From Candidatus Rariloculaceae bacterium (GTDB lineage: Bacteria; Pseudomonadota; Gammaproteobacteria; Steroidobacterales; Rariloculaceae): 64,000 nucleotides of DNA. Position numbers and translations under genes: made by a program. The notes below the pieces were generated by a model. The model had not been told where the DNA came from, searched no databases, and was given only the letters and a program-made list of their open reading frames with translations. Numbering within the stretch: the stretch's first letter is position 1; each line of letters starts with the position of its first letter. This document shows positions 1-64,000 of this stretch, one piece after another. Location of the stretch: positions 2,560,100-2,624,099 of the forward strand of contig OZ241971.1 in the NCBI GenBank assembly GCA_965204155.1, in the 5' to 3' direction.

Positions 1-7
1 GCTTGAA

Positions 8-1609
8 TTGTTCGCGGAGTACCAGGCCTGGAAATCACCCGATGCCGTTGACGGAGTGGTCGACTATGGTCCGGCCGCCATCGAACGCCGCCGCGACGAG
101 ATCCGCGAAATGCAGCGCCGTATGGATGATATGGGCGTCGCGCGATGGTCCGTGCCGCAGCAAGTCGACTTTCTGACCGTACGCGCTGAACTCGATCAGC
201 AGGAGTTCATTCTGCACGTCACGCGCCCGTGGTCCCGCGATCCGTTGTTCTACGTTACCGGCGTGGTCCCGATCGCATTCACCGACCTCCCCGTATCGGG
301 CGATGGGCTACAAATCCTGCGGCAAAAACTGCGGTCCGTCCCGCTCTTGCTGGAAGGCGCCCGCAGCAATCTGACGGAAGTGGCAGGCGATTACGCTGAC
401 CGTGCGATTTTCATGCTGACGCATTCGGATGGCATTGGGGGTGGACTTGACCCCTGCACTGCTCCCTGCCCGGCCGCAGGTGCGCCCCCCTATCCCCGGC
501 GCGAAACGATGCCGCCGGGTTTCATCGGCTGGTATGAGGATCTGCTGCAGCGTGCGGACGCTCAACCGGAACTGAGAGCCGACATCATGGATGCGTTATC
601 GGCTCTGCGTGAATTTCACGGATGGCTGGTCGACAACCGCGAGGATATGACGGCGCTGAACGGCGTCGGCAGGGAAGCCCTCGACTGGTTCGTCAAATAC
701 GGGTTGCTGCTGCCCTATACCTCCGAGGAAATGGCTTTGCTGTCCCAGCGCGAGCTGGATCGTCTGTGGGGATTCTACGCCCTGGAACGACATCGCAATC
801 GTGAACTTCCGGAACTTGAGTTGTCGGAATCGACCGAGGAATACCATCGGCGACTCGCGGACACGGATCGGCTTGTGCGGGATTGGCTTGTGGACGAAGC
901 GATCATCACCGTACCGGAATACATCCCCGGCGACTGGCAGGTCATGGGTTTCAATGTCCCGTTCGTTGTTCGCGAAACGCCGCCCAATTTCTGGGAGCAA
1001 GTGCAGTATCGCGATCCTTCGCCGGATCACCTCCATGCCGTCATTCCCGGACATCGCTTCGACAACATGGTTGCGTCCAGGATCGATCACCCGATTCGCA
1101 GCCAGGTGAACTTCGGCGCACGCTGGCAGGGCTGGGCCGTCTACCTGGAGGAAGGACCGTTGCAGCTGGGCGTTTTCGAGGCGCGGCCGCGAACTCGTGA
1201 ACTGATCTATTTGTTCGGGCTGTGGCGGGCCGCACGTTCGCTCGGCGACATTCGCAACCAGTGGAACGAGTTCAGTGCCGCCGAAACAGCCCAATACTGG
1301 ATGGAAGTCACGCCCCTGATGGATCCGGATGTCGCACGCAATTATTCGCACCTTCGCCCCGCACCCGGGCATGGCCTCGAGTACACGATCGGCAACATCC
1401 AGATGTTCCGGCTACTGGCCGAACGCAAGCGACAATTGAGAGAGGAGTTCGTGCTTCGCCAGTTCCACGACGAGTTCATCTCGAAAGGGCGGATTCCAAT
1501 TGCGGCTATTCACTACGAGATGACCGGCAATGCGGACGCGGTGGCGCCGTTCTGGAACAGGACGCCGCTATCGTCGGTGGAGCCGGTTGCACCGGCCACA
1601 TCGCCGTAG
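8..1609 (+). CDS. DUF885-family protein, N-terminus probably cut by the window edge
   Basis: 533-aa ORF open to the window edge. Clear paralogue of ORF 4187..5932 (shared IPGH[RH] motif and C-terminal FHD..EMTGN block). Family name is from recollection, not a search. Confidence 0.65.
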   Translation: MFAEYQAWKSPDAVDGVVDYGPAAIERRRDEIREMQRRMDDMGVARWSVPQQVDFLTVRAELDQQEFILHVTRPWSRDPLFYVTGVVPIAFTDLPVSGDGLQILRQKLRSVPLLLEGARSNLTEVAGDYADRAIFMLTHSDGIGGGLDPCTAPCPAAGAPPYPRRETMPPGFIGWYEDLLQRADAQPELRADIMDALSALREFHGWLVDNREDMTALNGVGREALDWFVKYGLLLPYTSEEMALLSQRELDRLWGFYALERHRNRELPELELSESTEEYHRRLADTDRLVRDWLVDEAIITVPEYIPGDWQVMGFNVPFVVRETPPNFWEQVQYRDPSPDHLHAVIPGHRFDNMVASRIDHPIRSQVNFGARWQGWAVYLEEGPLQLGVFEARPRTRELIYLFGLWRAARSLGDIRNQWNEFSAAETAQYWMEVTPLMDPDVARNYSHLRPAPGHGLEYTIGNIQMFRLLAERKRQLREEFVLRQFHDEFISKGRIPIAAIHYEMTGNADAVAPFWNRTPLSSVEPVAPATSP

Positions 1610-1684
1610 CGCCCTCGTCCAGCGGTGATCCGCATTGAATAGTCCTTTGGCTGCGACATTCTCAGTCCCGACGGGCTTGCCTTC

Positions 1685-3103
1685 GTGTTGAACCGGAAAA
1701 CACCGGCTCCGGTTACCTCTGCGGCGTTGGCCGAGATCGACCGCCGCTACAATTTCCATCCCTTTACGGCTCTGGCGCAGCATGAGCGGCACGGCCCCTC
1801 CGTAGTCATGGTGAGGGGAGAGGGCGTATGGCTGGAGGATTCAGCGGGCCGGCGTTACGTCGACGGCATGGCCGGTCTGTGGTGCGTGAATGTCGGTTAC
1901 GGTCGCAGGGAAATTGCCAAAGCGCTGCAGCGGCAAGCGGAAACTCTTGCGTACTGTCACAGTTTTTCTTCCATGGGCAGCGACGTTCCCGCGCTCCTGT
2001 CCCAGCGATTGATCAATAGCGCTCCGGTACCGATGTCAAAGGTTTTCTTCGGAAATTCGGGTTCGGATGCAAACGACACACAGGTCAAGCTGGCGTGGTA
2101 TTACAACAACGTAAGGGGCAAACCCGGGAAGAAAAAGATCATCGCCAGACAGAGCGGCTACCACGGCGTGACGATCATGTCCGGCGGCATGACCGGGCTG
2201 CCGGCCGTACATGCGGGATTCGACCTGCCGCTGCCGTTTGTCAAACATACGCTGGCGCCCCATCGTCTCTGGGAAGGGCACGATCTCAGTGACTCGGAGT
2301 TCGTCGAGAAACTCGCGAACGACCTGCAGCGACTGATCGAGACCGAGGGCGCCGATACGATTGCGGCAATGATCGTCGAACCCGTCATGGGCGCCGGCGG
2401 GGTCGTCGTTCCGCCGCCCGGCTATCATCGGGCGATCCAGGAGATTCTCGGCGAGAACGACATCTTGCTGATCGCCGATGAGGTCATCTGCGGATTCGGC
2501 CGCCTCGGCCACATGTTCGGCAGCGAAGCTCTCAAGCTGAAGCCGGACCTGATCACGATTGCGAAGGGCGTCACCTCCGCGTACTTTCCGCTAAGCGGTG
2601 TTTACGTTTCGGAGCCCGTGTGGCGCACCATCGTCGAGGGCGAGAGCCGATATGGCACTTTCGGCCACGGCTACACCTACACTTCCCATCCGATCGGCGC
2701 TGCCGTGGCAATGGCAAACCTGGATATCATCGACAGCGAGAACCTGGTTGAGGCCGCCCGTGAGAAAGGCGAATACCTGCATCGGCGACTGCATGGCGCC
2801 TTCGGGGATCATCCACTCGTCGGCGAGGTACGTGGATTCGGTCTGATCGGCGCAGTGGAACTTGTCGCGTCCAGGGATCCGCCCCTGGCGTTCGACCCGA
2901 AAATCGCGGTTGCCGCCCGGGTGGCGAGGCTGTCGCTGGAATCCGGGGTCATCACACGCGCCTTGCCCCGCGGCGATACGCTGGCGTTCTCGCCCCCGCT
3001 GATCATCTCGGAGGGCGAACTGGACACGATCGTCAACACGGTGAGGAACGCCCTCGACCAGGTGCAGTCGCAACTGGTCAGGGAGGGTCGCTGGAAACCG
3101 TAG
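1685..3103 (+). CDS. Class-III PLP-dependent aminotransferase (omega-transaminase type)
   Basis: 472-aa ORF with class-III hallmarks GNSGSDAND, DEVICGFGRLG and ITIAKGVTS (Lys context). GTG start per track. Confidence 0.85.
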   Translation: MLNRKTPAPVTSAALAEIDRRYNFHPFTALAQHERHGPSVVMVRGEGVWLEDSAGRRYVDGMAGLWCVNVGYGRREIAKALQRQAETLAYCHSFSSMGSDVPALLSQRLINSAPVPMSKVFFGNSGSDANDTQVKLAWYYNNVRGKPGKKKIIARQSGYHGVTIMSGGMTGLPAVHAGFDLPLPFVKHTLAPHRLWEGHDLSDSEFVEKLANDLQRLIETEGADTIAAMIVEPVMGAGGVVVPPPGYHRAIQEILGENDILLIADEVICGFGRLGHMFGSEALKLKPDLITIAKGVTSAYFPLSGVYVSEPVWRTIVEGESRYGTFGHGYTYTSHPIGAAVAMANLDIIDSENLVEAAREKGEYLHRRLHGAFGDHPLVGEVRGFGLIGAVELVASRDPPLAFDPKIAVAARVARLSLESGVITRALPRGDTLAFSPPLIISEGELDTIVNTVRNALDQVQSQLVREGRWKP

Positions 3104-3141
3104 CCTGAAAGCGTCTCGGGCCGGTACAGGCAGCGCGACGG

Positions 3142-4044
3142 CTACGCGGCCGTACCGGTCTCCTGCCTGACCCATCGGGCCACCTCGGCGTGAGTGCCGA
3201 ACCACACGTCTCCCTTCGATTTTGCGTGTTCCACCAATCGGTCGAGGATCCATATCCTTGACCGATACCCGATCACAAACGGGTGCATCACGAGCTGAAA
3301 AAGGCCGCGGGATTCCCAGGCCGCGTCGAATTCCCGCTTGAAGACACCGTACACGTCATCTGGCGACATCCACGGCCGGGTTGCCGGTTCGCGGTTGAAC
3401 ATCAGGTAAACCGCATCGTCCCGTAACCATTCGACCGGCACCTCGACCACACCGGTCGGCTGGCCGTCGATCAACAGTTCGTAACAGGACTCGTCCGCCA
3501 TCAGGGAACTGTCGTATTCCAGGCCGAGTTCCGCCACGATCCGGATCGTATGCGGACTCAGGTCCCAGTTCGCGGATCGAAAGCCTACCGGCGCTTGCCC
3601 GAGTTGCTGCTCCAGCAGGTCGCGGGCACGGATTACAAGATCCCTTTCCGTCGCGTGGTCGAGATTCGAGTTGTTTTCGTGGATCCAGCCGTGAATTCCC
3701 ACCTCGTGCCCACCATCCGCAATCCGCTTCGTTTCCGTGGGATCGATCAGCGCACAGACGGCAGGTTCGAAAAAGCTGGCGACAACGTCGTGCCGGCGCA
3801 GCAAATCCAATATTCGCGGCACCCCGACGCGGCGCCCGAATTCACCCCATGCCAGTGGGCCTACTGCGCTGCGACCCCTGCCCAGTTCGTATGTTTCGTG
3901 ATCGCAGTCGAAGGAGAGGGCTACCGCGCAGCGGGCACCGCCAGGCCAGGCGGGAGGTCGCAGCGGCCGGCCGGCCCTGACGCGGCCGATCGCTCGGCGC
4001 CACGTGTTTTCGGGCCAGCGCCAGGGTTCTTCGTTCGGGTTCAT
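3142..4044 (-). CDS. Polysaccharide deacetylase / NodB-homology family hydrolase
   Basis: Conserved part starts at internal Met54 (MNPNEEPW) of track ORF 3142..4203. Has the LSFDCDHE and GIHGWIHE metal-site-like motifs typical of the family. Confidence 0.7.
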   Translation of the reverse strand: MNPNEEPWRWPENTWRRAIGRVRAGRPLRPPAWPGGARCAVALSFDCDHETYELGRGRSAVGPLAWGEFGRRVGVPRILDLLRRHDVVASFFEPAVCALIDPTETKRIADGGHEVGIHGWIHENNSNLDHATERDLVIRARDLLEQQLGQAPVGFRSANWDLSPHTIRIVAELGLEYDSSLMADESCYELLIDGQPTGVVEVPVEWLRDDAVYLMFNREPATRPWMSPDDVYGVFKREFDAAWESRGLFQLVMHPFVIGYRSRIWILDRLVEHAKSKGDVWFGTHAEVARWVRQETGTAA

Positions 4045-4186
4045 TCGCTGTTCGATGGCGCGCAGGTAACGGTACGACCGTAGTGTACAATTTTGCGTAC
4101 GCCTGTTCGCATCGCGATCACTTCTCTCCGACCGCAGCAATCGGCCCTGCTGTGGCTTCAAGGTCAGTGGCCAGCCGGAAAACGAC

Positions 4187-5932
4187 ATGACCAGGACGCA
4201 CAATCGATCCTACCGCACCCAGGTGGCCTCCGTGGGGGTTTTCGCGGTGCTCCTGGCGGGATCGTATGCGGTCCCCGCGGTATCCCAGACGGCAGCATCC
4301 CCTCAGGACGCGCTCGTACAGATCTTTCAGGCGGTGCAGGATCTGCGCCAACCCGAAATCGTCGACGGGATTCCGGACTTCTCGGCGGCCGCGGTCGAGC
4401 GGCAGAAGGCGGGACTGGCCGAACTCCGGTCCCGCTTCGACGACCTGGATCCGACAGGCTGGGAGATGTCCGACCAGGTCGACTACCTGATCGTCCGGTC
4501 GGAACTGGACATGCTGGACTACGGTCTGCACGTCTACCGCGCCACGTCCCGAAGCCCCGCGTTCTACCTGTCGTCAATTTCGTCCTTCGGCATGTTGAGC
4601 GGCGCGGCGCTCAGCGGGCTCGGCCGACTCGTGCAGCAACCGCCGCCGTTCACGGAAGCTCGCGCGGCCGAAATCGTCGCGCACATGAAGAGCGTCCCGG
4701 CAATTCTCGAACAGGCGAAACGTAACCTGACGGAACCGACGCGCGAGATGTCGGGTTGGGCCCTGGCCACGCTGGCCGACGGACAGTCCGGCAGCGGGGC
4801 GTTTGCGGAAGGACTCAGGCCCCATTTCCCGGCAGAGTGGGTTGGAGAACTCGACTCGGCGGCCATCGAAATGGGTGCGGCGCTTGCGTCGTATCGGCTC
4901 TGGATCGAGGAACGGTTGCCCGAAATGGTGCGTGCCCGCCCGATCGGGCGCGAGATGTACGACTGGATTCTGCGGCGAATCTGGTTGTTGCCCTACGATG
5001 CCGAAGACATTCTCCGTCTGGGCGAGCAGGAATACGCGCGTTTCCTCGCCTTCACATCGTTTGAAGAATCGCGAAACCGTGACTTGCCCGCACTGGCGGG
5101 TGCGCTGACGACTGCCGAATATGCGCGGCGCACGGAGGAGGAAGCCGGGGCAATTCGCCGCTTTCTTCAGGACAAGGGGGCGCTCGACATTCCGGACTAC
5201 GTGGGACCGTATCGCCGCGCGCAGATGCCCGACTACATTCAGGCCTTTTCCTTGTGGGCGGGCCTGAGCGGTTATTCGACTCCGGGCAACGGGGTAGTGA
5301 AGTATTCGGTGCCTGAGGATCACCCCTACACGCAGACCTACTGGGAATCGATCATGCGGGTCGACCCGAGCACGAACATCTTCCACGATGGAATTCCCGG
5401 GCACCATCTCCAGGGCATCGTGTCCGCACGCCACGCGTCTCCGATCCGGAGGGGTCACCGCGACCGCTTCAAGAGCGAGGGTTGGTCGACCTACTGGGAA
5501 GAGACGGCCATGCAGCTTGGCTATTATGACGAGCGGCCCAAGAGCCGCGAGCTTATCTATAATTTCATGCGCCTGCGCGCAATGCGCGTGATCGTGGACG
5601 TGAAAATGGCGCTTGGAGAGATGACCGTCGATGAAGCGGTGGCGGCGCTGATGACGATACCCATGGACCGGCGTATCGCGCGGGAGGAAGCCGACGATTT
5701 CTTCGCTGCGCCCACGGGTGGAATCGTGTACCTGATAGGCAAGTTGCAGATCGAGCGCCTCCTGGCCGAACTGCGGCAACATCTCGGCGCCGATTTCGAC
5801 CTGGGCCGGTTTCACGACGATCTCGTTGCCGCGGCGTGGGTGCCCATCGAACTTACGCGCTGGGAGATGACCGGCAATGGAGAGAACGTGCAGCGCATGA
5901 TCGAAGATCGGAGTGCGATGCCGCGCCCGTGA
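4187..5932 (+). CDS. DUF885-family protein with N-terminal signal peptide
   Basis: 581-aa ORF. N-terminus VASVGVFAVLLAGSYAVPAVSQ looks like a signal peptide. Paralogue of ORF 8..1609. Confidence 0.75.
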   Translation: MTRTHNRSYRTQVASVGVFAVLLAGSYAVPAVSQTAASPQDALVQIFQAVQDLRQPEIVDGIPDFSAAAVERQKAGLAELRSRFDDLDPTGWEMSDQVDYLIVRSELDMLDYGLHVYRATSRSPAFYLSSISSFGMLSGAALSGLGRLVQQPPPFTEARAAEIVAHMKSVPAILEQAKRNLTEPTREMSGWALATLADGQSGSGAFAEGLRPHFPAEWVGELDSAAIEMGAALASYRLWIEERLPEMVRARPIGREMYDWILRRIWLLPYDAEDILRLGEQEYARFLAFTSFEESRNRDLPALAGALTTAEYARRTEEEAGAIRRFLQDKGALDIPDYVGPYRRAQMPDYIQAFSLWAGLSGYSTPGNGVVKYSVPEDHPYTQTYWESIMRVDPSTNIFHDGIPGHHLQGIVSARHASPIRRGHRDRFKSEGWSTYWEETAMQLGYYDERPKSRELIYNFMRLRAMRVIVDVKMALGEMTVDEAVAALMTIPMDRRIAREEADDFFAAPTGGIVYLIGKLQIERLLAELRQHLGADFDLGRFHDDLVAAAWVPIELTRWEMTGNGENVQRMIEDRSAMPRP

Positions 5933-5952
5933 ACGGCGAGCCGGGAAAAATC

Positions 5953-7086
5953 GTGCGTGGAGCCGTGGCAGCGGTGGTGCTGTTCCCGATGCTCGTCACC
6001 GGCCAGCAGGTCCCGCCGGACGGGATCATCCATAGCGGCGCGGCTTCGTTTCGACTGGAGCAGGTCGCGAACGGGCTGCAGGTTCCCTGGGCCATCGCGT
6101 TTCTGCCGGGAAACCGGGCGTTGATAAGCGAGCGTGCCGCCGGCCGCATTCGTCTCGTCGATCTGGCCGATGGCACGCTGGCGGCCCCTGCCGGTGGGCC
6201 GGACGATGTGTTCATCAAGGACAACGGCGGGATGCTGGATGTCGTGCTGCACCCGGCGTTCGACGACAACGGTTGGGTCTACTACTGCTACACAGCCGGT
6301 GACTTGCAATTGAGCACCACGGTGGTGGAACGGGTTCGGCTGACGGAGGGCCGATTCGCGGATCGCGAAAGGCTGCTCGCGGCACAGCCCTGGTATCACA
6401 ATTCCATCGTGTACGGGTGCCGGCTCGCGTTCAGCGGTGAGTACCTGTTCATTTCGCTGGGGGAACGGTGGGACCTGAGGCATCTGGCCCAAAGCCCCGG
6501 CACGCACCTCGGGAAAATTCTTCGGGTCCATCACGACGGGAGTGCGCCGGCCGACAATCCGTATGCCGATGTCCCGGGCGCCTTGCCGGAAGTCTGGGCG
6601 CTCGGCAGCCGCAACGCGCAGGGACTCACGGTTCACCCGGACACCGGAGAACTCTGGTCGCACGAGCACGGTCCCTTGGGTGGCGACGAAATCAACGTCA
6701 TCGAACCCGGCCGGAACTACGGATGGCCGGTCATTACCTACGGGCTGGAATACAGCGGCGAGCCCGTCGGCGAGGGCCTGACGGAGTACGAGGGTATGGA
6801 GCAGCCGCTCTATACGTATATCCCGTCGATCGCGCCGTCGGACATGGTGTTCTACACGGGTTCGGCTTTCCCGCAATGGCAGGGCAATCTGTTTCTCGGT
6901 GCGCTGGCGGGGACGCATATCAACCGGCTCGTGATCGACGGCAGAGACGTCGTTCACGAGGAAAGGCTTCTGCACGGCAGGGGCTGGCGTATTCCGTTCG
7001 TCAAGCAGGGGCCTGACGATCTGATCTATTTCGGCACCGGCACGGGCACGGTCTATCGCCTCGTGCCGGCTGCGGCAAATCGGTGA
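5953..7086 (+). CDS. PQQ-dependent sugar dehydrogenase (soluble glucose/sorbosone dehydrogenase family)
   Basis: Beta-propeller family motifs (GGMLDVVLHPAFDDNGWVYYCYT, NYGWPVITYG). Start placed at GTG (Val40 of track ORF 5836..7086), just after the upstream stop, which gives a signal-like N-terminus. Start is uncertain. Confidence 0.72.
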   Translation: MRGAVAAVVLFPMLVTGQQVPPDGIIHSGAASFRLEQVANGLQVPWAIAFLPGNRALISERAAGRIRLVDLADGTLAAPAGGPDDVFIKDNGGMLDVVLHPAFDDNGWVYYCYTAGDLQLSTTVVERVRLTEGRFADRERLLAAQPWYHNSIVYGCRLAFSGEYLFISLGERWDLRHLAQSPGTHLGKILRVHHDGSAPADNPYADVPGALPEVWALGSRNAQGLTVHPDTGELWSHEHGPLGGDEINVIEPGRNYGWPVITYGLEYSGEPVGEGLTEYEGMEQPLYTYIPSIAPSDMVFYTGSAFPQWQGNLFLGALAGTHINRLVIDGRDVVHEERLLHGRGWRIPFVKQGPDDLIYFGTGTGTVYRLVPAAANR

Positions 7087-7095
7087 ATTACGATC

Positions 7096-7872
7096 GTGGC
7101 GAGCCTGGACGAAAAGACGATCCTGCTGACAGGCGCGTCGCAGGGGATCGGCGCCGCAACGGCGCGCGTGCTCTGCCGGGACGGCGCCCGCTTGATCGCT
7201 CACCACCAGGGTCGGAAGGACGACCGCGAGAAGGCGCGCGAATTGCTGCGTGATGTCCCCCCGGATCGCAGGCATTTCGTGTCGGGCGACTTCGAAGACG
7301 ATCGGGTTGTAGAGCAGGTCTGGAAGGATGCCGTGGCCTGGCGCGGCCACATCGACGTGGTCGTGCTGAATGCCGCGATGATGGAGCCGCGCGGCGGTTT
7401 CGATGACCCGGAGGAGGAGTGGAACGCTGCCTGGCGCCGCCACTATCAGGTCAACGTGCAGGCGCCCGCGCGGCTGATGCGTGCAGCGGTGCGGCATTTT
7501 CGCACCCGAGGCACGGGCGTGATCATCCTCATGTCCAGTTGGGTCGCGCAGCGCGGGGCAGCCAATCCGAAGATGCTGGCCTACGCCGCGTCCAAAGCCG
7601 CCATAAAGGCGGTGGCGCAGTCCGTAGCCCGAGCCCACGCAAAGGAAGGCATCTACACCTACATCATCGCCCCCGGAATCGTCAGCACCCGGATGTCGGT
7701 GGATTTCGCGAAACTGCAGGGTGGCATTCAGAGTGTGACCGATACGCTCGCCATGCGTGAATGGGTGCCGCCGGAGGAACTGGGCAAGCTGATCGCGTTT
7801 CTGGCCCAGGGGACTCATCGTCACCTGACGGGGGCAACCCTCGATGTCAACGGGGCAACCTATATTCGGTGA
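7096..7872 (+). CDS. SDR-family oxidoreductase
   Basis: 258 aa with TGASQGIG cofactor motif and YAASKAA catalytic Tyr-x3-Lys motif. Confidence 0.85.
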   Translation: MASLDEKTILLTGASQGIGAATARVLCRDGARLIAHHQGRKDDREKARELLRDVPPDRRHFVSGDFEDDRVVEQVWKDAVAWRGHIDVVVLNAAMMEPRGGFDDPEEEWNAAWRRHYQVNVQAPARLMRAAVRHFRTRGTGVIILMSSWVAQRGAANPKMLAYAASKAAIKAVAQSVARAHAKEGIYTYIIAPGIVSTRMSVDFAKLQGGIQSVTDTLAMREWVPPEELGKLIAFLAQGTHRHLTGATLDVNGATYIR

Positions 7873-7885
7873 AGGAACCCCGGCC

Positions 7886-8377
7886 ATGAGCGAACAACCG
7901 GATCGGAGATGGGCGGATCGCCAGGCAATCACCGACGTGCTGGTGGAGTACTGCTGCGCGCTTGACCTCATGGACCTGCCGGCCCTGGCGGCGCTGTTCA
8001 CCGACGATTGCGTCGTGGAATACGGTCCGGGCGAATTCCTGCAATGCCATGGTTCCGCGGCGCTCGCGAAATCCCTTGAGCGCATGTGGCGGTGGTCGCG
8101 GACGTCCCATCACCTGTCCAACGTGCTGATCCGATTTGACGGCAGCGACGCCGCCTTGTCCCGCAGCTACGTGCACGCCTGGCACGAACGCCCGGACGGG
8201 TCGACGGCGACGATTTTCGGCCAGTACCGTGACCGCTTCGTTCGTCAGGAGCAGAACTGGCGCATCGCCGAGCGGCGAATGCTCATGAACGGTTGCGACG
8301 CCGGATTCACGGTCAACATCAATCGTCTGGAGCGCAGGCCGCCACCGCCGGGCTGGAAGGCGCCCGACATGGATTGA
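7886..8377 (+). CDS. SnoaL-like / NTF2-fold protein
   Basis: Start at internal ATG (MSEQPDRRWADRQAITDVLVEYCCALD). Size and N-terminal pattern are typical of SnoaL_4-type proteins. Confidence 0.55.
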   Translation: MSEQPDRRWADRQAITDVLVEYCCALDLMDLPALAALFTDDCVVEYGPGEFLQCHGSAALAKSLERMWRWSRTSHHLSNVLIRFDGSDAALSRSYVHAWHERPDGSTATIFGQYRDRFVRQEQNWRIAERRMLMNGCDAGFTVNINRLERRPPPPGWKAPDMD

Positions 8378-8389
8378 AAGCAGCGGATT

Positions 8390-9526
8390 TCAGCCCAACA
8401 ACGGCGAACTCCACGCGTCGTAGCCGTACAGCCAGCCGGTGTCCTGGTCGCCACCCTGCATCCAGGTGTTGGCGCTTGAGATGGCCTGGATTTTCGAAGT
8501 ACGCGGTTTTCGTGTCGCCTCGTAACATCGGAACGCTCCCTCGAGATCGTCCCCCTCGAAGGCCTCGACGCACCGGGCCAGCACCGCCGCATCCTCGATG
8601 GCGGTGGCGGCCCCCTGGGCCATGTAGGGCGTCATGGGATGGCAGGCGTCGCCCAGCAGCACGACGCGGCCGTCGCTCCACCTCGGCAGCGGTTCCCGCT
8701 CCAGGATCGCCCACTTGTGGCAGTCCGGGCATGCGGCCAGCACGGCGCGAACATCCGGGTGGAAGCCCTCGTAGGCCGCGCGTACTTCCTCCACGTCGCC
8801 CTTCGCGGACCAGGATTCGGGCGTCAGCCAGTCCGCCGGTTCCGGCACGCTGGTGACGAAATAGATCTCGCTCTTCGTCGCGGTGACGTAGTAGATGACG
8901 ATGTGGCGGTCCACGCCCCACCACTTGGTACGGGACGGGCCGAGGTCCAGTCCGTTGAGCCGCCCGGAGGGGAAGACGGCCCGGTATGCGATGCGGCCCT
9001 TGTGGACCGGCTGGTCGGGCCCCAGCACCAGTTCGCGCACACGCGAGTGCACGCCGTCGGCCCCCACCACGGCGTCGGCGACCGCATGGCTGCCGTCGTC
9101 AAATGCCAGCCGAACGCCTTGGGCGGACTGATCGAGACCCACCAGCTTGCGGTTGAAATGAATGATCTCCGCCGGAACCGCACTCGCCAGTGCGTCGGTG
9201 AGATCGGCACGGTGCATGCACAGGTAGGGTGCGCCGAACAGATCCTCGGGCATAGGCAGTTCCCTGAGAACGCGGCCCGTATCCCATTCCCGGTTGAGGT
9301 GGGAAAAGGGCTTGAACGAGGTCCGGCGCAGCGAGTCCTCGACGCCGATCCCGCGCAGCACCTTCATGGAGTTGGGCATCATCTGGATGCCTGCGCCCAC
9401 CCGGGCAAATCGTGCGGCCTGCTCGTAGACGTCGACCTTCATGCCGATGCGCAGCAGGGTCGCCGCCGCGGCGAGGCCGCCCATGCCGGCGCCGACGACG
9501 GCGATCGAGCGTTGACGGATAAGCAT
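8390..9526 (-). CDS. FAD-dependent aromatic-ring monooxygenase (salicylate / 3-hydroxybenzoate hydroxylase-like)
   Basis: 378 aa with N-terminal GxGxxG (VVGAGMGGLAAA) and the GDACHPMTPYMAQGAATAIEDA motif. Confidence 0.85.
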   Translation of the reverse strand: MLIRQRSIAVVGAGMGGLAAAATLLRIGMKVDVYEQAARFARVGAGIQMMPNSMKVLRGIGVEDSLRRTSFKPFSHLNREWDTGRVLRELPMPEDLFGAPYLCMHRADLTDALASAVPAEIIHFNRKLVGLDQSAQGVRLAFDDGSHAVADAVVGADGVHSRVRELVLGPDQPVHKGRIAYRAVFPSGRLNGLDLGPSRTKWWGVDRHIVIYYVTATKSEIYFVTSVPEPADWLTPESWSAKGDVEEVRAAYEGFHPDVRAVLAACPDCHKWAILEREPLPRWSDGRVVLLGDACHPMTPYMAQGAATAIEDAAVLARCVEAFEGDDLEGAFRCYEATRKPRTSKIQAISSANTWMQGGDQDTGWLYGYDAWSSPLLG

Positions 9527-9664
9527 AACGGTTGAATCCTGCCGGCGGACTCACGATTATACGGTTGCCGGTGCGGCCCCCCGGGCCGTGCCGGTAGCGG
9601 CTGCGACATGTACAGGGCCGCGATGAAGGGGAGATTTGATCGCGGTTTCGGCGGGAGAATATCG

Positions 9665-11407
9665 ATGAGGAAAATTCGGGAAACCGGTCGTGCCTACGGC
9701 GGAGAGTTTACGACGGGGACGATCCGGGGATTGATCGCGGTGTCGGCGCTGCTGGTTCTGGGTCACGGATTGTTGAGCGCGCAGGAAGCGCCTGATCGCA
9801 TTTTCGTCAACGGCAAGATCGTCACCGTGGACGACTATTTCTCCATTCGGGAGGCCGTCGCCGTGCTGGGGGAACGGTTCCTGGCCACCGGCAGCAGCGA
9901 GGAGATGCGGGCGTTCGCGGACGCCGATACGGTCGTAACGGACCTGGGCGGGCGCACCGTGATTCCGGGGCTCATCGACAACCACAACCACGTCATCCGC
10001 GCGACGGAGTACTGGCCCAACGAAGCCCGCTTGGACGGCGTCACCAGCCGCGCCGAGGCGCTTGCGATCCTGCGTGCCAAGGGCGACGCGTTGCCCGATG
10101 GTGTGTGGTTGATGTCGCTGGGCGGCTGGAGCGAGGCGCAGTTCCTCGACAGTCAGGAAGATTTCACGCTCGCGGAACTGGATGCGCTGGCGGCGGATCG
10201 GCCCGTCTTCATCCAGGCGCTCTACAGCCACGCCTACGCGAATACAGCCTGGTTCGAGGCCATGGGCATTCCGCTCAGCGCAAACGCGGATGAGCAGGCC
10301 GCGGCGGAGGGCCTGGCGGCGCGGGTCGTGCGCGACGGAAGCGGGCGGGCGACGGGGCGGCTCAACGGGGGGTTCCCCATGGTCGAAGAGGCCCTGCTGG
10401 GCTTCCCGCCGGTTTCTCCGGAGGCGCAGGTCGAGGCGGTCAAGACGGCCTTCCTGCACCTCAACAGCATCGGGCTCACGGCGGTCTACGATCCCGCCGG
10501 GGTCGGTATTCGCCGCGAGGGCTACGCCAGGATTCGGGAGATTGCGGCGGACGGAGAGTTGACGCTGCGCGTCTACCATACGCTCGGCGGCAGCATGCCC
10601 AGGACGCCGCAGGACGCGCAGGATCTCATCGCCGAGATCGAGGCGTCGAAGCCCTTTCAGGGAGACGACTTCGTCGACCTGATCGCGGTCGGGGAGATCT
10701 ACTACGCACCGTTCCACTGGGACGGGACCACCGAAGCCATGGAGCCCGGCGAAGAGGACATCCACTGGGCGAGAGAAATCCTGCTGGCGAGCGCCCGGGG
10801 AGGCTGGTCGGTACAGACCCACGCCGTCCAGCCGGCGACGATCGACCATCTGCTCGACCTGACGGAGGAGCTGAACGCCGTCCACCCCGTGCGCCCGCTG
10901 CGCTGGACCATCACCCATGCGGACAACATCACCGCGGAGCAACTTGAGCGCGTCCGGCGCCTGGGCATGAACGTCCAACTGCGCAGCAACCCGGTCATGG
11001 GCGGCCGCGAACCGGTTTTCGAGCACTTCGGCGACGCGGCCTACCACATGCCTCCGCTGCGCACCGCCCAGGAGAGCGGAGTCTCCTACGGACTGGGAAC
11101 CGACGGCACCAAAGCTGCGCAGATCAATCCCTTCGTCACCCTGTGGTGGGCAATCACCGGCAAGGCGCTCAACGGCGAGGTCATCCAGCACCAGACCCTG
11201 ACGCGCGAGGAGGCGTTGATCGCCACCACGCGTGCCAACGCGCACCTGATGTTCATGGAGCACGACATCGGCGCGATCAAGCCGGGGTTGCTGGCCGACA
11301 TGGTGGTATTGGACCGGGATTACATGACGGTTCCGGAAGACGAGATCAAGGAGATTCGTCCGGTCGCCACCATGGTGGGCGGGAGAATTGTTTACGGGGA
11401 ACTGTAG
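9665..11407 (+). CDS. Amidohydrolase-family metallohydrolase (Amidohydro_3 / YtcJ-like), secreted or membrane-anchored
   Basis: Internal ATG (MRKIRETG) followed by a hydrophobic segment. PGLIDNHNHV metal-binding HxH motif; about 580 aa. Confidence 0.8.
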   Translation: MRKIRETGRAYGGEFTTGTIRGLIAVSALLVLGHGLLSAQEAPDRIFVNGKIVTVDDYFSIREAVAVLGERFLATGSSEEMRAFADADTVVTDLGGRTVIPGLIDNHNHVIRATEYWPNEARLDGVTSRAEALAILRAKGDALPDGVWLMSLGGWSEAQFLDSQEDFTLAELDALAADRPVFIQALYSHAYANTAWFEAMGIPLSANADEQAAAEGLAARVVRDGSGRATGRLNGGFPMVEEALLGFPPVSPEAQVEAVKTAFLHLNSIGLTAVYDPAGVGIRREGYARIREIAADGELTLRVYHTLGGSMPRTPQDAQDLIAEIEASKPFQGDDFVDLIAVGEIYYAPFHWDGTTEAMEPGEEDIHWAREILLASARGGWSVQTHAVQPATIDHLLDLTEELNAVHPVRPLRWTITHADNITAEQLERVRRLGMNVQLRSNPVMGGREPVFEHFGDAAYHMPPLRTAQESGVSYGLGTDGTKAAQINPFVTLWWAITGKALNGEVIQHQTLTREEALIATTRANAHLMFMEHDIGAIKPGLLADMVVLDRDYMTVPEDEIKEIRPVATMVGGRIVYGEL

Positions 11408-11516
11408 GCCCGGCTCCGCGCCATCCACCGGTCACGAGCGTCGGCCGCGAAGAAACTTCCTGGTTGCCGATGGGACCCGGTGCGGGGATATGAGGAGCAG
11501 GCGATACGCGCGGGCT

Positions 11517-11549
11517 GTTGCCGCAATGCGGGCAACGATGATCTTTTCC
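11517..11549 (+). terminator. Weak terminator-like hairpin between convergent genes
   Basis: GTTGCCGC-AAT-GCGGGCAAC stem (one bulge) followed 7 nt later by CTTTTCC. The short, displaced T-tract makes this weak. Confidence 0.3.
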
Positions 11550-11559
11550 TGATTGACGG

Positions 11560-12648
11560 CTACCACTTGCCCGGCAAGTCGCCGACGCGCTCGTAAGCCT
11601 CACCGATCAACACGCCGAGTTCCCGCGCCTCCCCCTCGCCCAGGTGGATGCTCGGGCGGCCGTGGGCGAAACGGTAGTTGCAGACGATGGCGATGTCGCC
11701 GACGTTCCATTCGATGGGAATACCGAATTCGTCGTAGACGTCGACGAACGCCTGTTTCTCCTCCCGGGACATCTCGCTGCCGTCGCCGAATGTCAACTTC
11801 AGGGGCCGCTCTTCGTAGGGCAGGTGCATGACCTTCGGCCAGGCGTCGAACCACATGCCGTCGTCGGCGATGCTGCTGTAGAGCACGTTCCGGTCCCGTT
11901 GCGGGAAGTACTCGAAGGCCGAAATGTAGTAGCGCGTCTTCAGGAGGCGGTTGGGGCCCCATTCCACCTCCAGTCCCTTGGCGCGGGCCTGCTCCTCGGC
12001 CTCATCCGGATCGTCGGTCATCATGGACTTCTGCCAGTGGTTGTAGACGCCGATCTGGGGCGTTCCGGCGAAGGCTTCGCGATCGGTGAGATTGCGGTGA
12101 TAGCAGAGCCCGTACTTTCTGAGCTTGCGCCCGAGATCGGTTTGCAGGATGGCATCCGTAGCCTGGAGGTTATCGGAAACGAACGTGTACCCGCGCCCGG
12201 GAATTGCCCTGTTGCACAGGAATCCCAGCATCCGCGTGCTGTGCCCGACATAGGCCATCTCGTGGTGGTAGTGCAGCCACGCCTCGAGCGGCGCGCCCAC
12301 CTCGTACACGTTGGGCTCCAGCCGGTCGCGCGGATTGGCGCCGCCCTCGTAGAGCATCTCCCGGTCGATGACGAGCTTGGCGAACCGCCGCATGGCCTGC
12401 AGGTCGGTCAGCCCCGTGTTGACCAGGTAAACCAGGCCGACCCCGTCGAACGTGCGGTTCATGCGCCGGGCCAGTTCGCTGTCCGGGTCGAGGTCTGCCT
12501 CGCCCATGGCGTACTCGCCGCAGTCGATGGTGAATGACGCCGGCGGCAACGCCGGCGCGCCCCTCCACCAGCGCGGCTCGATCACGCCGGGCAGCGGCCG
12601 GGTCAGATCAGCGACGATATCGGATGCGGTACTCATTTCAATTTCCAT
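11560..12648 (-). CDS. Fe(II)/2-oxoglutarate dioxygenase, TauD/TfdA / clavaminate-synthase-like
   Basis: About 362 aa. Putative HxE facial-triad segment (HYHHEMAY) and distal FAHGRP. Start is ambiguous among 12636, 12648 and 12675. Confidence 0.55.
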   Translation of the reverse strand: MEIEMSTASDIVADLTRPLPGVIEPRWWRGAPALPPASFTIDCGEYAMGEADLDPDSELARRMNRTFDGVGLVYLVNTGLTDLQAMRRFAKLVIDREMLYEGGANPRDRLEPNVYEVGAPLEAWLHYHHEMAYVGHSTRMLGFLCNRAIPGRGYTFVSDNLQATDAILQTDLGRKLRKYGLCYHRNLTDREAFAGTPQIGVYNHWQKSMMTDDPDEAEEQARAKGLEVEWGPNRLLKTRYYISAFEYFPQRDRNVLYSSIADDGMWFDAWPKVMHLPYEERPLKLTFGDGSEMSREEKQAFVDVYDEFGIPIEWNVGDIAIVCNYRFAHGRPSIHLGEGEARELGVLIGEAYERVGDLPGKW

Positions 12649-12741
12649 ATTGCCTACGGCGACGGCGCTGCTCAAGCGTAAGTTGCTGGCCTTGCTGTCT
12701 ACGCCAGTGACTTATGTACGTCAATGGCGTAGTATCCCAAC

Positions 12742-12843
12742 ATGAAACTTACCTTCATCGAAACACCTGTCTTTACTGCGCTCATCACCGGTCTCCTTGA
12801 AGATGAAGACTATGGACGAGAAACTGTTTGCAAAACTGATTGA
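12742..12843 (+). pseudogene. Truncated RelE/HigB-type toxin remnant (first ~24 codons only)
   Basis: ATG at 12742 encodes MKLTFIETPVFTALITGLLEDEDY. This matches the conserved N-terminus (FIETPxFT...LLSDDEY) of toxins paired with this HTH antitoxin family. The frame then runs into the antitoxin gene out of frame and stops after 33 codons. Confidence 0.55.
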
Positions 12844-13108
12844 GAGCGCGTCTCAGGCGGCGGAAATCGTACGTGGCGACCGCGCTCCGTCACGTACTTT
12901 TGAAGTTACGTCGGAAATCGTGCGCGAAATTCGGGAGAGCACTGGATTGTCCCAGGAGAAGTTTGCGGGACTCTTTCACATATCCGTTGGCACACTACGA
13001 AATTGGGAACAAGGGCGCCGTCGGCCCGATGGACCGGCAGCCGCCTTGTTGACCGCGATCAAGAATGACCCGGAGCATGTTGTAGCTGCTCTGAATTCGG
13101 TCGGGTAG
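12797..13108 (+). CDS. XRE-type HTH antitoxin (HigA/NadS-like), orphan
   Basis: HTH segment TGLSQEKFAGLFHISVGTLRNWEQGRRRP. The track uses a TTG start; ATG at 12803 or 12812 is more likely. Confidence 0.72.
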   Translation: MKMKTMDEKLFAKLIESASQAAEIVRGDRAPSRTFEVTSEIVREIRESTGLSQEKFAGLFHISVGTLRNWEQGRRRPDGPAAALLTAIKNDPEHVVAALNSVG

Positions 13109-13232
13109 TGCGCTGAATCGATTACCGGGCCTGGCTGCGTGCATTGCTCCTCTGTCGATCAAGTATTTTGGTGTCCCGCGCTTTCGGATATTTCATCGAG
13201 AGTGCGGTCCGCCCTCGCTGTCGCGCAAGGAA

Positions 13233-13508
13233 TTAACGGCGAATACCGCGCTCGGCCGCGAATTCGGTGGTGAATTCATGCAATTTTCGTCCCTCTTCCG
13301 AAAGTGCCTGCCTTGCGCTTTGCAGACTCTCGGCATATTGCGCGAGTTCCGCCATCTGCTCGTAGGTTTCGGCGTCCTGGACCACCACGGCGGCCTTGCC
13401 GTTGACCGTCAGGATCTCTGCACGCTTGTGTTCCATGAGCCGTTTGATGTGCTCCGCCGGCTTGCGGGTGAATTCAGTCACCGTATGGATCGATGAGTAT
13501 CGAAACAT
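13233..13508 (-). CDS. Phd/YefM-family antitoxin, orphan
   Basis: 91 aa; N-terminal pattern IHTVTEFTRKPAEHIKRLMEHKRAEILTVNGKAAVVVQD is typical of Phd/YefM. Confidence 0.78.
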   Translation of the reverse strand: MFRYSSIHTVTEFTRKPAEHIKRLMEHKRAEILTVNGKAAVVVQDAETYEQMAELAQYAESLQSARQALSEEGRKLHEFTTEFAAERGIRR

Positions 13509-13528
13509 TTTCGTATCCCTCGTGGTCG

Positions 13529-13552
13529 CAGAACAATGTGACTATTGTCTGT
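13529..13552. promoter_or_regulatory. Candidate antitoxin operator palindrome
   Basis: ACAAT-N6-ATTGT (13533..13548; imperfectly extended to CAGAACAAT/ATTGTCTG), 25-40 nt upstream of the Phd/YefM start. Confidence 0.35.
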
Positions 13553-13604
13553 TTTGACTTCCCGCGGAATCAATACTGGGAGCGACTGGCGGAGACGCCT
13601 CGCG

Positions 13605-14213
13605 TCATGTTTCCCGCAGCATCGAGAAGTGCACGCCATGGGGCCGCGCGGCATGGGCGAGCCAGCGGCACAGGTAGTCGGAAAAGCTTCTGCCGGCGAT
13701 GACGGTGTAGCTGGGCGCGTCGTCAGCAACGGCCAGCACCACTACTGCCTTCGCCAGGCCCGTGCGCGCGCATTGTCCGGGGCCGAATTCCCGGGGGTGC
13801 AGGTCCAGAGCGCAACCCTTGGCCAGCACCGTGCGCGCGTCGCTGCCGCTGACGCGTAGCGCCACGTGCCCGCCGCTGACGTCGTTGACCGCCGCGTGGT
13901 ACCCGGCGAGGGCGTCGGAGAGTTCGCTGGCAAGACCTGCGGCGCGGTCTGTGCCGGACTCGATCAGCCACTCGTCCGGGCCGAGCCAGTAGACGCGGTG
14001 GTCTCCGCCGGTGAATGTATTCCGAGTCAGCGGGATGGGCTGATCCAGTACCTGCGCAGCGGCATTGAAGGTTTCATCTCGACGCTTGTCGAGCCTTAGG
14101 TTGAAAAACCCGCGGCCGGACACCACGCGGACGTCGACGCGAGCCCGGGCTGCGGATTCCGCGGAGGCGAGAAAGGGTTCCAGGCCGTGGCGGCGTGCAG
14201 TCGAGTCAGACAT
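13605..14213 (-). CDS. soxG: Sarcosine oxidase gamma subunit
   Basis: 202 aa at the last position of the soxBDAG order. Sequence pattern is typical of SoxG (…RVYWLGPDEWL…). Confidence 0.85.
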   Translation of the reverse strand: MSDSTARRHGLEPFLASAESAARARVDVRVVSGRGFFNLRLDKRRDETFNAAAQVLDQPIPLTRNTFTGGDHRVYWLGPDEWLIESGTDRAAGLASELSDALAGYHAAVNDVSGGHVALRVSGSDARTVLAKGCALDLHPREFGPGQCARTGLAKAVVVLAVADDAPSYTVIAGRSFSDYLCRWLAHAARPHGVHFSMLRET

Positions 14214-14299
14214 TGTTGCGCCTTCCGCGGTTATTCATATCAGACATGTTGGCGCCACTTTCCGCGCTCGTTCGTTTCAGACATGTTGGCGCCGCCCCT
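14206..14299 (-). repeat. Triplicated soxA-stop/soxG-start junction forming two chained mini-ORFs
   Basis: TCAGACATGTTGGCGCC occurs exactly at 14240..14256 and 14277..14293, with a 3-mismatch copy at 14206..14222. Mini-ORFs are 14240..14284 (MSETNERGKWRQHV) and 14206..14247 (MSDMNNRGRRNNV). Each junction is an ATGTCTGA start/stop overlap. Confidence 0.85.
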
Positions 14300-17200
14300 T
14301 GGGATCGTAGAAGGTCGGCGCAACGATTTGCACCGGCAGCGACTCGCGCTCCGGCAGCGCCGCGTAGACGGTTTCGCCCTTGCGCTTCCGCCCGCCGGCG
14401 ACCAGGGCCAGGGCGATCGGGTGGCCGAGGCAAGCGCTGCGGTAGCTGGAGGTGACGTGACCGCACATGGGTACGGGCGCCGGCTTGCCCGTTTCCTCGA
14501 TGAGCTGGGTTCCCTCGGGTAGTACCGTCCGATCGTCGGAAGACAGGAGACCGACCAACTGTTTGCGGTCTTCCCGCAGGCAATCCGGGCGCCGCAGGGA
14601 ACGCTTGCCGAGAAAGTCCTTCTCCTTCGACAGCAGCCAGTTCATGCCCAGGTCCACGGGCGTGACGGATCCGTCGGTGTCCTGGCCGACGATGATGAAG
14701 CCCTTTTCGGCGCGCAGCACGTGCATGGTTTCGGTCCCGTAGGGCGCGATATCGAATGCCCGGCCGGCCTCGATGACCCGCTCCCACATGGCCAGCGCGC
14801 GGTTGCTGTCGATGTTGATCTCGAACGCCAGTTCACCGGAGAAGCTCACCCGGAACAGGGTGACGCGCATGCCCGCCAGGACGGCGGGCCTGACGGTCAT
14901 GAACGGGAAACTCTCCTTGTCCAGCGGAATGTCGCAGCCGAGCGTTTCCAGCAACCTGCGGCTGTTGGGCCCGACCACTGCGATGGTCGAATAGTGTTCA
15001 GTCAGCGATGTCAGGTAGACCTCCAGCTCCGGCCACTCGGTCTGCAGCCAGCATTCCATCCAGCTCAGCACGTTCGCCGCACCGCCGGTGGTGGTGGTCA
15101 GGTAGAAACGCTGCTCGCCCAGGCGCGCCATCACGCCGTCGTCCATGAGCATGCCGTCCTCGCCCAGCATGATTCCGTAGGCGCAGCGCCCGACCTTCAT
15201 CCGGCCGACGTTGTGGGTGTAGATGCGTTCCAGGAACTCGACGACGTCGGGCCCGCGGGCGTCGATCTTGCCCAGGGTGGAGGCGTCCATCACGCCGACG
15301 GAGTTGCGTACCGCCAGGCATTCCCGCGCCACTGCCCCGTGCAAGTCCTCGCCGTCCCGCGGGAAGTACCATGGCCGGTGCCACTGGCTCACCACTTCCA
15401 TGGGTGCGCCGGCGGCCTCGTGCCACTCGTGGATCGCGGTCTTGCGCACGGGATCGTAGAGTTCGCCGACGCTTTCGCCAGCGCCGACCCCGAAACTCAC
15501 CGGCGTATAGGCCGGGCGGAACGTCGTCGTGCCCACCTCGGGAATGGTCTTGCCGAGTATGTCGGCCAGCACGGCCATGCCATTGATGTTGGCGAGTTTG
15601 CCCTGGTCGGTGCCGAAGCCCAGCGCCGTGTAGCGCTTGACGTGCTCGACGTTGCGATAGCCTTCGCGCACGGCAAGGCGGACGTCGGCGACGCTGGTGT
15701 CGTTCTGGAAGTCGATGAATTGCTTCGGGCAGCGATCCGCGTCCTTCGCCGCCGGTACGCGCCAAAGGGCCTCGATCGGGTTCTCCGCGACGCCGGACGT
15801 GATTGGCGGTTCGATGGCCGGGGGTCTCAGCCCGAGTTTCGACACCGCTACCGTGCCGGCCCGCACGCCGTCGGCCAGACACTCGCCGAGGGACTGCCTG
15901 CCGTTGCCCGCGCCGGCCGAATCGTGGGCCTGGCGTGCTTGCGCGGGGACGAAGCCGAGCTGCGCATCGTCCCAGGCCAACCGCCCGCCCGCCTGGGAGT
16001 GCAGGTGAACGGCCGGGCTCCAGCCTCCGGACACGGCCACCAGATCGCAGTCGATGCGGATCGAAGGGGTCACGCTTGCCCAACTGTCGCCGCTCCACCT
16101 GGCGATGCTGGCGCCCCTGACACGACTCCGGCCTAGCACATCGGTTATCACGTGTCCTGCCAATACCGGAATCCCCAAGTCTCGCACCCGGCCGCCGAGA
16201 TCCCCACCGCCGCCGGGGCGGCTGTCGACGATGGCGGCCACCTCCGCGCCGGCATCGGCCAGGCTCATCGCTGTTCGATAGGCGGAGTCGTTGTTGGTAA
16301 AGACCACCGCACGGCGGCCCGGCAGGACGGCATACCGTTGGATATAGGCCGAGACGGCCGACGCCTGCATCACGCCGGGCCGGTCGTTGTTGCAGAACAC
16401 CAGCGGCCGCTCGAAGCTGCCCTGGGCCAGCACCACCTGCCTGGCCCGCACGCGCCAGAGCCGCCCTGCCACGGTTTCGCCGCTCCCGCGCCCTGCCGCG
16501 GCGTCGCCGCGATCCTGGTGCGAATCCTCGGCGCCGGCGTGCGCAATGCCCACGTGGCTGGAACAGCGCTCCGCAATCGTCAGGAAGTTGTGGTCGTGGT
16601 AGCCGAACACGGTGCTGCGGGGCAGCAGGATGCAATCCGCGTGGTCACCAAGTTCAGCCACTACTCCGGCGGCCCACTCCGCGCCTGGCTTGCCGTCGAT
16701 GCTGTCGGTGCAAGCCAGCAGGCTGCCGCCAAACTCGTTCTGTTCGTCGGCGAGAATCACGCGGGCGCCGGACCTCGCCGCCGCCAGCGCCGCCATCAGG
16801 CCGGCCGGTCCGCCCCCGGCCACCAGCACTTCGCAGTGCGCGTTCATGTGCTCGTAGGTGCCGGGATCGGGCTCCTCCGGCGCCCGGCCGAAGCCGGCCG
16901 ACGCGCGGATCAGGCGCTCGTAGAGCTTCCACAACGAGCGCGGGTACATGAACGTCTTGTAGTAGAAACCGGCGGCCAGCATTCGTCCAAAGACGTCATT
17001 CATTGCACCGATATCCAAGCGCACCGTGGGCCAGCCCTTCGTCGAGCGCGCCACCAGCCCGTCGTGGAGTTCCACCTGCGTCGCCAGGAGGTTCGGCTGC
17101 GCGGCGGCGCCTTCGCCCACCTGCATGATCGCGTTGGGTTCTTCCGCGCCGCTGCCGACGATCCCGCGCGGGCGGCGCAACTTGAAGCTGCGCCCCACCA

Positions 17201-17345
17201 GGGACACGCCGTTGGCGATCAGCGCAGAAGCCAGCGTGTCGCCTGCGAATCCCTCGCAAGTCTTGCCGTTGAAGGAGAAGGACAAGGGCTGCGCCCGGTC
17301 GATCCGCCCTCCCTGCTGCAAACGATTCGGCTGCGCGACCGCCAT
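14277..17345 (-). CDS. soxA: Sarcosine oxidase alpha subunit
   Basis: Conserved N-terminus MAVAQPNRLQQGGRIDR…FNGKTCEGFAGDTLASALIANGV begins at Met52 of track ORF 14277..17498. About 1022 aa with a GcvT-like C-terminal domain. Confidence 0.9.
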   Translation of the reverse strand: MAVAQPNRLQQGGRIDRAQPLSFSFNGKTCEGFAGDTLASALIANGVSLVGRSFKLRRPRGIVGSGAEEPNAIMQVGEGAAAQPNLLATQVELHDGLVARSTKGWPTVRLDIGAMNDVFGRMLAAGFYYKTFMYPRSLWKLYERLIRASAGFGRAPEEPDPGTYEHMNAHCEVLVAGGGPAGLMAALAAARSGARVILADEQNEFGGSLLACTDSIDGKPGAEWAAGVVAELGDHADCILLPRSTVFGYHDHNFLTIAERCSSHVGIAHAGAEDSHQDRGDAAAGRGSGETVAGRLWRVRARQVVLAQGSFERPLVFCNNDRPGVMQASAVSAYIQRYAVLPGRRAVVFTNNDSAYRTAMSLADAGAEVAAIVDSRPGGGGDLGGRVRDLGIPVLAGHVITDVLGRSRVRGASIARWSGDSWASVTPSIRIDCDLVAVSGGWSPAVHLHSQAGGRLAWDDAQLGFVPAQARQAHDSAGAGNGRQSLGECLADGVRAGTVAVSKLGLRPPAIEPPITSGVAENPIEALWRVPAAKDADRCPKQFIDFQNDTSVADVRLAVREGYRNVEHVKRYTALGFGTDQGKLANINGMAVLADILGKTIPEVGTTTFRPAYTPVSFGVGAGESVGELYDPVRKTAIHEWHEAAGAPMEVVSQWHRPWYFPRDGEDLHGAVARECLAVRNSVGVMDASTLGKIDARGPDVVEFLERIYTHNVGRMKVGRCAYGIMLGEDGMLMDDGVMARLGEQRFYLTTTTGGAANVLSWMECWLQTEWPELEVYLTSLTEHYSTIAVVGPNSRRLLETLGCDIPLDKESFPFMTVRPAVLAGMRVTLFRVSFSGELAFEINIDSNRALAMWERVIEAGRAFDIAPYGTETMHVLRAEKGFIIVGQDTDGSVTPVDLGMNWLLSKEKDFLGKRSLRRPDCLREDRKQLVGLLSSDDRTVLPEGTQLIEETGKPAPVPMCGHVTSSYRSACLGHPIALALVAGGRKRKGETVYAALPERESLPVQIVAPTFYDPKGRRQHV

Positions 17346-17347
17346 GG

Positions 17348-17611
17348 TCAGCCACCGTCCAGCGTGTAACTGCGCTCGATGCGGTAGGTGACCGTATCGC
17401 GCTCCACGCCGAACCATCGCCGGCAGCCGTGGGCGTGATTCCACAATTCCCGGTGGGCGCCGCGCGGGTTGGCGCGGTTGAACAGGTAGTCGGCCCATTC
17501 CGCGTCGCTCAGCGCGTCCGGGTCCGGCGGCCGCACGATGCCCGCCTCACCACCGTAGCTGAACTCGGTCTCGGCCCGGGACCCGCACCATGGGCATTCG
17601 ATCAAAAGCAT
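17348..17611 (-). CDS. soxD: Sarcosine oxidase delta subunit
   Basis: 87 aa with the MLLIECPWCG…HGC zinc-site pattern characteristic of SoxD. Confidence 0.9.
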   Translation of the reverse strand: MLLIECPWCGSRAETEFSYGGEAGIVRPPDPDALSDAEWADYLFNRANPRGAHRELWNHAHGCRRWFGVERDTVTYRIERSYTLDGG

Positions 17612-17630
17612 GGCATTGAACCCGTGAGCG

Positions 17631-18881
17631 CTAGTGCGCCACCGCCGCGGCGCCGTGCTCGTCGATCAGCGCGCCTGTAGCAAACCGCTCCAGGCTGAAG
17701 GGCGCGTTGAGTTCGTGGGGTTCGTCGTGGGCCATGGTGTGCGCGAACACCCAGCCGGAGCCGGGTGTCGACTTGAAGCCGCCGGTGCCCCATCCGCAGT
17801 TGAAGTAAAGGCCCTGTACGGGCGTCTTCGAGACGATCGGACATGCATCCGGGCAGACATCGACGATGCCGCCCCAGAGCCTGAGCATGCGCACCCGGCT
17901 GAACACCGGGAACAGCTCGATGATCGCCTGCATCGTGTGTTCGATGATGTGGAAGCTGCCCCGCTGGCCGTAGCCGTTGTACGCGTCGATGCCGGCGCCG
18001 ATCACCAGTTCGCCCTTGTCGGACTGGCTGATGTAGCCGTGCACCGCCCCGGACATGACCACCGTGTCCAGCACCGGCTTGATGGGCTCGGAGACGAACG
18101 CCTGCAGCGGATGGCTCTCGATGGGCAGGCGCAGGTCCGCCATCCTGGCCAGCACGCTGGCGTGGCCGGCCACCACGACGCCGATGCGGTTCGAGGCGAT
18201 GGGGCCGCGCGTCGTCTGCACGCCCACGGCCCTGCCGCCCCGGACATCGATACCCGTGACCTCGCACTGTTCGATGATGTCGACGCCGAGCGCGTCGGCG
18301 GCCCGCGCGAAGCCCCAGGCGACGGCATCGTGACGCGCCACCCCCGCGCGGCGCTGCAGCGACGCGCCGAGGATCGGATAACGCGCATCCGGTGAAATAT
18401 TGAGGTGCGGAATCGCCTTGCCGAGTTCGGCCGCGCTGACGACCTCGGCGTCAATGCCGTTGAGCCGGTTGGCGTTGACGCGCCGCTCGATGTCCCGCAT
18501 GTCCTGCAGCGAGTGAGCCAGGTTGTAGACGCCGCGCTGGCTGAACATGACGTTGTAATTCAGATCCTGGCTCAGTCCCTCCCACAGCTTCATGGATTTC
18601 TCGTACAGCAGCGAGGATTCGGTCCACAGGTAGTTGGAGCGCACGATGGTGGTATTGCGCCCGGTGTTGCCCCCGCCGATCCAGCCCTTCTCCAGCACCG
18701 CGACGTTGCGGATGCCGTGATTCCTGGCCAGGTAGTAGGCGGTCGCAAGCCCGTGGCCGCCGCCGCCGACGATGATGGCGTCGTAGCTCTTCTCCGGTTC
18801 AGGACTGCGCCACGCCTCGCGCCAGTTCCTGTTGTAACTGAGCGCATTGCGCAGCAGCCCGAGCGCCGAGTATCGCTTCAT
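17631..18881 (-). CDS. soxB: Sarcosine oxidase beta subunit
   Basis: Starts at Met56 of the track ORF ([20 protein letters not shown]…[20 protein letters not shown]); 416 aa. Confidence 0.9.
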
Positions 18882-18930
18882 GATCTCATGCCCGGCCTGC
18901 TCCCGGCCTGCCGAAAACGCCAGGGGAGGC

Positions 18931-19024
18931 GCACTGCCGGTCGCTTGAGACCCTCGCCCGCAGGGATGCGGGCGCGGAGCGTACAGGGATGTATTCACAG
19001 CGTGTCTCAAGCGACCGGCAGTGC
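18931..19024. repeat. Perfect 21-bp inverted repeat with nested hairpin (intergenic, DMGDH1 / soxB)
   Basis: GCACTGCCGGTCGCTTGAGAC at 18931..18951 is the exact reverse complement of 19004..19024. Inner hairpin is CGCCCGCA-GGGA-TGCGGGCG (18955..18974). Confidence 0.9.
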
Positions 19025-19076
19025 GACTCCCCGACCCACCCACCACAGCAGCATAATCTTCGGTCAGACATGCGCC

Positions 19077-21533
19077 TCACCCATTGGCCCCATTGACATC
19101 GCGCAGCCGTTCATTGGCCGCATCGAACGGGCTGTCGGGAATCACCGTCGCCCGAAAGGTCCTGTCGAGAATCTCGATGCCGACCTCCGTGCCCGGAACC
19201 GCCAGGTCGGGAGGCAGCATCCCCAGCGCCAGCGACTTGCCGGTGCGGAAACCGTAGTTGCCGCTGGTGGCCCGGCCGACCGTCTCACCGTCCATGAGCA
19301 ACGCATTGTTGCCGAGCGCGTCGGCGTCTTCCACGTCGTGAACCTCCAGCGTGACCAGCAGGTTCTTCAGTCCGGCCTCCCTGGACGCCAGCAGGGCGTC
19401 GCGTCCCAGGAAGTCGCCCTTGTCCGGCCTGACGAACCGGTCCAGCGTCGACTCGAAGGCCGAGTACTCGATGGACAGTTCCGTGCCCACCAGCCGGTAG
19501 GACTTCTCCATGCGCATCGAGTCCATGGCGCGAATGCCGAACGGCGCCAGCCCCAGGTCCTCGCCGGCCTCGAACAACGTGTCGAAGATGTGGTTCTGGT
19601 ACTCCATGGGGTGGTGCAGTTCCCAGCCCAGTTCGCCGACGAAGTTCACCCGCATGGCGTTGACCGGCGCCGAGCCAACCACGATGTCGCGGGCGGTCAG
19701 CCAGCGGAAGGCCTGGTTCGACAGGTCGGCGCCCGTCACCCGCGACAACAGCTCCCTCGCCCTGGGGCCAGCCAGGACCAGCACGCCGACCGCGCCCGTC
19801 AGGGGCGTAAACTGCACCGAGCCGTCCTGCGGCATGTATTTGCGCAGATAGTCGTGATCCAGCCGCTGGAAGGCGCCGGCCGACACCAGGTAGAACGAAT
19901 CGCCCGGCTCGCGGCGGATCGTGAACTCCGAATGCACGCCGCCGCTACGGTTCAGCGCGTGTGCCAGACACATGCGCCCAACCTGCTTCGGCACGCTGTT
20001 GGCCACGAACCAGTTGAGGAAGTCTTCCGCTCCGGGGCCGGACACGCGGCACTTGGCGAACGCGGTCATGTCCTGCAGTCCGACGTTGTTCGTGACGTTT
20101 TCGACCTCACGGCGAACCGCCTCGAACCAGCGCGAGCGGCGGAACGACCAGTCGTCTTCCTGAGGCATGTTGTCAGTCGCAAAGAAATTGGGCCGCTCCC
20201 AGCCGAACTTCTGCCCGAATACGGCTCCACGCGCCTTCATGCGCTCGTAGCAGGGCGCTGTGCGCAACGGACGTGCGGCGGGGCGTTCCTCGTCCGGGTA
20301 GTGGATGATGAAGACGTGCGCGTAGGCTTCTTCGGTCTTTTTGACCAGGTAGTCCTTCGTCGCGTATTCGCCGAAACGGCGCGGCTCGACACCCAGCATG
20401 TCGATGGTGGGCTCCCCTTCGACGATCCACTCGGCCAGTTGCCAGCCGGCCCCGCCTGCGGCCGTGATCCCGAAGCTGTGCCCCTCGGACAGCCAGAAAT
20501 TGTCGATACCCCAGGCCGGCCCGATGATCGGGTTGCCGTCGGGCGTGTAGGCGATGGCGCCGTTGTAGACTTCCTTGATGCCTACTTCGGCGAAGGCCGG
20601 CACCCGGTTCATCGCTGCCTCGATATGCGGCATGAGGCGGTCGATGTCCTCCTGGAACAACTCGTATTCGGCCTGCGGGTCCGGGCCGTCGACGTAGCAG
20701 CAGGGCGCGTCCTTCTCGTACGGGCCGAGGATGAAGCCGCTGTTTTCCTCGCGCAGGTACCACGAGCCGTCCGATTCGCGCAGCACGCCGAGTTCGGGCA
20801 GGCCCTGGAGTTTGCGCGCCTGAAGATCGGGATGCGGTTCGGTGACGATGTACTGGTGCTCCACCGGCATCACGGGGACATCGAGTCCCACCATCTCGCC
20901 GGTCTGGCGGGCGTAATTCCCGGTGGCCGAGACCACGTGATCGCAGGTGATGCGGCCCTTGTCCGTGTGCACCACCCAGCCACCGGAGGTCGCCTGGGTG
21001 ATGCCGAGAACCGCGGTCTTGCGGTAGATCTCCGCACCGCGCCCCCGGGCGCCGGCGGCCAGCGCCTGGGTCAGGTCGGCGGGCTGGATGTAGCCGTCCT
21101 CGGGATGGAAGATGCCGCCGACGAGTCCGTCAGTATTGCACAGCGGCCACAGTTCTCCGATCTCGGCCGGGGTCAGGAAGCGTACATCCACCCCGATGGT
21201 CTTCGCCGTGGCCGCGTACTGGTGGTACTCATCCATACGGTCCCGGTTCATGGCGAGCCGCAGGTTGCCGACCCGGCTGAACCCGACCCGCCGTCCAGTC
21301 TCTTTCTCCAGCTCCTGATACAGGTTGACGGAGTACTTGTGGACCTGGCCCACCGAGTAGCTCATGTTGAACAGCGGCAGCAGGCCCGCGGCGTGCCAGG
21401 TGGAGCCCGAAGTCAGCTCGCCCTTCTCGACCAGCACCACCTCGTCCCCCCAGCCCTTCTTCGCCAGGTGATACAGCGTGCTGACGCCGACCACGCCGCC
21501 GCCGACGACCACGACTCTTGCCCGTGTTTTCAT
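19077..21533 (-). CDS. Dimethylglycine/sarcosine dehydrogenase-family flavoprotein (FAD domain + GcvT-like THF domain), paralogue 1
   Basis: 818 aa; VVVVGGGVVG dinucleotide fold; LTSGSTWHAAG (covalent-FAD His context); C-terminal aminomethyltransferase-like domain. ATGA overlap with the upstream gene. Confidence 0.85.
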   Translation of the reverse strand: MKTRARVVVVGGGVVGVSTLYHLAKKGWGDEVVLVEKGELTSGSTWHAAGLLPLFNMSYSVGQVHKYSVNLYQELEKETGRRVGFSRVGNLRLAMNRDRMDEYHQYAATAKTIGVDVRFLTPAEIGELWPLCNTDGLVGGIFHPEDGYIQPADLTQALAAGARGRGAEIYRKTAVLGITQATSGGWVVHTDKGRITCDHVVSATGNYARQTGEMVGLDVPVMPVEHQYIVTEPHPDLQARKLQGLPELGVLRESDGSWYLREENSGFILGPYEKDAPCCYVDGPDPQAEYELFQEDIDRLMPHIEAAMNRVPAFAEVGIKEVYNGAIAYTPDGNPIIGPAWGIDNFWLSEGHSFGITAAGGAGWQLAEWIVEGEPTIDMLGVEPRRFGEYATKDYLVKKTEEAYAHVFIIHYPDEERPAARPLRTAPCYERMKARGAVFGQKFGWERPNFFATDNMPQEDDWSFRRSRWFEAVRREVENVTNNVGLQDMTAFAKCRVSGPGAEDFLNWFVANSVPKQVGRMCLAHALNRSGGVHSEFTIRREPGDSFYLVSAGAFQRLDHDYLRKYMPQDGSVQFTPLTGAVGVLVLAGPRARELLSRVTGADLSNQAFRWLTARDIVVGSAPVNAMRVNFVGELGWELHHPMEYQNHIFDTLFEAGEDLGLAPFGIRAMDSMRMEKSYRLVGTELSIEYSAFESTLDRFVRPDKGDFLGRDALLASREAGLKNLLVTLEVHDVEDADALGNNALLMDGETVGRATSGNYGFRTGKSLALGMLPPDLAVPGTEVGIEILDRTFRATVIPDSPFDAANERLRDVNGANG

Positions 21534-23545
21534 CGTGCGGATGCTTTTCTTCTGCGCCGCCGCCGCCCGGCGCCGGCGGATTCCGGTCCCGGCGCCGGCT
21601 TTTCCACCACCGAGAACAGCCTTGGGAAGCTGTCTCGCTTGTTCGGGATCGCCATTGCGTCCACGAAATACTCCTGGAACTTCGGTTCCACCGCCGTTTC
21701 GATCTTCTCGATGGTGCGTACCGCGGCTTCGATTTCCGCGCGGGCAGGCAAGTTCAGCAACGCGATCAGCGCCCCCATGCCTGCTGCGTTTCCGGCCGAC
21801 TTTACCCGGTTGAGGTCGCAGTCGGGAATCAGCCCCAGGACCATCGCGTATTTCGGGTCGATGTGGGAACCGAACGCCCCGGCCAGGCGGATGCGGTCGA
21901 TCCTGTCGATGCCGGCCCGGTCCTGGAGCAAACGGACACCCGCGTACAGCGCCGCCTTGGCGAGTTGCACCTGGCGCACGTCGTTCTGCGTGACGACGAT
22001 CCGCTGCGGGCCATCATGCAAGAGGTACGAGAACGTGCGGCCGTCGGCGAGGATGCGTTCGCTCCGGCTCGCCAGTGAACCGTCGACGACCCCATCCTCG
22101 TTGATGATGCCGGCAAGGTACATCTCCGCGATGACCTCGATGATGCCGGACCCGCAGATGCCGGTGACGCCGAACGCCCCGGTCGCTGTGTCGAAATCCG
22201 GATCATCCGACCAAAGCTCCGATCCGATGACGCTATAGCGCGGCTCAAGGTCCACCGGATCGATGCGCACCCGCTCGATGGCGCCGGGAGTAGCGCGCTG
22301 ACCGCCGGAAATCTGCGCGCCCTCGAAGGCGGGTCCTGTGGGACTGGAGCAGGCCAGCAGCCGGTCGCGGTTGCCGAGCAGGATCTCCGCGTTGGTGCCC
22401 ACGTCCACCACCAAAGAAACCTCGTCGAGCAGGTGCGGTTCCTCGGCCAGGACCATTCCGGCCGCGTCGGCCCCCACGTGCCCGGCGATGCACGGCAGCA
22501 CGTAGACGTTGGCGCCCGGATGGATCCCGATGCCGATGTCGCGGGCCTTGAGGTCGAGCGCGGTATCGACCGCCAGGGCAAAGGGGGCGCCGCCGAGTTC
22601 ACGGGGGTCCAGGCCCAGGAACAGGTGGTGCATGATGGGATTGCCGACCACCGTCAGTTCCACAACGTCCTCGGGGCCGATACCGCCCTGGCGGCAAACC
22701 TGTCCGACGAGGTCGTTCACTCCCCCGCGAACGGCACTCGTCAGCTCTGCGGCGCCCTCCGGGTGCATCATCACGTAGGAAACCCGGCTCATCAGGTCCT
22801 CGCCGAAACGAATCTGCGGGTTCATGATGCCGTCAGTGGCGATCACGTTGCCCGCCGTCAGGTTCACCAGGTGGGCGGCGATCGTCGTCGAACCGATGTC
22901 GATCGCGATGCCGTGGACCCTGGGCCTGAAACCGGGCCAGACGGCGACAATGGTGGACTCATTGTGCACGGCCACGGTGACCCGCCACCCGCCCTCCCGC
23001 AGCGCGTGTTGCAGACCCGGCAGAATGACCGGGTCGCACAGCAGATCGGCAAGCTGCCACTCCCAGGCCAGCGCGTCGCAAAGCCGCTGCAGGTCGCCGG
23101 TGGTTTCGAGCATGTCGGCAGGCTGTACCTCCACGTGATAGAGCCGCGTGGCCGGGTCGAGCTTGATGTCGCGGTGCTCGGCATCCTTGCGCACGACCTG
23201 GCGGTGCATCTGGCTCTCCGGCGGCACGTCGATGACGAGATCGCCCCCGATCACCGCCTGGCAGCTCAGGCGGTGGTTGGCCGCAAGTTTCCGGCGGCGC
23301 TCGCTGTACCGCGCTTCGATTTCGTTGAGCCGCGATAGATGCTCCGGGCGGGAACGGATCGCGTGCTTGGCAAAATCTCCGTCCATGCAGACAATGCGGC
23401 AGCGCCCGCAAAGCCCGCGGCCGCCGCACACCGAGTCCACGTCGACACCGATGCTCCGGGCGGCGTCCAGCAGCCGCGTGCCGTGCGGAAACGTGCCGCG
23501 GCGCCCGGAGGGTGTAAAGACGATCCTGGCGTCCCCGTGAGTCAC
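21530..23545 (-). CDS. RACo-like corrinoid reductive activase (2Fe-2S ferredoxin + ASKHA/DUF4445 ATPase)
   Basis: N-terminal plant-type ferredoxin motif CGGRGLCGRCRI followed by a long ASKHA-like body. GTG 23545 is preferred (GGAG 8 nt upstream); alternative GTG at 23641 (track start). Confidence 0.78.
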   Translation of the reverse strand: MTHGDARIVFTPSGRRGTFPHGTRLLDAARSIGVDVDSVCGGRGLCGRCRIVCMDGDFAKHAIRSRPEHLSRLNEIEARYSERRRKLAANHRLSCQAVIGGDLVIDVPPESQMHRQVVRKDAEHRDIKLDPATRLYHVEVQPADMLETTGDLQRLCDALAWEWQLADLLCDPVILPGLQHALREGGWRVTVAVHNESTIVAVWPGFRPRVHGIAIDIGSTTIAAHLVNLTAGNVIATDGIMNPQIRFGEDLMSRVSYVMMHPEGAAELTSAVRGGVNDLVGQVCRQGGIGPEDVVELTVVGNPIMHHLFLGLDPRELGGAPFALAVDTALDLKARDIGIGIHPGANVYVLPCIAGHVGADAAGMVLAEEPHLLDEVSLVVDVGTNAEILLGNRDRLLACSSPTGPAFEGAQISGGQRATPGAIERVRIDPVDLEPRYSVIGSELWSDDPDFDTATGAFGVTGICGSGIIEVIAEMYLAGIINEDGVVDGSLASRSERILADGRTFSYLLHDGPQRIVVTQNDVRQVQLAKAALYAGVRLLQDRAGIDRIDRIRLAGAFGSHIDPKYAMVLGLIPDCDLNRVKSAGNAAGMGALIALLNLPARAEIEAAVRTIEKIETAVEPKFQEYFVDAMAIPNKRDSFPRLFSVVEKPAPGPESAGAGRRRRRRKASAR

Positions 23546-23644
23546 GCCGATTGCTCCGGTCCGGTCCGCGCCGCGGTTCGGTCCGCCGCAGTTTGCCGCG
23601 CCGGCGCGCGTTTCACGGCGTTGTCGCACGCGGTCCGGCACATG

Positions 23645-24559
23645 TCAGCACGCCGTCGCCCCGGCCCGCCGCCGGCGTCGCCGTCCGCCGCGTTCCCGCC
23701 GCGTTCCCGCGGCCGACGGCTGGCGGTACTTGCGGATCCAGTTGGCGCAGTCCGGGTCGTGCCCCATCATGACATCGGCGCCCAGCACGGCCTGAACGAC
23801 GTCGGCGTGCAGCGGATTCGTGATCGCCGAGGTCATGCCCGCGCCGATGGCCATGGTCAGGAACGCGGAATTGATGCCGTTGCGGTTCGGCAGCCCGAAG
23901 CTGACATTGGAGGCGCCGCAGGTCGTGTTGACTCTGAGTTCCCCGCGCAGCCGCCGCACGATGTGCATGACCTGCTTGCCCGCCGCGTTGATCGCGCCGA
24001 TGGGCATCACCAGCGGGTCGACCACCACATCCTCCCGGGTGATGCCGTGGTCGGCGGCGCGCTCGACGATCTTCTTCGCCACGGAGTAGCGCACGTCCGG
24101 GTCCTCGGAAATGCCGGTTTCGTCGTTGGAAATGGCGACCACCGCGGCGCCGTGCCGCTTCACCAGGGGCAGCACCGACTCGAGCCGCTCTTCCTCGCCG
24201 GTCACCGAGTTGACCAGCGCCTTGCCCTGGTACACCGCCAGTCCGGCTTCCAGGGCCGCGACGATGGACGAATCGATGGACAGCGGCACATCGGTGATCG
24301 ACTGCACGAGTTGGACAATGTCCGCCAGCATTTTCGGCTCGTCGGCCAGGGGCACGCCGGCATTGACATCGAGCATGTGCGCGCCGGCTTCGACCTGCGC
24401 GATGGCGTCGGCCTCCACCCGGCGGTAGTCGCCCCGCGCCATCTCCTCGGCGAGAACCTTGCGCCCGGTGGGATTGATGCGTTCGCCGATGACGACGAAC
24501 GGACGGTCGAATCCGATCCGCACTTCCCTGGTGGGCGAAGCAATGACTGTTTCGGTCAT
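23645..24559 (-). CDS. Methyltetrahydrofolate:corrinoid methyltransferase (pterin-binding, MtrH/AcsE-like)
   Basis: Starts at Met108 of the track ORF (MTETVIASPTREVRIGFDRPFVVIGERINPTGRK), the typical pterin-binding-barrel N-terminus. ATGA overlap with metF. Confidence 0.8.
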   Translation of the reverse strand: MTETVIASPTREVRIGFDRPFVVIGERINPTGRKVLAEEMARGDYRRVEADAIAQVEAGAHMLDVNAGVPLADEPKMLADIVQLVQSITDVPLSIDSSIVAALEAGLAVYQGKALVNSVTGEEERLESVLPLVKRHGAAVVAISNDETGISEDPDVRYSVAKKIVERAADHGITREDVVVDPLVMPIGAINAAGKQVMHIVRRLRGELRVNTTCGASNVSFGLPNRNGINSAFLTMAIGAGMTSAITNPLHADVVQAVLGADVMMGHDPDCANWIRKYRQPSAAGTRRERGGRRRRRRAGATAC

Positions 24560-25626
24560 GAGACTGCCTCCACTGCCCGCACGGTCCGCGCGCGGGACAC
24601 GTCGGGGTTGCCGCGATCCGACGCAATGTTCTTCCAGTCCATCGTCGGCCGCCACGGCCTGCGGCCGCCCAGCACATCGGAACGCTCGACGATTTCGGCG
24701 ACCCGGTGTTCCTGACGGTACGCCATGATGTGAATCCCGTGCACGCCCTGGATTTCCCTGATCCGATGGATCATGTCGATGCAGATGTTTACCCCCTCCC
24801 GTTGCTGGTTCTTCGCTCCCTGCAGGCGGTGGATGACGGCATCGGGAATGCGAATGCCGGGCACGTTGGTGCGAATCCATTCGGCCGAACGGGCCGAGGC
24901 GAGCGGGCCGACACCTGCCAGGATGAACACCTTCTCATGAGTCCCAGCGTCGCGCACCGCTGCCATGTAGCGCTCGAACATTTCCAGGTCGAAGCAGTAC
25001 TGTGTCTGCACGAACTGCGCGCCGGCCTCCACCTTCTTGGCCAGCCTGTGTGGCCGGTAGTCCAGCGGCGGGGCGAACGGGTTCGCGGCGGCGCCCAGGA
25101 ACACGCGCGGCGGCTCGGTCAGCCTGCGTCCGCTCAGGAACCTGGCTTCATCGCGCATGCTGCGGATCATGGTCAGCATGGACATGCTGTCCAGGTCGAA
25201 TACGGGTTTGGCCTCCGGGTGATCGCCGACATCGACGCCATCGCCCGTCAGGCAGAGGATGCTGGCGACCCCCATTGCCGCCGCGCCGAGCACGTCGCCC
25301 TGGATGGCGATCCGGTTGCGGTCCCGGGCCGACACCTGCATGACCATGGCGTAACCCCGCCGCGTCAGCAGCGAGCACATGCCCACGCTGGACATGTGGC
25401 AGTTGGCCCCCGAGCCGTCGGTGGCGTTGATGGCATCCACGTACCCGTCGTACAGCGCAGCGCGCTCGTAGACTTCGGCCGGGTTGGACGAGTCGGGCGG
25501 CGCGATCTCGGCGGTCACCGCAAAGCCGCCGGCGCGCAGCACGCGCTCGAACCGGCCGAACGAGGAATGCCCGGGCCGGATGGGCAGCGGATCGCCGGGT
25601 ACCAGCGGTTCGTCTTCAAACTGCAT
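24556..25626 (-). CDS. metF: Methylenetetrahydrofolate reductase, MetF type
   Basis: 356 aa with MTHFR TIM-barrel pattern (FAVTAEIAPPDS…VDAINATDGSGANCHMSS…). Confidence 0.85.
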   Translation of the reverse strand: MQFEDEPLVPGDPLPIRPGHSSFGRFERVLRAGGFAVTAEIAPPDSSNPAEVYERAALYDGYVDAINATDGSGANCHMSSVGMCSLLTRRGYAMVMQVSARDRNRIAIQGDVLGAAAMGVASILCLTGDGVDVGDHPEAKPVFDLDSMSMLTMIRSMRDEARFLSGRRLTEPPRVFLGAAANPFAPPLDYRPHRLAKKVEAGAQFVQTQYCFDLEMFERYMAAVRDAGTHEKVFILAGVGPLASARSAEWIRTNVPGIRIPDAVIHRLQGAKNQQREGVNICIDMIHRIREIQGVHGIHIMAYRQEHRVAEIVERSDVLGGRRPWRPTMDWKNIASDRGNPDVSRARTVRAVEAVS

Positions 25627-26116
25627 GTCTGCGGCTCTCGACCCGGATGCGAACCTCTCGCAGCCACGCCGACCGGCCGATCAACTGGTGGTCGACGGGC
25701 GGCTGCACGACCTGCAGCGGAAACTCTTCTTCGCGCAATCGCTGGTTGCCCTCCCACGCGAGCACCCAGACGCAGGGCATCTCCGGCTTCACCTCGCAGT
25801 TTCCGTCGGCGCGCACGCCGCCGCAGGGGCCGTTGCGCATCTCCTTCGGGCAGTTCATCGGGCAGGACAGTCCGGTGAAGCCGACGATGCACTGGCCGCA
25901 GTTCTGCGAATCCAGCAGGACGCCCTTGGTGAATGACTCGACTTTCATGAACGGCTTGTCGAGCCGCGCATAACCGATGCGCCGCAACAGCGGGTGGCAC
26001 CAGACAAGGATCTGCTCGATGGCGGCGTAGAGTCTCTTCAGGAAGCGCGCATTGCGCACCGACCAGTGCCGCATTCGGTACGTTTCAACGCGTTCCGTGG
26101 CTGATCCGGTGGCCAT
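25616..26116 (-). CDS. MTHFR C-terminal-domain / MetV-like Cys-rich small subunit
   Basis: 166 aa with Cys cluster CGQC…SCPMNCPKEMRNGPCGG…GNCEV. Overlaps the metF start by 11 nt. Confidence 0.75.
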   Translation of the reverse strand: MATGSATERVETYRMRHWSVRNARFLKRLYAAIEQILVWCHPLLRRIGYARLDKPFMKVESFTKGVLLDSQNCGQCIVGFTGLSCPMNCPKEMRNGPCGGVRADGNCEVKPEMPCVWVLAWEGNQRLREEEFPLQVVQPPVDHQLIGRSAWLREVRIRVESRRHAV

Positions 26117-26122
26117 GGGGTG

Positions 26123-26518
26123 CTAGGTCCCGTCGACGCTGTCCGTGCTGCCGCCGTCCGGGCCGCCGCTGTCCGGGCCGCCGCCTCCCGTGCTGCCGCC
26201 GTCCGGGCCGCCGCTGTCTGTGCTGGCGCCGTGACTGCGGATCAACAGTTTGAGCCGCTCCTGCGTAAATTCCTCTTCAAAGCGGCTCGCCTCGGCCAGC
26301 GCAAGCTCGCGCAGTTCGCCGGCGGAATCCATCATCGTGGTCTCGCGGCGCCATTCGGCGAGGTAGGCTGCGCTGCCGCCCTTGCCGGCACGCATGGCGG
26401 CCCGGTCGATGGCTTCCTGGAACCGGCCGCTCAGCAGGACCTTTTCGCGCCGCCGGCCACGCTGCAGGATGACCTGGGAGGGAATGTCACGCCAGTAAAC
26501 GAGAATTCTCTTGACCAT
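26123..26518 (-). CDS. Small 'virulence factor'-family protein of unknown function
   Basis: 131 aa; N-terminus MVKRILVYWRDIPSQV as I recall for this family, which co-occurs with MttB clusters. Gly/Ser/Asp/Pro-rich repeat tail. Confidence 0.55.
   Translation of the reverse strand: MVKRILVYWRDIPSQVILQRGRRREKVLLSGRFQEAIDRAAMRAGKGGSAAYLAEWRRETTMMDSAGELRELALAEASRFEEEFTQERLKLLIRSHGASTDSGGPDGGSTGGGGPDSGGPDGGSTDSVDGT
26144..26218 (-). repeat. In-frame 30-bp perfect direct repeat (period 45 bp) in the tail of the preceding CDS
   Basis: CGTGCTGCCGCCGTCCGGGCCGCCGCTGTC occurs at 26144..26173 and again at 26189..26218; it encodes the repeated DSGGPDGGST tail. Confidence 0.85.
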
Positions 26519-27116
26519 GGTCTGCTTTCCCGACCCGGGCCGCCAGGCTCAACTCAAGTTCGCCGTATCCGCAGTGCACGTGCTCGAAATCGAGTTCGAG
26601 GCATGCCGCGGCCCGCATGGCGGATTCGAGCAGCCGCGCGTCTTCCGTCTGCGAGAGGTATACGAGCTTGCGGTAGTTGCCAAAATACGCATCGCGCAGT
26701 TCCGGATGCCGGTCCAGTCCCAGCGGCTTCATCACGAAACGGTCGAAGTGGCGCGCCAGGAAGTCGGTCAGGTAGAACGTGCCGGGCTCCGCCGCGGACA
26801 GCGCGGCGAAGCGTTCGCGCCCGGCGAAGAACTGGTAGCAGTGCGCGCCTTCCAGCCGCTCGGCGCCTTCCTCCGCAAGCACGCGGTCGATGCCGCCGGT
26901 CGTGCCGCAGTCCGCGTACGCGACGAAAATCTCGCCGTACGCGGCTCGATGCCTGCGAATCATCTGCCGCAGGCGCCCGGGAATCTCCGCCGGGCGGTTG
27001 TGCAACCGCGCGTCGATGCACTTCAGGTGCAGGTGCTGCCAGCCCCAGCGGCGTTTGAGCGCGTCGATCTCCCGTGCCAGGGCGCCGCAGGCGATGACCA
27101 GGATCGGCTCAGGCAT
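26487..27116 (-). CDS. DUF1638-family protein
   Basis: 209 aa; pattern ILVIACGALAREI…LHNRPAEIP…YADCGTTGGID as recalled for DUF1638. Overlaps both neighbouring genes. Confidence 0.6.
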   Translation of the reverse strand: MPEPILVIACGALAREIDALKRRWGWQHLHLKCIDARLHNRPAEIPGRLRQMIRRHRAAYGEIFVAYADCGTTGGIDRVLAEEGAERLEGAHCYQFFAGRERFAALSAAEPGTFYLTDFLARHFDRFVMKPLGLDRHPELRDAYFGNYRKLVYLSQTEDARLLESAMRAAACLELDFEHVHCGYGELELSLAARVGKADHGQENSRLLA

Positions 27117-27834
27117 TGACGATCTCTCCCAGGCGGCGCGTCCGCACCATGTTCGGCGCCACGTCCGCGGCCTGCGCCGCGTCCCGGCAATAGCCGTCCG
27201 CCCCTACGGCACGGCCGAACTCCTCGTTGAGCGGCGCACCGCCCACCAGCACGATGTAGTCGTCGCGGATGCGTTGCTTGACCATCTCGTCGATGACCAC
27301 CTTCATGTAGGGCATGGTGGTGGTGAGCAGGGCGGACATGCCGAGGATGTCCGGCCGGTGCTTCTCCATCGCCTCGAAATAGTCTTCCACCGAGTTGTTG
27401 ATGCCGATGTCGAAGACTTCGAAGCCCGCGCCTTCCAGCATCATCCCCACCAGGTTCTTGCCGATGTCGTGGATGTCGCCCTTCACGGTGCCGATGACCA
27501 TCTTGCCGATGGGCTTGACGCCGGTCTCGGAGAGCAGCGGTCGCAGGATCTCCATGCCGCCCTTCATGGCGTTGGCCGCCAGCAGCACCTCGGGCACGAA
27601 CAGGATGCCGTCGCGGAAGTCGATGCCGACGATCCGCATGCCTTCCACCAGCGCCTCGTTGAGCACCTTCTCCGCGCCCCATTTGCGCTCGAGCAGGATG
27701 GACGTGCCCTCGACGATCTCCTCCCTGAGCCCGTCGTAGAGGTCTTCGTGCATCTGCTCCACGAGTTCGCCGTCGTCCAGTTCCGCCAGGACGATGTCTT
27801 CCTCTTCCAGGATGGCTGCGTGTTCCATGGCCAT
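27109..27834 (-). CDS. Cobalamin-binding corrinoid protein (B12-binding_2 helical cap + Rossmann B12 domain)
   Basis: Last 241 codons (MAMEHAAILEEED…) of track ORF 27109..29664. DxHxxG lower-ligand motif GDIHDIGKN, plus MSALLTTT and GGAP motifs. Confidence 0.85.
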   Translation of the reverse strand: MAMEHAAILEEEDIVLAELDDGELVEQMHEDLYDGLREEIVEGTSILLERKWGAEKVLNEALVEGMRIVGIDFRDGILFVPEVLLAANAMKGGMEILRPLLSETGVKPIGKMVIGTVKGDIHDIGKNLVGMMLEGAGFEVFDIGINNSVEDYFEAMEKHRPDILGMSALLTTTMPYMKVVIDEMVKQRIRDDYIVLVGGAPLNEEFGRAVGADGYCRDAAQAADVAPNMVRTRRLGEIVNA

Positions 27835-29414
27835 CAGTAGTCCCGATCCTCGAACTCCGACTTGCGCCGGTCGATGAAGGCGAGGAGTTCCTCGTGGATG
27901 GCGGGGTCGAGCTTCGGCGGCTCGTAGTCCTTCAACATCTGTTTCCAGATGCCGTTGGCGCGCTGGGCGGCGTCCAGCGAGCCGTCCTGCTGCCACTGTT
28001 CGAAGCTGTTGTTGTCCGCGACGGTGGAACGGTAGAAGGCGGTTTCGAAGTTCTCCAGGGTGTGCGCGGCGCCGAGAAAGTGCGAACCGGGTCCCACCTC
28101 GCGCAAAGCGTCCAGCGCCTGGGCGTTCTCCGACAGGTCGACGCCCCGCAAAAGCACCGCGATCATGTTCGCCTGGTCCACGTCCAGGATGAACTTCTCG
28201 TAGCCCATCGCCAGGCCTCCTTCCAGCCAGCCGGCGGTGTGCAGCATGAAGTTCACGCCGGCCATCGCCGCCGTCTGCAGCGTATTGGCGGACTCGTAGG
28301 CCGCCTGGGCGTCGGGAAGCTTCGCCGCGCAAAGCCCGCCGCCGCTGCGGAAGGGTACGCCCAGGCGCCGCGCCAATTGGCCCACGCCGTAGAGCACCAG
28401 GCTGGGCTCCGGGGTGCCGAAGGTCGGCGCCCCCGATTGCATGGATACGGCCGCGGCGAACGAACCGAACACCACCGGGGCGCCGGGGTGCACGAGCTGG
28501 ATATAGGCCATGCCGGCCAGCGCCTCGGCGAGGATCTGGGTCAGCGTGCCGGCCACGGTCACCGGCGACATCGCGCCTGCGAGCAGGAACGGCGAAATGA
28601 TCGTCGCCTGGTTGTTCTCGGCGTAGACCGTCGCCGCCCCCAGCATGGTGGCGTCGAAGGTGAGCGGCGAATTCACGTTGATGAGGCTGGTCAGTACCGT
28701 CTTGAGGGGCACGAAGTCTTCGCCGAACAGCAGCTTGACCATGGCGACGGTATCTTCGGCGCGCTCGGGATGGGTGACCGAACCCATGAACGGCTTGTCC
28801 GTGTACCTGATGTGGCTGTAGACCATGTCGAAGTGGCGCTTGTTGACGGGAAGATCGACGGGTTCGCAGACGGTGCCGCCGGAGTGGTGCAGCCCGGGGC
28901 TCATGTAGGTGAGCTTCACGAAGTTGCGGAAGTCCTCGATGGTCGCGTAGCGGCGCCCCCGGTCGAGGTCGTGCACGAACGGCGATCCATAGGCGGGCAC
29001 CAGCACGGTGCGGTCGCCGCCGATGATCGTGGAGCGCTTCGGATTGCGCGCGTGCTGCGTGTACTCGCGCGGCGCCGTGGCCTGCACCAGCGACCGGCAC
29101 AGTCCGCGCGGGAACCGCACGCGCTCCCCGTCCACGTCCGCCCCGGCCTCCTTCCAGAGCTTCAGCGCCCGCGGGAACCCGCGGAACTCGATGCCGATCT
29201 CCTCGAGCACGGTGTCCGCGTTGTGCTCGATCAGCTCCAGCGCTTCGGTATCGAGGATCTCGATGTGGGGGATCCGGCGATCGATCCAGGTGGTGAACTC
29301 GTCCACGATTCCGCGCCGGCGCAGGTCGTGCTTGTGCGCGCGGCCGGCCCGCAGCGGGCGGCCCGCGCGGGTCCGTCGGCCGGGGGCGCGCTTGCGTCGC
29401 AGATTGTCGGTCAT
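27834..29414 (-). CDS. MttB-superfamily methyltransferase, non-pyrrolysine (quaternary amine:corrinoid methyltransferase candidate), paralogue 1
   Basis: Starts at Met47 of the track ORF (MTDNLRRKRAPGRR…) with GGAGG 7 nt upstream. 526 aa, uninterrupted frame with no in-frame TAG. Arg-rich N-terminus is typical of proteobacterial MttB homologues. Confidence 0.85.
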   Translation of the reverse strand: MTDNLRRKRAPGRRTRAGRPLRAGRAHKHDLRRRGIVDEFTTWIDRRIPHIEILDTEALELIEHNADTVLEEIGIEFRGFPRALKLWKEAGADVDGERVRFPRGLCRSLVQATAPREYTQHARNPKRSTIIGGDRTVLVPAYGSPFVHDLDRGRRYATIEDFRNFVKLTYMSPGLHHSGGTVCEPVDLPVNKRHFDMVYSHIRYTDKPFMGSVTHPERAEDTVAMVKLLFGEDFVPLKTVLTSLINVNSPLTFDATMLGAATVYAENNQATIISPFLLAGAMSPVTVAGTLTQILAEALAGMAYIQLVHPGAPVVFGSFAAAVSMQSGAPTFGTPEPSLVLYGVGQLARRLGVPFRSGGGLCAAKLPDAQAAYESANTLQTAAMAGVNFMLHTAGWLEGGLAMGYEKFILDVDQANMIAVLLRGVDLSENAQALDALREVGPGSHFLGAAHTLENFETAFYRSTVADNNSFEQWQQDGSLDAAQRANGIWKQMLKDYEPPKLDPAIHEELLAFIDRRKSEFEDRDY

Positions 29415-29572
29415 GCGCGGCCTCCTGCTGCGGGATAACGGCTGAGCCCTGAAAGCGAAAGCCAGAGTTGTGCATTCGCAGTCTGAGCCAGAATCCCCAC
29501 TTCTGCATCGCCGGATGCGACATGGAGCCAATCGCAGGCGACATTGCGGCACCCGGGGCTATTGTTGGCGAC

Positions 29573-29693
29573 ACGCAACAGATTTTTGCGTGATTGCAGG
29601 AGCCAGGCGCCCGCTGTCCAAATTTGGCGCTCCGATGTCGCATATCTTTCATTGAACGTCGCATTCCGATGTTATTCTCGGAACGTCGGAATT
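29573..29693. promoter_or_regulatory. Repeat-rich part of the divergent mttB / TonB-receptor control region
   Basis: ACGCAA-N7-TTGCGT (~29573..29591); CCAAATTTGG (29618..29627); three GA[AT][CG]GTCG[CG]A-like repeats at 29634, 29654 and 29681; TTCCGA-N8-TCGGAA (29664..29683). Confidence 0.3.
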
Positions 29694-29722
29694 GGAGATC
29701 AAGTCACCAGCGGGGAGTCACA

Positions 29723-32320
29723 ATGCAAATTCCGTTGCAAGCAAAACGTACTGCAATATCTGCCGCCGTCGCGGCAGCGCTCGCCGGACCCACGGCCGTG
29801 GCGCAGGCACAGGAGGGTGCCCGGGAACTGGAAGAAGTCGTCGTAACCGCGACCCGCGTGGAGCTTTCGCTCCAGGATGTTCCCGTCGCCGTGTCCGCAC
29901 TGGGTCCGGGCGAAATCGGGGAACTCGGAATCACCAATTTCGCCGACTACTCGCTGCAGTTGCCGAGCGTGACCGCCGGCGGCAGCGGGCCGGGCCAAAA
30001 CACCATCTACATTCGCGGCGTCGCTTCGACAACGCCCAACCTGACGGTTGCCGGCGTCGCCGGACTCTCACCCAACGTCGCCTTTTACCTCGACGAGCAG
30101 CCGCTGGCACATCCGGGCCGCAACCTCGACGTGTACGCGGCGGATCTGGCGCGCATCGAAGTGCTTTCGGGTCCCCAGGGCACGTTGTTCGGGGCCAGTT
30201 CCCAGGCCGGCAATGTCCGCCTGATCACGAACAAGCCGGATCTTACCGAGTTTTACGGCAACGCGAAGCTCGGCGCGAACACGATCAGCGGCGGCGACGG
30301 AGGATCGAGCCTCGAGGTCGTGCTGAACGTACCCGTGAGCGACAACTTCGGCTTGCGCGGCGTCGTTTACAACGACAGCAAGGGCGGCTGGATCGACAAT
30401 GTCGCCGGCACGAGGGACGCCAGTGGAAGTGCGCGGTTCAGGCCCGAGGGTGCGGTTCGCAAAAACGGCGTGCCCGTCGCGGCGCACCGCGCCGGATTCA
30501 GCGCCGGAGCCGACCTCTCCGCGGTGAACTTCATTCAGGCCGACAACAGCGATATCGCCGACGAGAATATCAACGGAGTCACCTACACCGGTGCCCGGAT
30601 CTCGGCCCAGTGGGATTTCAGCGACAACTGGGAATTGCTCCTGGCGCACACGACCCAGGACACTGAAGCGGACGGCGTATTCTTCGCCGACCCGGACATC
30701 GGCGACCTGGAGATCATGCGCTTCGTGGACGAGCGCATCGATGATTCGATCGACAACACTGCCTGGACGCTCACCGGCCGGCTCAATGAGCTTCAGCTCA
30801 TCTACACCGGCGCGTTCACGGACCGGCAGTCGGATCAGATCGTCGACTACTCCGACTACCTGTTCGTGGGCCAGTACCTGCCGTACTACATCTGCGATTA
30901 TTACGCCGGATATTATGCCAAGCCAGGCGTTCCTGGAGTCGGCACGTGCCAGTCCCCGCTGATGTTCGTGGACAGCCTGAACGCGCTCGAGGTTCAGACC
31001 CACGAAATCCGCTTTACCACGGACCAGTCGAACCGCTGGCGTCTCCAGGGCGGTGTGTTCACCAGCGAACTGGAACTCATCGAGGTCAATGACTTCACCT
31101 ATCCCGGTTCCGTCGATGCCGTCATGTGGACCGGTGGGGTGGGATTCACGCCCAACTACCCCTGCACGAACCCGGCGGCGGCCGCGGGTAACCCCAGCGG
31201 ATCAGCCTTCTGTGGCGGCGGGGGGCAGGGCTATTTCACCTATCCGGGACCGTTCCCTGAGGACGTCATCTTCCGCAACGACATCAGGCGTACGGACAAT
31301 CAGGTCGGCGTGTTCGGCGAGTTGGGTATCGATCTGAGCGAGCAGTTCTCGTTGACACTCGGCGCCCGCAACTACGAGATCGAGGTCGATCTTGAGGGCA
31401 GCGCCAATTCGTCGTTCGGCAATGCTGCTGGCCCGGGCAGATCGGATGCGCAGCGATTCGGCACCAACATTTCGTATAAGTTCGCGCCAGACAATCCGAA
31501 TCCCGAGCCCGACAAGGCGGTGGCCGACGGCACGATTTTCAAGGCGACGCTGGACTGGCGGCCGCAGCCGGAACACCTCTACTACGTGACGCTTTCGGAG
31601 GGCTTCCGTCCCGGCCTGCTGAATCGCCCGGGCGGGAGTCCGAGCGCGGACGGCAGTGGCTTCACGGTGCCAAACGTGCTCGATACCGACGAAGTCGTCA
31701 ATCTCGAGTTGGGCATGAAGGCCGATTTCGGCAACGCCTTCCGATTGAACGCGGCGCTGTTCAACATCGATATCGCCAATCTGCAGACGACGATCTTCGA
31801 TACCAGTATCGTCAACCTGTTCTTTTCGGACAATGCGGCGGACGCCAAGGTGTCGGGCCTTGAGGCGGACTTCACCTGGCTGCCCGACTGGTCCGACGGG
31901 CTCACGATCGCCGGAGCGGTGTCGTTCCTCAACTCGGAGATCACGAACAAGCTCACACCGACCAACGACGTGCGCGTCGGGGACGAACTCGCGTTCGCGC
32001 CGAGCAACCAGGGCAACCTGCGGGCGCGGTACGAGTGGACCCTGCAGGCCAACGGATGGACGGCGCACGTCATGCCCATGATTTCCTGGTCCGCGGATTC
32101 GTACAGCGACATCATCACCATCAACCGCGACCTGATAAACGGCTGGACCATGCTCGGCCTGACGGCCGGCGTGGAAAATGACGACTGGTCGGTGACGTTC
32201 TACGCCAGCAACCTGACCGATGAACGGGCCGAAGTGTCGCGCTCCTTCGTATTCGACACCAAGCACGTCACTTACGCGCAACCCAGGACATTCGGCGTAC
32301 GCGCGAGCGTAAACTTCTGA
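29723..32320 (+). CDS. TonB-dependent outer-membrane receptor (865 aa)
   Basis: ATG with GGGGAG upstream; signal peptide; plug-domain start EEVVVTATR; C-terminal …RASVNF. Confidence 0.9.
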   Translation: MQIPLQAKRTAISAAVAAALAGPTAVAQAQEGARELEEVVVTATRVELSLQDVPVAVSALGPGEIGELGITNFADYSLQLPSVTAGGSGPGQNTIYIRGVASTTPNLTVAGVAGLSPNVAFYLDEQPLAHPGRNLDVYAADLARIEVLSGPQGTLFGASSQAGNVRLITNKPDLTEFYGNAKLGANTISGGDGGSSLEVVLNVPVSDNFGLRGVVYNDSKGGWIDNVAGTRDASGSARFRPEGAVRKNGVPVAAHRAGFSAGADLSAVNFIQADNSDIADENINGVTYTGARISAQWDFSDNWELLLAHTTQDTEADGVFFADPDIGDLEIMRFVDERIDDSIDNTAWTLTGRLNELQLIYTGAFTDRQSDQIVDYSDYLFVGQYLPYYICDYYAGYYAKPGVPGVGTCQSPLMFVDSLNALEVQTHEIRFTTDQSNRWRLQGGVFTSELELIEVNDFTYPGSVDAVMWTGGVGFTPNYPCTNPAAAAGNPSGSAFCGGGGQGYFTYPGPFPEDVIFRNDIRRTDNQVGVFGELGIDLSEQFSLTLGARNYEIEVDLEGSANSSFGNAAGPGRSDAQRFGTNISYKFAPDNPNPEPDKAVADGTIFKATLDWRPQPEHLYYVTLSEGFRPGLLNRPGGSPSADGSGFTVPNVLDTDEVVNLELGMKADFGNAFRLNAALFNIDIANLQTTIFDTSIVNLFFSDNAADAKVSGLEADFTWLPDWSDGLTIAGAVSFLNSEITNKLTPTNDVRVGDELAFAPSNQGNLRARYEWTLQANGWTAHVMPMISWSADSYSDIITINRDLINGWTMLGLTAGVENDDWSVTFYASNLTDERAEVSRSFVFDTKHVTYAQPRTFGVRASVNF

Positions 32321-32544
32321 CCGATCCGGCTGCGGCAACAGGAACAGGCGCGGCGTCCTCCCCGGAGGATGCTGTTGTCGCGTCCGGGCACACCGAAATT
32401 CGGGAGGACTCCGAGCCTGGCTCCGGGCACGGTGCCGCGCTGGCTTCAATCCAGGCCAGCATCGTCGCGAAACGATACGACGACGCGCTGACCGACCTCG
32501 AAGCCATCCTCAGCCGCGAACCGGACAACACCGACGCGCTTTAC

Positions 32545-34422
32545 ATGAGCGCTGTCTGCCGCCGCTATCGGCGCGAATACGACGCGGCGCTGGCGATCAT
32601 CGCCCGCCTGAAAGCCCTCACGCCCGAAAACGGCCGGGCGCACCAGGAGGAGGGCCATGCCTGCCGGGACGCGGGCAGGCCCGCCGAAGCGTTGCGGGCG
32701 TATGCAACGGCGTGCCGGCTCAACCCGGCGCTGGTGGCCAGTTGGCGGGCGCAGCTCCGGATCCTCAATCGCCAGGGGCGCTTTCGCGAGGCCGCCCAGG
32801 TCAAGGCGCAACTGGACTACCTGGAGCGGTTGCCGAAGCCCCTGGCCGCCGTCATGGATCTGACGAGCCAGGGCAAGCTGCTCAAGGCCGAGGACCTCTG
32901 CCGCCGGTTCCTGCAGAAGGTGCCGCACCACGTGGAGGCGATGCGGCTGCTGGCCGACATCGGCATCCGCTTCGGCGTACTGGCGGATGCGGAGTTTCTG
33001 CTGGAATCTGCCCACCAGTTCGACCCGAAGAACGTGCGGGTGCACATCGACTACATCCAGGCGCTCAGGAGACGCCAGAAGTTCGGCCCGGCCCTGGAAC
33101 AGGCGGAGCGGCTGCTCGATACTTCGCCCGACAATCCGCAGTTCCAGTCCATTTTTGCGGTCGAAAGCATGCAGGTCGGAGACTACGAAACGGCGCTTGG
33201 CATGTTCGGCAAAGTGCTGAAGCGAGTGCCCGGAGACCCGGCCACGCTGACGTCCATGGGCCACGCCTACAAGACCTGCGGCCAGTACGACGAAGCGGTC
33301 GAGGCCTACCACGCGGCGCTGACGAGCCAGCCGCTGCACGGCGATGCGTGGTACTCGTTGTCCAATCTCAAGGTCTACGAGTTCGACGAGGACGAGATCG
33401 AGCGCATGCAGGCGCACGCTCACGACGAAAACCTGTCCCATGCAGACCGCGTACACGTGAGCTTTGCCCTGGGCAAGGCCTGGGAAGACCGCAACGACTT
33501 CGAGACATCGTTCCGCTACTACGAGCAGGGCAACCGTTCGAAGAAGGCCCTGAGTACGTACGATGCGGACAAGATGACGGAAGAGTTGCATGACCAGCGC
33601 CGCGTGTGCACTGCCGGCATGCTTGCGCGGGGCGCCGGGGCAGGGCATCCGGCGGGCGACCCGATTTTCGTCGTCGGGCTGCCGCGGGCGGGTTCAACGC
33701 TGCTGGAGCAAATCCTTTCGTCCCATTCCATGGTCGACGGAACACTGGAACTGCCGAACATCCTCTCGCTGTCCCAGCAGTTGCGGCGCCGCGAACGCGA
33801 CGGTGGCGGGCCGGGCTATCCCGAGATTCTGGCAGCGTTGCCGGACGAGGAACTGGAGGCGTTCGGCCGACAGTACATCGACGATACGCGGATTCACCGC
33901 CAGGACGCGCCGTTCTTCATCGACAAGATGCCGAACAATTTCCGTCACATCGGACTCATTCACCTGATACTCCCCAACGCGAAGATCATCGACGCCCGGC
34001 GCCATCCCATGGCCTGCGGTTTCAGCGGCTACAAGCAACTGTTTGCCGAGGGGCAGGAATTCACCTATGACCTGGCGGACATGGGTCAGTATTACCGGGA
34101 CTACGTCGAACTGATGGATCACTGGGACGAGGTGCTCCCGGGCAAGGTGCTGCGTGTCCAATACGAGGACGTGGTGGGTGACCTGGAAACCCAGGTACGG
34201 CGGATCCTCGATCACTGCGGGCTCGAATTCGAACCCGGCTGCCTGAGTTTTCACCGCACCGAGCGGGCGGTGCGCACACCCAGCTCGGAGCAGGTGCGGC
34301 GGCCGATCTTCACGTCGGGACTGGACTACTGGCGCAACTACGAACCCTGGCTCGATCCTCTGAAGGAGGCGCTGGGCGAAGGCGTCCGGCAACGCTTCGG
34401 TATCGGACCGGACAAACCATGA
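32545..34422 (+). CDS. TPR-repeat sulfotransferase-family protein
   Basis: N-terminal TPR repeats. C-terminal sulfotransferase domain with PAPS-loop-like VVGLPRAGSTLLEQIL. The true start may lie upstream of 32545 (see findings). Confidence 0.78.
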   Translation: MSAVCRRYRREYDAALAIIARLKALTPENGRAHQEEGHACRDAGRPAEALRAYATACRLNPALVASWRAQLRILNRQGRFREAAQVKAQLDYLERLPKPLAAVMDLTSQGKLLKAEDLCRRFLQKVPHHVEAMRLLADIGIRFGVLADAEFLLESAHQFDPKNVRVHIDYIQALRRRQKFGPALEQAERLLDTSPDNPQFQSIFAVESMQVGDYETALGMFGKVLKRVPGDPATLTSMGHAYKTCGQYDEAVEAYHAALTSQPLHGDAWYSLSNLKVYEFDEDEIERMQAHAHDENLSHADRVHVSFALGKAWEDRNDFETSFRYYEQGNRSKKALSTYDADKMTEELHDQRRVCTAGMLARGAGAGHPAGDPIFVVGLPRAGSTLLEQILSSHSMVDGTLELPNILSLSQQLRRRERDGGGPGYPEILAALPDEELEAFGRQYIDDTRIHRQDAPFFIDKMPNNFRHIGLIHLILPNAKIIDARRHPMACGFSGYKQLFAEGQEFTYDLADMGQYYRDYVELMDHWDEVLPGKVLRVQYEDVVGDLETQVRRILDHCGLEFEPGCLSFHRTERAVRTPSSEQVRRPIFTSGLDYWRNYEPWLDPLKEALGEGVRQRFGIGPDKP

Positions 34423-34456
34423 GCAGTAACGCCCGGGATTCATTCGTGGAGCTGGC

Positions 34457-36040
34457 ATGAACGGCACCGACGGCACGCGCGCAGGATCGGCCCTCACTGA
34501 GCCGGATATTCCCGATATCGGCCACGAAATCGGCGAGCACAACATCCGGGTCTTCAATCTCGACATCCATAACCCGGTCTTCATCGTGTCCGCGGCGCTG
34601 GTGGTCATGCTGGTGATCGGCACGTTACTGTTCCCGCAGCAGGCGGCGACGTTTTTTGCCGATGTGAGGGTCTGGACGACCGCGACGTTCGACTGGTTTT
34701 TCTTCGCGGCCTCGGATTTCTTCGTCCTGTTCTGCTTCGGCGTGGCGCTGTCCCCGTTGGGCCGGATTCGTCTTGGCGGGCGGGACGCCGCGCCGCAATA
34801 CGGCTACTCGGCGTGGCTGGCCATGCTGTTTGCGGCCGGCGTGGGCATCGGTCTGATGTTCTTTGGCGTCCTGGAACCTGTGACCCACACCCTGGAGCCT
34901 CCGCTTGGTGTCGATCCTGCCGACACCGAGACCGCGCGCGCCGTGGGCATGTCGGCCGCCATCCTGCACTGGGGGTTGCACGCTTGGGCCATCTACGCGG
35001 TCGCCGGCCTGTCGCTGGCGTTCTTCTGCTTCAACCGGGGTATGCCGCTGACGCTGCGCTCCGGGTTCTTCCCGCTGATCGGCAAGTCCGTCTGGGGGCC
35101 CTTCGGTCACACGGTGGACATCGTGGCGGTGCTGGCGACCCTGTTCGGGCTGGCGGTGTCGCTGGGTTTCGGCGCCGAGCAGATCGCCGGTGGGCTTCAA
35201 TACCTGTTCGGGATTCCCGCGACCGCCGGCACCCGGGCCATCCTGATCATGGTCATCATCGCCATCGCGCTGGCGTCCGTCATCGCCGGGCTCGACAAGG
35301 GCGTCAAGCGCCTGAGCTGGATCAACATGGTGCTTGCGGGTCTGTTGTGGCTGTTCGTCCTGGTCGCGGGGCCCACGCTGGTGATTCTGGCGACGATCGC
35401 GAAAGCCGGCGTCGATTATGTCTACTACCTGCCCGGACTGAGCAACTGGATCGGCCGCGAGGACGTGGCCTTCGTGCGCGACTGGTCGACCTTCTACTGG
35501 GCCTGGTGGGTGGCCTGGGCGCCGTTCGTGGGCATGTTCATCGCGCGGATCAGTTTCGGGCGCACGGTGCGCGAGTTCATCACCTGGGTGCTGATCGTGC
35601 CGACGGTCATCGGCATCGTCTGGATGGCCACGTTCGGCGGGACCGCGCTGGACCAGTACTTTTCCGGCGGCTACACGGGAGTGGCGGACTCGGTGCCCGA
35701 ACTGGCCCTGTTCAGGATGCTGGAACTGCTGCCGATGACGGGACTGGTCTCCGCGGTCAGCGTGTTCCTGATCACGATCTTCTTTGTCACGTCGGCCGAT
35801 TCGGGCTCGCTGGTGATGGACACCATCACCGCCGGCGGCAAGATGGATGCACCGGTGCAGCAACGCGCCTTCTGGTGCCTGCTGGCCGGACTGGCGGCGA
35901 TGGCGCTGATGCTGGGCGGCGGCATGGCCTCCCTGCAGGCGCTGACCCTGACGGTGGGCCTGCCCTTCGCCGTGGTGCTGCTGTGCATGTGTGTGGGCCT
36001 CTACAAGGGGCTGCGCGAGGAACTGGCGATCCAGGACTGA
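34457..36040 (+). CDS. BCCT-family (betaine/carnitine/choline) transporter
   Basis: 527 aa, polytopic, with a Trp-rich conserved segment (FYWAWWVAWAPFVGMFIARIS) typical of BCCT carriers. Confidence 0.9.
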   Translation: MNGTDGTRAGSALTEPDIPDIGHEIGEHNIRVFNLDIHNPVFIVSAALVVMLVIGTLLFPQQAATFFADVRVWTTATFDWFFFAASDFFVLFCFGVALSPLGRIRLGGRDAAPQYGYSAWLAMLFAAGVGIGLMFFGVLEPVTHTLEPPLGVDPADTETARAVGMSAAILHWGLHAWAIYAVAGLSLAFFCFNRGMPLTLRSGFFPLIGKSVWGPFGHTVDIVAVLATLFGLAVSLGFGAEQIAGGLQYLFGIPATAGTRAILIMVIIAIALASVIAGLDKGVKRLSWINMVLAGLLWLFVLVAGPTLVILATIAKAGVDYVYYLPGLSNWIGREDVAFVRDWSTFYWAWWVAWAPFVGMFIARISFGRTVREFITWVLIVPTVIGIVWMATFGGTALDQYFSGGYTGVADSVPELALFRMLELLPMTGLVSAVSVFLITIFFVTSADSGSLVMDTITAGGKMDAPVQQRAFWCLLAGLAAMALMLGGGMASLQALTLTVGLPFAVVLLCMCVGLYKGLREELAIQD

Positions 36041-36075
36041 TGGAGTATCGGCGAAGGGGGTTCCGCGGCGGTTCG

Positions 36076-37617
36076 CTATCGGCCCATTGCCGCCGGGGAG
36101 AGAAAGATCGGGAAATCGGCCCGGACCCGGGCATCGATGCCGTCGCTGACGTGGCGCGGCACATGATTGGCGAGAAGTTCGCGCTTCCTTTCGATGGCCC
36201 GGTTCAGCGGAACCGGCTTGCCCTGTTCCTCCCAGTCGGTCGGGCTGCTGCGGTCGCTGAAGTCCGGATAAAAATACTCGCTCTGCATCACCCGAAGCGT
36301 GGTTCCGGAACCCAGGTAGTGGCCTTCTCCGCTGGTGCAGATCCGTTCGATCTCGGCGAAGCTCAGCGTATCGGCGCTGACTTCGATCCCTCGGGTCACG
36401 CGCCCGGCGGCGCCGAGGATGTCGTTGTCCAGCAACAGGCTCTCCGGGCATGCGCCCAGCAGGCTGGCGTACATGCCGGCGGACTCGTAAACGATGTTCG
36501 CCCCGGACAAGGCGGCCGACAGCACCGTCGCCGCGCGTTCCGCGCCAGCCTGAAAGTCCGGAAACTTGGCGTCCGTCATGCCGCAGGCGGTGCCGAAGGG
36601 CAGGTCAAAATGGTTGCCGACCTGCGCGCAGGCGGCGGACAGCAGGCCCTGCTCCGGCGAGCCGCCGCTCATTGCCCCGGTACGCAGGTCCGAAACGAAC
36701 GGCCAGGCGCCGATAATCGCCGGCGCTCCGGGCTCGATCGCGTTGACGTAGACCAGCCCGCCGAGGCACTCCGCCCAAGCCTGGGAGACCGCGCCCGCCA
36801 GGCAGGCGGGCGCGGTCGCGCCGGCCTGTCCCGCCGACAACAGCAGCACCGGCATGCCGCCCTCGACCGCGACGCGCAGGCATTCGAGGGCATCGGTGGC
36901 GAACTTCAGCGGCGGCACCACAAAGCAGTTGGACTGGCTGACGAAGGGGCGCGCCCGCCACTCGGCTTCGCCGCCGGCGACGATGTGCAGCAGCTCGAGG
37001 CTCTTCTCCATGTGCCGGGCCACCGTCCAGCTGGAGCCGACGTGCTTGCTGGTGCCCGTCACCGAGCAATAGAGCGTATTGATGTCCAGCGCGTAGTTGT
37101 CGTCGATGTCCCGCGGGACGCAGGTGCGCTGGAACATGTGAATGTGCTCGCAGGTGTCGGCGATGCGCGCCATGTCGTAGAGGTCCTGCGCCGTGGAATC
37201 CCGGTAGAGGTTGTTCTCCGGGTCGGCTGCCATGACCGCGGCGCCGGCGGTGGAGAAGTGCACCTTGGCGCCGCTCAGGTCCAGGTCCCGTTGCGGGTCC
37301 CGGGCGTGCAGCACCAGGTTGCGGCGGGCCAGCTCAAGGGTCCGTTCCACCAGGCTTCGCGGCATGCGCAAACGCCCGTCGTCGCCGAGCACGGCGCCGG
37401 CGGCCGTGCAGGTCTCCACGCAGTGAGGCGTGGCGTCGGCGAAACCCACCCGCTCGAGAATCCTGAAGGCGTTGTCGACAACGGCGGTAACGTCGTCGGC
37501 GGACAAGGGCCGGAACTGCCCGCCGGCATGCCCCGGCCGAACCGGCTTGACCGCTTCCGCGAGGGGTCTGGCGCGCTCGGCCCTGCGCGCCCGCCTACCG
37601 CCCGATCGGCGAGGCAT
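36076..37617 (-). CDS. MttB-superfamily methyltransferase, non-pyrrolysine, paralogue 2 (orphan)
   Basis: Starts at Met26 of the track ORF (MPRRSGGRRARRAERA…). 513 aa, no in-frame stop, no adjacent corrinoid protein gene. Confidence 0.85.
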   Translation of the reverse strand: MPRRSGGRRARRAERARPLAEAVKPVRPGHAGGQFRPLSADDVTAVVDNAFRILERVGFADATPHCVETCTAAGAVLGDDGRLRMPRSLVERTLELARRNLVLHARDPQRDLDLSGAKVHFSTAGAAVMAADPENNLYRDSTAQDLYDMARIADTCEHIHMFQRTCVPRDIDDNYALDINTLYCSVTGTSKHVGSSWTVARHMEKSLELLHIVAGGEAEWRARPFVSQSNCFVVPPLKFATDALECLRVAVEGGMPVLLLSAGQAGATAPACLAGAVSQAWAECLGGLVYVNAIEPGAPAIIGAWPFVSDLRTGAMSGGSPEQGLLSAACAQVGNHFDLPFGTACGMTDAKFPDFQAGAERAATVLSAALSGANIVYESAGMYASLLGACPESLLLDNDILGAAGRVTRGIEVSADTLSFAEIERICTSGEGHYLGSGTTLRVMQSEYFYPDFSDRSSPTDWEEQGKPVPLNRAIERKRELLANHVPRHVSDGIDARVRADFPIFLSPAAMGR

Positions 37618-37809
37618 GGCAGCCCTCCCTGGAGAAACGACGTTGAGAAGACATTGTGGCGGAGCACACGAACCGAAAGACACGAAAAGCATAGCTTATA
37701 CGATGCCATAGCGGCTAGCGGAGTCTTCTGCGAACGCAAGTCCTGAATCTGGTCAATTCGTGTAGTTTCCGTTCTGACGGTGCGCAAAACCGCATGCTAC
37801 GATGCCCGC

Positions 37810-38157
37810 ATGGATATGACTCTCGCCGGATTCATCGCCCTTGGCGCACTTATCGTCGGCCAGTTCGCCTGGCTGCGGCAGGATATCCGCGAGTCGCGCA
37901 AGGAGCTGCGCGGTGAGATCGGCTCAGTTCGCAAGGAACTGCTCGGCGAGATTGGCTCGGTTCGCAAGGAACTGCGTGGCGAGATCAGCTCGGTTCGCGG
38001 CGAATTGGGCGAATTGCGCAACGAATTGGGCGAGTTGCGCGAGCGCGTGGCGCGGATCGAGGGCTTGTTGGAGGCCGTGTTCATGCGCCGCGACCTGACG
38101 CCCTTCCCCGAGCCGCCCCCCACCGGAGACCTGCCGGACAAGTCCAGGGCCGCCTGA
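37810..38157 (+). CDS. Small membrane-anchored coiled-coil protein with 11-residue tandem repeats
   Basis: MDMTLAGFIALGALIVGQFAWL (TM-like) followed by RKELRGEIGSV / RKELLGEIGSV / RKELRGEISSV and degenerate copies (33-bp repeats at 37900..38049). No family recognised. Confidence 0.5.
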   Translation: MDMTLAGFIALGALIVGQFAWLRQDIRESRKELRGEIGSVRKELLGEIGSVRKELRGEISSVRGELGELRNELGELRERVARIEGLLEAVFMRRDLTPFPEPPPTGDLPDKSRAA

Positions 38158-38448
38158 GGGCGCGCACGATCGGGGCACAAACGTTGGCCGGGTACCGCGA
38201 ATATCTCGCTGCAACTGTCGAATCGTTTTCGGGACAGCGCTCCGGTGACGGTGATCGACCGTTCCGGATGGCGGGATCCGCGATCGGTGGCGCATTCGGG
38301 AAGGCGGACGTCGCTCGCGTCGAGGGGTGAATATTGACGCTCGCGCGGGTCGGGCGCATAGTGACAGACGTGAATCGCGGTCTCCACGATCTGTGCCCAT
38401 TCCCTGTTCGCCGCCGCGCCGCTGGATAGCGGTACCCACTCGAAGGCG

Positions 38449-40863
38449 ATGGAAAACCAGGCCCGCATAGTCATCGTCGGCGGCGGCATCATGGGCGTCG
38501 GCCTGCTGTACCACCTGGCCGCGGAGGGGTGCAGCGATGTCCTGCTGATCGAGAAGGGCGAGCTGACGTCGGGCTCGACCTGGCATGCGGCCGGTCAGTG
38601 CCCCAACCTGGTCGGCAACTACAATCTCGCCAAGATCCACGAATACAGCATCGCCCTGTACGGGAAGCTGGAACAGCTCACCGGCCAGGCCGTCGGCTGG
38701 CACGGTTGCGGCAGCGTCCGCTTCGCCCTGAACGAGCGGGACCTTGACTGGTTCCGCTATCTGCGCGGGATCGCCACCGAAGTCGGTTATCACATGGAGA
38801 TCGTCGATGTGCCGCAGATCGCCAGGCTGAATCCCTTCGTCTCGACCGAAGGCGTGCTGGCCGGGGCCTGGACCCGCAATGACGGACATGCCGACCCCTT
38901 CGGGCTGACCCAGGCCATGGCCAGGGGCGCGCGCGAAATGGGCGCCAGAATCATGCGGCGCAACCGGGTGACCGGCATCAACGCCCGTCCGGGCGGGGAA
39001 TGGGAAGTGGTGACGGAACAGGGTACGGTCATCGCCGAAACGGTGGTCAACGCTGCCGGCTGCTTCGCCCGGCAGGTGGCGCAGATGGTGGGAGCGGACC
39101 TGCCCATCTTCAATGTCCAGCATCACTACCTGGTGTCCGGCCCGGTGCCGGAATTTGCAGAAAGAAGCGTCGAACTCCCCGTAACCCGCGACCCCTGGGC
39201 TTCCTCGTACCTTCGCCAAGAGCAGGAGTCCGGGCTGATCGGCATCTACGAGGGCGACGGCATCACCGAAGCCTGGCAACCGGGCGGACTGCCCCAGTGG
39301 GAATCCGACAGCGAACTGTTTACCGACGATCTGGAGCGCCTGATGCCCTGGCTGGGGCGAGCCATGGAGCGCATGCCGATCTTCGAGCCGGCGGGCATCA
39401 AGCGCATTGTCAACGGGGCCATCTCCCACAGCCCCGACGGGCTGCCGCTGCTCGGGCCGGTGGCGGGGTTGCGCAATTTCTGGCTCTGCTGCGGCACGTC
39501 TTTCGGCATTGCCCAGGGCGCCGGTTCCGGCAAGTACCTGGCCCAGTGGATCCTGCACGGCGACTCCGAAATCAACATGACCGGGTTCGATCCGCGGCGG
39601 TTCGGCGTATTTGCCGATGACGCCTTCATGCGGGCCAGGGGCCGCCAGGACTACGGCATGACCTACGCCACGGTGATGCCCGGAGAAGAACTGCCGGCCG
39701 GCCGCCAGTGCAGGACCAGCCCCCTGCACGACAAGCTCGGTGCGCAGGGCTGCGTATACACGGAAACCTTCGGCTGGGAGCGGCCCAAGTGGTTTTCGCC
39801 CGACGGCCGGGAGGAGCAGTACAGCTTCCGCCACAACAATGTTTTCGAAGTCGTGCGCGGAGAATGTCTGACGGTGCGCGAGCGTGTCGGTCTGCTGGAC
39901 CTTTCCGGGTTCGCGAAATACGACGTTACAGGTCCCGATGCGGAGACGATGCTGGATCGGCTGTGCGCCAATCGGTTGCCGAAACGTGGGCGGATCGCGC
40001 TCACGCATCTGCTGTCGGAGGGCGGGCGCATCGGCGCGGAAGCGACCGTCACGCGTCTCGGCGACGAAGCCTTTTACGTGCTTTCCGCCGCCGGCGCCGA
40101 ACTGCGCGATCTGGACCACCTGCGGCAAGGCCGTCTCCCGGAAGAGCAGGTCAGCATCGACAATGTCACGGACCGCCGCGGTGTGCTGGTGCTGGCGGGG
40201 CCGCACGCCCGGGCCGTGCTGGCACGGGTGACGGACACGTCCCTTGAGAGCAGCGACTTCCCCTGGCTCAGTGGCCGGGAAATCCATGTCGCCGGGATGC
40301 CGGTGCGGGCACTGCGGGTGAACTACGTGGGCGAACTGGGGTGGGAACTGCACCCGGCGATGGAGTACATGGAGCCGCTGTACGACGCGCTGATGGAGGC
40401 TGGCGCGGACTTCGGCATCGGTAATTTCGGCCTCTACGCGGTCAACAGCCTCAGGCTGGAAAAGGCCTACCGAAGCTGGGGAGCGGAGCTGACCAACGAA
40501 GTCACAATGATCGACGCCGCCATGGAGCGGTTCATCAGGTTCGACAAGGGCGACTTCATCGGCCGGGAAGCGACCCTGCGGCAGCGGGACCGCACCTTGC
40601 AACTGATCTACTTCAGCCTGGACGCCGGCGATGCGGACGTTCAGGGTGGCGAGCCCATCTTCGCCGGCGAGCGCTGCGTGGGCGTAACCACGACGGGCGG
40701 TTACGGACACTTCGTCCGCAAGAGCCTCGGCTTCGGCTATGTTCCGCCGCCGCTGGCCGTTCCGGGAACGGAGTTGACGGTCGACGTGCTCGGGCAACTG
40801 CGCAAGGTGACGCTGCGCACCGATCCGGTCTATGACCCGGCCAACTCCCGATTGCGCGTCTGA
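38449..40863 (+). CDS. Dimethylglycine/sarcosine dehydrogenase-family flavoprotein, paralogue 2
   Basis: 804 aa; IVIVGGGIMG; LTSGSTWHAAG; GcvT-like C-terminal domain. Confidence 0.85.
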   Translation: MENQARIVIVGGGIMGVGLLYHLAAEGCSDVLLIEKGELTSGSTWHAAGQCPNLVGNYNLAKIHEYSIALYGKLEQLTGQAVGWHGCGSVRFALNERDLDWFRYLRGIATEVGYHMEIVDVPQIARLNPFVSTEGVLAGAWTRNDGHADPFGLTQAMARGAREMGARIMRRNRVTGINARPGGEWEVVTEQGTVIAETVVNAAGCFARQVAQMVGADLPIFNVQHHYLVSGPVPEFAERSVELPVTRDPWASSYLRQEQESGLIGIYEGDGITEAWQPGGLPQWESDSELFTDDLERLMPWLGRAMERMPIFEPAGIKRIVNGAISHSPDGLPLLGPVAGLRNFWLCCGTSFGIAQGAGSGKYLAQWILHGDSEINMTGFDPRRFGVFADDAFMRARGRQDYGMTYATVMPGEELPAGRQCRTSPLHDKLGAQGCVYTETFGWERPKWFSPDGREEQYSFRHNNVFEVVRGECLTVRERVGLLDLSGFAKYDVTGPDAETMLDRLCANRLPKRGRIALTHLLSEGGRIGAEATVTRLGDEAFYVLSAAGAELRDLDHLRQGRLPEEQVSIDNVTDRRGVLVLAGPHARAVLARVTDTSLESSDFPWLSGREIHVAGMPVRALRVNYVGELGWELHPAMEYMEPLYDALMEAGADFGIGNFGLYAVNSLRLEKAYRSWGAELTNEVTMIDAAMERFIRFDKGDFIGREATLRQRDRTLQLIYFSLDAGDADVQGGEPIFAGERCVGVTTTGGYGHFVRKSLGFGYVPPPLAVPGTELTVDVLGQLRKVTLRTDPVYDPANSRLRV

Positions 40864-40958
40864 CCGCCGATGATGACATGGCCAACCACCGGTTGCGTGC
40901 CTGACTGCCGATGACGATACGGCCCGAGACTGCTGCCCAGCCCGAGACGGCGGCCCGG
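40861..40958 (+). repeat. Duplicated gene junction with relay mini-ORF, plus 18-bp tandem repeats
   Basis: TGACCGCCGATGATGACATGG (40861..40881) versus TGACTGCCGATGACGATACGG (40902..40922), 17/21 identical. Mini-ORF 40870..40914 (MMTWPTTGCVPDCR) ends in an ATGA overlap with the 40911 start. CCCGAGAC[TG]GC[TG]GCCC[AG]G tandem at 40923..40958. Confidence 0.75.
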
Positions 40959-43403
40959 CCCGAGCGCTCTGCCGACCTGCCGCGACGCGCCAGCGTGGTC
41001 GTGATCGGCGGCGGCGTGATCGGGTGCTCGGTCGCCTACCATCTGGCGAGAGCTGGCGTCCCGGACGTGGCGCTGCTGGAGCGCAGGCAGCTCACCTCGG
41101 GTACCACCTGGCACGCGGCGGGATTGGTGGGCCAGCTTCGCACGTCCATAAACATGACGGAACTGGCGCGCTACACCAGCGAACTCTACCTGCGCCTGGA
41201 GGCCGAAACCGGCCAGGCGACCGGCTACCGGCGCTGCGGTTCCTTCTCGCTGGCCACCAACGAAGAGCGGTTCGAGGAGTTGCGGCGCAGCGCCTCGATG
41301 GCGAAGGTCTTCGGGCTCGAAGTGGAGGTGGTCACGCCTGCGGCGATCAAGGCCCGGGTTCCGCTGCTGCATACCGGAGACGTGCTTGGGGGCATCCACA
41401 TTCCTTCCGACGGCTACGCCAACGCGGTGGACGTGACCAACGCGCTGGCGAAAGGCGCCACCGCCGCCGGTGCGCGCGTCTTTCAGAATACGCCGGTCAC
41501 ATCCATTCTCACCTCGGGCAGCAGCGTAACCGGCGTGGTCACCGATCAGGGCGAGATCCGTGCCGACTGCGTCGTGCTCTGCGCAGGCATGTGGACCCGG
41601 GAACTGGCCGCGACGGTGGGCATCAACGTGCCCCTGCACGCCTGCGAGCACTACTACGCCCTGTTCGCATCGGTGGAAGGGCTGGACGAGAACTTCCCGG
41701 TGGTGCGCGACTACGACGCCTGCGCCTACTACAAGTACGACGCGGGCAAGCTGCTGCTCGGTGCGTTCGAGCCCAATGCCCGCCCCTGGGCCACCGACGG
41801 CATCCCCGAGGATTTCTGTTTCGACGAGATCGACGGCAGCCTGGAGCACTTCGAACCAATCCTGGAACAGGCCCTGGCGCGCATGCCGGCGCTGGAATCC
41901 GCGGGGCTGGAGACGTTCTTCTGCGGCCCGGAGAGCTTTACGCCGGATGTCCGCTACCACATCGGCCAGGCGCCGGAGCTGGACAATTGTTTCGTGGCGG
42001 CGGGGCTGAATTCCATCGGCCTGCAATCCGCCGGCGGCATCGGCCGGGTCATCTCGGACTGGATCCGGCACGGGTATCCGCCGTCAGACCTCTGGGAGGT
42101 CGACGTGCGCCGCAATCAGCCCTTCCAGCGCAACCGGAAGTACCTGCGCGAGCGGGTTTCCGAGAGCCTCGGCCTGCTCTACGCCACCCATTACCCCTAT
42201 CGCCAGTACGACACCGCCCGGGGCGTTCGCAAGTCGCCGCTGCATGATCGGTTGAAGTCCGCCGGGGCCTGTCACGGCGAAGTGGCGGGTTGGGAACGGC
42301 CCAACTGGTATGCGCCGGAGCCGGGCCTGGCGCGCTACGAGTACAGTTATGGACGGCAGAACTGGTTCGAGTATTCCGCGGCGGAACACCGGGCGGTGCG
42401 CGAGCGGGCGGGGCTGTTCGACCTGTCTTCGTTCGCCAAGTTCAGGCTAGAGGGCCGTGACGCCGCCCGGGTGCTGAACACCATCTGCGCGAACGAAATT
42501 GATGTGCCTCCCGGCCGCATCGTCTATACCCAATGGCTGAACGGGAGGGGCGGCATCGAAGCGGATCTGACGGTGACCCGGCTCACCGAAGACTGCTACC
42601 TGGTTGTGACCGCCGCCGCCACCGAAGTCCGGGACTTCAACTGGCTGCAACGGCACATTCCGGCCGACGCCCGCTGCGTGCTGACCAATGTGACCTCGGC
42701 CATGGGCGTGATTTCCATCATGGGACCGAACGCACGGGCGCTGCTGCAATCGTTAAGCCCGAACGATGTCTCCAACGAGGCCTTTCCGTTCGCCCACAGC
42801 CGGGAAATCGAACTCGGCTACGCGCTGGTGCGCGCGGCCCGGATCACCTACGTAGGCGAACTCGGCTGGGAACTCTACATCCCCACCGAGTTCACGGCCG
42901 GCGTCTACGACACCCTCGTCCAGGCGGGCGCATCGTTCGGCCTGGCCCACGCCGGCTATCACGCGCTTGATTCGCTGCGCATCGAAAAGGCCTATCGGCA
43001 CTGGGGCCACGACATCACCGACGAGGACACGCCGCTGGAAGCGGGCCTGGGCTTCGCCGTGAAGTTCGACAAGCCGGGCGGGTTCATCGGCCGCGACGCA
43101 CTGTTGAAGGAAAAGCAGGCAGGGTCGGCAAAGCGCCTGTTGCAGTTCCGGCTGCTGGACCCGCAGCCGCTGATCTACCACAACGAACCCATCTGGCGCG
43201 ACGACATCCTGGTCGGACACATCACCTCAGGCGCCTACGGCCACACCCTCGGCGGCGCCATCGGGCTGGGCTACGTCGATACGGGCAAGGCGCCGGACCC
43301 GGCCGAGGGCGGATTCAGCATCGAAGTGGCCGGGGAGCGGGTGCCGGCGGAGGTATCGTCAAGGCCGATGTACGACCCGGCGAGCCAGCGCATCCGCTGC
43401 TGA
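40911..43403 (+). CDS. Dimethylglycine/sarcosine dehydrogenase-family flavoprotein, paralogue 3
   Basis: 830 aa; VVVIGGGVIG; LTSGTTWHAAG; GcvT-like C-terminal domain. Confidence 0.85.
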   Translation: MTIRPETAAQPETAARPERSADLPRRASVVVIGGGVIGCSVAYHLARAGVPDVALLERRQLTSGTTWHAAGLVGQLRTSINMTELARYTSELYLRLEAETGQATGYRRCGSFSLATNEERFEELRRSASMAKVFGLEVEVVTPAAIKARVPLLHTGDVLGGIHIPSDGYANAVDVTNALAKGATAAGARVFQNTPVTSILTSGSSVTGVVTDQGEIRADCVVLCAGMWTRELAATVGINVPLHACEHYYALFASVEGLDENFPVVRDYDACAYYKYDAGKLLLGAFEPNARPWATDGIPEDFCFDEIDGSLEHFEPILEQALARMPALESAGLETFFCGPESFTPDVRYHIGQAPELDNCFVAAGLNSIGLQSAGGIGRVISDWIRHGYPPSDLWEVDVRRNQPFQRNRKYLRERVSESLGLLYATHYPYRQYDTARGVRKSPLHDRLKSAGACHGEVAGWERPNWYAPEPGLARYEYSYGRQNWFEYSAAEHRAVRERAGLFDLSSFAKFRLEGRDAARVLNTICANEIDVPPGRIVYTQWLNGRGGIEADLTVTRLTEDCYLVVTAAATEVRDFNWLQRHIPADARCVLTNVTSAMGVISIMGPNARALLQSLSPNDVSNEAFPFAHSREIELGYALVRAARITYVGELGWELYIPTEFTAGVYDTLVQAGASFGLAHAGYHALDSLRIEKAYRHWGHDITDEDTPLEAGLGFAVKFDKPGGFIGRDALLKEKQAGSAKRLLQFRLLDPQPLIYHNEPIWRDDILVGHITSGAYGHTLGGAIGLGYVDTGKAPDPAEGGFSIEVAGERVPAEVSSRPMYDPASQRIRC

Positions 43404-43475
43404 GTCCGGGCCGGCGTCAACAGATGCTGTCCGCGCCAGCGTTGATGGCCGTGACGCGGCGGGCGCCGACGGGCT

Positions 43476-44825
43476 CTACGCAACCGCGGCCATGGCCCGC
43501 TCGAGAAGGGTCAGTGCCTCGTCGATCTCCGAGCTGCTGACGTTGAGCGGCGGCGAGATACGGATCACGTTGTTGTAAGTGCCGCCGCGGCCCAGCAGGA
43601 GGCCGCGTTCGCGGGCGGAGTCCAGCAGCGCCTGGGTCAGTTCGGGGGCGGGCGTGCGGTCGCCGGCGGTTTCGTCGGCCACCAGTTCGATTGCCTGCAT
43701 GAGACCTCTGCCGCGCACATCGCCGATGGGGGCGGGGAACCGGCGCTGGATGCGCAGCAGGCCGTCGCGCAGGCGTTCGCCCTGCCGTCCGGCGTGGTCC
43801 GCCAGGTTCTCCCGCTCGACGATATCGATGACCGTGTTGGCCGCGGCGCAGCTCACCGGGTTGCCGCCGAAGGTGGAGATGGTGGACTTGTGCAGCGAGT
43901 CCGCCACCGGTGCGGTGGCCACCAGGGCCCCGAGCGGCAGGCCGTTGGCGATGCCCTTGGCCATGGTCATCATTTCCGGTTCCACGCCGTGATGCTCGAT
44001 GCCCCACATGCGCCCGGTGCGGCCGAAGCCGGTCTGCACTTCATCCGCGATGAACACGCCGCCGTACTTGCGCACGATCTCCGCCACGATGGCGAAGTAT
44101 TCCTCCGGCGGAGTGATGAAGCCGCCGACGCCCTGGATCGGTTCCACCAGCATGCCCGCCACCTGTCCGGACGTGGCGGTCCGGATCAACTCCTCCACGT
44201 CATGGGCGCAGGCCACGCCGCATTTCGGGTAGGTCAGCTTGAGCGGACAGCGATAACAGTAGGGCGACAGCGCATGGCGCACGACACTGGCCCGGTCGCC
44301 GGCGCCGCGCCAGGCGGCATTGCCCGTGAGCCCCTGGGCGAGCTGGGTGCGGCCCGAATAGCCGTGGCGCAGGGCGATGATCTCGGTGTTGCCGGTGTAG
44401 CTCTGCGCCATCATGATCGCAGCCTCGTCGGCTTCGCTGCCGGAAGCGGTGAAGAAGCACTTCTGCAGCGCACCGGGCGTGATGCGGGCCAGGCGCTCGG
44501 CCAGTTCGCCCATGGGCAGGGTCGGGTAGAGCGTGGATATGTGGGAGAGCCGATGCACCTGGGCGATGACGGCCTGGTTCACCTCTTCGTTTGCGTGCCC
44601 GAGTGATACCGTGAGTATACCGCCGAAGAAATCCAGGTAGGTGCGTTCGTCGAGGTCGGTGACGCGGCCTCCGCGTCCGTCGGTCACGACCAAGGGCTCG
44701 GTGTGGAGATTCTTTACCTGGGGGAAGATGTAACGTTCGTATTGCCGCGCGACATCCGCGGTTGTATGAACCGGCCCGATTTTCGTGTTGCGGTCGGCCT
44801 TGGCGTCCGCCGGCTGATCTTTCAT
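43476..44825 (-). CDS. Class-III PLP-dependent aminotransferase
   Basis: Real gene is the last 449 codons (MKDQPADAK…) of track ORF 43476..45725, with GGAGGAG upstream. Motifs ASGSEADEAA, DEVQTGFGRTG, MTMAKGIANG. Confidence 0.85.
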   Translation of the reverse strand: MKDQPADAKADRNTKIGPVHTTADVARQYERYIFPQVKNLHTEPLVVTDGRGGRVTDLDERTYLDFFGGILTVSLGHANEEVNQAVIAQVHRLSHISTLYPTLPMGELAERLARITPGALQKCFFTASGSEADEAAIMMAQSYTGNTEIIALRHGYSGRTQLAQGLTGNAAWRGAGDRASVVRHALSPYCYRCPLKLTYPKCGVACAHDVEELIRTATSGQVAGMLVEPIQGVGGFITPPEEYFAIVAEIVRKYGGVFIADEVQTGFGRTGRMWGIEHHGVEPEMMTMAKGIANGLPLGALVATAPVADSLHKSTISTFGGNPVSCAAANTVIDIVERENLADHAGRQGERLRDGLLRIQRRFPAPIGDVRGRGLMQAIELVADETAGDRTPAPELTQALLDSARERGLLLGRGGTYNNVIRISPPLNVSSSEIDEALTLLERAMAAVA

Positions 44826-44995
44826 TGTTGCCGTCTCCTCCCGGTGTCGATGGACGCGGCCCTTCCGGCTGGACCAGTGGCAGCGCCACTCGGCGTTGCC
44901 TGTCGTTTGCCTGGTCTGACCAAACTGCACTCCTCGCGTCCTGATTGGCGCTGCAACAAGTCCAACAGCGTCATCCCGGACAGCGCTGGCAGGCC

Positions 44996-46669
44996 CTAGT
45001 ACAACCCCCCGATCAACCCTTCCGAATTCACGTGGACATCCTGTGCGGAGGGTTTCCTCGGCAGGCCCGGCATGGTCATGATGGCTCCGCACACCGGTAC
45101 GATGAAGCCGGCGCCCGCGGACAGGCGGACCTCGCGGATTTCCACGACGTGGCCCGTGGGTGCGCCCAGCAGGGTGGGATCGGTCGAGAAGCTGTACTGC
45201 GTCTTGGCCATGCAGATCGGGAAGTGTCCGTAGCCGCTGTCCTGGAGGCGGGAGAATTCGTTGCGCACGCTCATGGGCGCGACGATGTCCCGGGCCCCGT
45301 AGATCGTCCGCGCGATGCGGCGGGTTTTCTCCCAGATGTCCAGGTCGTCGTCGTAGAGCAGCCTGAAGTCGGCGGCCGCCGAATCGGCCAGTTCCGCCAC
45401 GTGCTCCGCCAGTTCCGTGGCGCCGGCGCCGCCTTCCATCCAGTGACGGCACTCGATGGCGGTGACCCCCGATCGTTCGCAGTAGCCCTCGACGGCGCGG
45501 ACCTCGGCGTCGCTGTCTGTGGGGTGGCGGTTGATCGCCACCACCGCCGGCACGCCGAACTGCCTCAGGATGGCGAGATGGTGGCCCAGGTTGACGCAAC
45601 CCTTCGCCACCGATCCGCTGTCCTCGCGCAGCAGGTCGTCCCTGGGCACGCCGCCGTGCATCTTCAGTGCCTTGATGGTCGCCACCAGCACCACGGCATC
45701 GGGGGCCAGCCCCCCGGTACGGCACTTGATGTCGAAGAACTTCTCGGCGCCCAGGTCCGAGCCGAAGCCGGCTTCGGTCACCACGTAATCGGCCCGCTTC
45801 AGGGCGGTTCGGGTGGCAATGACCGAGTTGCAGCCGTGGGCGATGTTCGCGAACGGCCCGCCGTGGATGAACGCGGGGTTGTTCTCCAGCGTCTGCACGA
45901 GATTCGGGGCGAAGGCATCCCGGAGCAGCGCCGTCATCGCCCCGTGCGCGTGGAGGTCCCGCGCGGTCACGGGCTCGCGGCCGCGGGTGTAGCCCACCAC
46001 GATGCTGCCCAGCCGCTGTTCCAGTTCCGCCAGATTCTTCGCCAGGCAGAAGATTGCCATGACTTCCGACGTGCTGGTGATATCGAAACCGGCTTCCCTG
46101 GGCACGCCGTGGGCGGTTCCGCCCAGGCCGATCGTGATCTGGCGCAACGCGCGATCGTTCATGTCCACCACCCGCCGCCAGGTGATTCGCCGCGGATCCA
46201 GGACCGGATTGCCGCCCCAGTGAATGTGGTTGTCCACCAGGGCCGCCAGCAGGTTATGGGCGGCGGCGATGGCGTGAAAATCACCGGTGAAGTGCAGGTT
46301 GATGTCGGTCATCGGCACGACCTGCGCGTAGCCGCCGCCCGCGGCTCCGCCCTTCATGCCGAAACACGGGCCGAGACTCGGTTCGCGCAGGCAGATCGCC
46401 GTCTTTCTGCCGATGCGGTTGAGGGCGTCCCCCAGGCCGATCGTCGTCGTGGTCTTGCCTTCGCCGGCCGGTGTGGGCGACACCGCCGTCATCAGGATCA
46501 GCTTGCCGGTGGTGCCCGGCCGGGATTCCTCTATGGCGGCGAAGTCGACCTTGGCCTTGGCGTGCCCGTAGGGAATCGTGAAGTCGGCGATGCCGAGCTT
46601 GTCAGCGACTTCGCGTATCGGCTGCATGCTGGCCGCACGGGCGATTTCGATATCATTCTTCTGCGACAT
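44996..46669 (-). CDS. fhs: Formate--tetrahydrofolate ligase
   Basis: 557 aa; [16 protein letters not shown]-loop; strongly conserved FTHFS sequence throughout. Confidence 0.95.
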
Positions 46670-46752
46670 CTGTGCTTACCGCTCCTGCAAAGGGGGCCGT
46701 GTCAGGGGAGCTGTCGGATCGCTGCCGTTGAGCCCGCCGGTCTGCCGGCACT

Positions 46753-47700
46753 CTAGCTGCCCAGCGCTTCGGTCAGTTCCGGCACGGCAGTGAACAGGTC
46801 CGCCACCAGGCCGATATCGGCGACTTCGAACAGCGGCGCTTCCGCGTCCGTGTTGATGGCCACGATAACACCCGCGTCCTTGATCCCGGTGAGGTGCTGG
46901 ATGGCTCCCGAGATGCCCACGGCGATGTAGAGTTGCGGCGCGATGATCTTGCCGGTCTGGCCGACCTGCATGTCGTTGCCCACGAATCCTGAATCCACCG
47001 CGGCGCGCGAAGCGCCCACCGCGGCGCCGAGCGCATCCGCCAGGCGGTAGATGATTTCGAAGTTCTCCTTGCTGCCCACGCCGCGTCCGCCGGAAACGAC
47101 CCGACTGGCAGTCTGCAGATCCGGCCTGCCACCGCCGGAATCGCTGCGAACTTCGACGAACCGCGTATGGGCCGGCAGCTCGGCATCGACGGCGCGCTCG
47201 CTGATCGGAGCGTTGCCTGTGGGTTCGGCCGCCTGGTACGAGGCGGTTCTGACCGTGGCGACCACGGGACGGTCCTGCGGCGCCTCCACCGTGAGAATGG
47301 CGTTGCCGGCGTAGAAGGGACGCCTAAACCGCCAGGCGCTTTCGGCACTCATGATGTCGCTGAGCTGACCCACGCCCTGGAGCGCTGCCACCCGCGGCAT
47401 GAGGTCCTTGCCGAAGGTGGTGGACGGGCCGAACACGTGGGTGTAGTCGCCCGCGAGTTCCGAGACCTGGGGCGCGGCCACAGCCGCCAGGGCCGACTCG
47501 TTCGCCGGGTGATCGACCCGGATGACACCCGTCACGCCCGCAAGCGCCGCGGCCTGCGCCGCCACGGCGGCGCCGTCGCCGGCAAGCACCGCGATGTCGA
47601 TGGCCGAAGTTTCGAAGGTCCGGGCGCAGGACACGCACTTCGCCGTGCTGGCATTGAGCGTCCGCCCGTCATGTTCGGCGACGATCAGCACCCGGGCCAT
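46753..47700 (-). CDS. etfA: Electron transfer flavoprotein alpha subunit
   Basis: 315 aa; C-terminal FAD-binding signature …[21 protein letters not shown]…. Confidence 0.9.
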
Positions 47701-48458
47701 CAGATCAGCTCCTTCTCGCGAAGCGCCTGCACCAACTCTTCCACGTTGCTCACCCTGACGCCCCTGGGCCGCTGGGCCGGCGGCTCGATCCCCAACACCT
47801 GAAACTGCGTTTCAGGCTCCACGTCCAACTCGGCCAGCGTAACCGTCTCCAGGGGTTTCTTCTTGGCCTTCAGGATGTCGGGCAACTTGGTATAGCGCGG
47901 TTCGTTCAGGCGCAGGTCCGTCGTCACCACGGCCGGCAGATCGACTTCGATGACCTCAAGCCCCGCGTCCACTTCCCGCATCGCCGTCGCCGTGCCGCCA
48001 TTGAAGCGGAGATGGGAGGCAAAGGTCGCCTGCGGGCGGCCCCAGAGGGCGGCCAGCATCTGTCCGGTTTGATTGTTGTCGCCGTCGATGGCCTGCTTGC
48101 CCATGATCACCAACTGCGTCTCTTCCCGGTGGACCAGGGCCAACAGCGTCCGGGCGACGGTCAGGGGTTCGAGTTCCTGGCCGGTTTCGACCAGAATGGC
48201 CCGGTCGGCGCCCATGGCCAGTCCGCCGCGCAGTTGTTGAGTGCAGGCCTGCCCGCCGATGGAGGCCACGGCGATTTCTTCGGCCTCGCCCCGTTCCCTG
48301 ATTCGGAGCGCTTCCTCAAGGGCGATTTCATCAAAGGGGTTGATGCTCATCTTGACGCCGTCCAGCGCCATTCCCGAGCCGTCGGGTTTCACGCGCACAC
48401 GGACGTTGGCGTCCACGACGCGTTTCAGCGGGACGAGAATGGTTTTGATGAGCGCCAT
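47700..48458 (-). CDS. etfB: Electron transfer flavoprotein beta subunit
   Basis: 252 aa; VPLKRVVD…MSINPFDEIALEEALR pattern; 1-nt overlap with etfA. Confidence 0.9.
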   Translation of the reverse strand: MALIKTILVPLKRVVDANVRVRVKPDGSGMALDGVKMSINPFDEIALEEALRIRERGEAEEIAVASIGGQACTQQLRGGLAMGADRAILVETGQELEPLTVARTLLALVHREETQLVIMGKQAIDGDNNQTGQMLAALWGRPQATFASHLRFNGGTATAMREVDAGLEVIEVDLPAVVTTDLRLNEPRYTKLPDILKAKKKPLETVTLAELDVEPETQFQVLGIEPPAQRPRGVRVSNVEELVQALREKELI

Positions 48459-48592
48459 CGTCCGTGCCTTTCGGACAGGAAGGGTTTCGGTTCAGGAGAG
48501 TATCCGGCGCAGAGTGCTTCGTTCAAGCAGTCCTGTCACTTCTGGAAGAATTTTCGTCGCGCTGCAAGGGTCCGGCGCGGCGTGCGGCCGGG

Positions 48593-48757
48593 CTAGCAGC
48601 CCGTGGCAAAAGTCGCGCGAGCACCGAGACCGACGAGGCGCCCGGCTGGCAAGGCGCGAGAAGGGAGAATATCGGGAATATTTGACCGACGAGCAACGCA
48701 GTCAGCCGGGATGCATCGTCGGTCGAATGCCGCGGGACTTTTGCCACGGGCTGCTAG
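48593..48757. repeat. Perfect 22-bp inverted repeat flanking a 121-bp partly self-complementary core (intergenic, regulator / etfB)
   Basis: CTAGCAGCCCGTGGCAAAAGTC at 48593..48614 is the exact reverse complement of 48736..48757. Further inner complementary blocks include ACCGACGA/TCGTCGGT and GCCCGGCTG/CAGCCGGG. Confidence 0.88.
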
Positions 48758-48768
48758 GGCAGGGACCG

Positions 48769-49743
48769 TTACCGGTCGGCTCGATCGGCGCTGGGGGTGT
48801 TGCCGTAGAGGTCCTTGTAGGTCGTGCTGAAATGGGAGCTGGAGACGAAGCCCGTCTGGGCCGAAATCTCGACAATGCTCAGGTCCGTCTGAAAGAGCAA
48901 CTGCCGCGCCCGTTCCAGCCGCAACTGCAGGTAATAGTGCGACGGCGAGCACAGCAGGTACTTCTGGAACAACCGTTGCAGTTGCCGGCGCGACAATTCC
49001 ACATAGGATGCCAGTTCAACCTGGCTGAACGGCTCGCGGATGTTGCTCTCCATCAGTTCCACGGCGGCCACCAGCTTGGCGGACTGCCCGCCGACCACGT
49101 GGCGCAACGGCACGTGCTGCCGGTCCCTGGTATCGCGGATCCGCTCGTGCACGAACTGGTCCGCGACTCCGGCACTGATCTCCATACCGAGCTGCCGGCG
49201 GACGAAATACAGCATCATGTCCATGGGCGCCGTGCCGCCGGAACTGGTGAAGCGGTCGCGGTCGATGGTGTAGATGCTCCGGCTGACGGCAATCTTCGGG
49301 AACCCCAGGGTAAGGGCGGCGAAATTCTCCCAGTGGATGCTGCACCGGTAGCCGTCCAGCAGCCCGGCCTTGGCCAGAACGTAGCTGCCCGTGCAGGTGG
49401 AACCCAGCGCCAGTCCGCGTGCGCTGCAGGCATGCAGCCAGCGCAGCACCGGTTTGGCGGCGAAGCGCTCGACCCCTTCGCCGCCGCAGACGACGATCGC
49501 TTCCACGGTGCGGGACTGGATTTCGTCGCCGATCCCGAAATCGGCGTTGATCGAGAGCCCGTCGCTGGCGGTGACGGGGCCGCCGTTCCTGGAAACCATC
49601 CGCCAGCGATAGACCCGGGAACCGGCCACGCGGTTGGCCATTCGCAGCGTTTCGATCGCCGACGACATGGAAATGAGCGTGAAATCGTCCAGCAGCAGGA
49701 AGCCGAAAAACGTCGGGAGTACTTGCGGTTCGGCCTCTGCCAT
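48769..49743 (-). CDS. GlxA-family AraC-type regulator with DJ-1/PfpI (GATase1-like) N-domain (GbdR/SouR/CdhR-like class)
   Basis: 324 aa. N-terminal FGFLLLDDFTLISMSSAIETLRMAN pattern and C-terminal AraC HTH (…SIVEISAQTGFVSSSHFSTTYKDLYG). Confidence 0.8.
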   Translation of the reverse strand: MAEAEPQVLPTFFGFLLLDDFTLISMSSAIETLRMANRVAGSRVYRWRMVSRNGGPVTASDGLSINADFGIGDEIQSRTVEAIVVCGGEGVERFAAKPVLRWLHACSARGLALGSTCTGSYVLAKAGLLDGYRCSIHWENFAALTLGFPKIAVSRSIYTIDRDRFTSSGGTAPMDMMLYFVRRQLGMEISAGVADQFVHERIRDTRDRQHVPLRHVVGGQSAKLVAAVELMESNIREPFSQVELASYVELSRRQLQRLFQKYLLCSPSHYYLQLRLERARQLLFQTDLSIVEISAQTGFVSSSHFSTTYKDLYGNTPSADRADR

Positions 49744-49848
49744 TGCGCAGACAGTGTTCGTGGACCAACTGAAGTATGCGGCGACAGAGGCGCAAACTCA
49801 ATGTCGCGAGTTTTCCAACTCCGCGAAGCACCCGCTGCCGGGCGCGCA

Positions 49849-51468
49849 CTAACGCGACGCGGCTTGCTGCGCCCGCACGCGTGCCAGGCTCAGGGCCGAG
49901 TCCCTGGGCAGCGGTCCCAGGCGGGGATAGTCCGTGTTGTAGTGAAGCCCGCGGCTTTCGTGGCGCCGGGCGGCGCTCTCGGCGATCAGCTTCGAAACCG
50001 TCACCATATTCTCCAGTTCGAGCAAGTCGGGATGCAGGCGGCGATGGTCGCGGGCGTCATCGATGCGCCGTTGCAGGTCCACCAGCAGGACCGCCGCTTC
50101 CGCAAGGCTCTCCCGAGTACGTACGATGCCCACATGCTCCCACATGATGCGGCGAAGTTCCGCCGTGCACGTCCTTGCCCAGCCGTGATTGCGCCGGTCG
50201 ATTTCGAAGCTGCCGACCCATGCCGGAGGGCGCTGCCTCCTGCGTTCGGGCCGCCGGACATGTTCTTCAATGCGTGCGCTCACGGATTTCGCAAAGGCCA
50301 GTGCCTCCAGGAGCGAATTGCTGGCCAGCCGATTGGCGCCGTGCAGCCCCGTGCAACTGACCTCGCCCGCGGCGTAGAGGTTCTGCATATCGGTCCCGCC
50401 ACCGGCATCCGTGACCACGCCGCCGCACGTGTAGTGGGCCGCGGGAACGACAGGGATCGGCTCGGCGGTGAGATCGAAACCGAACGTCCGGCAGGTGGCC
50501 AGAATGTTGGGGAAACGCCTGCGGATTTCGGCGGCCGGCTTGTGGCTGATGTCCAGCAGTACGTGGTCGCAGCCCTCCGCGGACATCTCGTGGACGATGG
50601 CCCGGGAGACGACATCCCGCGGCGCCAGTTCCAGGCGCTCGTCGTGGCGGGCCATGAACCGGGTGCCGTCGGGCAGCAGCAGGCGGGCGCCTTCGCCCCG
50701 CAGTGCTTCGGTGATCAGGATCGCCCGCGAACCCGGCACATGCAGGCACGACGGATGAAACTGCACGAATTCCATGTTGGATATGCGGCACCCGGCCCGC
50801 CAGGCCATGGCGATGCCGTCTCCCGTGGAGCCGTTGGTGGCGTGCCGGTAGACGCCCGACGCGCCCCCGGTGGCCAGCACCGCGACATCGGTCCAGCGCG
50901 TCTCCACGTTTCCGGAAGCCGTGTCGATCAGGGTCAGCCCGACGCACCGATCCGGTCCGGACAGGCCCAGCCGCTGCGATGTCAACAGATTGGCGACAAA
51001 GCGGTTCTCCAGCAATTCGATGTCCGGGTGCCGGCGGACCCGCTGTGCCAACACGCCCATGACCGCCCGCCCGGTGGCGTCGTCCGCATGCACGATCCTG
51101 CGCCGGCTGTGACCGCCCTCCCGCGTCAGGTGCAGTTCGGCGCCGCCGTTCCTGCGCGTGAACTGCACGCCGTGCCCCTCCAGCCAGCGGATGCACTCCG
51201 GGCCTTCGCTGACGACCTGGCGCACGACATCCGAATGGCACAGGCCCGCGCCGGCCTGCACGGTATCGGCCTGGTGGTGGGACAGTGAGTCTTCCGGCCC
51301 CATGACCGCGGCGATGCCGCCCTGAGCGTTGTAGCTGGCGGTCTCGCTGAGCGCGGTCTTGGTGACGACCGCCGGCCGGTGCCCCGCATCCGCCAGCCGC
51401 AGCGCCGTGCTCAGCCCGGCGATCCCGCCGCCGACGATGAGGATCGGGTGTCGACTGTTCTGTTGCAT
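49849..51468 (-). CDS. nadB: L-aspartate oxidase
   Basis: 539 aa; ILIVGGGIAGLSTA; conserved NadB blocks (AQGGIAAV, HRRIVHADDATG). Confidence 0.9.
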   Translation of the reverse strand: MQQNSRHPILIVGGGIAGLSTALRLADAGHRPAVVTKTALSETASYNAQGGIAAVMGPEDSLSHHQADTVQAGAGLCHSDVVRQVVSEGPECIRWLEGHGVQFTRRNGGAELHLTREGGHSRRRIVHADDATGRAVMGVLAQRVRRHPDIELLENRFVANLLTSQRLGLSGPDRCVGLTLIDTASGNVETRWTDVAVLATGGASGVYRHATNGSTGDGIAMAWRAGCRISNMEFVQFHPSCLHVPGSRAILITEALRGEGARLLLPDGTRFMARHDERLELAPRDVVSRAIVHEMSAEGCDHVLLDISHKPAAEIRRRFPNILATCRTFGFDLTAEPIPVVPAAHYTCGGVVTDAGGGTDMQNLYAAGEVSCTGLHGANRLASNSLLEALAFAKSVSARIEEHVRRPERRRQRPPAWVGSFEIDRRNHGWARTCTAELRRIMWEHVGIVRTRESLAEAAVLLVDLQRRIDDARDHRRLHPDLLELENMVTVSKLIAESAARRHESRGLHYNTDYPRLGPLPRDSALSLARVRAQQAASR

Positions 51469-51506
51469 GGCTGCGGGCGGGCGTGAGGTCTGCAGTCGGA
51501 GGCGCG

Positions 51507-52508
51507 TCAGGCCGAGTATTCCAGCATTCGGGCCACGGAGCGCAAGGCGCCGGCGCGCACTGCCGGATCGACCTCCACTTCGAACTTCAGGTCCTCAAGC
51601 GAAGCCAGTATCTTCGGCAGCGTGATGGTCTTCATGTGGGGACAGAGGTTGCAGGGTCGGACGAAGTTCACGTCCGGAAACTCCACCGCCACGTTGTCGC
51701 TCATGGAGCACTCGGTGATCATGGCCACGCGCGAAGGACGCTCCCTGTCCACGTAACCGATCATGCCCGATGTCGATCCGACGAAGTCCGCCTCTTCCAG
51801 GACGTCCGGCGGGCACTCGGGATGGGCGATGATCTGGATGTCCGGCGTGGCCTTGCGGTAGCCGCGCAACTCGGCGCCGGTGAACCGCTCGTGAACTTCG
51901 CAGGTGCCCTCCCAGAGGATCACCTCCACATCGGTCTGCTCGGCAACGTACTTGCCCAGGTAGTTGTCCGGCAGGAATATGACCCGGTCGGTGCCCAGGG
52001 CCTCGACGATGCGGACCGCGTTGGCAGACGTGCAGCAGACATCGGATTCCGCCTTCACGTCGGCGCTGGTATTCACGTAGGTAACCACCGGCACGCCGGG
52101 ATAGCGTTGCTTGAGCAGGCGCACGTCCTCTCCGGTGATGGAAGCCGCCAGCGAACACCCGGCGCCAAGGTCCGGGATCAGCACCTTCTTCTCCGGGTTG
52201 ATGATCTTCGCGGTCTCGGCCATGAAGTGCACGCCGCACAGCACAATGACGTCCGCATCGGTCTCGCTGGCCTTCTGCGCCAGCCCCAGCGAGTCGCCCG
52301 TATAGTCCGCCACTCCATGGTAAATCTCGGGCGTCTGGTAGTTGTGAGCCAGGATGATCGCGTTACGCCGAACCTTCAGTTCATTGATGAGCGCAATATA
52401 GGGCGCGTGAACCGGCCACTCGATCTCCGGAATCACATCCCGGACCAGTTCGTAGGTCGCATGCGTCGCCGCCGCCACCTCGGGGGAGTACGTAAGAGTC
52501 TGCGCCAT
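51507..52508 (-). CDS. nadA: Quinolinate synthase
   Basis: Start at Met15 of the track ORF, with AGGAG 7 nt upstream. Conserved NadA blocks ([23 protein letters not shown]). Confidence 0.9.
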
Positions 52509-52522
52509 GACCCGGCTCCTTG

Positions 52523-52537
52523 TGCTCATAATGAGCA
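52523..52537. promoter_or_regulatory. Candidate operator palindrome just upstream of the nadA RBS
   Basis: TGCTCAT-A-ATGAGCA, perfect 7-bp arms, 15-29 nt upstream of the nadA ATG. Confidence 0.3.
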
Positions 52538-52622
52538 TAACAGGCAACAAAGTATATCACAGCCATGTCATCCGGGTGTAATGGTCCTCCAAACACCATT
52601 TCCCCATCGGGAACTTCGAGAG

Positions 52623-53504
52623 CTATAGAGCGAACCGGAACGTCGCGAGCAGTGCGTGGGTTCGAAGCTCCGCGGCCGTCTCGTTGATGGGGACCGGGAA
52701 TTGCCTGGGGGTGCCCCCCTCGCGGTACCGCACGATGGTGATGTCGCCGCTGTCGGTCCGGAGCACTCCCGCGTCAACGTATCGGTAACTGAGGTCCAGG
52801 TGAATGCTCTCCCGGATCGGTATCGAAACCCCGCCCGTCAGCATCAAGGCGCGGTTTCGCCCGTGTCCATCGGGAATGGCGGTGAAGGGTATCTCACCGC
52901 CCGGACCCGCGCGAAGACTGCCGGACGGATCGTCCGGGTCGGGAAACCGTTGAACGTAGCCGCTCAATCGGTACGTGGCGACCCCCGCGCCGCCACCGAG
53001 AAACGGCGATACGTCGCGCCCCGACGGTAGTTTCCAGCCCGGGAAATCGAAAAACCCGGCCAGGAAGATCCGTGAAATGTCCAGATTCGCTTCGGACGGT
53101 TGATGTGTCCCCGCAAATCGGTAATTCGTGTTGCCCCGATATTCCAGGTCATGGGCAACGCCGAATTCCAACTGGGCTCGAAATCCCGGTGCCAGACGAA
53201 CGCCCGCTGCGATATCGACTGCAAGTCCATTGTCGAGTGCTCCCGCATCGTACGTGTCCATGCTTCCGTACAGCGCGGCGTGACCGGTGTCCTCGCCATC
53301 GGCGAACCGGGTGCCGCTCGATCGGACCACGGCGACCCCCGCGGTCAGATAGGGCTCGTACCCGACTGTATTGGCCCCGGCTGCGGAGCCTGAAGACTCA
53401 CCCGAAGCTGAAACGGGCAGACCCGGGGCAAGCGAACACCACGCCGCCGCCAGCAGAGCCCGGGCTCCCGGCCGCAATCCCGTGCCGCAAATTCGGAGCC
53501 TCAA
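52623..53504 (-). CDS. Outer-membrane beta-barrel protein (OmpA-like barrel / porin family)
   Basis: Alternating beta-strand pattern, C-terminal …LLATFRFAL. TTG start chosen at 53504 gives a signal peptide (M)RLRICGTGLRPGARALLAAAWCSLAPGLPVSA; start uncertain. Confidence 0.55.
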   Translation of the reverse strand: MRLRICGTGLRPGARALLAAAWCSLAPGLPVSASGESSGSAAGANTVGYEPYLTAGVAVVRSSGTRFADGEDTGHAALYGSMDTYDAGALDNGLAVDIAAGVRLAPGFRAQLEFGVAHDLEYRGNTNYRFAGTHQPSEANLDISRIFLAGFFDFPGWKLPSGRDVSPFLGGGAGVATYRLSGYVQRFPDPDDPSGSLRAGPGGEIPFTAIPDGHGRNRALMLTGGVSIPIRESIHLDLSYRYVDAGVLRTDSGDITIVRYREGGTPRQFPVPINETAAELRTHALLATFRFAL

Positions 53505-53505
53505 G

Positions 53506-54453
53506 TCAGGCCGAAGGCAACGCGTCCACGTACTCCGCCATGCGCTGCAATGTCGCCGCGTCCGGAACCGCACCCCTGCCGCCCATCAGGTTATCCAGCA
53601 TGTTCGCCGGCCTGCTAGTCGCCGGCGTAATGACCGTCACCGCGGGATGGGCTGCAACATACTTCAGGAAGAACTGAGCCCAGGATTCCGCACCGAACTC
53701 CGCCGCCCATTCGGGCACGTCACGGCCCGATACCCGGTTCCACAGCCGCGTACGTCCGAACGGCGCGTAAACCAGTACGCCGATCCCGCGGTCCTGCGCC
53801 AGGGGCAGGATCGTTTCCGCGGCCAGCCGGTTGTCCACGGCGTAATCCACGCCGATGAAGTCCAGCGAATAGTCGCGCATGACCTGGGCGAACTCGTCGT
53901 ATCGGCCCTGGCTGGTACACGTGATGCCGGTATAGCGAACCCGGCCTTCCGCCTTGAGTTCGTCCAGGATGCCCAGCTGCGTGGGCGGATCGCCCAGGTT
54001 GTGTACCTGGATGAGGTCGATGGGCGTCTTGCGGATGTACTCGAAGGAAGTCTCCACCTGCTGCCACGCGCTCTCGGGATCCGCCGCCCCGCCCCCGCGG
54101 CCGGCCACATTGAGCTTGGTGGCCCAGAAGACGCGGTCGCGGGCGTCGATCTCGTTGATGATCGACCCGGCCACCTCTTCGGAGGCGCCGTAACTGGGCG
54201 CCGTATCGAACACGCTGCCGCCGTTGTCCAGCAGCGCCGTAAACACGCCGCGCAGCGCCGATACGTCGTCGCTGCGGGCCACCCGGGAAAACGTCGCCGA
54301 ACTGCCAAGGCCGATGATGGGCAATTCCTCGCCGGTGGACGGAACCGCCCGGGTGATCATGGGCGCATCCTGCGCCTGCAGAAAGCGTGGGTGGATTGCC
54401 AGAGCCGTGCCGGCGGCGGCAGTCAGCCTGAGCCATTCGCGTCGTGTGTACAT
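53506..54453 (-). CDS. Aldo/keto reductase with twin-arginine (Tat) signal
   Basis: MYTRREWLRLTAAAGTALA… RR motif; AKR body (FDTAPSYG, IDLIQVHN). Confidence 0.8.
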   Translation of the reverse strand: MYTRREWLRLTAAAGTALAIHPRFLQAQDAPMITRAVPSTGEELPIIGLGSSATFSRVARSDDVSALRGVFTALLDNGGSVFDTAPSYGASEEVAGSIINEIDARDRVFWATKLNVAGRGGGAADPESAWQQVETSFEYIRKTPIDLIQVHNLGDPPTQLGILDELKAEGRVRYTGITCTSQGRYDEFAQVMRDYSLDFIGVDYAVDNRLAAETILPLAQDRGIGVLVYAPFGRTRLWNRVSGRDVPEWAAEFGAESWAQFFLKYVAAHPAVTVITPATSRPANMLDNLMGGRGAVPDAATLQRMAEYVDALPSA

Positions 54454-54558
54454 GGAGTTCTCCTCGGGTGAGCCGATTGAGCCTACCCGAGCGGAAAATG
54501 ACGGGTCAACGGAACCTTCGTTAATATTTCTTTAGGTCGGATCGGCGAGCGCTGCGTG

Positions 54559-55587
54559 TCAGCTGCCGCTTCTTCTGGCGCCCTGTAGCGTCGCCATGCC
54601 GGGAGCACGACGCTCCCGCAGTACGGCGCGGCGAAAGCGGAACAATTCGGCGGGCCGGCCGCCGGTCTTGCCGGATCGCTGTCCGGTACCTTCCACCAGG
54701 CCGGCTCGTTCCACCTGGCGCCTGAAGTTCTGCTTGTGCACGCGCAGCCCCGTGAGGGCCTCGACCACGCGCTGCAACTCCAGCAGGGTGAAGGTGGGCG
54801 GAAGCAGTTCGAATACCACCGGGCGGTATCTGAGCTTGCCGCGAATCCGTCCCAGTCCCGTCGCCAGGATGCGCCGGTGATCGAAGGCCATGGATTCTCC
54901 CAGCGCGCCGTCGGACGGCAAGTCGTCAGCCGGCAAGTTGTCGTCACGGACGCGATCGGCCCAGTATTCGGAAATCAGGCGTGCCTCGTAGAGCAACTCA
55001 TAGCGCTCCAGTACCTGGTAGGCATCCCATCCGGCATTACCCAACCCGAAGCAGATCTCCACCCGCTCGCGCCGCTCGGCGTTTTCCTGAGACCATTCCA
55101 GTAACGCGGCCTCGATTTCGTCCATGATCGGGGGGCGGCCGGCCCGCCAGTCTTCCCACGGGAAGTATGCGTAGCAGTCCTGCCAACGGGAGTTCTCGGC
55201 CCGGGACAGATCCTGCTCGCGGGCCAGGGCCAGATACCCCACGGACAGGACCCGGCTGCCCCCGGCGCGCTCCCGGGGGTCGCGTCCCTGATCGGCAAAC
55301 GTGTAGAGCTGCTCCACGTAACCCAGTTCGCCCCCGGTTTTTTCGAGAACGGACCGGCGCATGCAGAGCTCCAGCGTCCGGTCGTTCTTCTCGTCGAAAG
55401 AGCCGAAGGGCAGCGCCGGCGGCAGATGCCACGTGTCCATGCCGAAGAAGTCCTCGCCCAGCTCCTGCGTGCCGACAGTGAGAACGCGAGGCTGATGAGC
55501 GGTCACGGCGAGAATGACCGCGTTCAGTCCGACCTCCAGTTCCGGCTTGCGCGGCTCCGATGGCCCCTCGCCGGATTGGCCGGACAT
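54559..55587 (-). CDS. NrtR-like regulator (degenerate Nudix domain + C-terminal winged helix)
   Basis: C-terminal FTLLELQRVVEALTGLRVHKQNFRRQVERAGLVEGTG matches the NrtR wHTH pattern as recalled. The Nudix box is degenerate (RRSVLEKTG instead of REx2EExG). Confidence 0.62.
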   Translation of the reverse strand: MSGQSGEGPSEPRKPELEVGLNAVILAVTAHQPRVLTVGTQELGEDFFGMDTWHLPPALPFGSFDEKNDRTLELCMRRSVLEKTGGELGYVEQLYTFADQGRDPRERAGGSRVLSVGYLALAREQDLSRAENSRWQDCYAYFPWEDWRAGRPPIMDEIEAALLEWSQENAERRERVEICFGLGNAGWDAYQVLERYELLYEARLISEYWADRVRDDNLPADDLPSDGALGESMAFDHRRILATGLGRIRGKLRYRPVVFELLPPTFTLLELQRVVEALTGLRVHKQNFRRQVERAGLVEGTGQRSGKTGGRPAELFRFRRAVLRERRAPGMATLQGARRSGS

Positions 55588-55589
55588 GC

Positions 55590-56120
55590 TCAGAGCAGCC
55601 GCAGGAGGATCTCTTCGGCTTCCTCGAAGGTCACCTCGCCGGGTTTCTGCACATAGCGGATGATGCCGTCACGATCCACGAACGCGTTGAACGGCAGGCC
55701 GCCGTAGGTGTTGCCGTAGGCTTCGCTGATGTCCATGACGTCGAAGATGTCCCCGTAGACGATGGGAAAGTCGATCGGCACCTCGTCGAGAAACTCGATG
55801 ACCTTGTCGAGGGAATCCGCACCCAGGCCCACCACCTCGAACCCCTGGTCGCCGTATTCGGCGCGCAGCCGGTTGAAGGCGGGCATTTCCTTGCGGCAGG
55901 GAATGCACCAGCTCGCCCAGAAGTCCACCAGGAGCACCTGGCCGTCCCACTCCGAAACGGACCGGGTTCCGCCGTCGACGGTCGACAGCGTGAAATCGGG
56001 ACGGTAGGGGGCGTTGGTCACGTGGGAAAAGCGCTCGGTGTCCAGGTCCTGCGCGACGACGGACACCGATGCCGCAAGAATCGCCAGTCCCGACAGGAAA
56101 CCGGGTACGCGTATGCTCAT
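55590..56120 (-). CDS. TlpA-family periplasmic thiol:disulfide oxidoreductase
   Basis: Starts at Met66 of the track ORF with a signal peptide. Thioredoxin motif FWASWCIPC. Confidence 0.8.
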   Translation of the reverse strand: MSIRVPGFLSGLAILAASVSVVAQDLDTERFSHVTNAPYRPDFTLSTVDGGTRSVSEWDGQVLLVDFWASWCIPCRKEMPAFNRLRAEYGDQGFEVVGLGADSLDKVIEFLDEVPIDFPIVYGDIFDVMDISEAYGNTYGGLPFNAFVDRDGIIRYVQKPGEVTFEEAEEILLRLL

Positions 56121-56305
56121 CACAGAAACTCTCCCAGGCGGTCCATGGCGCCTCGCCGACACAAGAGCCGTGTCTCCCCAAGGCCATTTTTCCGTGGCCA
56201 AGTATAGCCCAGCCACCGTCGCCCGTCGGTTACACTGGCGACCTGCGGAGATGGCCCCGCGTCGCGCGGACACGGACGAGGCGCCCGGCTGCACAGGCGC
56301 CGACG

Positions 56306-57232
56306 ATGGAATCATTCTGGATCGACAAGCTCCTCGCCGACGAAATCCTCATCATCGACGGTGGCACGGGCAGCGAATTGCAGCGCCGCGGCGTGGCCAT
56401 GGACGCGAATGCCTGGAGCGGCGCGGCGGCACTCAAGCACGAAGCGCTGCTGCGGCAAATCCATCGGGACTACATCGGTGCCGGCGCCGAAGTCATCACG
56501 GCCAATACGTTCGGAACGACGCGATTCGTACTGGCGTCCGCCGGACTGGACGACGAGTTCGAGCGAATCAACCGCAGAGCCATGCGGGCGGCCAGGCAGG
56601 CCCGCGACGACGCGGCCGCAGGCCCCGTGGCCATCGCCGGTTCGCTGTCGTGCCTGCCGCCGCGGAACGACCCGGCCGGCTATCCCGAGCCGCACGAGGA
56701 ACTGAACGCCTACTGCGAACTGGCGGACCTCCTGGACGCGGAGGGCGCCGACCTCATCGCGCTGGAAATGATGGAAGACACGGTCCACGCCCGCCTGGCC
56801 ATGTCCGCGGCCGTCGAGACCGGATTGCCCGTGTGGCTGGGCGTCAGTACTCGAATGAGCGAGGCAGGCGACGCACTGGTGGGATTCGATTTCCCGGAGA
56901 CCCCGCTGGCCGATCCACTGGACGTCCTCATCCCGATGCAACCGGCCGTGGTCAATGTCATGCATACGCCCCCGGAAGCGGTCGGACCGGCCCTGAACGA
57001 ATTGAAGCGACGGTGGGACGGACCTTGCGGCGCCTATCCCGAACTGGGCGATTTCGAGGCTCCTGACTGGCAATTCACGCAGCACCTTACCCCAGGCGAG
57101 TTCGTCAGCCTCGCCGCGGAGTGGGTGCGGCAGGGTGCAAGGCTACTGGGCGGTTGCTGCGGAACGCTGCCGGAACACATTCTCGCGCTGAAGGAGGCCA
57201 AAGAGGACCTGCTCGCTGCGCGGCGGGTCTGA
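56306..57232 (+). CDS. Homocysteine S-methyltransferase-family protein (BHMT/MmuM-like)
   Basis: Starts at Met80 of the track ORF (MESFWIDKLL…IIDGGTGSELQRRG). C-terminal zinc-site GGCCGT. Confidence 0.8.
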   Translation: MESFWIDKLLADEILIIDGGTGSELQRRGVAMDANAWSGAAALKHEALLRQIHRDYIGAGAEVITANTFGTTRFVLASAGLDDEFERINRRAMRAARQARDDAAAGPVAIAGSLSCLPPRNDPAGYPEPHEELNAYCELADLLDAEGADLIALEMMEDTVHARLAMSAAVETGLPVWLGVSTRMSEAGDALVGFDFPETPLADPLDVLIPMQPAVVNVMHTPPEAVGPALNELKRRWDGPCGAYPELGDFEAPDWQFTQHLTPGEFVSLAAEWVRQGARLLGGCCGTLPEHILALKEAKEDLLAARRV

Positions 57233-57352
57233 CGATGCGTATCGCCAGGGCGGCGCGTCCGCATTTTTTGCGGAATTGTACTGACCCGGACGGACTCTGA
57301 AGCCGATACCCTGCGTACCGCCGGCGCAATCGAGGTCAGTGAGGCGAGCGGA

Positions 57353-57985
57353 TTAGCCGGGTATCGGAATCTCGTCGCTCGTGGCCGGGACGAAGTAGCC
57401 GCGCTGCACTGCCGGCCGCCCGGCGATCTGCAGGTACCATCGCAACACGTTCGGGTAATCGTGCAGGTCGATCTCCTGGCGCGGATGGCGGGCGATCCAG
57501 GGCCATGTCGCGATGTCGGCGATGCTGTACTCGCCGGCAAGGTATTCCTCGTCGCCGAGACGCTTGTCCAGCACCCCGTAAATCCGCTTCGTCTCGTTGT
57601 GATAGCGCGTTTCCGCGTAGGGCGCCTTGCCCTTGTTGTAGAAAAGGAAGTGGTGGGTCTGCCCGAGCATCGGGCCGACGCTGCCCATCTGCATCATCAG
57701 CCACTCCAGCACCTGCCAGCGCCGGTCGCCCGACTTCGGGAACAGGCGCCCGGTCTTTTCCGCCAGGTAGATCAATATGGCAGCCGACTCCATCAGGCTC
57801 ACCCCCGCGTCCGTATCCACGATCGCGGGAATCTTGTTGTTCGGGCTGATCCTGAGAAAATCCGGCTCGAACTGCTCGTCCCTGCCGATATGAACCGGGA
57901 TGACCCGATACGGCAGCTCAAGCTCCTCCAGCATGATGGAGACTTTCCGCCCGTTCGGCGTGGACCACGTATACAAATCGATCAT
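57353..57985 (-). CDS. Nu-class glutathione S-transferase (YfcG/YghU-like)
   Basis: MIDLYTWSTPNGRKVSIMLEELELPY…FLRISPNNKIPAIVD closely resembles E. coli YfcG as recalled. Confidence 0.85.
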   Translation of the reverse strand: MIDLYTWSTPNGRKVSIMLEELELPYRVIPVHIGRDEQFEPDFLRISPNNKIPAIVDTDAGVSLMESAAILIYLAEKTGRLFPKSGDRRWQVLEWLMMQMGSVGPMLGQTHHFLFYNKGKAPYAETRYHNETKRIYGVLDKRLGDEEYLAGEYSIADIATWPWIARHPRQEIDLHDYPNVLRWYLQIAGRPAVQRGYFVPATSDEIPIPG

Positions 57986-58094
57986 CCGATGTCCTTCCCT
58001 CGTCTTCAGTAGCACTTACGATAAGGCCGCCGAAACATAGCGCACCACGAAACTCCGAGTCCAATGAAGTCAATCGACCTGATCGAACCACATA

Positions 58095-58239
58095 GCGAAG
58101 GCATGTACGGCTACTGCTTGCACGCGTCGTGGGCTCGGAGCGGGGCCAGGGATGGCCAGGAGCACCGAGCCCCGATTTGAGCCCGCCATGGATGGCGGGC
58201 GAAATTGAGCGTGCAAGCAGTAGCCGTACATGCCTTCGC
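58095..58239. repeat. Perfect 31-bp inverted repeat with two nested hairpins (divergent intergenic region)
   Basis: GCGAAGGCATGTACGGCTACTGCTTGCACGC at 58095..58125 is the exact reverse complement of 58209..58239. Inner stems are GGGCTCGG/CCGAGCCC enclosing GGCCA-GGGA-TGGCC, and GCCCGCCAT-GG-ATGGCGGGC. Confidence 0.9.
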
Positions 58240-58315
58240 GGGCCCGCAGGTGAGAAACAACGATTTGGACAATTCCCGACTGAATGCCCAAAATGGCGCC
58301 GATGAGGTACCGGAA

Positions 58316-59722
58316 ATGAACGCCGTTGCGGTGAGCGTGCGCGACGGAATCGTCGACCGCCTGCGCACCCGTCTCGCGGATGGCGCCGTTCTAAGCGGCG
58401 CTGACATCGGCGAGCGCTACAGCGTGGACTACACCGGTGAAAATCCGCATCGCCCCTTCGCCGTGGTCAAGCCCCGTTCCACCGAAGAAGTAGCGGCCGT
58501 GCTGCGAACCTGCTCGGAGTTCGCCCAGCCGGTCGTGGTGCAGGGCGGGCTCACCGGCCTCGCGGGAGGGGCCACGCCCAGAAAGGGCGAGATCGCCATG
58601 TCGCTGGAGCGGCTGAACGGGATCGAAGAGCTGGACCCCGTGTCCATGACCATTACCGCCCGGGCCGGCACGCCGCTGCAGGCGGTTCAGGAAGCCGCAG
58701 CGGAAGCCGGCCTGCTCCTGCCGCTGGATTTCGGCGCCCGGGGCTCGTGTCATATCGGCGGCGCCATCGCCACCAACGCCGGGGGCAACCAGGTGATCCG
58801 CTTTGGCATGGCCCGCAACCTGGTGCTGGGCCTTGAAGCCGTGCTGGCGGACGGCACCGTCATCAGCTCCATGAACAAGATGCTCAAGAACAATGCCGGC
58901 TACGACCTGAAACAGCTCTTCGTGGGCACCGAGGGCACGCTGGGCGTCATTACCCGGGTCGTTCTTCGTTTGGTGCCCCGCTTGTCGAGCCGGTGTACCG
59001 CGCTGTGCACCGCAGAATCGTTCGACCATGCCGTCACTTTGCTGCGCACGGTGCAGACCGGTCTGGCGGGGTCGATCAGCGCCTACGAGGTGATGTGGGC
59101 GAGCTACTACGACAAGGTGCTGGAAATCGTCGAGACTCTGCGTTCCCCCTTCGCGGATTCTCACCCGTTCTACGTACTCGTGGAGACGGAAGGGGTGGAT
59201 CAGGGCAGCGACGCCGAGCGGTTCGAGTCGGTGCTGGCCGGGGCACTGGAGTCTGAAACGATCACCGACGCCGTGATCGCCCGGTCCGAGGGCGAGCGGC
59301 AGACATTCTGGGCCATCCGCGACGGAGTAGGGGAGATCACACCCGCGTTGTCGCCCTACGTGCCCCTGGACGTGAGCATGGACATCGTGGCGATGCCGCG
59401 GTTCCTCGAGGCGTTCGACCGGGCGCTGGCGGCCGAGTTGCCGAACTCGCTGAACCTGGTGTTCGGGCACCTGGGAGACAACAACCTGCACCTGTTCGTG
59501 ACCACCGACCACGAAGCGCAGAACGACAGGGTGGTGGAACTGGCATACGGCCTTGTGGGCGAGTGCGGCGGCTCGATTTCGGCCGAGCACGGAGTCGGCA
59601 GCCTGAAACGCGACTTCCTGCACCATTCCAGGACGTCCCGGGAGATCGACCTGATGGGGCGGCTCAAACAGGCGCTGGACCCGCGCGGAATCCTCAATCC
59701 GGGCCGGGTGATCCCGGGCTGA
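58316..59722 (+). CDS. FAD-linked oxidase (GlcD / D-2-hydroxyacid dehydrogenase family)
   Basis: Starts at Met38 of the track ORF. FAD_binding_4-type N-domain (VVVQGGLTGLAGGA) and C-terminal SAEHGVG. Confidence 0.85.
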   Translation: MNAVAVSVRDGIVDRLRTRLADGAVLSGADIGERYSVDYTGENPHRPFAVVKPRSTEEVAAVLRTCSEFAQPVVVQGGLTGLAGGATPRKGEIAMSLERLNGIEELDPVSMTITARAGTPLQAVQEAAAEAGLLLPLDFGARGSCHIGGAIATNAGGNQVIRFGMARNLVLGLEAVLADGTVISSMNKMLKNNAGYDLKQLFVGTEGTLGVITRVVLRLVPRLSSRCTALCTAESFDHAVTLLRTVQTGLAGSISAYEVMWASYYDKVLEIVETLRSPFADSHPFYVLVETEGVDQGSDAERFESVLAGALESETITDAVIARSEGERQTFWAIRDGVGEITPALSPYVPLDVSMDIVAMPRFLEAFDRALAAELPNSLNLVFGHLGDNNLHLFVTTDHEAQNDRVVELAYGLVGECGGSISAEHGVGSLKRDFLHHSRTSREIDLMGRLKQALDPRGILNPGRVIPG

Positions 59723-59778
59723 TGGCGCGGCGGACCGGCATTTCGATCGATGCGAGCGGGCCCGGCGCGCGCCGGTAA

Positions 59779-60963
<1,185 letters not shown>

Positions 60964-61126
60964 CGCAATCGCCCACTACGAAAAACACAACAACATAACC
61001 CTGCACTCGTTTGGCAAACTTCAAAATGAGGGTTACTATGACGGATCAGTCAGCCTTGACCGGAAAATGTAACTTCCCTAGAGTCCGCACAATCGAGATC
61101 GCGCCGCGCGCGGTAGCTACGGGCTC

Positions 61127-61432
61127 GTGCAGCAAATGTCACTACGGAACTGCAGCGCCATACTGAACAGGCATCGCAAGCTTGCGGCCCTGTCTGCGTT
61201 GCTGCTGGCATTCGCGTTCAGTGCCAATCTGACGCACGGCCACGACGGCGACCACCGCGCTTACGCTGAATGCGCAATCTGTCTGAAGCTCGATCATGAC
61301 GATGAGCTCAAGATCCCCAGCAGATTCGAGTCGGAGTTTGTACCTGGCGAAGAGCGCTACCCTGAAGCAGCGCTGACTCCGCACTTCATCGACATTGTCG
61401 ATGTCCGATCCCGTTCGCCCCCTCGCACCTGA
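61127..61432 (+). CDS. Small secreted Cys/His-containing protein, possibly DUF2946-like
   Basis: Signal-like KLAALSALLLAFAFSA, then HGHDGDH and a CAIC motif. Position upstream of a TonB receptor is as recalled for DUF2946 genes. Weak call. Confidence 0.35.
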   Translation: MQQMSLRNCSAILNRHRKLAALSALLLAFAFSANLTHGHDGDHRAYAECAICLKLDHDDELKIPSRFESEFVPGEERYPEAALTPHFIDIVDVRSRSPPRT

Positions 61433-61665
61433 ACGACTCCAACCAGGACAGCTGATGCTGTCGCGGCTTCCTGATCGATCAGGTTGGCCGCCCTTCCCCA
61501 ATCGTTCGTTTTGCTCTGTGCCGTAAGGATTGCCGGAGCGCGTGGGTCAGTCAATTGAGGTCAGCCAAATGAATTTCATCCGGCGATACCGGTGGATTCC
61601 GGCGATTGTTTCAGGCCCGCCCGCGAGTCGATCAACAGGCACGTTCCATTTCTCGGGTGACACTC

Positions 61666-63837
61666 ATGAGTATCAAGCCATATCTATTTCAGTTTTTCCC
61701 CTTACTTGTCCTGACCGGCGGGACCGCCTTTCTCGCCAAAGCGCAGGACATCGAAGAAGTCATTGTTGAGGTGCAACGCAAGGAAACCTCCATCTGGAGC
61801 ACGCCGGCCAGCCTGGAAGTTCTGGATCGGGAAGATATCCTGAACCTGCAGCCGAACAGCCTGGCCGATCTGGTCCGGTACCAGCCGGCCATCAGCTTCG
61901 ATCAGTCCAGTGACCGCCGCGGCAACGGCAGTTTTGTGATTCGCGGACTTTCCGGAAACAGGGTCATCATGCTCATGGACGGGACGAGATTGCCCGACGG
62001 GTTCGGTTCGGCCGGCGTTTCCAACGGGCGCAACAGTTTCGAGCCCTATTCCATGAACAGCATCCAGTTCCTGAAGGGACCGTCTTCCGCCCTGTACGGC
62101 AGTGACGCCCTGGCGGGAGTGGTATTGCTGCAAACCGCTTCGCCCGCCCAAATGCTGGACGGCGGTGACGATTCGATGTTCGAACTCAGCGGCGGTTTCG
62201 ACCAGGTCAATAATGGTTTCCGGCAGACCCTCAGCAATGCGGGACCGGCGTTTGGCGGCGCCTACCTGCTGCAATTGTCCACGCGCCAGTTTTCCGAATC
62301 CGGGATTTACGGCGAGCACGAGAATTTTCCGATGGATGGAACGCAGGAGAACATCCTTCTCAAGTGGGAAAACGCGGATCGAGCCGACCGTCAGTACGGC
62401 GTGCTCATGGATGTCTGGCGGCGGGAGGTTGACGCCAGCTTCAGTTCCGGGCTGGACCCGGCGGGACCGATCACCGACAACTACACGGAGGACGAAAGCT
62501 ATCGCTGGCGGATCGGTTTCTACCGCAACATGACCGATGTTCTGGGACTTGACCGGTTGGACTGGCAGGTCGATTTGCAGCAGGCTGCGGTCGACGAGGA
62601 CCAGTTCGAACGGCGATCGCGTCGTGGAGAAGAGATTCTCGACATCGAGGAAGTCGATATCGACCAGGACCTCATATCCGCCAGCGTAGTCATGGGCAAG
62701 GAATGGCCAAACCACGAACTGCTGGGGGGCATCGATTACGTCAGAAAGTCCGCCCAGCGGATCAATTTCTACCGGGACGTCCATCTCGCGACGGGCGAAG
62801 TCAATCCGGCTCGCAACGGCGTCGTGTATCCGCTGAAGAGCTATCCGACCAGCGATACGGACCTGTTGGGGATATTTGTCCAGGATGAAATCCTGCTCGC
62901 CGAAGAACGACTGCGCCTCACGCTCGGGTTGCGCTACGACTATTTCAACAACGAACCGAAGCCGGATGAACTGTATTTCAACTCGAATCCGACGGGACAG
63001 GATGTCGACGCAATCAGCAGCGACAACCTGTCGCCGAGTCTGGGCCTGACCTTCGAGGCAAGCGAAAATGCGATCCTGTTCGGAAACCTCGTATCCGGTT
63101 TCCGCACGCCGCCGGTAACCGAGCAATACATCAACACATTCATTCAAAGCCGTGGGTTTCCGCATGAAGTGCTGGCGAACCCGGATCTGAAATCGGAGTA
63201 CAGCAGCGGCTTCGAGGCCGGAATCCGCCTGCGAGGCGCGATCGGCAGACTGGAAGTCTCCACTTATCGAACCGAATATGAGGATTTCATCGAAAGTACT
63301 CGTTCGGGAACGCGTCCCAACCCGATCCCCGGCTTCCGTCCGGTGACCCAGATCCAGTATCGGAACCTGAGCGACGTGGAAGTCAGGGGAACCGAACTGG
63401 ACGCGGAACTGTACCTGCACAACTGGCTGGATACGGAAAGCCAGTGGCTGCTGAGCTTCAGTTGGGCCGGCCTGGAGGGTGAAAACAGGTCAAGCGACGA
63501 ACCGCTGACCAGCGTCGGGCCGCACCAGGGCGTGCTCGGCCTCGCGTTCCGATCCGCTGCCGGCAATCTGGGAGCCAATGTGAACGCCAGGATTGTCGAC
63601 GAATTCACCGATGTTCCGTTCGGGAGGTTTGCGGTGCCGGAATACACCCGGGTGGACTTCAGCATGTTCTACGATTTCACTCCCGGCTTCAGCGTCAACC
63701 TCCGGATCGACAACCTCCTCGACGAGCAATACTGGTTTCAGTTCATGGCCGGCGCCAACATCCGCGGCGACGTGTCCAGTGCAGCCGCGCCAGGCAGGAG
63801 TATCTCGGTCTCGGCCCGCTATCGGTTCGGAATGTAG
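61666..63837 (+). CDS. TonB-dependent outer-membrane receptor (723 aa)
   Basis: Starts at Met21 of the track ORF with a signal peptide. Plug motifs (IEEVIVEV, FVIRGLSGNRV, LKGPSSALYGSDA). Confidence 0.85.
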   Translation: MSIKPYLFQFFPLLVLTGGTAFLAKAQDIEEVIVEVQRKETSIWSTPASLEVLDREDILNLQPNSLADLVRYQPAISFDQSSDRRGNGSFVIRGLSGNRVIMLMDGTRLPDGFGSAGVSNGRNSFEPYSMNSIQFLKGPSSALYGSDALAGVVLLQTASPAQMLDGGDDSMFELSGGFDQVNNGFRQTLSNAGPAFGGAYLLQLSTRQFSESGIYGEHENFPMDGTQENILLKWENADRADRQYGVLMDVWRREVDASFSSGLDPAGPITDNYTEDESYRWRIGFYRNMTDVLGLDRLDWQVDLQQAAVDEDQFERRSRRGEEILDIEEVDIDQDLISASVVMGKEWPNHELLGGIDYVRKSAQRINFYRDVHLATGEVNPARNGVVYPLKSYPTSDTDLLGIFVQDEILLAEERLRLTLGLRYDYFNNEPKPDELYFNSNPTGQDVDAISSDNLSPSLGLTFEASENAILFGNLVSGFRTPPVTEQYINTFIQSRGFPHEVLANPDLKSEYSSGFEAGIRLRGAIGRLEVSTYRTEYEDFIESTRSGTRPNPIPGFRPVTQIQYRNLSDVEVRGTELDAELYLHNWLDTESQWLLSFSWAGLEGENRSSDEPLTSVGPHQGVLGLAFRSAAGNLGANVNARIVDEFTDVPFGRFAVPEYTRVDFSMFYDFTPGFSVNLRIDNLLDEQYWFQFMAGANIRGDVSSAAAPGRSISVSARYRFGM

Positions 63838-63849
63838 GAGGGCTGCGCC

Positions 63850-64000
63850 ATGAAGACTCCCAGGATGAGACTCATGAAAAGACTCGCCATTCCCGGCCTG
63901 ATTCTCGCTGCAACGGCAGGAGCCGCTTTTCTCGGCTTTCAGAGGTATGCTTCGCCGACCCGGGTTGCGCTGGTGAACTTCGAGGATTTCACTGCCAGCC
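63850..64000 (+). CDS. Signal-anchored protein, 5' fragment only (runs off window)
   Basis: ATG at 63850 with AGGAGG 9 nt upstream. Encodes MKTPRMRLMKRLAIPGLILAATAGAAFLGF… and stays open to the window end. Not in the track because no stop is reached. Confidence 0.4.
   Translation, partial: MKTPRMRLMKRLAIPGLILAATAGAAFLGFQRYASPTRVALVNFEDFTAS

Follow-up and report, generated by a model that had tools for sequence, protein, structure and literature searches.

An island of about 36 kb in the genome of a marine gammaproteobacterium, a Candidatus Rariloculaceae bacterium, brings together nearly all of the genes for removing the three methyl groups of glycine betaine (GB). We consider it, with a probability of roughly 80%, to serve GB catabolism by a pathway of the aerobic MtgBCD type. 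The island lies in a window of 64,000 nucleotides, the whole stretch of DNA that was analysed, and positions are given in that window unless a contig is named. The route itself is not new, since MtgB-MtgC-MtgD was published in 2025 for aerobic marine bacteria; the island is a very complete example of it. Profile scans found all components of the published system (the MTTB gene, MtgC, MtgD, RamA/RACo, DUF1638 and MetF2) to be present and single-copy. Scans with Pfam and NCBIfam models also recovered every gene that an earlier note on this DNA had listed for a 35-kb stretch, although the regulator in that list, a gene with DJ-1/PfpI and AraC domains, lies 311 bp past the end given for that stretch, 48458. 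Missing from the list were RACo/RamA, a pterin-binding methyltransferase (MtgD-like), a DUF1638 protein and a PF13769 protein, as well as a TonB-dependent receptor, a TPR-sulfotransferase and a class-III aminotransferase. The first four of these unlisted genes strengthen the case that the note had made.

The core of the island is a coupled operon of nine genes on the minus strand, from mttB1 to DMGDH1, in which each gene overlaps the next or is separated from it by 6 nt or less. The soxBDAG genes follow on the same strand, 195 nt downstream of DMGDH1, and no terminator signal above background was found across the stretch from mttB1 to soxBDAG. The core gene order is kept in 33-42 of 48 long related loci from marine Gammaproteobacteria, including the isolate HTCC2080; the habitats of the relatives are sediment and sponge.

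The first gene, mttB1 (27834-29414), has an uninterrupted frame and encodes a non-pyrrolysine MttB-family methyltransferase (PF06253, 754 bits), an MtgB-type candidate for the GB:corrinoid methyltransferase. MttB1 matches PDB 4YYC with 745 bits and aligns over its full length to MtgB of D. hafniense (2QNE/9YCE) with 437 bits. In the latter enzyme, GB is bound by Y97, R312, H348 and F356 (PMC13080624). Three of these four residues are retained in MttB1 as Y188, R402 and H438 (numbered in the scanned 572-aa frame, 27834-29552; 46 is to be subtracted for the 526-aa gene), whereas the position of F356 is taken by a glycine, with a tryptophan four residues upstream. To our knowledge, no proteobacterial enzyme of the MttB1 type has been assayed biochemically. 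The assignment of MtgB in Ruegeria pomeroyi is based on proteomics (PMC12478193). The start of mtgC (27109-27834, minus strand) overlaps the stop of mttB1 by 1 nt. Its translation contains a B12-binding_2 and a B12-binding domain and carries the DxHxxG motif; the best NCBIfam matches are GB-specific MtgC models, reached with 186 and 165 bits, well under their cut-offs (186 versus 370 bits). This is the sole separate corrinoid protein gene in the genome, which otherwise has only the domain within MetH. In the proposed first step, MttB1 would transfer one methyl group of GB to the Co(I) center of MtgC, yielding dimethylglycine.

The next six genes are all on the minus strand as well. The DUF1638 protein (26487-27116; PF07796, 96.7 bits) is kept in 35 of the 48 loci; fitness data from P. 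inhibens provide a genetic link of this family to corrinoid reactivation (PMC5764234), and a role is also indicated by the R. pomeroyi proteomics (PMC12478193). It is followed by a small protein of PF13769 ("Virulence_fact"; 26123-26518, 73 bits), a conserved operon member found at the same position in 40 of the 48 loci. A metV-like gene for the small subunit of methylene-THF reductase (25616-26116; PF12225, 85.6 bits), found in 28 of the 48, overlaps by 11 nt a gene for a reductase of the MetF2 type (24556-25626; PF02219, 121 bits). A second MTHFR gene in the genome is a canonical metF (330 bits) adjoining metH at C1:2650358, so that the island MetF is free for catabolic use. In R. pomeroyi, no protein is induced more strongly than MetF2 (PMC12478193). 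The mtgD/mtgA-like gene (23645-24559) has its ATG at 24559 with GGAGG upstream, and encodes a pterin-binding methylcorrinoid:THF methyltransferase (PF00809, 103 bits; NF005719, 365 bits versus a cut-off of 259). The last of the six (21530-23641) is a RamA/RACo-type reductive activase of corrinoid proteins with 2Fe-2S and ASKHA parts (RACo_C_ter 295, Raco_middle 170 and RACo_linker 90 bits, plus Fer2); it scores 367 bits against the AcsV model and is present in 42 of the 48 loci. MtgD would move the methyl group from MtgC to THF, and the MetF2/MetV pair would oxidize 5-methyl-THF to 5,10-methylene-THF, a reaction for which we infer both direction and electron acceptor. RamA/RACo, probably with the help of DUF1638, would re-reduce accidentally oxidized cob(II)alamin.

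The remaining two methyl groups would be removed by flavin enzymes. DMGDH1 (19077-21533, minus strand), the ninth and last gene of the operon, encodes a dimethylglycine dehydrogenase-family FAD/THF demethylase (DAO, FAO_M, GCV_T and GCV_T_C domains) with a match of 617 bits to human DMGDH (5L46). The gene overlaps the RACo stop by 4 nt; in the nearest loci its product is conserved with about 90% identity. All four subunits of a heterotetrameric sarcosine oxidase are matched in soxBDAG (13605-18881, minus strand): soxB (17631-18881; TIGR01373, 729 bits versus a cut-off of 529), soxD (17348-17611; Pfam), soxA (14277-17345; TIGR01372, 1375 versus 1164 bits) and soxG (13605-14213; Pfam). Heterotetrameric sarcosine oxidase gives its electrons to O2, not to ETF. 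A DMGDH-family enzyme would convert dimethylglycine to sarcosine, with electrons passing to ETF and ETF:quinone oxidoreductase, while SoxBDAG would convert sarcosine to glycine with electrons passing to O2; in both steps the methyl carbon would enter methylene-THF. The idea that the first demethylation uses MttB and a corrinoid and the next two use flavin enzymes agrees in step order with the aerobic pathway of R. pomeroyi, known from genetics and proteomics (PMC12478193). The anaerobic system MtgB/MtgC/MtgA of D. hafniense has the same three-component logic and the same need for a RamA activase, but it ends at dimethylglycine (PMC13080624), whereas the flavin enzymes here would go on to glycine.

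Exits for electrons and one-carbon units are encoded on the minus strand at the far end of the island, where etfB (47700-48458), etfA (46753-47700), fhs (44996-46669) and a class-III aminotransferase gene (43476-44825) were identified with Pfam. The earlier note had regarded such exits as the island's own. The genes are indeed there, but the genome has one copy each of EtfA, EtfB and Fhs, which makes them shared housekeeping outlets rather than dedicated extras; fhs adjoins the corrinoid operon in 12 of the 48 related loci. The proposed exit by way of methyl-THF and MetF/MetV has its parallel in oxidation by the MetF paralogue of R. pomeroyi (PMC12478193), while the direction of Fhs, taken as ATP-yielding, cannot be read from sequence. 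Both ETF:quinone oxidoreductase and folD, for which a search of the rest of the genome had been suggested, were found outside the island, and so were PurU and a formate dehydrogenase alpha subunit. Methylene-THF may be turned by FolD and either Fhs or PurU into formate for formate dehydrogenase, or may alternatively leave as serine.

Transport genes on the plus strand diverge from the operon: a TonB-dependent receptor (29723-32320), a TPR-sulfotransferase (32545-34422) and a BCCT betaine-type carrier (34457-36040), all recognized with Pfam and kept as a trio at the same position in three related loci (L014, L017 and L021). The carrier, through which GB would enter the cell, scores 479 bits against the GB uptake model (cut-off 650) and 454 bits against TIGR00842, over the cut-off. 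The regulator gene (48769-49743, minus strand) encodes DJ-1_PfpI, HTH_18 and HTH_AraC domains; with 438 bits, just under the 480-bit cut-off of the GbdR equivalog model NF052371, its product is a close relative of GbdR and not an equivalog. Two direct-repeat operators of the form GTCGC-N16-GTCGC, with a 21-bp period, are predicted in the divergent promoter of mttB1 and the receptor, one facing mttB1 (29517-29542) and one facing the receptor (29637-29662). The window contains four matches to this pattern versus 0.89 expected, and two of the four fall inside this 310-bp region; each predicted operator has one mismatch to the 8-mer half-site A[T/C]GTCGCA. The operator facing mttB1 is retained ahead of that gene in 25 of 79 related loci, with a density of 0.40/kb there compared to 0.018/kb elsewhere. 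The half-site and spacing resemble those of CdhR/GbdR/SouR sites, which have a GGTCGC half-site and a 15-bp spacer (PMC5806209). The GbdR-family activator is the predicted ligand of these operators. The regions preceding etfB, gbdR and DMGDH2 have no convincing operator, their best candidate being a site with four mismatches at 38287, so that joint control of the island as a whole is only a possibility. When six island intergenic regions were searched de novo for a common 14-mer, the outcome was no better than with shuffled sequence, and perfect matches to the P. aeruginosa half-sites G[GC][TC]CGC occurred as intragenic pairs only.

Between the carrier gene and the aminotransferase gene are three further genes. 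The mttB2 gene (36076-37617, minus strand) encodes a divergent non-Pyl MttB-family methyltransferase (PF06253, 372 bits) in an uninterrupted frame of 513 aa, the same length as its homologues, for which a homologue search returned generic names only. MttB2 is 26% identical to MttB1 and has G/G/E/L in place of Y97/R312/H348/F356, the four residues with which MtgB binds GB. Compared to the pyrrolysine MttB of Methanosarcina barkeri (PDB 7XCL, 176 bits), it shares the stretch xSDAKxPDxQAGxE after the pyrrolysine position, but it has no UAG codon and Pyl334 aligns with a methionine, Met372. It should be mentioned that the Rfam model PYLIS_3 gives a match of 40.4 bits inside mttB2. The match starts at the Met codon aligned with Pyl334 and was rejected as a pyrrolysine signal, the model being triggered by the coding sequence of the shared stretch. 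DMGDH2 (38449-40863) and DMGDH3 (40911-43403), in tandem on the plus strand, encode two more DMGDH-family FAD/THF demethylases with the same four domains as DMGDH1; they match mammalian DMGDH structures with 651 and 520 bits, respectively, and share 36% identity. DMGDH2 and DMGDH3 accompany the MttB2 orthologue in all seven related loci that have one. An MttB2 without GB-binding residues and with this constant DMGDH pair suggests, from sequence, a second demethylation module.

What such a module would act on can be read in two ways. It is conceivable, at somewhat less than even odds, that the island houses two parallel three-step N-demethylation cascades around a common corrinoid/activase/THF-transferase/MetFV core: MttB1, DMGDH1 and SoxBDAG for GB, and MttB2, DMGDH2 and DMGDH3, perhaps with the class-III aminotransferase, for a different trimethylammonium compound that is not bound through a carboxylate as GB is. 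The G/G/E/L signature would fit this, considering that the arginine lost in MttB2 is kept in all characterized quaternary-amine MttB homologues and that the signature, together with the methionine at the pyrrolysine position, is invariant in eight orthologues down to 58% identity. The triad always lies beside the mttB1 operon, one corrinoid-dependent and two flavin enzymes would account for three methyl groups, and the borrowing of a single MtgC by several MttB paralogues is expected from R. pomeroyi (PMC12478193). However, DMGDH2 is the paralogue nearest to mammalian DMGDH, a DMGDH plus sarcosine dehydrogenase pair for GB would look identical, the synteny of the aminotransferase is not conserved, and the sequence points to no candidate substrate that could be named. 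A predicted MttB2-MtgC complex scored 0.03 against a mark of 0.32, which speaks neither for nor against binding.

Mammalian DMGDH and SARDH are about 36% identical, the same value as between DMGDH2 and DMGDH3. These two enzymes could instead be ETF-linked dimethylglycine and sarcosine dehydrogenases, an O2-independent alternative to DMGDH1 and sarcosine oxidase that would take GB to glycine on any respiratory acceptor, with MttB2 as an accessory; we regard this as rather unlikely. All three DMGDH paralogues match the ETF-dependent mammalian DMGDH over the full length, and DMGDH2/3 orthologues flank the mttB1 operon of one related locus (L061), where the available sequence has neither DMGDH1 nor a sox gene. 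The sediment and sponge habitats of the relatives would also be in keeping with such a role, which would, however, leave a conserved and non-GB-like MttB2 without a function.

It is improbable that the main task of MttB1, MtgC and MtgD is that of a split methionine synthase and not catabolic demethylation. A stand-alone S-methyl_trans protein (56306-57232), 6.5 kb past the regulator, could be the corresponding MtgE, but it lies outside the operon, to which DMGDH and sox genes are fused, and is not syntenic (3 of 48 loci, 26% identity); the genome also has the canonical metF-metH pair. The same protein scores 89 bits against the BHMT equivalog (NF005718, cut-off 338 bits). The earlier observation that the window has no GbcAB-like Rieske or DgcAB-like ORF stands, as it contains no Rieske-oxygenase or OYE gene and the genome-wide matches are all elsewhere. 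Nor did the wider search proposed for these enzymes find them: neither the genome nor 20 relatives have a GbcA equivalog (NF058607, cut-off 670 bits, 21 genomes), and the genome has no DgcA-like protein. DgcA measures about 680 aa. The single Oxidored_FMN (OYE-family) match in the genome is a frame of 405 aa, too short for DgcA. It is very improbable that GB is first demethylated by a BHMT-type enzyme or by the Rieske protein encoded at C1:287453, the best GbcA-like match in the genome, which would leave MttB1 to another betaine such as proline betaine or carnitine. The Rieske protein does belong to the GbcA family, and F356 is not conserved in MttB1. However, the 303 bits of the Rieske protein are far under the equivalog cut-off, its neighbours are an aminotransferase, an aldehyde dehydrogenase, an enoyl-CoA hydratase and an MFS protein with no GbcB-type reductase adjoining, the BHMT score is low, and the operon of mttB1 links this gene to DMGDH, to sox and to a predicted GbdR-type operator.

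A GB pathway of the MtgBCD type depends on corrinoid. Two markers of corrin-ring biosynthesis were looked for genome-wide and both are absent; the genome appears to salvage corrinoids instead of synthesizing them, and the route would rely on salvaged corrinoid. The island TonB-dependent receptor is unlikely to be the B12 importer, as the single cobalamin riboswitch of the genome precedes another TonB-dependent receptor. Its NCBIfam matches are siderophore- and haem-type models, all far below cut-offs, with no B12-receptor model among them, and no riboswitch was found within the window with Rfam.

We have compared the island to two other known systems. R. pomeroyi DSS-3 likewise has a PF06253 methyltransferase, a corrinoid protein, a pterin-binding methyltransferase, a RamA-like activase, DUF1638, a second MetF, downstream DMGDH and sarcosine-demethylating enzymes and a BCCT carrier (PMC12478193). 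In that organism GB is no longer used when mtgC or mtgD is knocked out, and induction was seen for MtgB homologues, MetF2, RamA and DUF1638 (PMC12478193). The R. pomeroyi genes are scattered, in contrast to the single island described here, and co-located clusters of such genes were noted in marine Gammaproteobacteria in the same work (Mausz et al., PNAS 2025; PMC12478193). The present genome also differs in having a classical metF-metH pair, so that a methionine-synthase role should be dispensable, in carrying ETF and Fhs inside the island, in missing the corrin-ring synthesis markers, and in having MetV-like and PF13769 proteins as constant operon members; the words MetV and virulence are absent from PMC12478193. 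With the GbcAB/DgcAB/SoxBDAG pathway of Pseudomonas aeruginosa under GbdR, the island shares soxBDAG, a GbdR-family regulator and direct-repeat operators of 21-bp period. However, it would use a corrinoid-dependent first step and a DMGDH-family second step in place of GbcA and DgcA.

GB is among the most abundant marine osmolytes and nitrogen and carbon currencies, and the island offers a compact, nearly self-contained gammaproteobacterial case of a recently discovered cobalamin-dependent route for its use. The substrate of MttB2, DMGDH2 and DMGDH3 is the sole question of wider interest: if two cascades do run in parallel, MttB2 would bind its substrate without the Arg/His carboxylate clamp of all characterized quaternary-amine MttB homologues. 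With its core operon order, its constant PF13769 and MetV-like members and its GbdR-type operator, the island could be a clean template for annotation, and it would tie the use of GB to corrinoid salvage in an organism that is apparently unable to build the corrin ring.

Genes were called from third-position G+C, and the resulting proteins were scanned against Pfam and NCBIfam. The scans recovered every gene listed in the earlier note at or near the position given for it, except that the DJ-1/PfpI plus AraC regulator is present but lies at 48769–49743, slightly past the end that had been assigned to the locus. The mttB1 operon also holds genes missing from that list, and these bear on the note's own argument. 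They encode a RACo/RamA corrinoid activase (21530–23641), a pterin-binding methylcorrinoid:THF methyltransferase (23645–24559; NF005719, 365 bits vs a cut-off of 259), a PF13769 protein (26123–26518) and a DUF1638 protein (26487–27116). In the corrinoid protein (27109–27834), the two B12-binding domains are accompanied by the DxHxxG motif.

From the ATG of mttB1 at 29414 to the stop of DMGDH1 at 19077, there are nine genes with junctions that overlap or span ≤6 nt. The soxBDAG genes start 195 nt after DMGDH1 on the same strand, and no terminator signal above background was found across the mttB1-to-soxBDAG stretch. It is noted that none of the frames in about 930 bp 3' of soxG (12676–13604) gives a coding signal and that G+C content is lower there, and that a second soxB/soxA pair is located at C1:4953208–4957820 (C1 being the genome's single contig), with 57% and 43% identity to the island copies. 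Genes for a TonB-dependent receptor, a TPR-sulfotransferase and a BCCT carrier lie on the strand opposite to the mttB1 operon; of the specific models, the one for glycine betaine (GB) uptake matches the carrier best. A paralogous receptor and sulfotransferase pair at C1:2248708–2255585 (35% and 51% identity) makes this a recurring two-gene module in the genome. Farther along the island are mttB2, the tandem DMGDH2-DMGDH3, the same-strand etfB-etfA-fhs-aminotransferase genes and the regulator.

The proposal that a betaine is demethylated first by an MttB/corrinoid system and later by flavin enzymes is supported by its match to a published precedent. Aerobic use of GB by Ruegeria pomeroyi requires MtgC and MtgD (Mausz et al., PNAS 2025, PMC12478193), and two PF06253 proteins, MetF2, RamA and DUF1638 are induced in this organism on N-osmolytes (PMC12478193). 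Genes of the MtgC/MtgD route are often co-located with later demethylation genes in marine Alpha-, Gamma- and Deltaproteobacteria (PMC12478193). For RamA-like and DUF1638 proteins, a genetic link to B12 reactivation was already known from Phaeobacter inhibens (PMC5764234). In light of the R. pomeroyi and P. inhibens results, the inference is correct and was already published.

Rival first-step enzymes were sought across the genome, a single 5.03-Mb contig (about 65% G+C, 96% complete), of which the window is bases 2,560,100–2,624,099. The only MTTB genes in the whole genome are the two in the window; such genes occur in 7 of 12 same-genus genomes. The lack of gbcA and dgcA, noticed earlier within the window, extends to the genome. 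The sole OYE-family protein is a 405-aa open frame, which indicates that there is no DgcA. The GbcA equivalog is absent, the top match scoring 303 bits vs the 670-bit cut-off, and the cut-off was reached in none of the 21 genomes from the genus and order. Genes for an aminotransferase, an aldehyde dehydrogenase, an enoyl-CoA hydratase and MFS proteins neighbor this match, with no adjoining GbcB-type reductase. The matching GbcA-family Rieske oxygenase gene is directly 3' of a class-III aminotransferase gene with a PurU gene near, and the region around it (C1:276000–295000) may be a separate amine-catabolic locus.

ETF:quinone oxidoreductase and FolD, both of which the earlier note had proposed to look for, are encoded elsewhere in the genome, as are PurU and a formate dehydrogenase alpha subunit. 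A canonical metF-metH pair at C1:2650358–2653833, 26 kb past the window, leaves the island MetF/MetV free for methyl-THF oxidation. The locus had also been credited with its own C1 and electron outlets. Fhs and EtfAB are indeed in the island, but they are not dedicated to it: each of EtfA, EtfB and Fhs is encoded only once in the genome, so the island supplies the general ETF and formate-THF ligase of the cell rather than private duplicates. A stand-alone S-methyl_trans protein (56306–57232), 6.5 kb past the regulator and without synteny in relatives, could be an MtgE-type homocysteine module.

The 310-bp divergent promoter contains two GTCGC direct repeats with a 21-bp period, predicted to be operators, one towards mttB1 (29517–29542) and one towards the receptor (29637–29662). 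Four such repeat patterns occur in the whole window vs 0.89 expected, and two of the four are inside this promoter. Of 79 related loci, 25 have the mttB1-facing repeat upstream of their mttB1, where its density is 22-fold higher than in the remaining sequence of these loci. The island repeats resemble the CdhR, GbdR and SouR sites in half-site and spacing (PMC5806209), and the regulator matches the GbdR model with 438 bits. The regions 5' of etfB and DMGDH2 yielded no GTCGC-type repeat.

Synteny was evaluated by tblastn of the window proteins against 80 related loci, with order counted on the 48 loci ≥19 kb long. The closest relatives by MttB protein (65–88% identity) are marine Gammaproteobacteria, namely Candidatus Rariloculus, Candidatus Foliamicus, Woeseiaceae, Halieaceae, Porticoccaceae and isolate HTCC2080; apart from this isolate, they are represented mostly by metagenome-assembled genomes and by some single-cell genomes. 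The order mttB1-mtgC-DUF1638-PF13769-(metV-metF)-mtgD-RACo-DMGDH1-soxB is retained in most of the 48 loci, Fhs adjoins in 12 of the 48, and the receptor-sulfotransferase-BCCT trio is seen again in the closest relatives. A member of the PF13769 'virulence factor' family occurs in 40 of the 48, always between DUF1638 and metV or mtgD; the two papers searched for a role of this protein give none.

The GB site of D. hafniense MtgB consists of Y97, F356, R312 and H348 (PMC13080624). With the numbering offset verified on the 9YCE alignment as printed, three of these residues (Tyr, Arg and His) are retained in MttB1 (27834–29414, minus strand), and F356 is replaced by Gly. MttB1 is very near PDB 4YYC (745 bits), a Sinorhizobium protein. 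MttB2 (36076–37617, minus strand) is 26% identical to MttB1, and its four corresponding residues are Gly, Gly, Glu and Leu, a pocket that is non-betaine-like as judged from this composition. Met372 of MttB2 aligns with the pyrrolysine of true MttB (Pyl334, Methanosarcina), and eight orthologues, with identity down to 58%, show no variation at these five positions. An Rfam PYLIS_3 match inside mttB2 (36480–36579, minus strand; 40.4 bits vs a gathering score of 38) begins at the Met372 codon and was rejected as a recoding signal, since this alignment and the absence of UAG identify it as coding-sequence homology. One orthologue, in a Woeseiaceae single-cell genome (L038:15703–17250, minus strand), has one in-frame stop and is a pseudogene unless the stop stems from a sequencing error.

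All seven MttB2 orthologue loci have DMGDH2 adjoining, with DMGDH3 wherever the locus reaches, beside the mttB1 operon. Full-length matches of DMGDH1 (19077–21533, minus strand), DMGDH2 (38449–40863, plus strand) and DMGDH3 (40911–43403, plus strand) to mammalian DMGDH score 617, 651 and 520 bits. One corrinoid-dependent and two flavin enzymes would account for three methyl groups, consistent with either of two readings: the triad may be a second cascade acting on a different trimethylammonium compound, with the single MtgC/MtgD/RamA set in common, or the MttB2-DMGDH2-DMGDH3 region may be an ETF-only dimethylglycine/sarcosine branch.

CbiC/CobH and CbiJ/CobK were not found in the 96%-complete single-contig genome; CobS is encoded, and the genome's sole cobalamin riboswitch lies ahead of a TonB-dependent receptor outside the island (sites recorded for these features: C1:910946–911653 and C1:924554–924741). 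Taken together, this makes corrinoid salvage probable, in which case betaine catabolism and MetH would rely on external supply. A similar reliance on outside corrinoid has been discussed for B12-auxotrophic roseobacters (PMC12478193). The island is a new, unusually complete member of the pathway described in 2025, and its remaining points of interest are the MttB2 triad, the constant PF13769 and MetV-like members, and the acceptor to which MetF/MetV would pass electrons in an aerobe.

Follow-up and report, generated by a model that had tools for sequence, protein, structure and literature searches.

Between soxA and soxG, the genes for the alpha and gamma subunits of a bacterial sarcosine oxidase, lie two very short open reading frames (ORFs), each overlapping the next, that link the stop codon of the first gene to the start codon of the second. 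How did this chain of overlaps arise, what keeps it in frame, and is it peculiar to the one locus? In what follows, ‘the window’ refers to the whole 64,000-nucleotide stretch of DNA that was analysed (G000:C1:2560100-2624099), and ‘G000’ to the genome in which it lies, a single contig of 5.03 Mb and 63% GC. The short frames are termed ‘mini-ORFs’ 1 and 2, and the repeats that contain them ‘units’ A and B, respectively.

The operon and its junction

The window carries a soxBDAG operon for a heterotetrameric sarcosine oxidase: four co-directional genes in the order beta-delta-alpha-gamma, each with its characteristic domains (Pfam; Table 1). The soxA gene likely begins at the ATG at 17345, 2 nt past the soxD stop. 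As genes for an enzyme these are ordinary, and nothing reported here changes for the enzyme itself. The relatives of G000 are metagenome-assembled genomes (MAGs) of Candidatus Rariloculaceae, Rariloculus, Foliamicus and ‘Gammaproteobacteria bacterium’, and we read the host as a sponge-associated gammaproteobacterium because the isolate or sample names of many of these relatives are taken to denote sponge metagenomes. The 3' end of the 16S rRNA of G000 is canonical (...CACCUCCUU).

On the minus strand of 14180-14310, soxA ends in ...TAC GAT CCC AAG GGG CGG CGC CAA CAT GTC TGA. Three consecutive ATGTCTGA overlaps of 8 nt link this stop to the soxG start by way of the two mini-ORFs (14 and 13 codons), with each stop in the chain lying inside one of the overlaps; each is a stop/start overlap of the kind found in co-directional gene pairs coupled by termination and reinitiation. 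The ATG within CAACATGTCTGA (14284-14282) is the start of mini-ORF 1, the ATG at 14247-14245 that of mini-ORF 2, and the ATG at 14213-14211 that of SoxG, so that the three are spaced 37 and 34 nt apart. The original prediction had placed these starts and stops, and rereading the sequence found every coordinate right to the base. It had also described the mini-ORFs as beginning like SoxG and ending like SoxA, which they do: the unit consists of the tail of soxA joined to the head of soxG, and is built, in other words, from its own flanks.

There are just two exact copies of the 17-mer GGCGCCAACATGTCTGA in the window (14240-14256 and 14277-14293), where shuffles predict 0.01, and a diverged third copy, GGCGCAACAATGTCTGA, appears when the three junctions are aligned. 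Tandem Repeats Finder (TRF) reports a single array here (14206-14293, period 37) with 78% matches and a score of 100. Shuffles, alignment and TRF thus bear out the earlier count of two exact copies and one diverged one. In the register that begins GGCGCCAACATGTCTGA..., 7 of 37 positions are mismatched between the two copies in G000 (computed, and read off the alignment), and divergence between copies in the array as a whole is 19-35%. A 193-aa ORF that spans 14206-14787 was dismissed as an alternative-frame artefact; its tail is mini-ORF 2.

Table 1. Genes, overlaps and repeat arrays. Coordinates refer to the window except where ‘genome’ is given.
Feature	Coordinates	Strand	Details and basis
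soxG (sarcosine oxidase gamma subunit), 202 aa	13605..14213	-	Pfam PF04268, E = 3.8e-18; orthologues found
soxA (alpha subunit)	14277..17345	-	Pfam Fer2_4, SO_alpha_A3, GCV_T, GCV_T_C; stop TGA 14277-14279
soxD (delta subunit)	17348..17611	-	Pfam PF04267
soxB (beta subunit)	17631..19046	-	Pfam DAO; longest ORF, true start may be further downstream
Tandem array, soxA tail + soxG head	14206..14293	-	Unit 37 nt, last copy 34 nt, 2.5 copies; TRF
Junction 1, ATGTCTGA, soxA stop over mini-ORF 1 start	14277..14284	-	Read from sequence
Mini-ORF 1 (unit A), MSETNERGKWRQHV then stop, 14 codons	14240..14284	-	Missing in same-species contig L253
Junction 2, ATGTCTGA, mini-ORF 1 stop over mini-ORF 2 start	14240..14247	-	Read from sequence
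Mini-ORF 2 (unit B), MSDMNNRGRRNNV then stop, 13 codons	14206..14247	-	In-frame 3-nt deletion; sequence and comparison
Junction 3, ATGTCTGA, mini-ORF 2 stop over soxG start	14206..14213	-	Read from sequence
DMGDH-like pair array, 41-nt unit	40832..40924	+	Between genes 38446-40863 and 40911-43403; TRF, scan, Pfam
ruvC-ruvA array, 23-nt unit	genome 4277410-4277525		Five copies in G000, giving two ORFs (31 and 8 codons)
ABC permease pair array, 35-nt unit	genome 4466629-4466664		One extra unit in G000
nuoK-nuoL array, 32-nt unit	genome about 4123720-4123790		Repeats stop, 2 nt, start (G000)
dctP-dctQM array, 53-nt unit	genome about 3887030-3887190		Variable copy number; first link uses CTG, doubtful

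History of the units among relatives

For comparison we collected 154 soxA-soxG junctions of gamma- and betaproteobacterial relatives from genome and metagenome collections. In 147 the two genes meet in a direct, single 8-nt overlap (RTGNNTRR), which in 95 of these is exactly ATGTCTGA. The exceptions are four one-unit relatives in the same genus; L061, its overlap disrupted by an unrelated insertion of 81 nt; L078, whose overlap is 11 nt long; and L104, with a direct start at stop-5, out of frame with its SoxG match. Judged across this sample, the ancestral overlap is under strong constraint. A search of metagenome contigs with SoxG turned up no close relative (best match, 72%) and yielded single-junction examples alone.

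Within the genus, the junction is single in G016, G010, G012 and G002; it contains one 37-nt unit, with a 14-codon mini-ORF, in G014, G001, G013 and G006; and it contains two units in G000. In a tree made from the SoxA C-terminus and SoxG, the junction itself being excluded, the five unit-bearing species representatives form one clade (support 97/96) whose sister is G012, and inside this clade G000 is the sister of G014 and G001 together. Of the two units in G000, it is unit B that has its orthologue in the single unit of G001, G014 and L253 (see below). This unit differs from those of G001 and G014 at 12-19% of positions, similar to the 18% found at 4-fold sites. Alignment of orthologous junctions thus identifies the single overlap, present in the four genomes above and in more than 140 others, as the ancestral state. 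Together with the nested clade, it supports the proposal, made from the window alone, that an ancestral coupling site was tandemly duplicated twice with its reading-frame logic preserved.

Further junctions came from SoxG relatives in ENA and Logan assemblies. One of them, L253, shares 97.5-98.6% nucleotide identity with the window and belongs to the same species, and carries unit B alone, with an identical peptide; its sequence is what remains of G000 once the 37 nt lying between the exact 17-mers are taken out. On this comparison, copy number at the sox junction is polymorphic within a species and varies in the manner of a minisatellite. One intact unit is present also in L254, L255/L259, L260/261, L262/263 and L264, with the 34-nt form again in L255/L259, and several sox lineages have two units. 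In L256-258 (three samples), there are two, and the middle TGA has become CGA; the first ORF is thereby extended to 24 codons, and its TAATG end overlaps the soxG ATG, so that the chain is still closed, by a different overlap. L267 has the relay and an additional TGATG start in frame with soxG. Units, then, are gained and lost over time at this junction.

By the ATGNNTGA route, the chain is intact in G000, G014, G001, G013, G006, L253, L254, L255/L259, L260/261, L262/263, L264 and L267. The sole indel within intact sox relay units is the in-frame 3-nt deletion, and where G013 has replaced Ser by Ala it has done so with GCT, the one Ala codon that preserves the TGA. L266 is the sole restructured chain among the sox lineages compared: 5 nt have been deleted after the canonical ATG, and SoxG starts at an ATG inside the unit (MERSEPCLNARRHGLE...). 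In this lineage a relay unit has already turned into the N-terminus of SoxG. We also considered whether the unit was born by microhomology. The soxA tail and the soxG head share the motif ACGAYC, at a distance of 33 nt rather than 37, so this origin would require a later duplication of ACGA.

What is maintained in the units is start, stop and frame. The interiors differ at 7-59% of positions versus 11-34% at 4-fold sites, reaching 59% where 4-fold sites differ at 33%, and the mini-peptides change at or above the 4-fold rate (e.g. MSDTNDRGRRRNNV, MSDTDDHGGQQNHG and MCEENERTGQRRHV). We reject a functional micropeptide on these substitution rates. An RNA structure is rejected too: no significant fold was found at the junctions of G000, G001 and G012, where folding energies are no better than those of shuffles (z = +0.4 to +1.2). 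Taken by itself, the sox junction argues weakly for ongoing selection. This is because most of the critical bases are constrained also by the SoxA C-terminus (QHV and stop) or the SoxG N-terminus (MSD/E), only two being free of such coding constraint; because the five genomes show no variation at 53% of 4-fold sites; and because in a neutral simulation, with substitutions only, the chain survives in 25-63% of lineages.

The Shine-Dalgarno (SD) context of the starts is mixed. The sequence GGAAGG lies within mini-ORF 2, 7 nt 5' of the soxG ATG, and scores -5.7 kcal/mol, a moderate value (genome median, -4.5 kcal/mol). Because of this SD-like sequence, soxG in G000 might initiate independently. 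Random intragenic sites score at least as well as two of the starts, that of soxG in G006 (-3.2 kcal/mol) and that of mini-ORF 2 in G000 (-3.5 kcal/mol). In L061, the lineage decoupled by its insertion, soxG is preceded by a strong SD, GGAGGGAGAG (-9.8 kcal/mol).

Arrays at other junctions and the frame rule

We scanned the genome for similar junctions by crossing TRF arrays with start/stop overlaps, and then with ORFs filtered by codon usage, the flanking genes being confirmed by Pfam. A more permissive scan for long ORF/mini-ORF/long ORF arrangements, genome-wide, was dropped. It returned 351 matches on the plus strand alone and was of no use without gene calls, because most matches lay in alternative frames of this 63% GC genome.

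Five further non-triplet arrays, all locally derived and all obeying the same frame rule, were found: between a DMGDH-like pair of genes, ruvC and ruvA, a pair of ABC permease genes, nuoK and nuoL, and dctP and dctQM (Table 1). In every array, period plus stop offset is a multiple of 3. The chains are intact at all five junctions except for the first dctP link, which has a CTG start. The repeat units of the five are unrelated to one another and specific to their loci. Because the same pattern recurs at five other junctions of the genome, junction duplication is a recurrent and probably frame-filtered kind of mutation and not a one-off device of the sox operon.

Copy number varies at these junctions as well. 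The DMGDH-like array lies in the window. The mini-ORF, MMTWPTTGCVPDCR plus a stop (40870-40914), closes on the ATGA of the gene that follows; G013 and G001 have the array intact, and G014, G016, G010 and G012 have a single junction. The ruvC-ruvA array has four copies in G001, forming one 31-codon ORF; G012 has an independent 74-nt duplication there (25 codons, GTGA), and eight other genomes have a plain ATGA. The permease pair has three extra units in G001, all of them ATGA relays, is single in G011, and has in-frame N-terminal extensions in G013 and G012. At nuoK-nuoL, the 7-nt sequence GTGGAAG is directly repeated 32 nt apart, which fits slippage.

How often would a duplication produce such a relay by chance? 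As a null, we placed virtual non-triplet duplications of 20-60 nt, in random phase, over 1699 gene starts of G000, and scored a relay whenever the stop of the upstream ORF (uORF) fell ≤5 nt from the true start. The expectation at birth is 23% overall, and 5% for periods of 1 mod 3 versus 40% for periods of 2 mod 3; the sox period, 37 (with its 8-nt overlap), belongs to the rarer class, 1 mod 3. In the real genome, all six arrays with a period ≥20 nt that copy an ATG or GTG start are relays, a comparison with the 23% that involves a small count, a period threshold chosen after the data were seen, and home-made gene calls. Arrays that are not relays have repeats of 10-17 nt; two of these are perfect copies and for that reason are probably young. 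At junctions that already overlapped, the duplications are either of the relay type (twice at sox, twice at ruv, and at the permease pair) or in frame (the permease pair in G013 and G012), and no third class was found among the events seen. Nor are there frameshifting indels in about 25 units (>12 sox lineages, and the DMGDH-like, ruvC-ruvA and permease junctions).

Interpretation and relation to known systems

We think it probable that the units are locally generated slippage duplications, filtered by selection so that the hand-over of ribosomes to the downstream gene, by termination and reinitiation, survives. At the ancestral junction, ATGTCTGA holds both the soxA stop and the soxG start, so that a ribosome terminating soxA could step a few bases back and reinitiate on soxG. 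A 37-nt piece would have been copied in tandem, by replication slippage or unequal exchange, first in the common ancestor of a small clade and again in the lineage leading to G000. The copied ATG would open a frame that ends exactly on the TGA of the next ATGTCTGA, because 37 + 5 is a multiple of 3, and ribosomes may then travel from soxA through the 14-codon and 13-codon ORFs to soxG. The peptides would be meaningless; what would count is the handing-on of translation. With the new frame closing on the next start, ribosomes would still be passed on, and the duplication would be nearly neutral. Duplications of other lengths, with a start whose frame extends into soxG or leaves the ribosome stranded, would be purged by selection. 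Arrays, once formed, would expand and contract by recombination between repeats.

We infer that ribosomes pass through the mini-ORFs, that soxG depends on the relay, and that selection, and not mere inheritance of the state at birth, keeps the chain. For the dependence of soxG, the weak SD at some starts and the strong one in L061 are indirect hints. Against this reading, the frame relation is fixed at birth and will be inherited unless an indel occurs, and the restructured junction of L266 indicates that a tight chain is not obligatory.

Were the units neutral scars of slippage, the alternative that the original prediction had set beside a working relay, their relay-compatible length would be a matter of chance, soxG would use its own ribosome-binding site, and the mini-ORFs would be irrelevant whether translated or not; they would have persisted simply because little time has passed and because the flanking genes constrain the sequence by their coding. 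We regard this as unlikely. It accounts for the survival of the chain in the substitution-only simulation and for the invariant 4-fold sites; GGAAGG stands at optimal spacing before soxG in G000, L266 tolerates its altered junction, and L253 has lost a unit without visible harm. It does not lead one to expect that every start-copying array of longer period should follow the frame rule, nor that more than a dozen sox lineages and three other loci should remain intact without one frameshifting indel. Moreover, the G006 soxG start is without an SD, the decoupled L061 has acquired a strong one, and loss of the middle stop in L256 was accompanied by the new TAATG overlap. The units might instead form an adaptive dial, with each reinitiation passing on a fraction of the ribosomes and unit number reversibly tuning SoxG:SoxA, and likewise the products at other junctions. 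Copy number does differ within one species (G000 versus L253) and between close species at several loci, and the genes on either side of the arrays do encode subunits of a common complex (SoxA/G, NuoK/L, RuvC/A and permease pairs). In heterotetrameric sarcosine oxidase, however, the subunits are required in equal amounts, so a lower level of SoxG has no obvious benefit. Copy number shows no correlation with habitat or any phenotype, and neutral minisatellites change copy number anyway; we consider a dial very improbable.

That the mini-ORFs encode functional micropeptides, or that the repeat folds into an RNA structure or binds a protein, would fit with the retention of start and stop in many lineages. 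The peptides diverge at or above the 4-fold rate, one unit is dispensable within the species, and folding is no better than in shuffles, so that we give this hardly any credence. Equally far-fetched is an assembly artefact, a stutter at a repeat. G000 is a MAG, but divergence of 19-35% between copies is not that of an identical repeat collapsed or expanded, and many assemblies made independently, from short reads and long reads alike, show one unit or two. We return, then, to duplication filtered by hand-over as the preferred reading. Its extension, that junction minisatellites form a general, hitherto undescribed class of bacterial variation, arising often in certain high-GC symbionts, surviving only in the phase that lets hand-over continue, and serving thereafter as heritable, reversible dials of subunit ratio and raw material for new N-termini, is speculative, and we think it rather improbable.

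The closest known elements are the MIRUs of mycobacteria, from which units of the sox type differ in being made locally and not dispersed. MIRU copy number varies between strains, and copy number varies here too (two units in G000 versus one in L253, and between species at the other loci). As summarized in the review PMC12548453, MIRUs (Supply et al. 1997) insert at start codons, and their internal ORF is coupled to the gene at -4 nt. Like the sox units, they are described there as short tandem units between operon genes whose small ORF stops over the downstream start, so that coupling survives the insertion. Unlike the sox units, MIRUs are one dispersed, apparently mobile family; here, each array derives from the sequence on either side of it, the sox 17-mer is confined to its two sites in the window, and the other arrays are unrelated. 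The overlaps differ as well, being -4 for MIRUs and 8 nt at sox, and so do the hosts, mycobacteria and a gammaproteobacterium.

Coupling by termination and reinitiation at overlapping or close stop and start codons is described by Huber et al. (2019, PMC6728339; 2023, PMC10666635), and the sox junction resembles the cases in these accounts: co-directional genes for subunits of a complex, a stop/start overlap, and presumed reinitiation nearby. Classical coupling involves one junction, mostly ATGA or TGATG, whereas here an 8-nt overlap occurs three times, with two throw-away ORFs in between. There is a likeness, too, to the bicistronic design described in PMC12548453 (its ref. 78), where short ORFs are also said to ‘deliver’ ribosomes. 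In that design a short leader ORF containing the SD of the next gene ends on its start, delivers ribosomes and unfolds the mRNA. The geometry is present at the sox junction, mini-ORF 2 carrying GGAAGG 7 nt before the soxG ATG; the SD is of moderate strength for soxG in G000 (-5.7 kcal/mol) and random-like for mini-ORF 2 (-3.5) and for soxG in G006 (-3.2). The bicistronic design is engineered and placed at the 5' end of a transcript; the sox relay occurs in nature, lies inside an operon and arose by duplication. Our literature searches found no paper on relays made by local duplication of junctions.

If the frame rule holds, coupling would have enough force to determine which duplications persist in a genome, and the arrays would be a purely genomic read-out of gene pairs that depend on coupling. 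They show how compact operons can gain intergenic spacers, small ORFs and additional N-terminal sequence while expression is preserved. They also carry a warning for annotation, since gene callers misplace starts at such junctions and call spurious small or alternative-frame ORFs; SoxG, for example, is called as 205 aa in L266 and as 212 aa in L267.

Tandem duplications at gene junctions of the source genome

The genome from which the window derives (G000; 5.03 Mb) looks rich in short tandem duplications, judged from this genome alone. Tandem Repeats Finder reports 564 arrays in it at a score of at least 50, and 1449 at a score of at least 36, with periods that are mostly multiples of 3. Several of the duplications that lie at gene junctions, together with two repeats from within the window, are listed in the table. 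One of these arrays separates ruvC from ruvA, and the sequence GGGAGG is present in every one of its 23-nt units. Among relatives, the genome G001 has four such units, and the plain overlap, with no added units, is seen in eight further genomes of this genus; in G012 the junction carries a 74-nt duplication that is independent of the 23-nt arrays.

Tandem repeats at gene junctions, and in one adjoining coding sequence, of the source genome
Feature	Location	Strand	Description
ruvC–ruvA array	G000:C1:4277410-4277525	+	ATGA overlap enlarged by five 23-nt units
ABC permease pair	G000:C1:4466629-4466664	-	Relay-type tandem duplication, 35 nt
nuoK–nuoL	G000:C1:4123720-4123790	+	Relay-type tandem duplication, 32 nt; flanked by 7-nt direct repeat GTGGAAG
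dctP–dctQM	G000:C1:3887030-3887190	-	Relay-type tandem duplication, 53 nt; copy number variable
Second junction array	window 40832-40924	+	41-nt unit between DMGDH-like genes 38446-40863 and 40911-43403
In-frame 18-nt repeats (PETAAQ/PETAAR)	window 40915-40990	+	N-terminus of downstream DMGDH-like protein; with relatives' loci L211 and L212

The DMGDH-like gene pair

The array between the two DMGDH-like genes contains a mini-ORF, MMTWPTTGCVPDCR (40870-40914, plus strand), which starts 6 nt past the stop codon of the upstream gene and terminates on the ATGA of the downstream one. The 41-nt array is kept in the genomes G013 and G001, and is not found in G014, G016, G010 or G012. The copy number of the neighboring 18-nt repeats varies among G000, G013 and G001, and is zero in the genomes with a single junction.

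Rearranged soxA–soxG junctions

In relatives, DNA at the soxA–soxG junction has been altered in several ways. At L061:1415-1520 (OX638323, titled ‘uncultured Pseudohongiella sp.’), 81 nt are inserted between the old stop/start overlap, ATGTCTGA, and soxG. A 22-codon remnant ORF runs from the old ATG to a stop 17 nt ahead of the new soxG ATG, which is preceded by a strong GGAGGGAGAG. Read from its sequence, this locus is an independent instance of decoupling accompanied by gain of a predicted Shine–Dalgarno site. In L266 (480-530), 5 nt are deleted after the canonical soxG ATG, shifting the frame, and SoxG starts instead at an ATG within a relay unit, a tandem copy of the junction (MERSEPCLNARRHGLE...). 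Relay DNA would thus have become a coding N-terminus, provided that the long-read assembly is right. In L046 and L055 (about 1420-1500), SoxG has a proline/glycine-rich N-terminal extension of ~20 codons, which begins at the conserved ATGTCTGA and may be the in-frame result of an insertion at the junction.

On the 3' side of soxG, a PhdYeFM-type antitoxin gene adjoins in close relatives (window about 13100-13600; L253, L254 and L260-L263), followed in several of them by a ParE-type toxin gene. Within the window, the ORF list includes a 193-aa ORF with a GTG start (14206-14787, minus strand), whose final 13 codons are the second mini-ORF of the soxA–soxG relay (14206-14247); it was rejected as a gene, being a high-GC artefact in an alternative frame of soxA.

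Follow-up and report, generated by a model that had tools for sequence, protein, structure and literature searches.

A translationally coupled nine-gene operon proposed to pass methyl groups of glycine betaine to tetrahydrofolate in a Candidatus Rariloculaceae bacterium

Analysis of a 64,000-nucleotide stretch of the Candidatus Rariloculaceae bacterium genome (GCA_965204155.1 OZ241971.1:2560100-2624099; hereafter the window) confirmed nine minus-strand ORFs between positions 19077 and 29414, all of them head to tail, in frame, free of internal stops and located where a previous sequence-only reading had placed them. In the 5' to 3' direction these encode a non-Pyl MttB, a corrinoid protein, a DUF1638 protein, a PF13769 protein, a MetV-like protein, an MTHFR, a pterin-binding methyltransferase (MtgD), a RACo-type activase and a dimethylglycine dehydrogenase (DMGDH) (Table 1). 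Every Pfam family named by that reading was matched far above its gathering score, the motifs GDIHDIGKN and CGGRGLCGRC and the MetV Cys cluster were all found, and the MttB ORF indeed carries no in-frame TAG. The mttB stop codon (27836-27834) and the ATG of the corrinoid protein gene (27834-27832) share base 27834 as claimed, but this 1-nt overlap reads TGATG and not ATGA. At the other junctions the tight coupling was exactly as described, with overlaps of 8 nt (corrinoid/DUF1638, 27109/27116), 32 nt (DUF1638/PF13769, 26487/26518) and 11 nt (MetV/MetF, 25616/25626), a gap of 6 nt (PF13769/MetV, 26123/26116), ATGA at both MetF/MtgD (24556/24559) and RACo/DMGDH (21530/21533), and a MtgD/RACo distance of either 3 nt or 99 nt, depending on whether the activase starts at GTG 23641 (703 aa) or GTG 23545 (671 aa). 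As its relatives are 670-674 aa long, the shorter form is favoured; the full-length alignment with PDB 3ZYY (331 bits) begins at residue 6 of the 671-aa form. In total, an overlap or a gap of ≤6 nt was seen at seven of the eight junctions.

Table 1. Features of the operon and its surroundings, with positions counted from the first nucleotide of the window.
Feature	Position	Strand	Basis
Non-pyrrolysine MttB-family methyltransferase (MtgB-like; proposed glycine betaine:corrinoid methyltransferase), 526 aa	27834..29414	-	PF06253, 754 bits
Corrinoid (cobalamin-binding) protein, MtgC-like, 241 aa	27109..27834	-	PF02310 + PF02607
DUF1638 protein, 209 aa; proposed accessory factor, corrinoid reactivation or maintenance	26487..27116	-	PF07796, 96.7 bits
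PF13769 ('Virulence_fact') small basic protein, 131 aa, low-complexity tail	26123..26518	-	PF13769, 73.4 bits
MetV-like small MTHFR subunit (MTHFR C-terminal family), 166 aa	25616..26116	-	PF12225, 85.6 bits
MetF-type methylenetetrahydrofolate reductase (MetF2-like), 356 aa; proposed methyl-THF to methylene-THF oxidation	24556..25626	-	PF02219, 121 bits
Pterin-binding methylcorrinoid:THF methyltransferase (MtgD / MtgA / MeTr-like), 304 aa	23645..24559	-	PF00809, 104 bits
RACo / RamA-like ATP-dependent reductive activase of corrinoid proteins, N-terminal 2Fe-2S	21530..23641	-	Fer2, RACo_linker, Raco_middle, RACo_C_ter
Dimethylglycine dehydrogenase (FAD, THF-dependent, ETF-linked), 818 aa	19077..21533	-	DAO, FAO_M, GCV_T, GCV_T_C
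195-nt spacer, stem-loop of ~30 bp	18882..19076	-	Perfect 22-nt inverted repeat 18930-18951 / 19004-19025
soxBDAG	13605..18881	-
soxB	17631-18881	-	TIGR01373, 729 bits, over cut-off
soxD	17348-17611	-	SoxD Pfam
soxA	14277-about 17300	-	SoxA-type Pfam domains; start uncertain
soxG	13605-about 14230	-	SoxG Pfam; start uncertain
Predicted operator, direct repeat ATGTCGC-N14-ATGTCGC, 21-bp period	29517..29544	-	~100-130 nt upstream of mttB ATG
Divergent unit	29723..36040	+	Pfam
TonB-dependent receptor	29723-32320	+	Pfam
TPR-sulfotransferase	32224-34422	+	Pfam
BCCT transporter	34430-36040	+	Pfam
Second non-Pyl MttB paralogue, 539-aa reading frame	36076..37695	-	PF06253, 372 bits
Two more DMGDH/SardH-family flavoproteins	38374-40863, 40905-43403	+	DAO, FAO_M, GCV_T, GCV_T_C
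Formate-THF ligase	44996-46675	-	Pfam
ETF alpha/beta, stop-to-stop frames	46753-47811, 47700-48491	-	Pfam
GbdR-like AraC/GlxA-family regulator	48769..49797	-	DJ-1_PfpI + HTH_18

The nine-gene order was identical in four related loci (L004, L006, L007 and L045), the closest relatives being Woeseiaceae or 'Ca. Rariloculus'-type MAGs, and a seven-gene core kept its order and strand in relatives with PF13769 proteins of only 42-73% identity to that of the operon. The same cassette, Corr-DUF1638-PF13769-(MetV-MetF)-MtgD-RACo, was found again in dozens of independent genomes and metagenome contigs and thus is not a chance arrangement; in many genomes, including those of S. meliloti and Paracoccus, it recurs together with MttB, DMGDH, Sox and GlxA genes. 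Promoter- and terminator-like matches within the operon stayed at the level of shuffled sequence, sigma-70-type consensus scans being weak at 65% G+C. The poor performance of such scans, as well as the rearrangements in other lineages, where MttB is convergent and DMGDH upstream or absent, would be compatible with mere genomic compaction, with several internal promoters and no single functional unit. However, this is scarcely probable in view of the seven closely spaced junctions, the exact gene order in the four loci and the persistence of the core at such low PF13769 identities.

The MttB encoded by the first gene (MttB1) scored only 265 bits against the Pyl-type model TIGR02369 (cut-off 525), and its PDB matches were 4YYC (745 bits), a S. 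meliloti protein with 68% identity, MtgB of D. hafniense (DhMtgB; 2QNE/9YCE, 438 bits) and Pyl-MttB (7XCL, 134 bits). In DhMtgB, mutagenesis and a structure with bound glycine betaine (GB) implicate Y97, R312, H348 and F356 in GB binding, and F356L raises the Km several hundred-fold (PMC13080624). The first three correspond to Y142, R356 and H392 of MttB1 and are kept in MttB1 and in 85/85 clade members examined. The position of F356 is taken by G400, with Gly throughout the clade, and therefore, given the effect of F356L, the pocket of MttB1 must differ from that of DhMtgB; a clade-invariant Trp (W396) located four residues before G400 may serve as a stand-in. MttB1 also possesses an Arg-rich N-terminal extension of ~45 aa that is absent from DhMtgB.

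The DhMtgB residues by themselves may leave proline betaine possible, and the same machinery might use MttB1 on another amine (proline betaine, carnitine, gamma-butyrobetaine, choline or TMA), GB being handled elsewhere or by another route. Apart from the loss of F356, such a role would fit with the retention of R312, and often of H348, in characterised MttB paralogues with other substrates (PMC13080624), with the second MttB and the three DMGDH-family enzymes of the island, and with the annotation of 4YYC merely as 'putative trimethylamine methyltransferase'. It is nevertheless rather unlikely, as Y97 is invariant in the MttB1 clade but not retained by MtcB, MtpB, MthB and MtyB (PMC13080624), and as MttB1 is much nearer to MtgB than to TMA-MttB (438 versus 134 bits). 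In addition, the DMG that arises from GB demethylation is the substrate of the coupled DMGDH, with sarcosine oxidase acting next, and the island encodes a GbdR-like regulator and a BCCT transporter. Hence GB can be proposed with reasonable confidence as the substrate of MttB1, judging from this context and the active-site residues. The MtgB candidates of Ruegeria pomeroyi were proposed on the basis of proteomics only (Mausz et al., PNAS 2025, PMC12478193).

The top NCBIfam matches of the corrinoid protein were MtgC models, although under their cut-offs, and its best PDB match was 1Y80 (188 bits). H122 of its DxHxxG motif is invariant among relatives, and the protein is 72% identical to the cobalamin-binding protein of the S. 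meliloti MtgBCDE cluster. MtgD reached 367 bits against NF005719 (cut-off 259) and matched 4O0Q, 2YCI and 1F6Y with 136-155 bits. Methionine synthesis cannot proceed without these same core proteins in Phaeobacter inhibens (PMC5764234) and, according to Mausz et al. (PMC12478193), in R. pomeroyi. In P. inhibens, mutants in DUF1638 and RamA-like genes are methionine auxotrophs and the split methionine synthase depends on the DUF1638 orthologue (Price et al., 2018; PMC5764234). As MtgD has been proposed to be bidirectional (PMC12478193), the corrinoid, MtgD, RACo and DUF1638 core could mainly represent a split cobalamin-dependent methionine synthase that transfers methyl groups from methyl-THF via Co to homocysteine with an MtgE encoded elsewhere, its link to MttB being secondary. 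We consider this very unlikely. The core is translationally coupled to the methyl donor enzyme MttB, the MetF2/MetV pair and DMGDH, those window ORFs that were scanned included no homocysteine methyltransferase (PF02574), and mtgE usually lies away from the catabolic genes (PMC12478193); any dual role would not be what the operon exists for.

Among 105 homologues of the DUF1638 protein, down to 36% identity, C10, H39, C70, H92 and C93 never vary and C33 shows 94% conservation; the AF2 model of the protein (pLDDT 83.7) matched generic alpha/beta folds only. Fold searches with the PF13769 protein were without a match; its homologues are standalone proteins of ~100 aa, and it is 45% identical to the 'virulence factor' gene product of the S. 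meliloti MtgBCDE cluster. When the scan was anchored on the PF13769 gene, DUF1638 was found immediately upstream in 56/65 loci and MetV or MtgD immediately downstream in 51/61, and 42 of the 45 MttB-anchored loci having MtgD and RACo contained the gene. It thus appears to be an almost obligatory, and apparently new, member of the cassette, and the DUF1638 and PF13769 proteins may act as accessory factors.

The nearest NCBIfam model of MetF was the MTHFR half of PRK08645 (211 bits), and MetV has seven Cys (C73, C76, C85, C89, C98, C107 and C115) that are invariant in 78 homologues. The MetFV-type methylene-THF reductases of acetogens, which we take to consist of MetF and a small Cys-rich MetV (PF12225), resemble this pair in both subunits, MetF here being of the PRK08645/acetogen type. 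In contrast to these, the pair is predicted to work in the oxidative direction and in an aerobe, and Hdr, Mvh and RnfC2 partner genes were found neither in the operon nor among the ORFs scanned. In R. pomeroyi, MetF2 was the most induced protein on N-osmolytes (PMC12478193). The conserved seven-Cys MetV partner appears to be new, and neither it nor the PF13769 gene was discussed in the literature searched.

DMGDH aligns end to end with human and rat DMGDH (5L46, 617 bits; 4PAB, 611 bits). It is the last of the nine genes, as previously claimed, but an end of the operon at this point is not obvious, as soxBDAG continues on the same strand beyond the 195-nt hairpin spacer. The folding energy of this spacer is -111.9 kcal/mol (z-score -5.3), and relatives have only 59-72 nt at the DMGDH-soxB position. 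The hairpin is possibly an attenuator, a terminator or an mRNA-stabilising element. The soxBDAG genes, predicted to encode a heterotetrameric sarcosine oxidase, follow DMGDH in the same order in relatives too.

With soxBDAG, BCCT, ETF, formate-THF ligase (FTHFS) and a GbdR-like regulator within the same 36 kb, the setting of the operon is, judged from gene content, a GB catabolic island. Five related genomes have kept the direct repeat upstream of mttB, between this gene and that of the TonB-dependent receptor (TBDR); a third, inverted ATGTCGC copy is present at 29635-29641, and this is the only triple cluster of the 7-mer in the window. As the repeat is built in the same way as the CdhR/GbdR half-sites, GGTCGC-N15-GGTCGC (PMC5806209), we infer a GbdR/CdhR-type operator. 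The regulator scored 438.5 bits against the NCBIfam GbdR model, slightly under the cut-off of 480, and GlxA-type genes were found beside the cassette in 30/80 related loci. The top NCBIfam match of the BCCT protein was 'glycine betaine uptake BCCT' (479 bits, under the cut-off of 650), and the TonB-dependent receptor/TPR-sulfotransferase/BCCT trio adjoins mttB as a conserved feature of Woeseiaceae-type loci. The second MttB shares 26% identity with MttB1, has none of the four GB-binding residues and no corrinoid protein of its own nearby; its substrate is predicted to differ from that of MttB1. The two extra DMGDH/SardH-family proteins received no NCBIfam equivalog assignment. Since these and the second MttB lie near the operon, the island presumably handles more than one methylated amine.

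The module from quaternary amine to THF with RACo reactivation, as put forward in the sequence-only reading, is supported by homology and conserved synteny, and the operon very probably takes the first methyl group off GB via a B12 protein and gives it to folate. MttB1 would bind GB in its TIM-barrel pocket and transfer one N-methyl group to the Co(I) corrinoid protein, yielding DMG, MtgD would pass the methyl group from methyl-Co(III) to THF, and the MetF/MetV reductase, working in reverse, would convert methyl-THF to methylene-THF. Adventitiously oxidised Co(II) would be re-reduced by the RACo/RamA-like ATPase with its 2Fe-2S domain, alongside which DUF1638 and PF13769 may work as accessory factors. 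DMGDH would then turn DMG into sarcosine, delivering the electrons to ETF and the C1 unit to THF, and the downstream SoxBDAG would convert sarcosine to glycine; the GbdR-like regulator, bound at the direct repeat, probably induces the unit. As a whole, we consider it likely that in this aerobic gammaproteobacterium the nine genes are transcribed together as a catabolic unit that carries out the first two GB demethylations by this mechanism, where substrate, co-transcription, flux direction, regulation and the roles of DUF1638 and PF13769 are those we infer from the data above.

The view that no description exists of the substrate, of the physiology in a respiring organism or of the embedded genes no longer holds (Mausz et al., PMC12478193; Price et al., PMC5764234). 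According to the former, an MtgB/C/D, RamA, DUF1638 and MetF2 system operates in aerobic R. pomeroyi DSS-3, where knockouts of mtgC and mtgD lose growth on GB and the MtgB candidates, RamA, DUF1638 and MetF2 are induced, and in marine Alpha-, Gamma- and Deltaproteobacteria mtg genes are often in operons beside DMG/sarcosine demethylation genes (PMC12478193). The operon shares with that system a PF06253 MtgB, a separate corrinoid MtgC, a pterin-binding MtgD, a RamA-like activase, DUF1638, MetF2 and an aerobic host, as well as the co-location with DMG/sarcosine demethylation reported in Gammaproteobacteria; the S. meliloti cluster named by Mausz et al. encodes the 72% identical corrinoid protein and the 68% identical MttB. 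It differs in that the parts, scattered in R. pomeroyi, here form one translationally coupled operon with DMGDH, and that no mtgE was found among the scanned ORFs of its window. The article (PMC12478193) mentions neither the PF13769 gene nor a Woeseiaceae-like lineage by name, and in the sections covered no MetV-like partner was found.

Anaerobic GB:corrinoid:THF/CoM methyl transfer is known from MtgABC of Desulfitobacterium hafniense and Methanolobus vulcani (Ticak 2014; Picking et al. 2026, PMC13080624). The operon resembles it in the non-Pyl TIM-barrel enzyme, three of the four GB-binding residues, the cognate corrinoid protein, the methylcorrinoid:THF methyltransferase and RamA/RACo-type reactivation, but differs in the Gly, Trp and N-terminal extension of MttB1, in a corrinoid protein under the MtgC cut-offs, in its aerobic host, and in a genetic link to DMGDH, Sox and ETF in place of acetogenic, sulfidogenic or methanogenic pathways. 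As with the MttB paralogues of Eubacterium limosum (MtpB, MtcB, MtyB, MthB and others), several MttBs, two in the window, apparently share a corrinoid protein, MT2 and activase; E. limosum, however, is of the anaerobic acetogen type that feeds the Wood-Ljungdahl pathway. The GbdR/CdhR-controlled GB/DMG/sarcosine catabolism of Pseudomonas aeruginosa has in common the GbdR-like regulator, the 21-bp-period direct-repeat operator and the DMG dehydrogenase, Sox and ETF genes, whereas its first demethylation is carried out by the oxygenase GbcAB and not by a corrinoid system (PMC12478193). As the pathway was first described in 2025 in aerobic marine bacteria, the operon is a good new example of it, not a new kind.

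The nine minus-strand ORFs proposed in the sequence-only reading were confirmed by script with respect to frames, starts, stops and junctions, except that the ATGA claimed at position 27834 proved to be TGATG, with a 1-nt overlap. Overlaps within the operon amounted to 1, 8, 32, 11, 4 and 4 nt, the single true gap among the short junctions was 6 nt, and the spacing between the MtgD and activase genes was 3 nt with one candidate GTG start and 99 nt with the other. Long spurious ORFs are common in the window because of its G+C content of ∼65%; the nine operon ORFs showed high GC3 values, and profile-HMM searches matched each predicted family in Pfam, namely MTTB, B12-binding with B12-binding_2, DUF1638, Virulence_fact (PF13769), the MTHFR C-terminal family (PF12225), MTHFR, Pterin_bind, Fer2 with three RACo domains, and DAO/FAO_M/GCV_T/GCV_T_C. 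Consensus matches to internal promoters or terminators were not more frequent in the operon region than in shuffled sequence.

Features of the mttB locus and its surroundings in the window
Feature	Position	Strand	Remark
TauD/TfdA-family dioxygenase gene	11560-12711	-	downstream of soxG
Stem-loop, dmgdh-soxB spacer	18882-19076	-	perfect 22-nt inverted repeat 18930-18951/19004-19025
DMGDH ORF	19077-21533	-	predicted dimethylglycine dehydrogenase
C-terminal tail of PF13769 protein	26123-26230	-	low complexity (SGGPDGGSTGGGGPDSGGPDGGST...)
Corrinoid protein gene	27109-27834	-	
N-terminal extension of MttB	29280-29414	-	Arg-rich, ~45 residues (MTDNLRRKRAPGRRTRAGRPLRAGRAHKHDLRRRG...)
TonB-dependent receptor, TPR-sulfotransferase and BCCT transporter genes	29723-36040	+	upstream of and divergent from the operon
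Second mttB	36076-37695		
Rfam PYLIS_3 match	36480-36579	-	inside second mttB

The mechanism put forward in that reading, demethylation of a quaternary amine to THF through a corrinoid protein, still stands and its substrate can be narrowed down by inference, while the 3' boundary of the operon is uncertain. The accompanying statement that the substrate, the physiology in a respiring host and the roles of the two embedded genes had not been described is outdated, having been overtaken by Price et al. (2018; PMC5764234) and by Mausz et al. (2025; PMC12478193). According to the latter, N-osmolytes induce two PF06253 proteins, RamA, DUF1638 and MetF2, and genes for glycine betaine (GB) demethylation, cobalamin reactivation, C1 oxidation and the later demethylations are frequently co-located in other marine Alpha-, Gamma- and Deltaproteobacteria, sometimes as operons and usually without mtgE. 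Like the aerobic MtgBCD system as presented there, the window operon encodes MtgD, a RamA-like activase, DUF1638 and a MetF2 paralogue, and has a separate corrinoid protein beside MtgB; the locus is a further member of this system. Price et al. and Mausz et al. do not cover PF13769, of which the latter make no mention, the predicted GbdR-type operator, or the F356-to-Gly and Ile-to-Trp differences that mark the proteobacterial MttB clade, and no mention of a MetV partner was found in the sections of Mausz et al. consulted.

The MttB protein matched PF06253 with 754 bits, its residues 23-521 lying on positions 3-499 of the 500-position profile. Its ORF ends in TGA and, as had been claimed, was free of in-frame TAG codons when examined by script. 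A pyrrolysine (Pyl)-type trimethylamine (TMA) methyltransferase was rejected on the latter ground, on a score of 265 bits with the Pyl-MttB equivalog TIGR02369 (cut-off 525), and on the PDB comparisons, in which MttB reached 745 bits with 4YYC and 438 bits with Desulfitobacterium hafniense MtgB (DhMtgB; 2QNE/9YCE) as against 134 bits with the Pyl-containing TMA methyltransferase. The aligned 4YYC sequence is identical to an S. meliloti gene product, with which the window MttB shares 68% identity. The Arg-rich N-terminal extension is common to MttB and this S. meliloti protein and is missing from D. hafniense MtgB.

Mutagenesis and a GB-bound structure have established that DhMtgB binds GB through Y97, R312, H348 and F356 (Picking et al., 2026; PMC13080624). 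In the alignment with 2QNE, the numbering of which is offset by 16, these residues correspond to Y142, R356, H392 and G400 of the window MttB. The carboxylate-binding pair R312 and H348 is hence kept as R356 and H392, whereas of the aromatic pair that makes cation-pi contact with the trimethylammonium group Y97 is retained as Y142 but F356 is replaced by G400. A candidate replacement for the F356 aromatic may be W396, which is Ile in DhMtgB. Since all five window residues (Y142, R356, H392, G400 and W396) were invariant in 85 of the 85 clade members examined, the clade has retained the carboxylate clamp and one aromatic and has lost or relocated the second. Y97 is reported not to be conserved in the enzymes for carnitine, proline betaine, butyrobetaine and phosphocholine (PMC13080624), and the conservation of its equivalent favours, although it does not prove, GB as the substrate of MttB.

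The second MttB paralogue was only distantly related, sharing 26% identity with the operon MttB and possessing none of the four GB-binding residues in the alignment. The PYLIS_3 match inside its gene, the sole Rfam match in the window, scored 40.4 bits (gathering score 38) and could have been taken for a Pyl insertion signal. This was rejected, as the match lies near the homologous gene position and the second mttB has no internal TAG, the only TAG being its terminal stop; the match was read as coding-sequence homology.

The corrinoid protein, encoded adjacent to MttB, comprises PF02310 and PF02607 and carries GDIHDIGKN (DxHxxG, His-on) with the invariant H122. It shared 72% identity with its counterpart in the S. 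meliloti cluster, showed 70-92% amino-acid identity across 92 loci, and scored below the NCBIfam MtgC cut-offs, in keeping with the separate MtgC clade described by Mausz et al. (2025; PMC12478193). Its gene was the most conserved part of the operon in comparison with plasmid and chromid records, with ∼78-82% nucleotide identity to alphaproteobacterial replicons of Paracoccus, Shinella, Aminobacter and Sinorhizobium, suggesting either a strong constraint imposed by multiple partners or lateral transfer. A plasmid origin was rejected because matches in the plasmid collection were only partial, at 76-82% identity.

MtgD scored above the NF005719 cut-off and resembles MeTr and D. hafniense MT2 proteins. 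In the activase, Pfam recognized the N-terminal 2Fe-2S ferredoxin, linker, middle and C-terminal ASKHA ATPase domains, and RACo (3ZYY) aligned over its full length with 331 bits, starting from residue 6 of the 671-aa form. Given this alignment and the length of 670-674 aa in relatives, the GTG at 23545 is favoured as the start codon. The activase belongs to a distinct subfamily, since it fell below both the AcsV and the RamA equivalog cut-offs. MetF (PF02219) adjoins the small Cys-rich PF12225 subunit (MetV), which has seven invariant Cys, and their genes overlap by 11 nt. The last ORF, containing DAO, FAO_M, GCV_T and GCV_T_C, could be aligned along its entire length with the human and rat DMGDH proteins (617 bits with the human enzyme, residues 2-800).

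The closest MttB proteins, 80-97% identical, belonged to metagenome assemblies bearing the labels Woeseiaceae, 'Candidatus Rariloculus' or Gammaproteobacteria. On a Woeseiaceae contig all nine genes stand in the same order as in the window, with soxB and soxD behind them. In two 'Ca. Rariloculus' contigs (L001/L002, about 13400-17150), a 61-aa ORF takes the place of the missing MetV-MetF pair, an HD-domain gene lies between RACo and DMGDH, and a second MttB, ETF and two DMGDH paralogues are located directly upstream, indicating that the island is being reshuffled within the lineage. With MttB as the anchor and a single genome taken for each species, the scan covered 80 loci, which were mapped with the window proteins by tblastn. 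MtgD and RACo occurred within 10 kb of MttB in 45 of them, 42 of which also had PF13769; the seven-gene core from corrinoid protein to RACo was complete in 24, and the exact nine-gene order was found in three (L006, L007 and L045). Of the 80 loci, 35 contained DMGDH-family genes, 22 had Sox genes and 30 encoded GlxA-type regulators. The same gene set was detected in S. meliloti, whose record also annotates bmt and a 'virulence factor' gene, the latter located upstream of the MTHFR_C gene, and in Paracoccus aminovorans, where PF13769 was absent from the PLSDB gene table and was not detected by tblastn. When metagenome contigs were scanned with PF13769 as the anchor (42-73% identity), DUF1638 was encoded directly upstream of it in 56/65 cases, and MetV (32) or MtgD (19) directly downstream in 51/61.

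With regard to the two accessory proteins, C10, H39, C70, H92 and C93 of DUF1638 were invariant and C33 was 94% conserved among homologues down to 36% identity; this Cys/His set suggests a metal or Fe-S site. A sequence search of solved structures gave nothing significant for DUF1638, PF13769 or MetV. The AF2 model of DUF1638 (pLDDT 83.7) retrieved only generic Rossmann- or flavodoxin-like Foldseek matches (TM ~0.3), and a CbiX hit, at rank 45, was discarded as not significant; that of PF13769 (pLDDT 72.6) had no Foldseek match at E<=0.001. A PF13769 profile search of 1.84 billion representatives yielded ~1000 clusters, nearly all standalone proteins of ~100 aa, and thus no informative fusion. 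The low-complexity tail of the window protein is missing from most homologues, which are ~100 aa long, and its length differs between relatives with 83-85% identity across the whole alignment (P0122 and P0128). The PF13769 accession was absent from the literature searched. DUF1638 and RamA-like mutants of P. inhibens are methionine auxotrophs, without a mechanism having been proposed for DUF1638 (Price et al., 2018; PMC5764234). We tentatively consider, while regarding it as rather doubtful, that PF13769 and DUF1638 might be dedicated, unrecognised subunits that enable Co(I) corrinoid methyl transfer in O2-respiring cells; possible roles are those of an adaptor or chaperone between RACo and the corrinoid protein, or of a Co(II)/Co(I) shield or electron relay.

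Downstream of DMGDH and on the same strand, soxB, soxD, soxA and soxG (sarcosine oxidase, Sox) follow after a 195-nt spacer. The spacer contains a stem of ∼30 bp (folding energy ∼-112 kcal/mol, z-score -5.3) followed by GUUUUC and present as a single copy in the window, whereas the corresponding spacers of related genomes measure 59-72 nt and lack such a stem-loop. The element in the window could be an attenuator or have arisen by a REP/MITE-like insertion. The TauD/TfdA-family Fe(II)/2-oxoglutarate dioxygenase beyond soxG received no NCBIfam assignment and may have some other betaine or amine as its substrate. On the other side, the divergent receptor, TPR-sulfotransferase and BCCT trio is kept beside mttB in Woeseiaceae-type genomes (loci L004, L006-L008, L011, L012, L015, L026 and L034). 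Further upstream lie the second MttB paralogue, two more DMGDH-family genes, formate-THF ligase (FTHFS) and ETF alpha/beta. In the aerobic MtgBCD system the MtgC/D core also supports methionine synthesis together with MtgE; a scan of window ORFs detected no homocysteine methyltransferase (PF02574). Rfam revealed no cobalamin riboswitch in the window, and none precedes the TonB-dependent receptor.

The AraC/GlxA regulator scored 438.5 bits with the NCBIfam GbdR model (cut-off 480). In the 308-bp intergenic region between mttB and the receptor gene, ATGTCGC-N14-ATGTCGC forms a direct repeat with a 21-bp period, accompanied by an inverted copy, and the direct repeat is kept in five related genomes, conservation having been examined for this cluster only. 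It is a predicted GbdR-type operator, sharing the architecture of the GGTCGC-N15-GGTCGC half-sites of CdhR/GbdR/SouR/ArgR (PMC5806209). The 7-mer ATGTCGC/GCGACAT occurred 28 times in the window against ∼7.7 in mononucleotide shuffles; for most of these copies codon usage is probably responsible. One copy each is located close to the start of the FTHFS gene (46663) and of the GbdR-like gene (49801).

On the basis of the observed domain identities and synteny we infer the substrates and flux of the following pathway. A link of the locus to growth on GB is suggested by its context, namely DMGDH, Sox, the BCCT transporter, the GbdR-like regulator and the operator-like repeat. GB would be taken up, the BCCT transporter being the candidate route, and MttB would methylate the Co(I) corrinoid protein with release of dimethylglycine. 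MtgD would pass the methyl group to THF, and MetF/MetV would oxidize methyl-THF to methylene-THF, while RACo, assisted by DUF1638 and PF13769, would restore Co(I) after oxidation. The remaining two methyls would reach methylene-THF via DMGDH, with electrons going to ETF, and via SoxBDAG, with O2. Formate-THF ligase would provide the link to C1 oxidation, and a GbdR-like activator would control expression.

Both in the sea and in host tissues, GB ranks among the most abundant osmolytes and nitrogen-rich substrates. For aerobes without GbcAB or Bhmt, the way in which its first methyl group is removed was explained only in 2025, and the window locus, from a Woeseiaceae-like lineage of sediment and sponge-associated metagenomes, represents an unusually complete one-operon form of this B12-dependent route. 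Its main value lies in how cleanly the operon is built and in its pair of conserved accessory proteins. If their proposed role were true, PF13769/DUF1638 together with an oxidative MetF/MetV would constitute an 'aerobic' module for corrinoid demethylation that differs from the anaerobic MtgABC/RamA paradigm. Because it is complete within a single operon, the locus can serve as a clean reference when the pathway, and with it a need for B12, is annotated in metagenomes.
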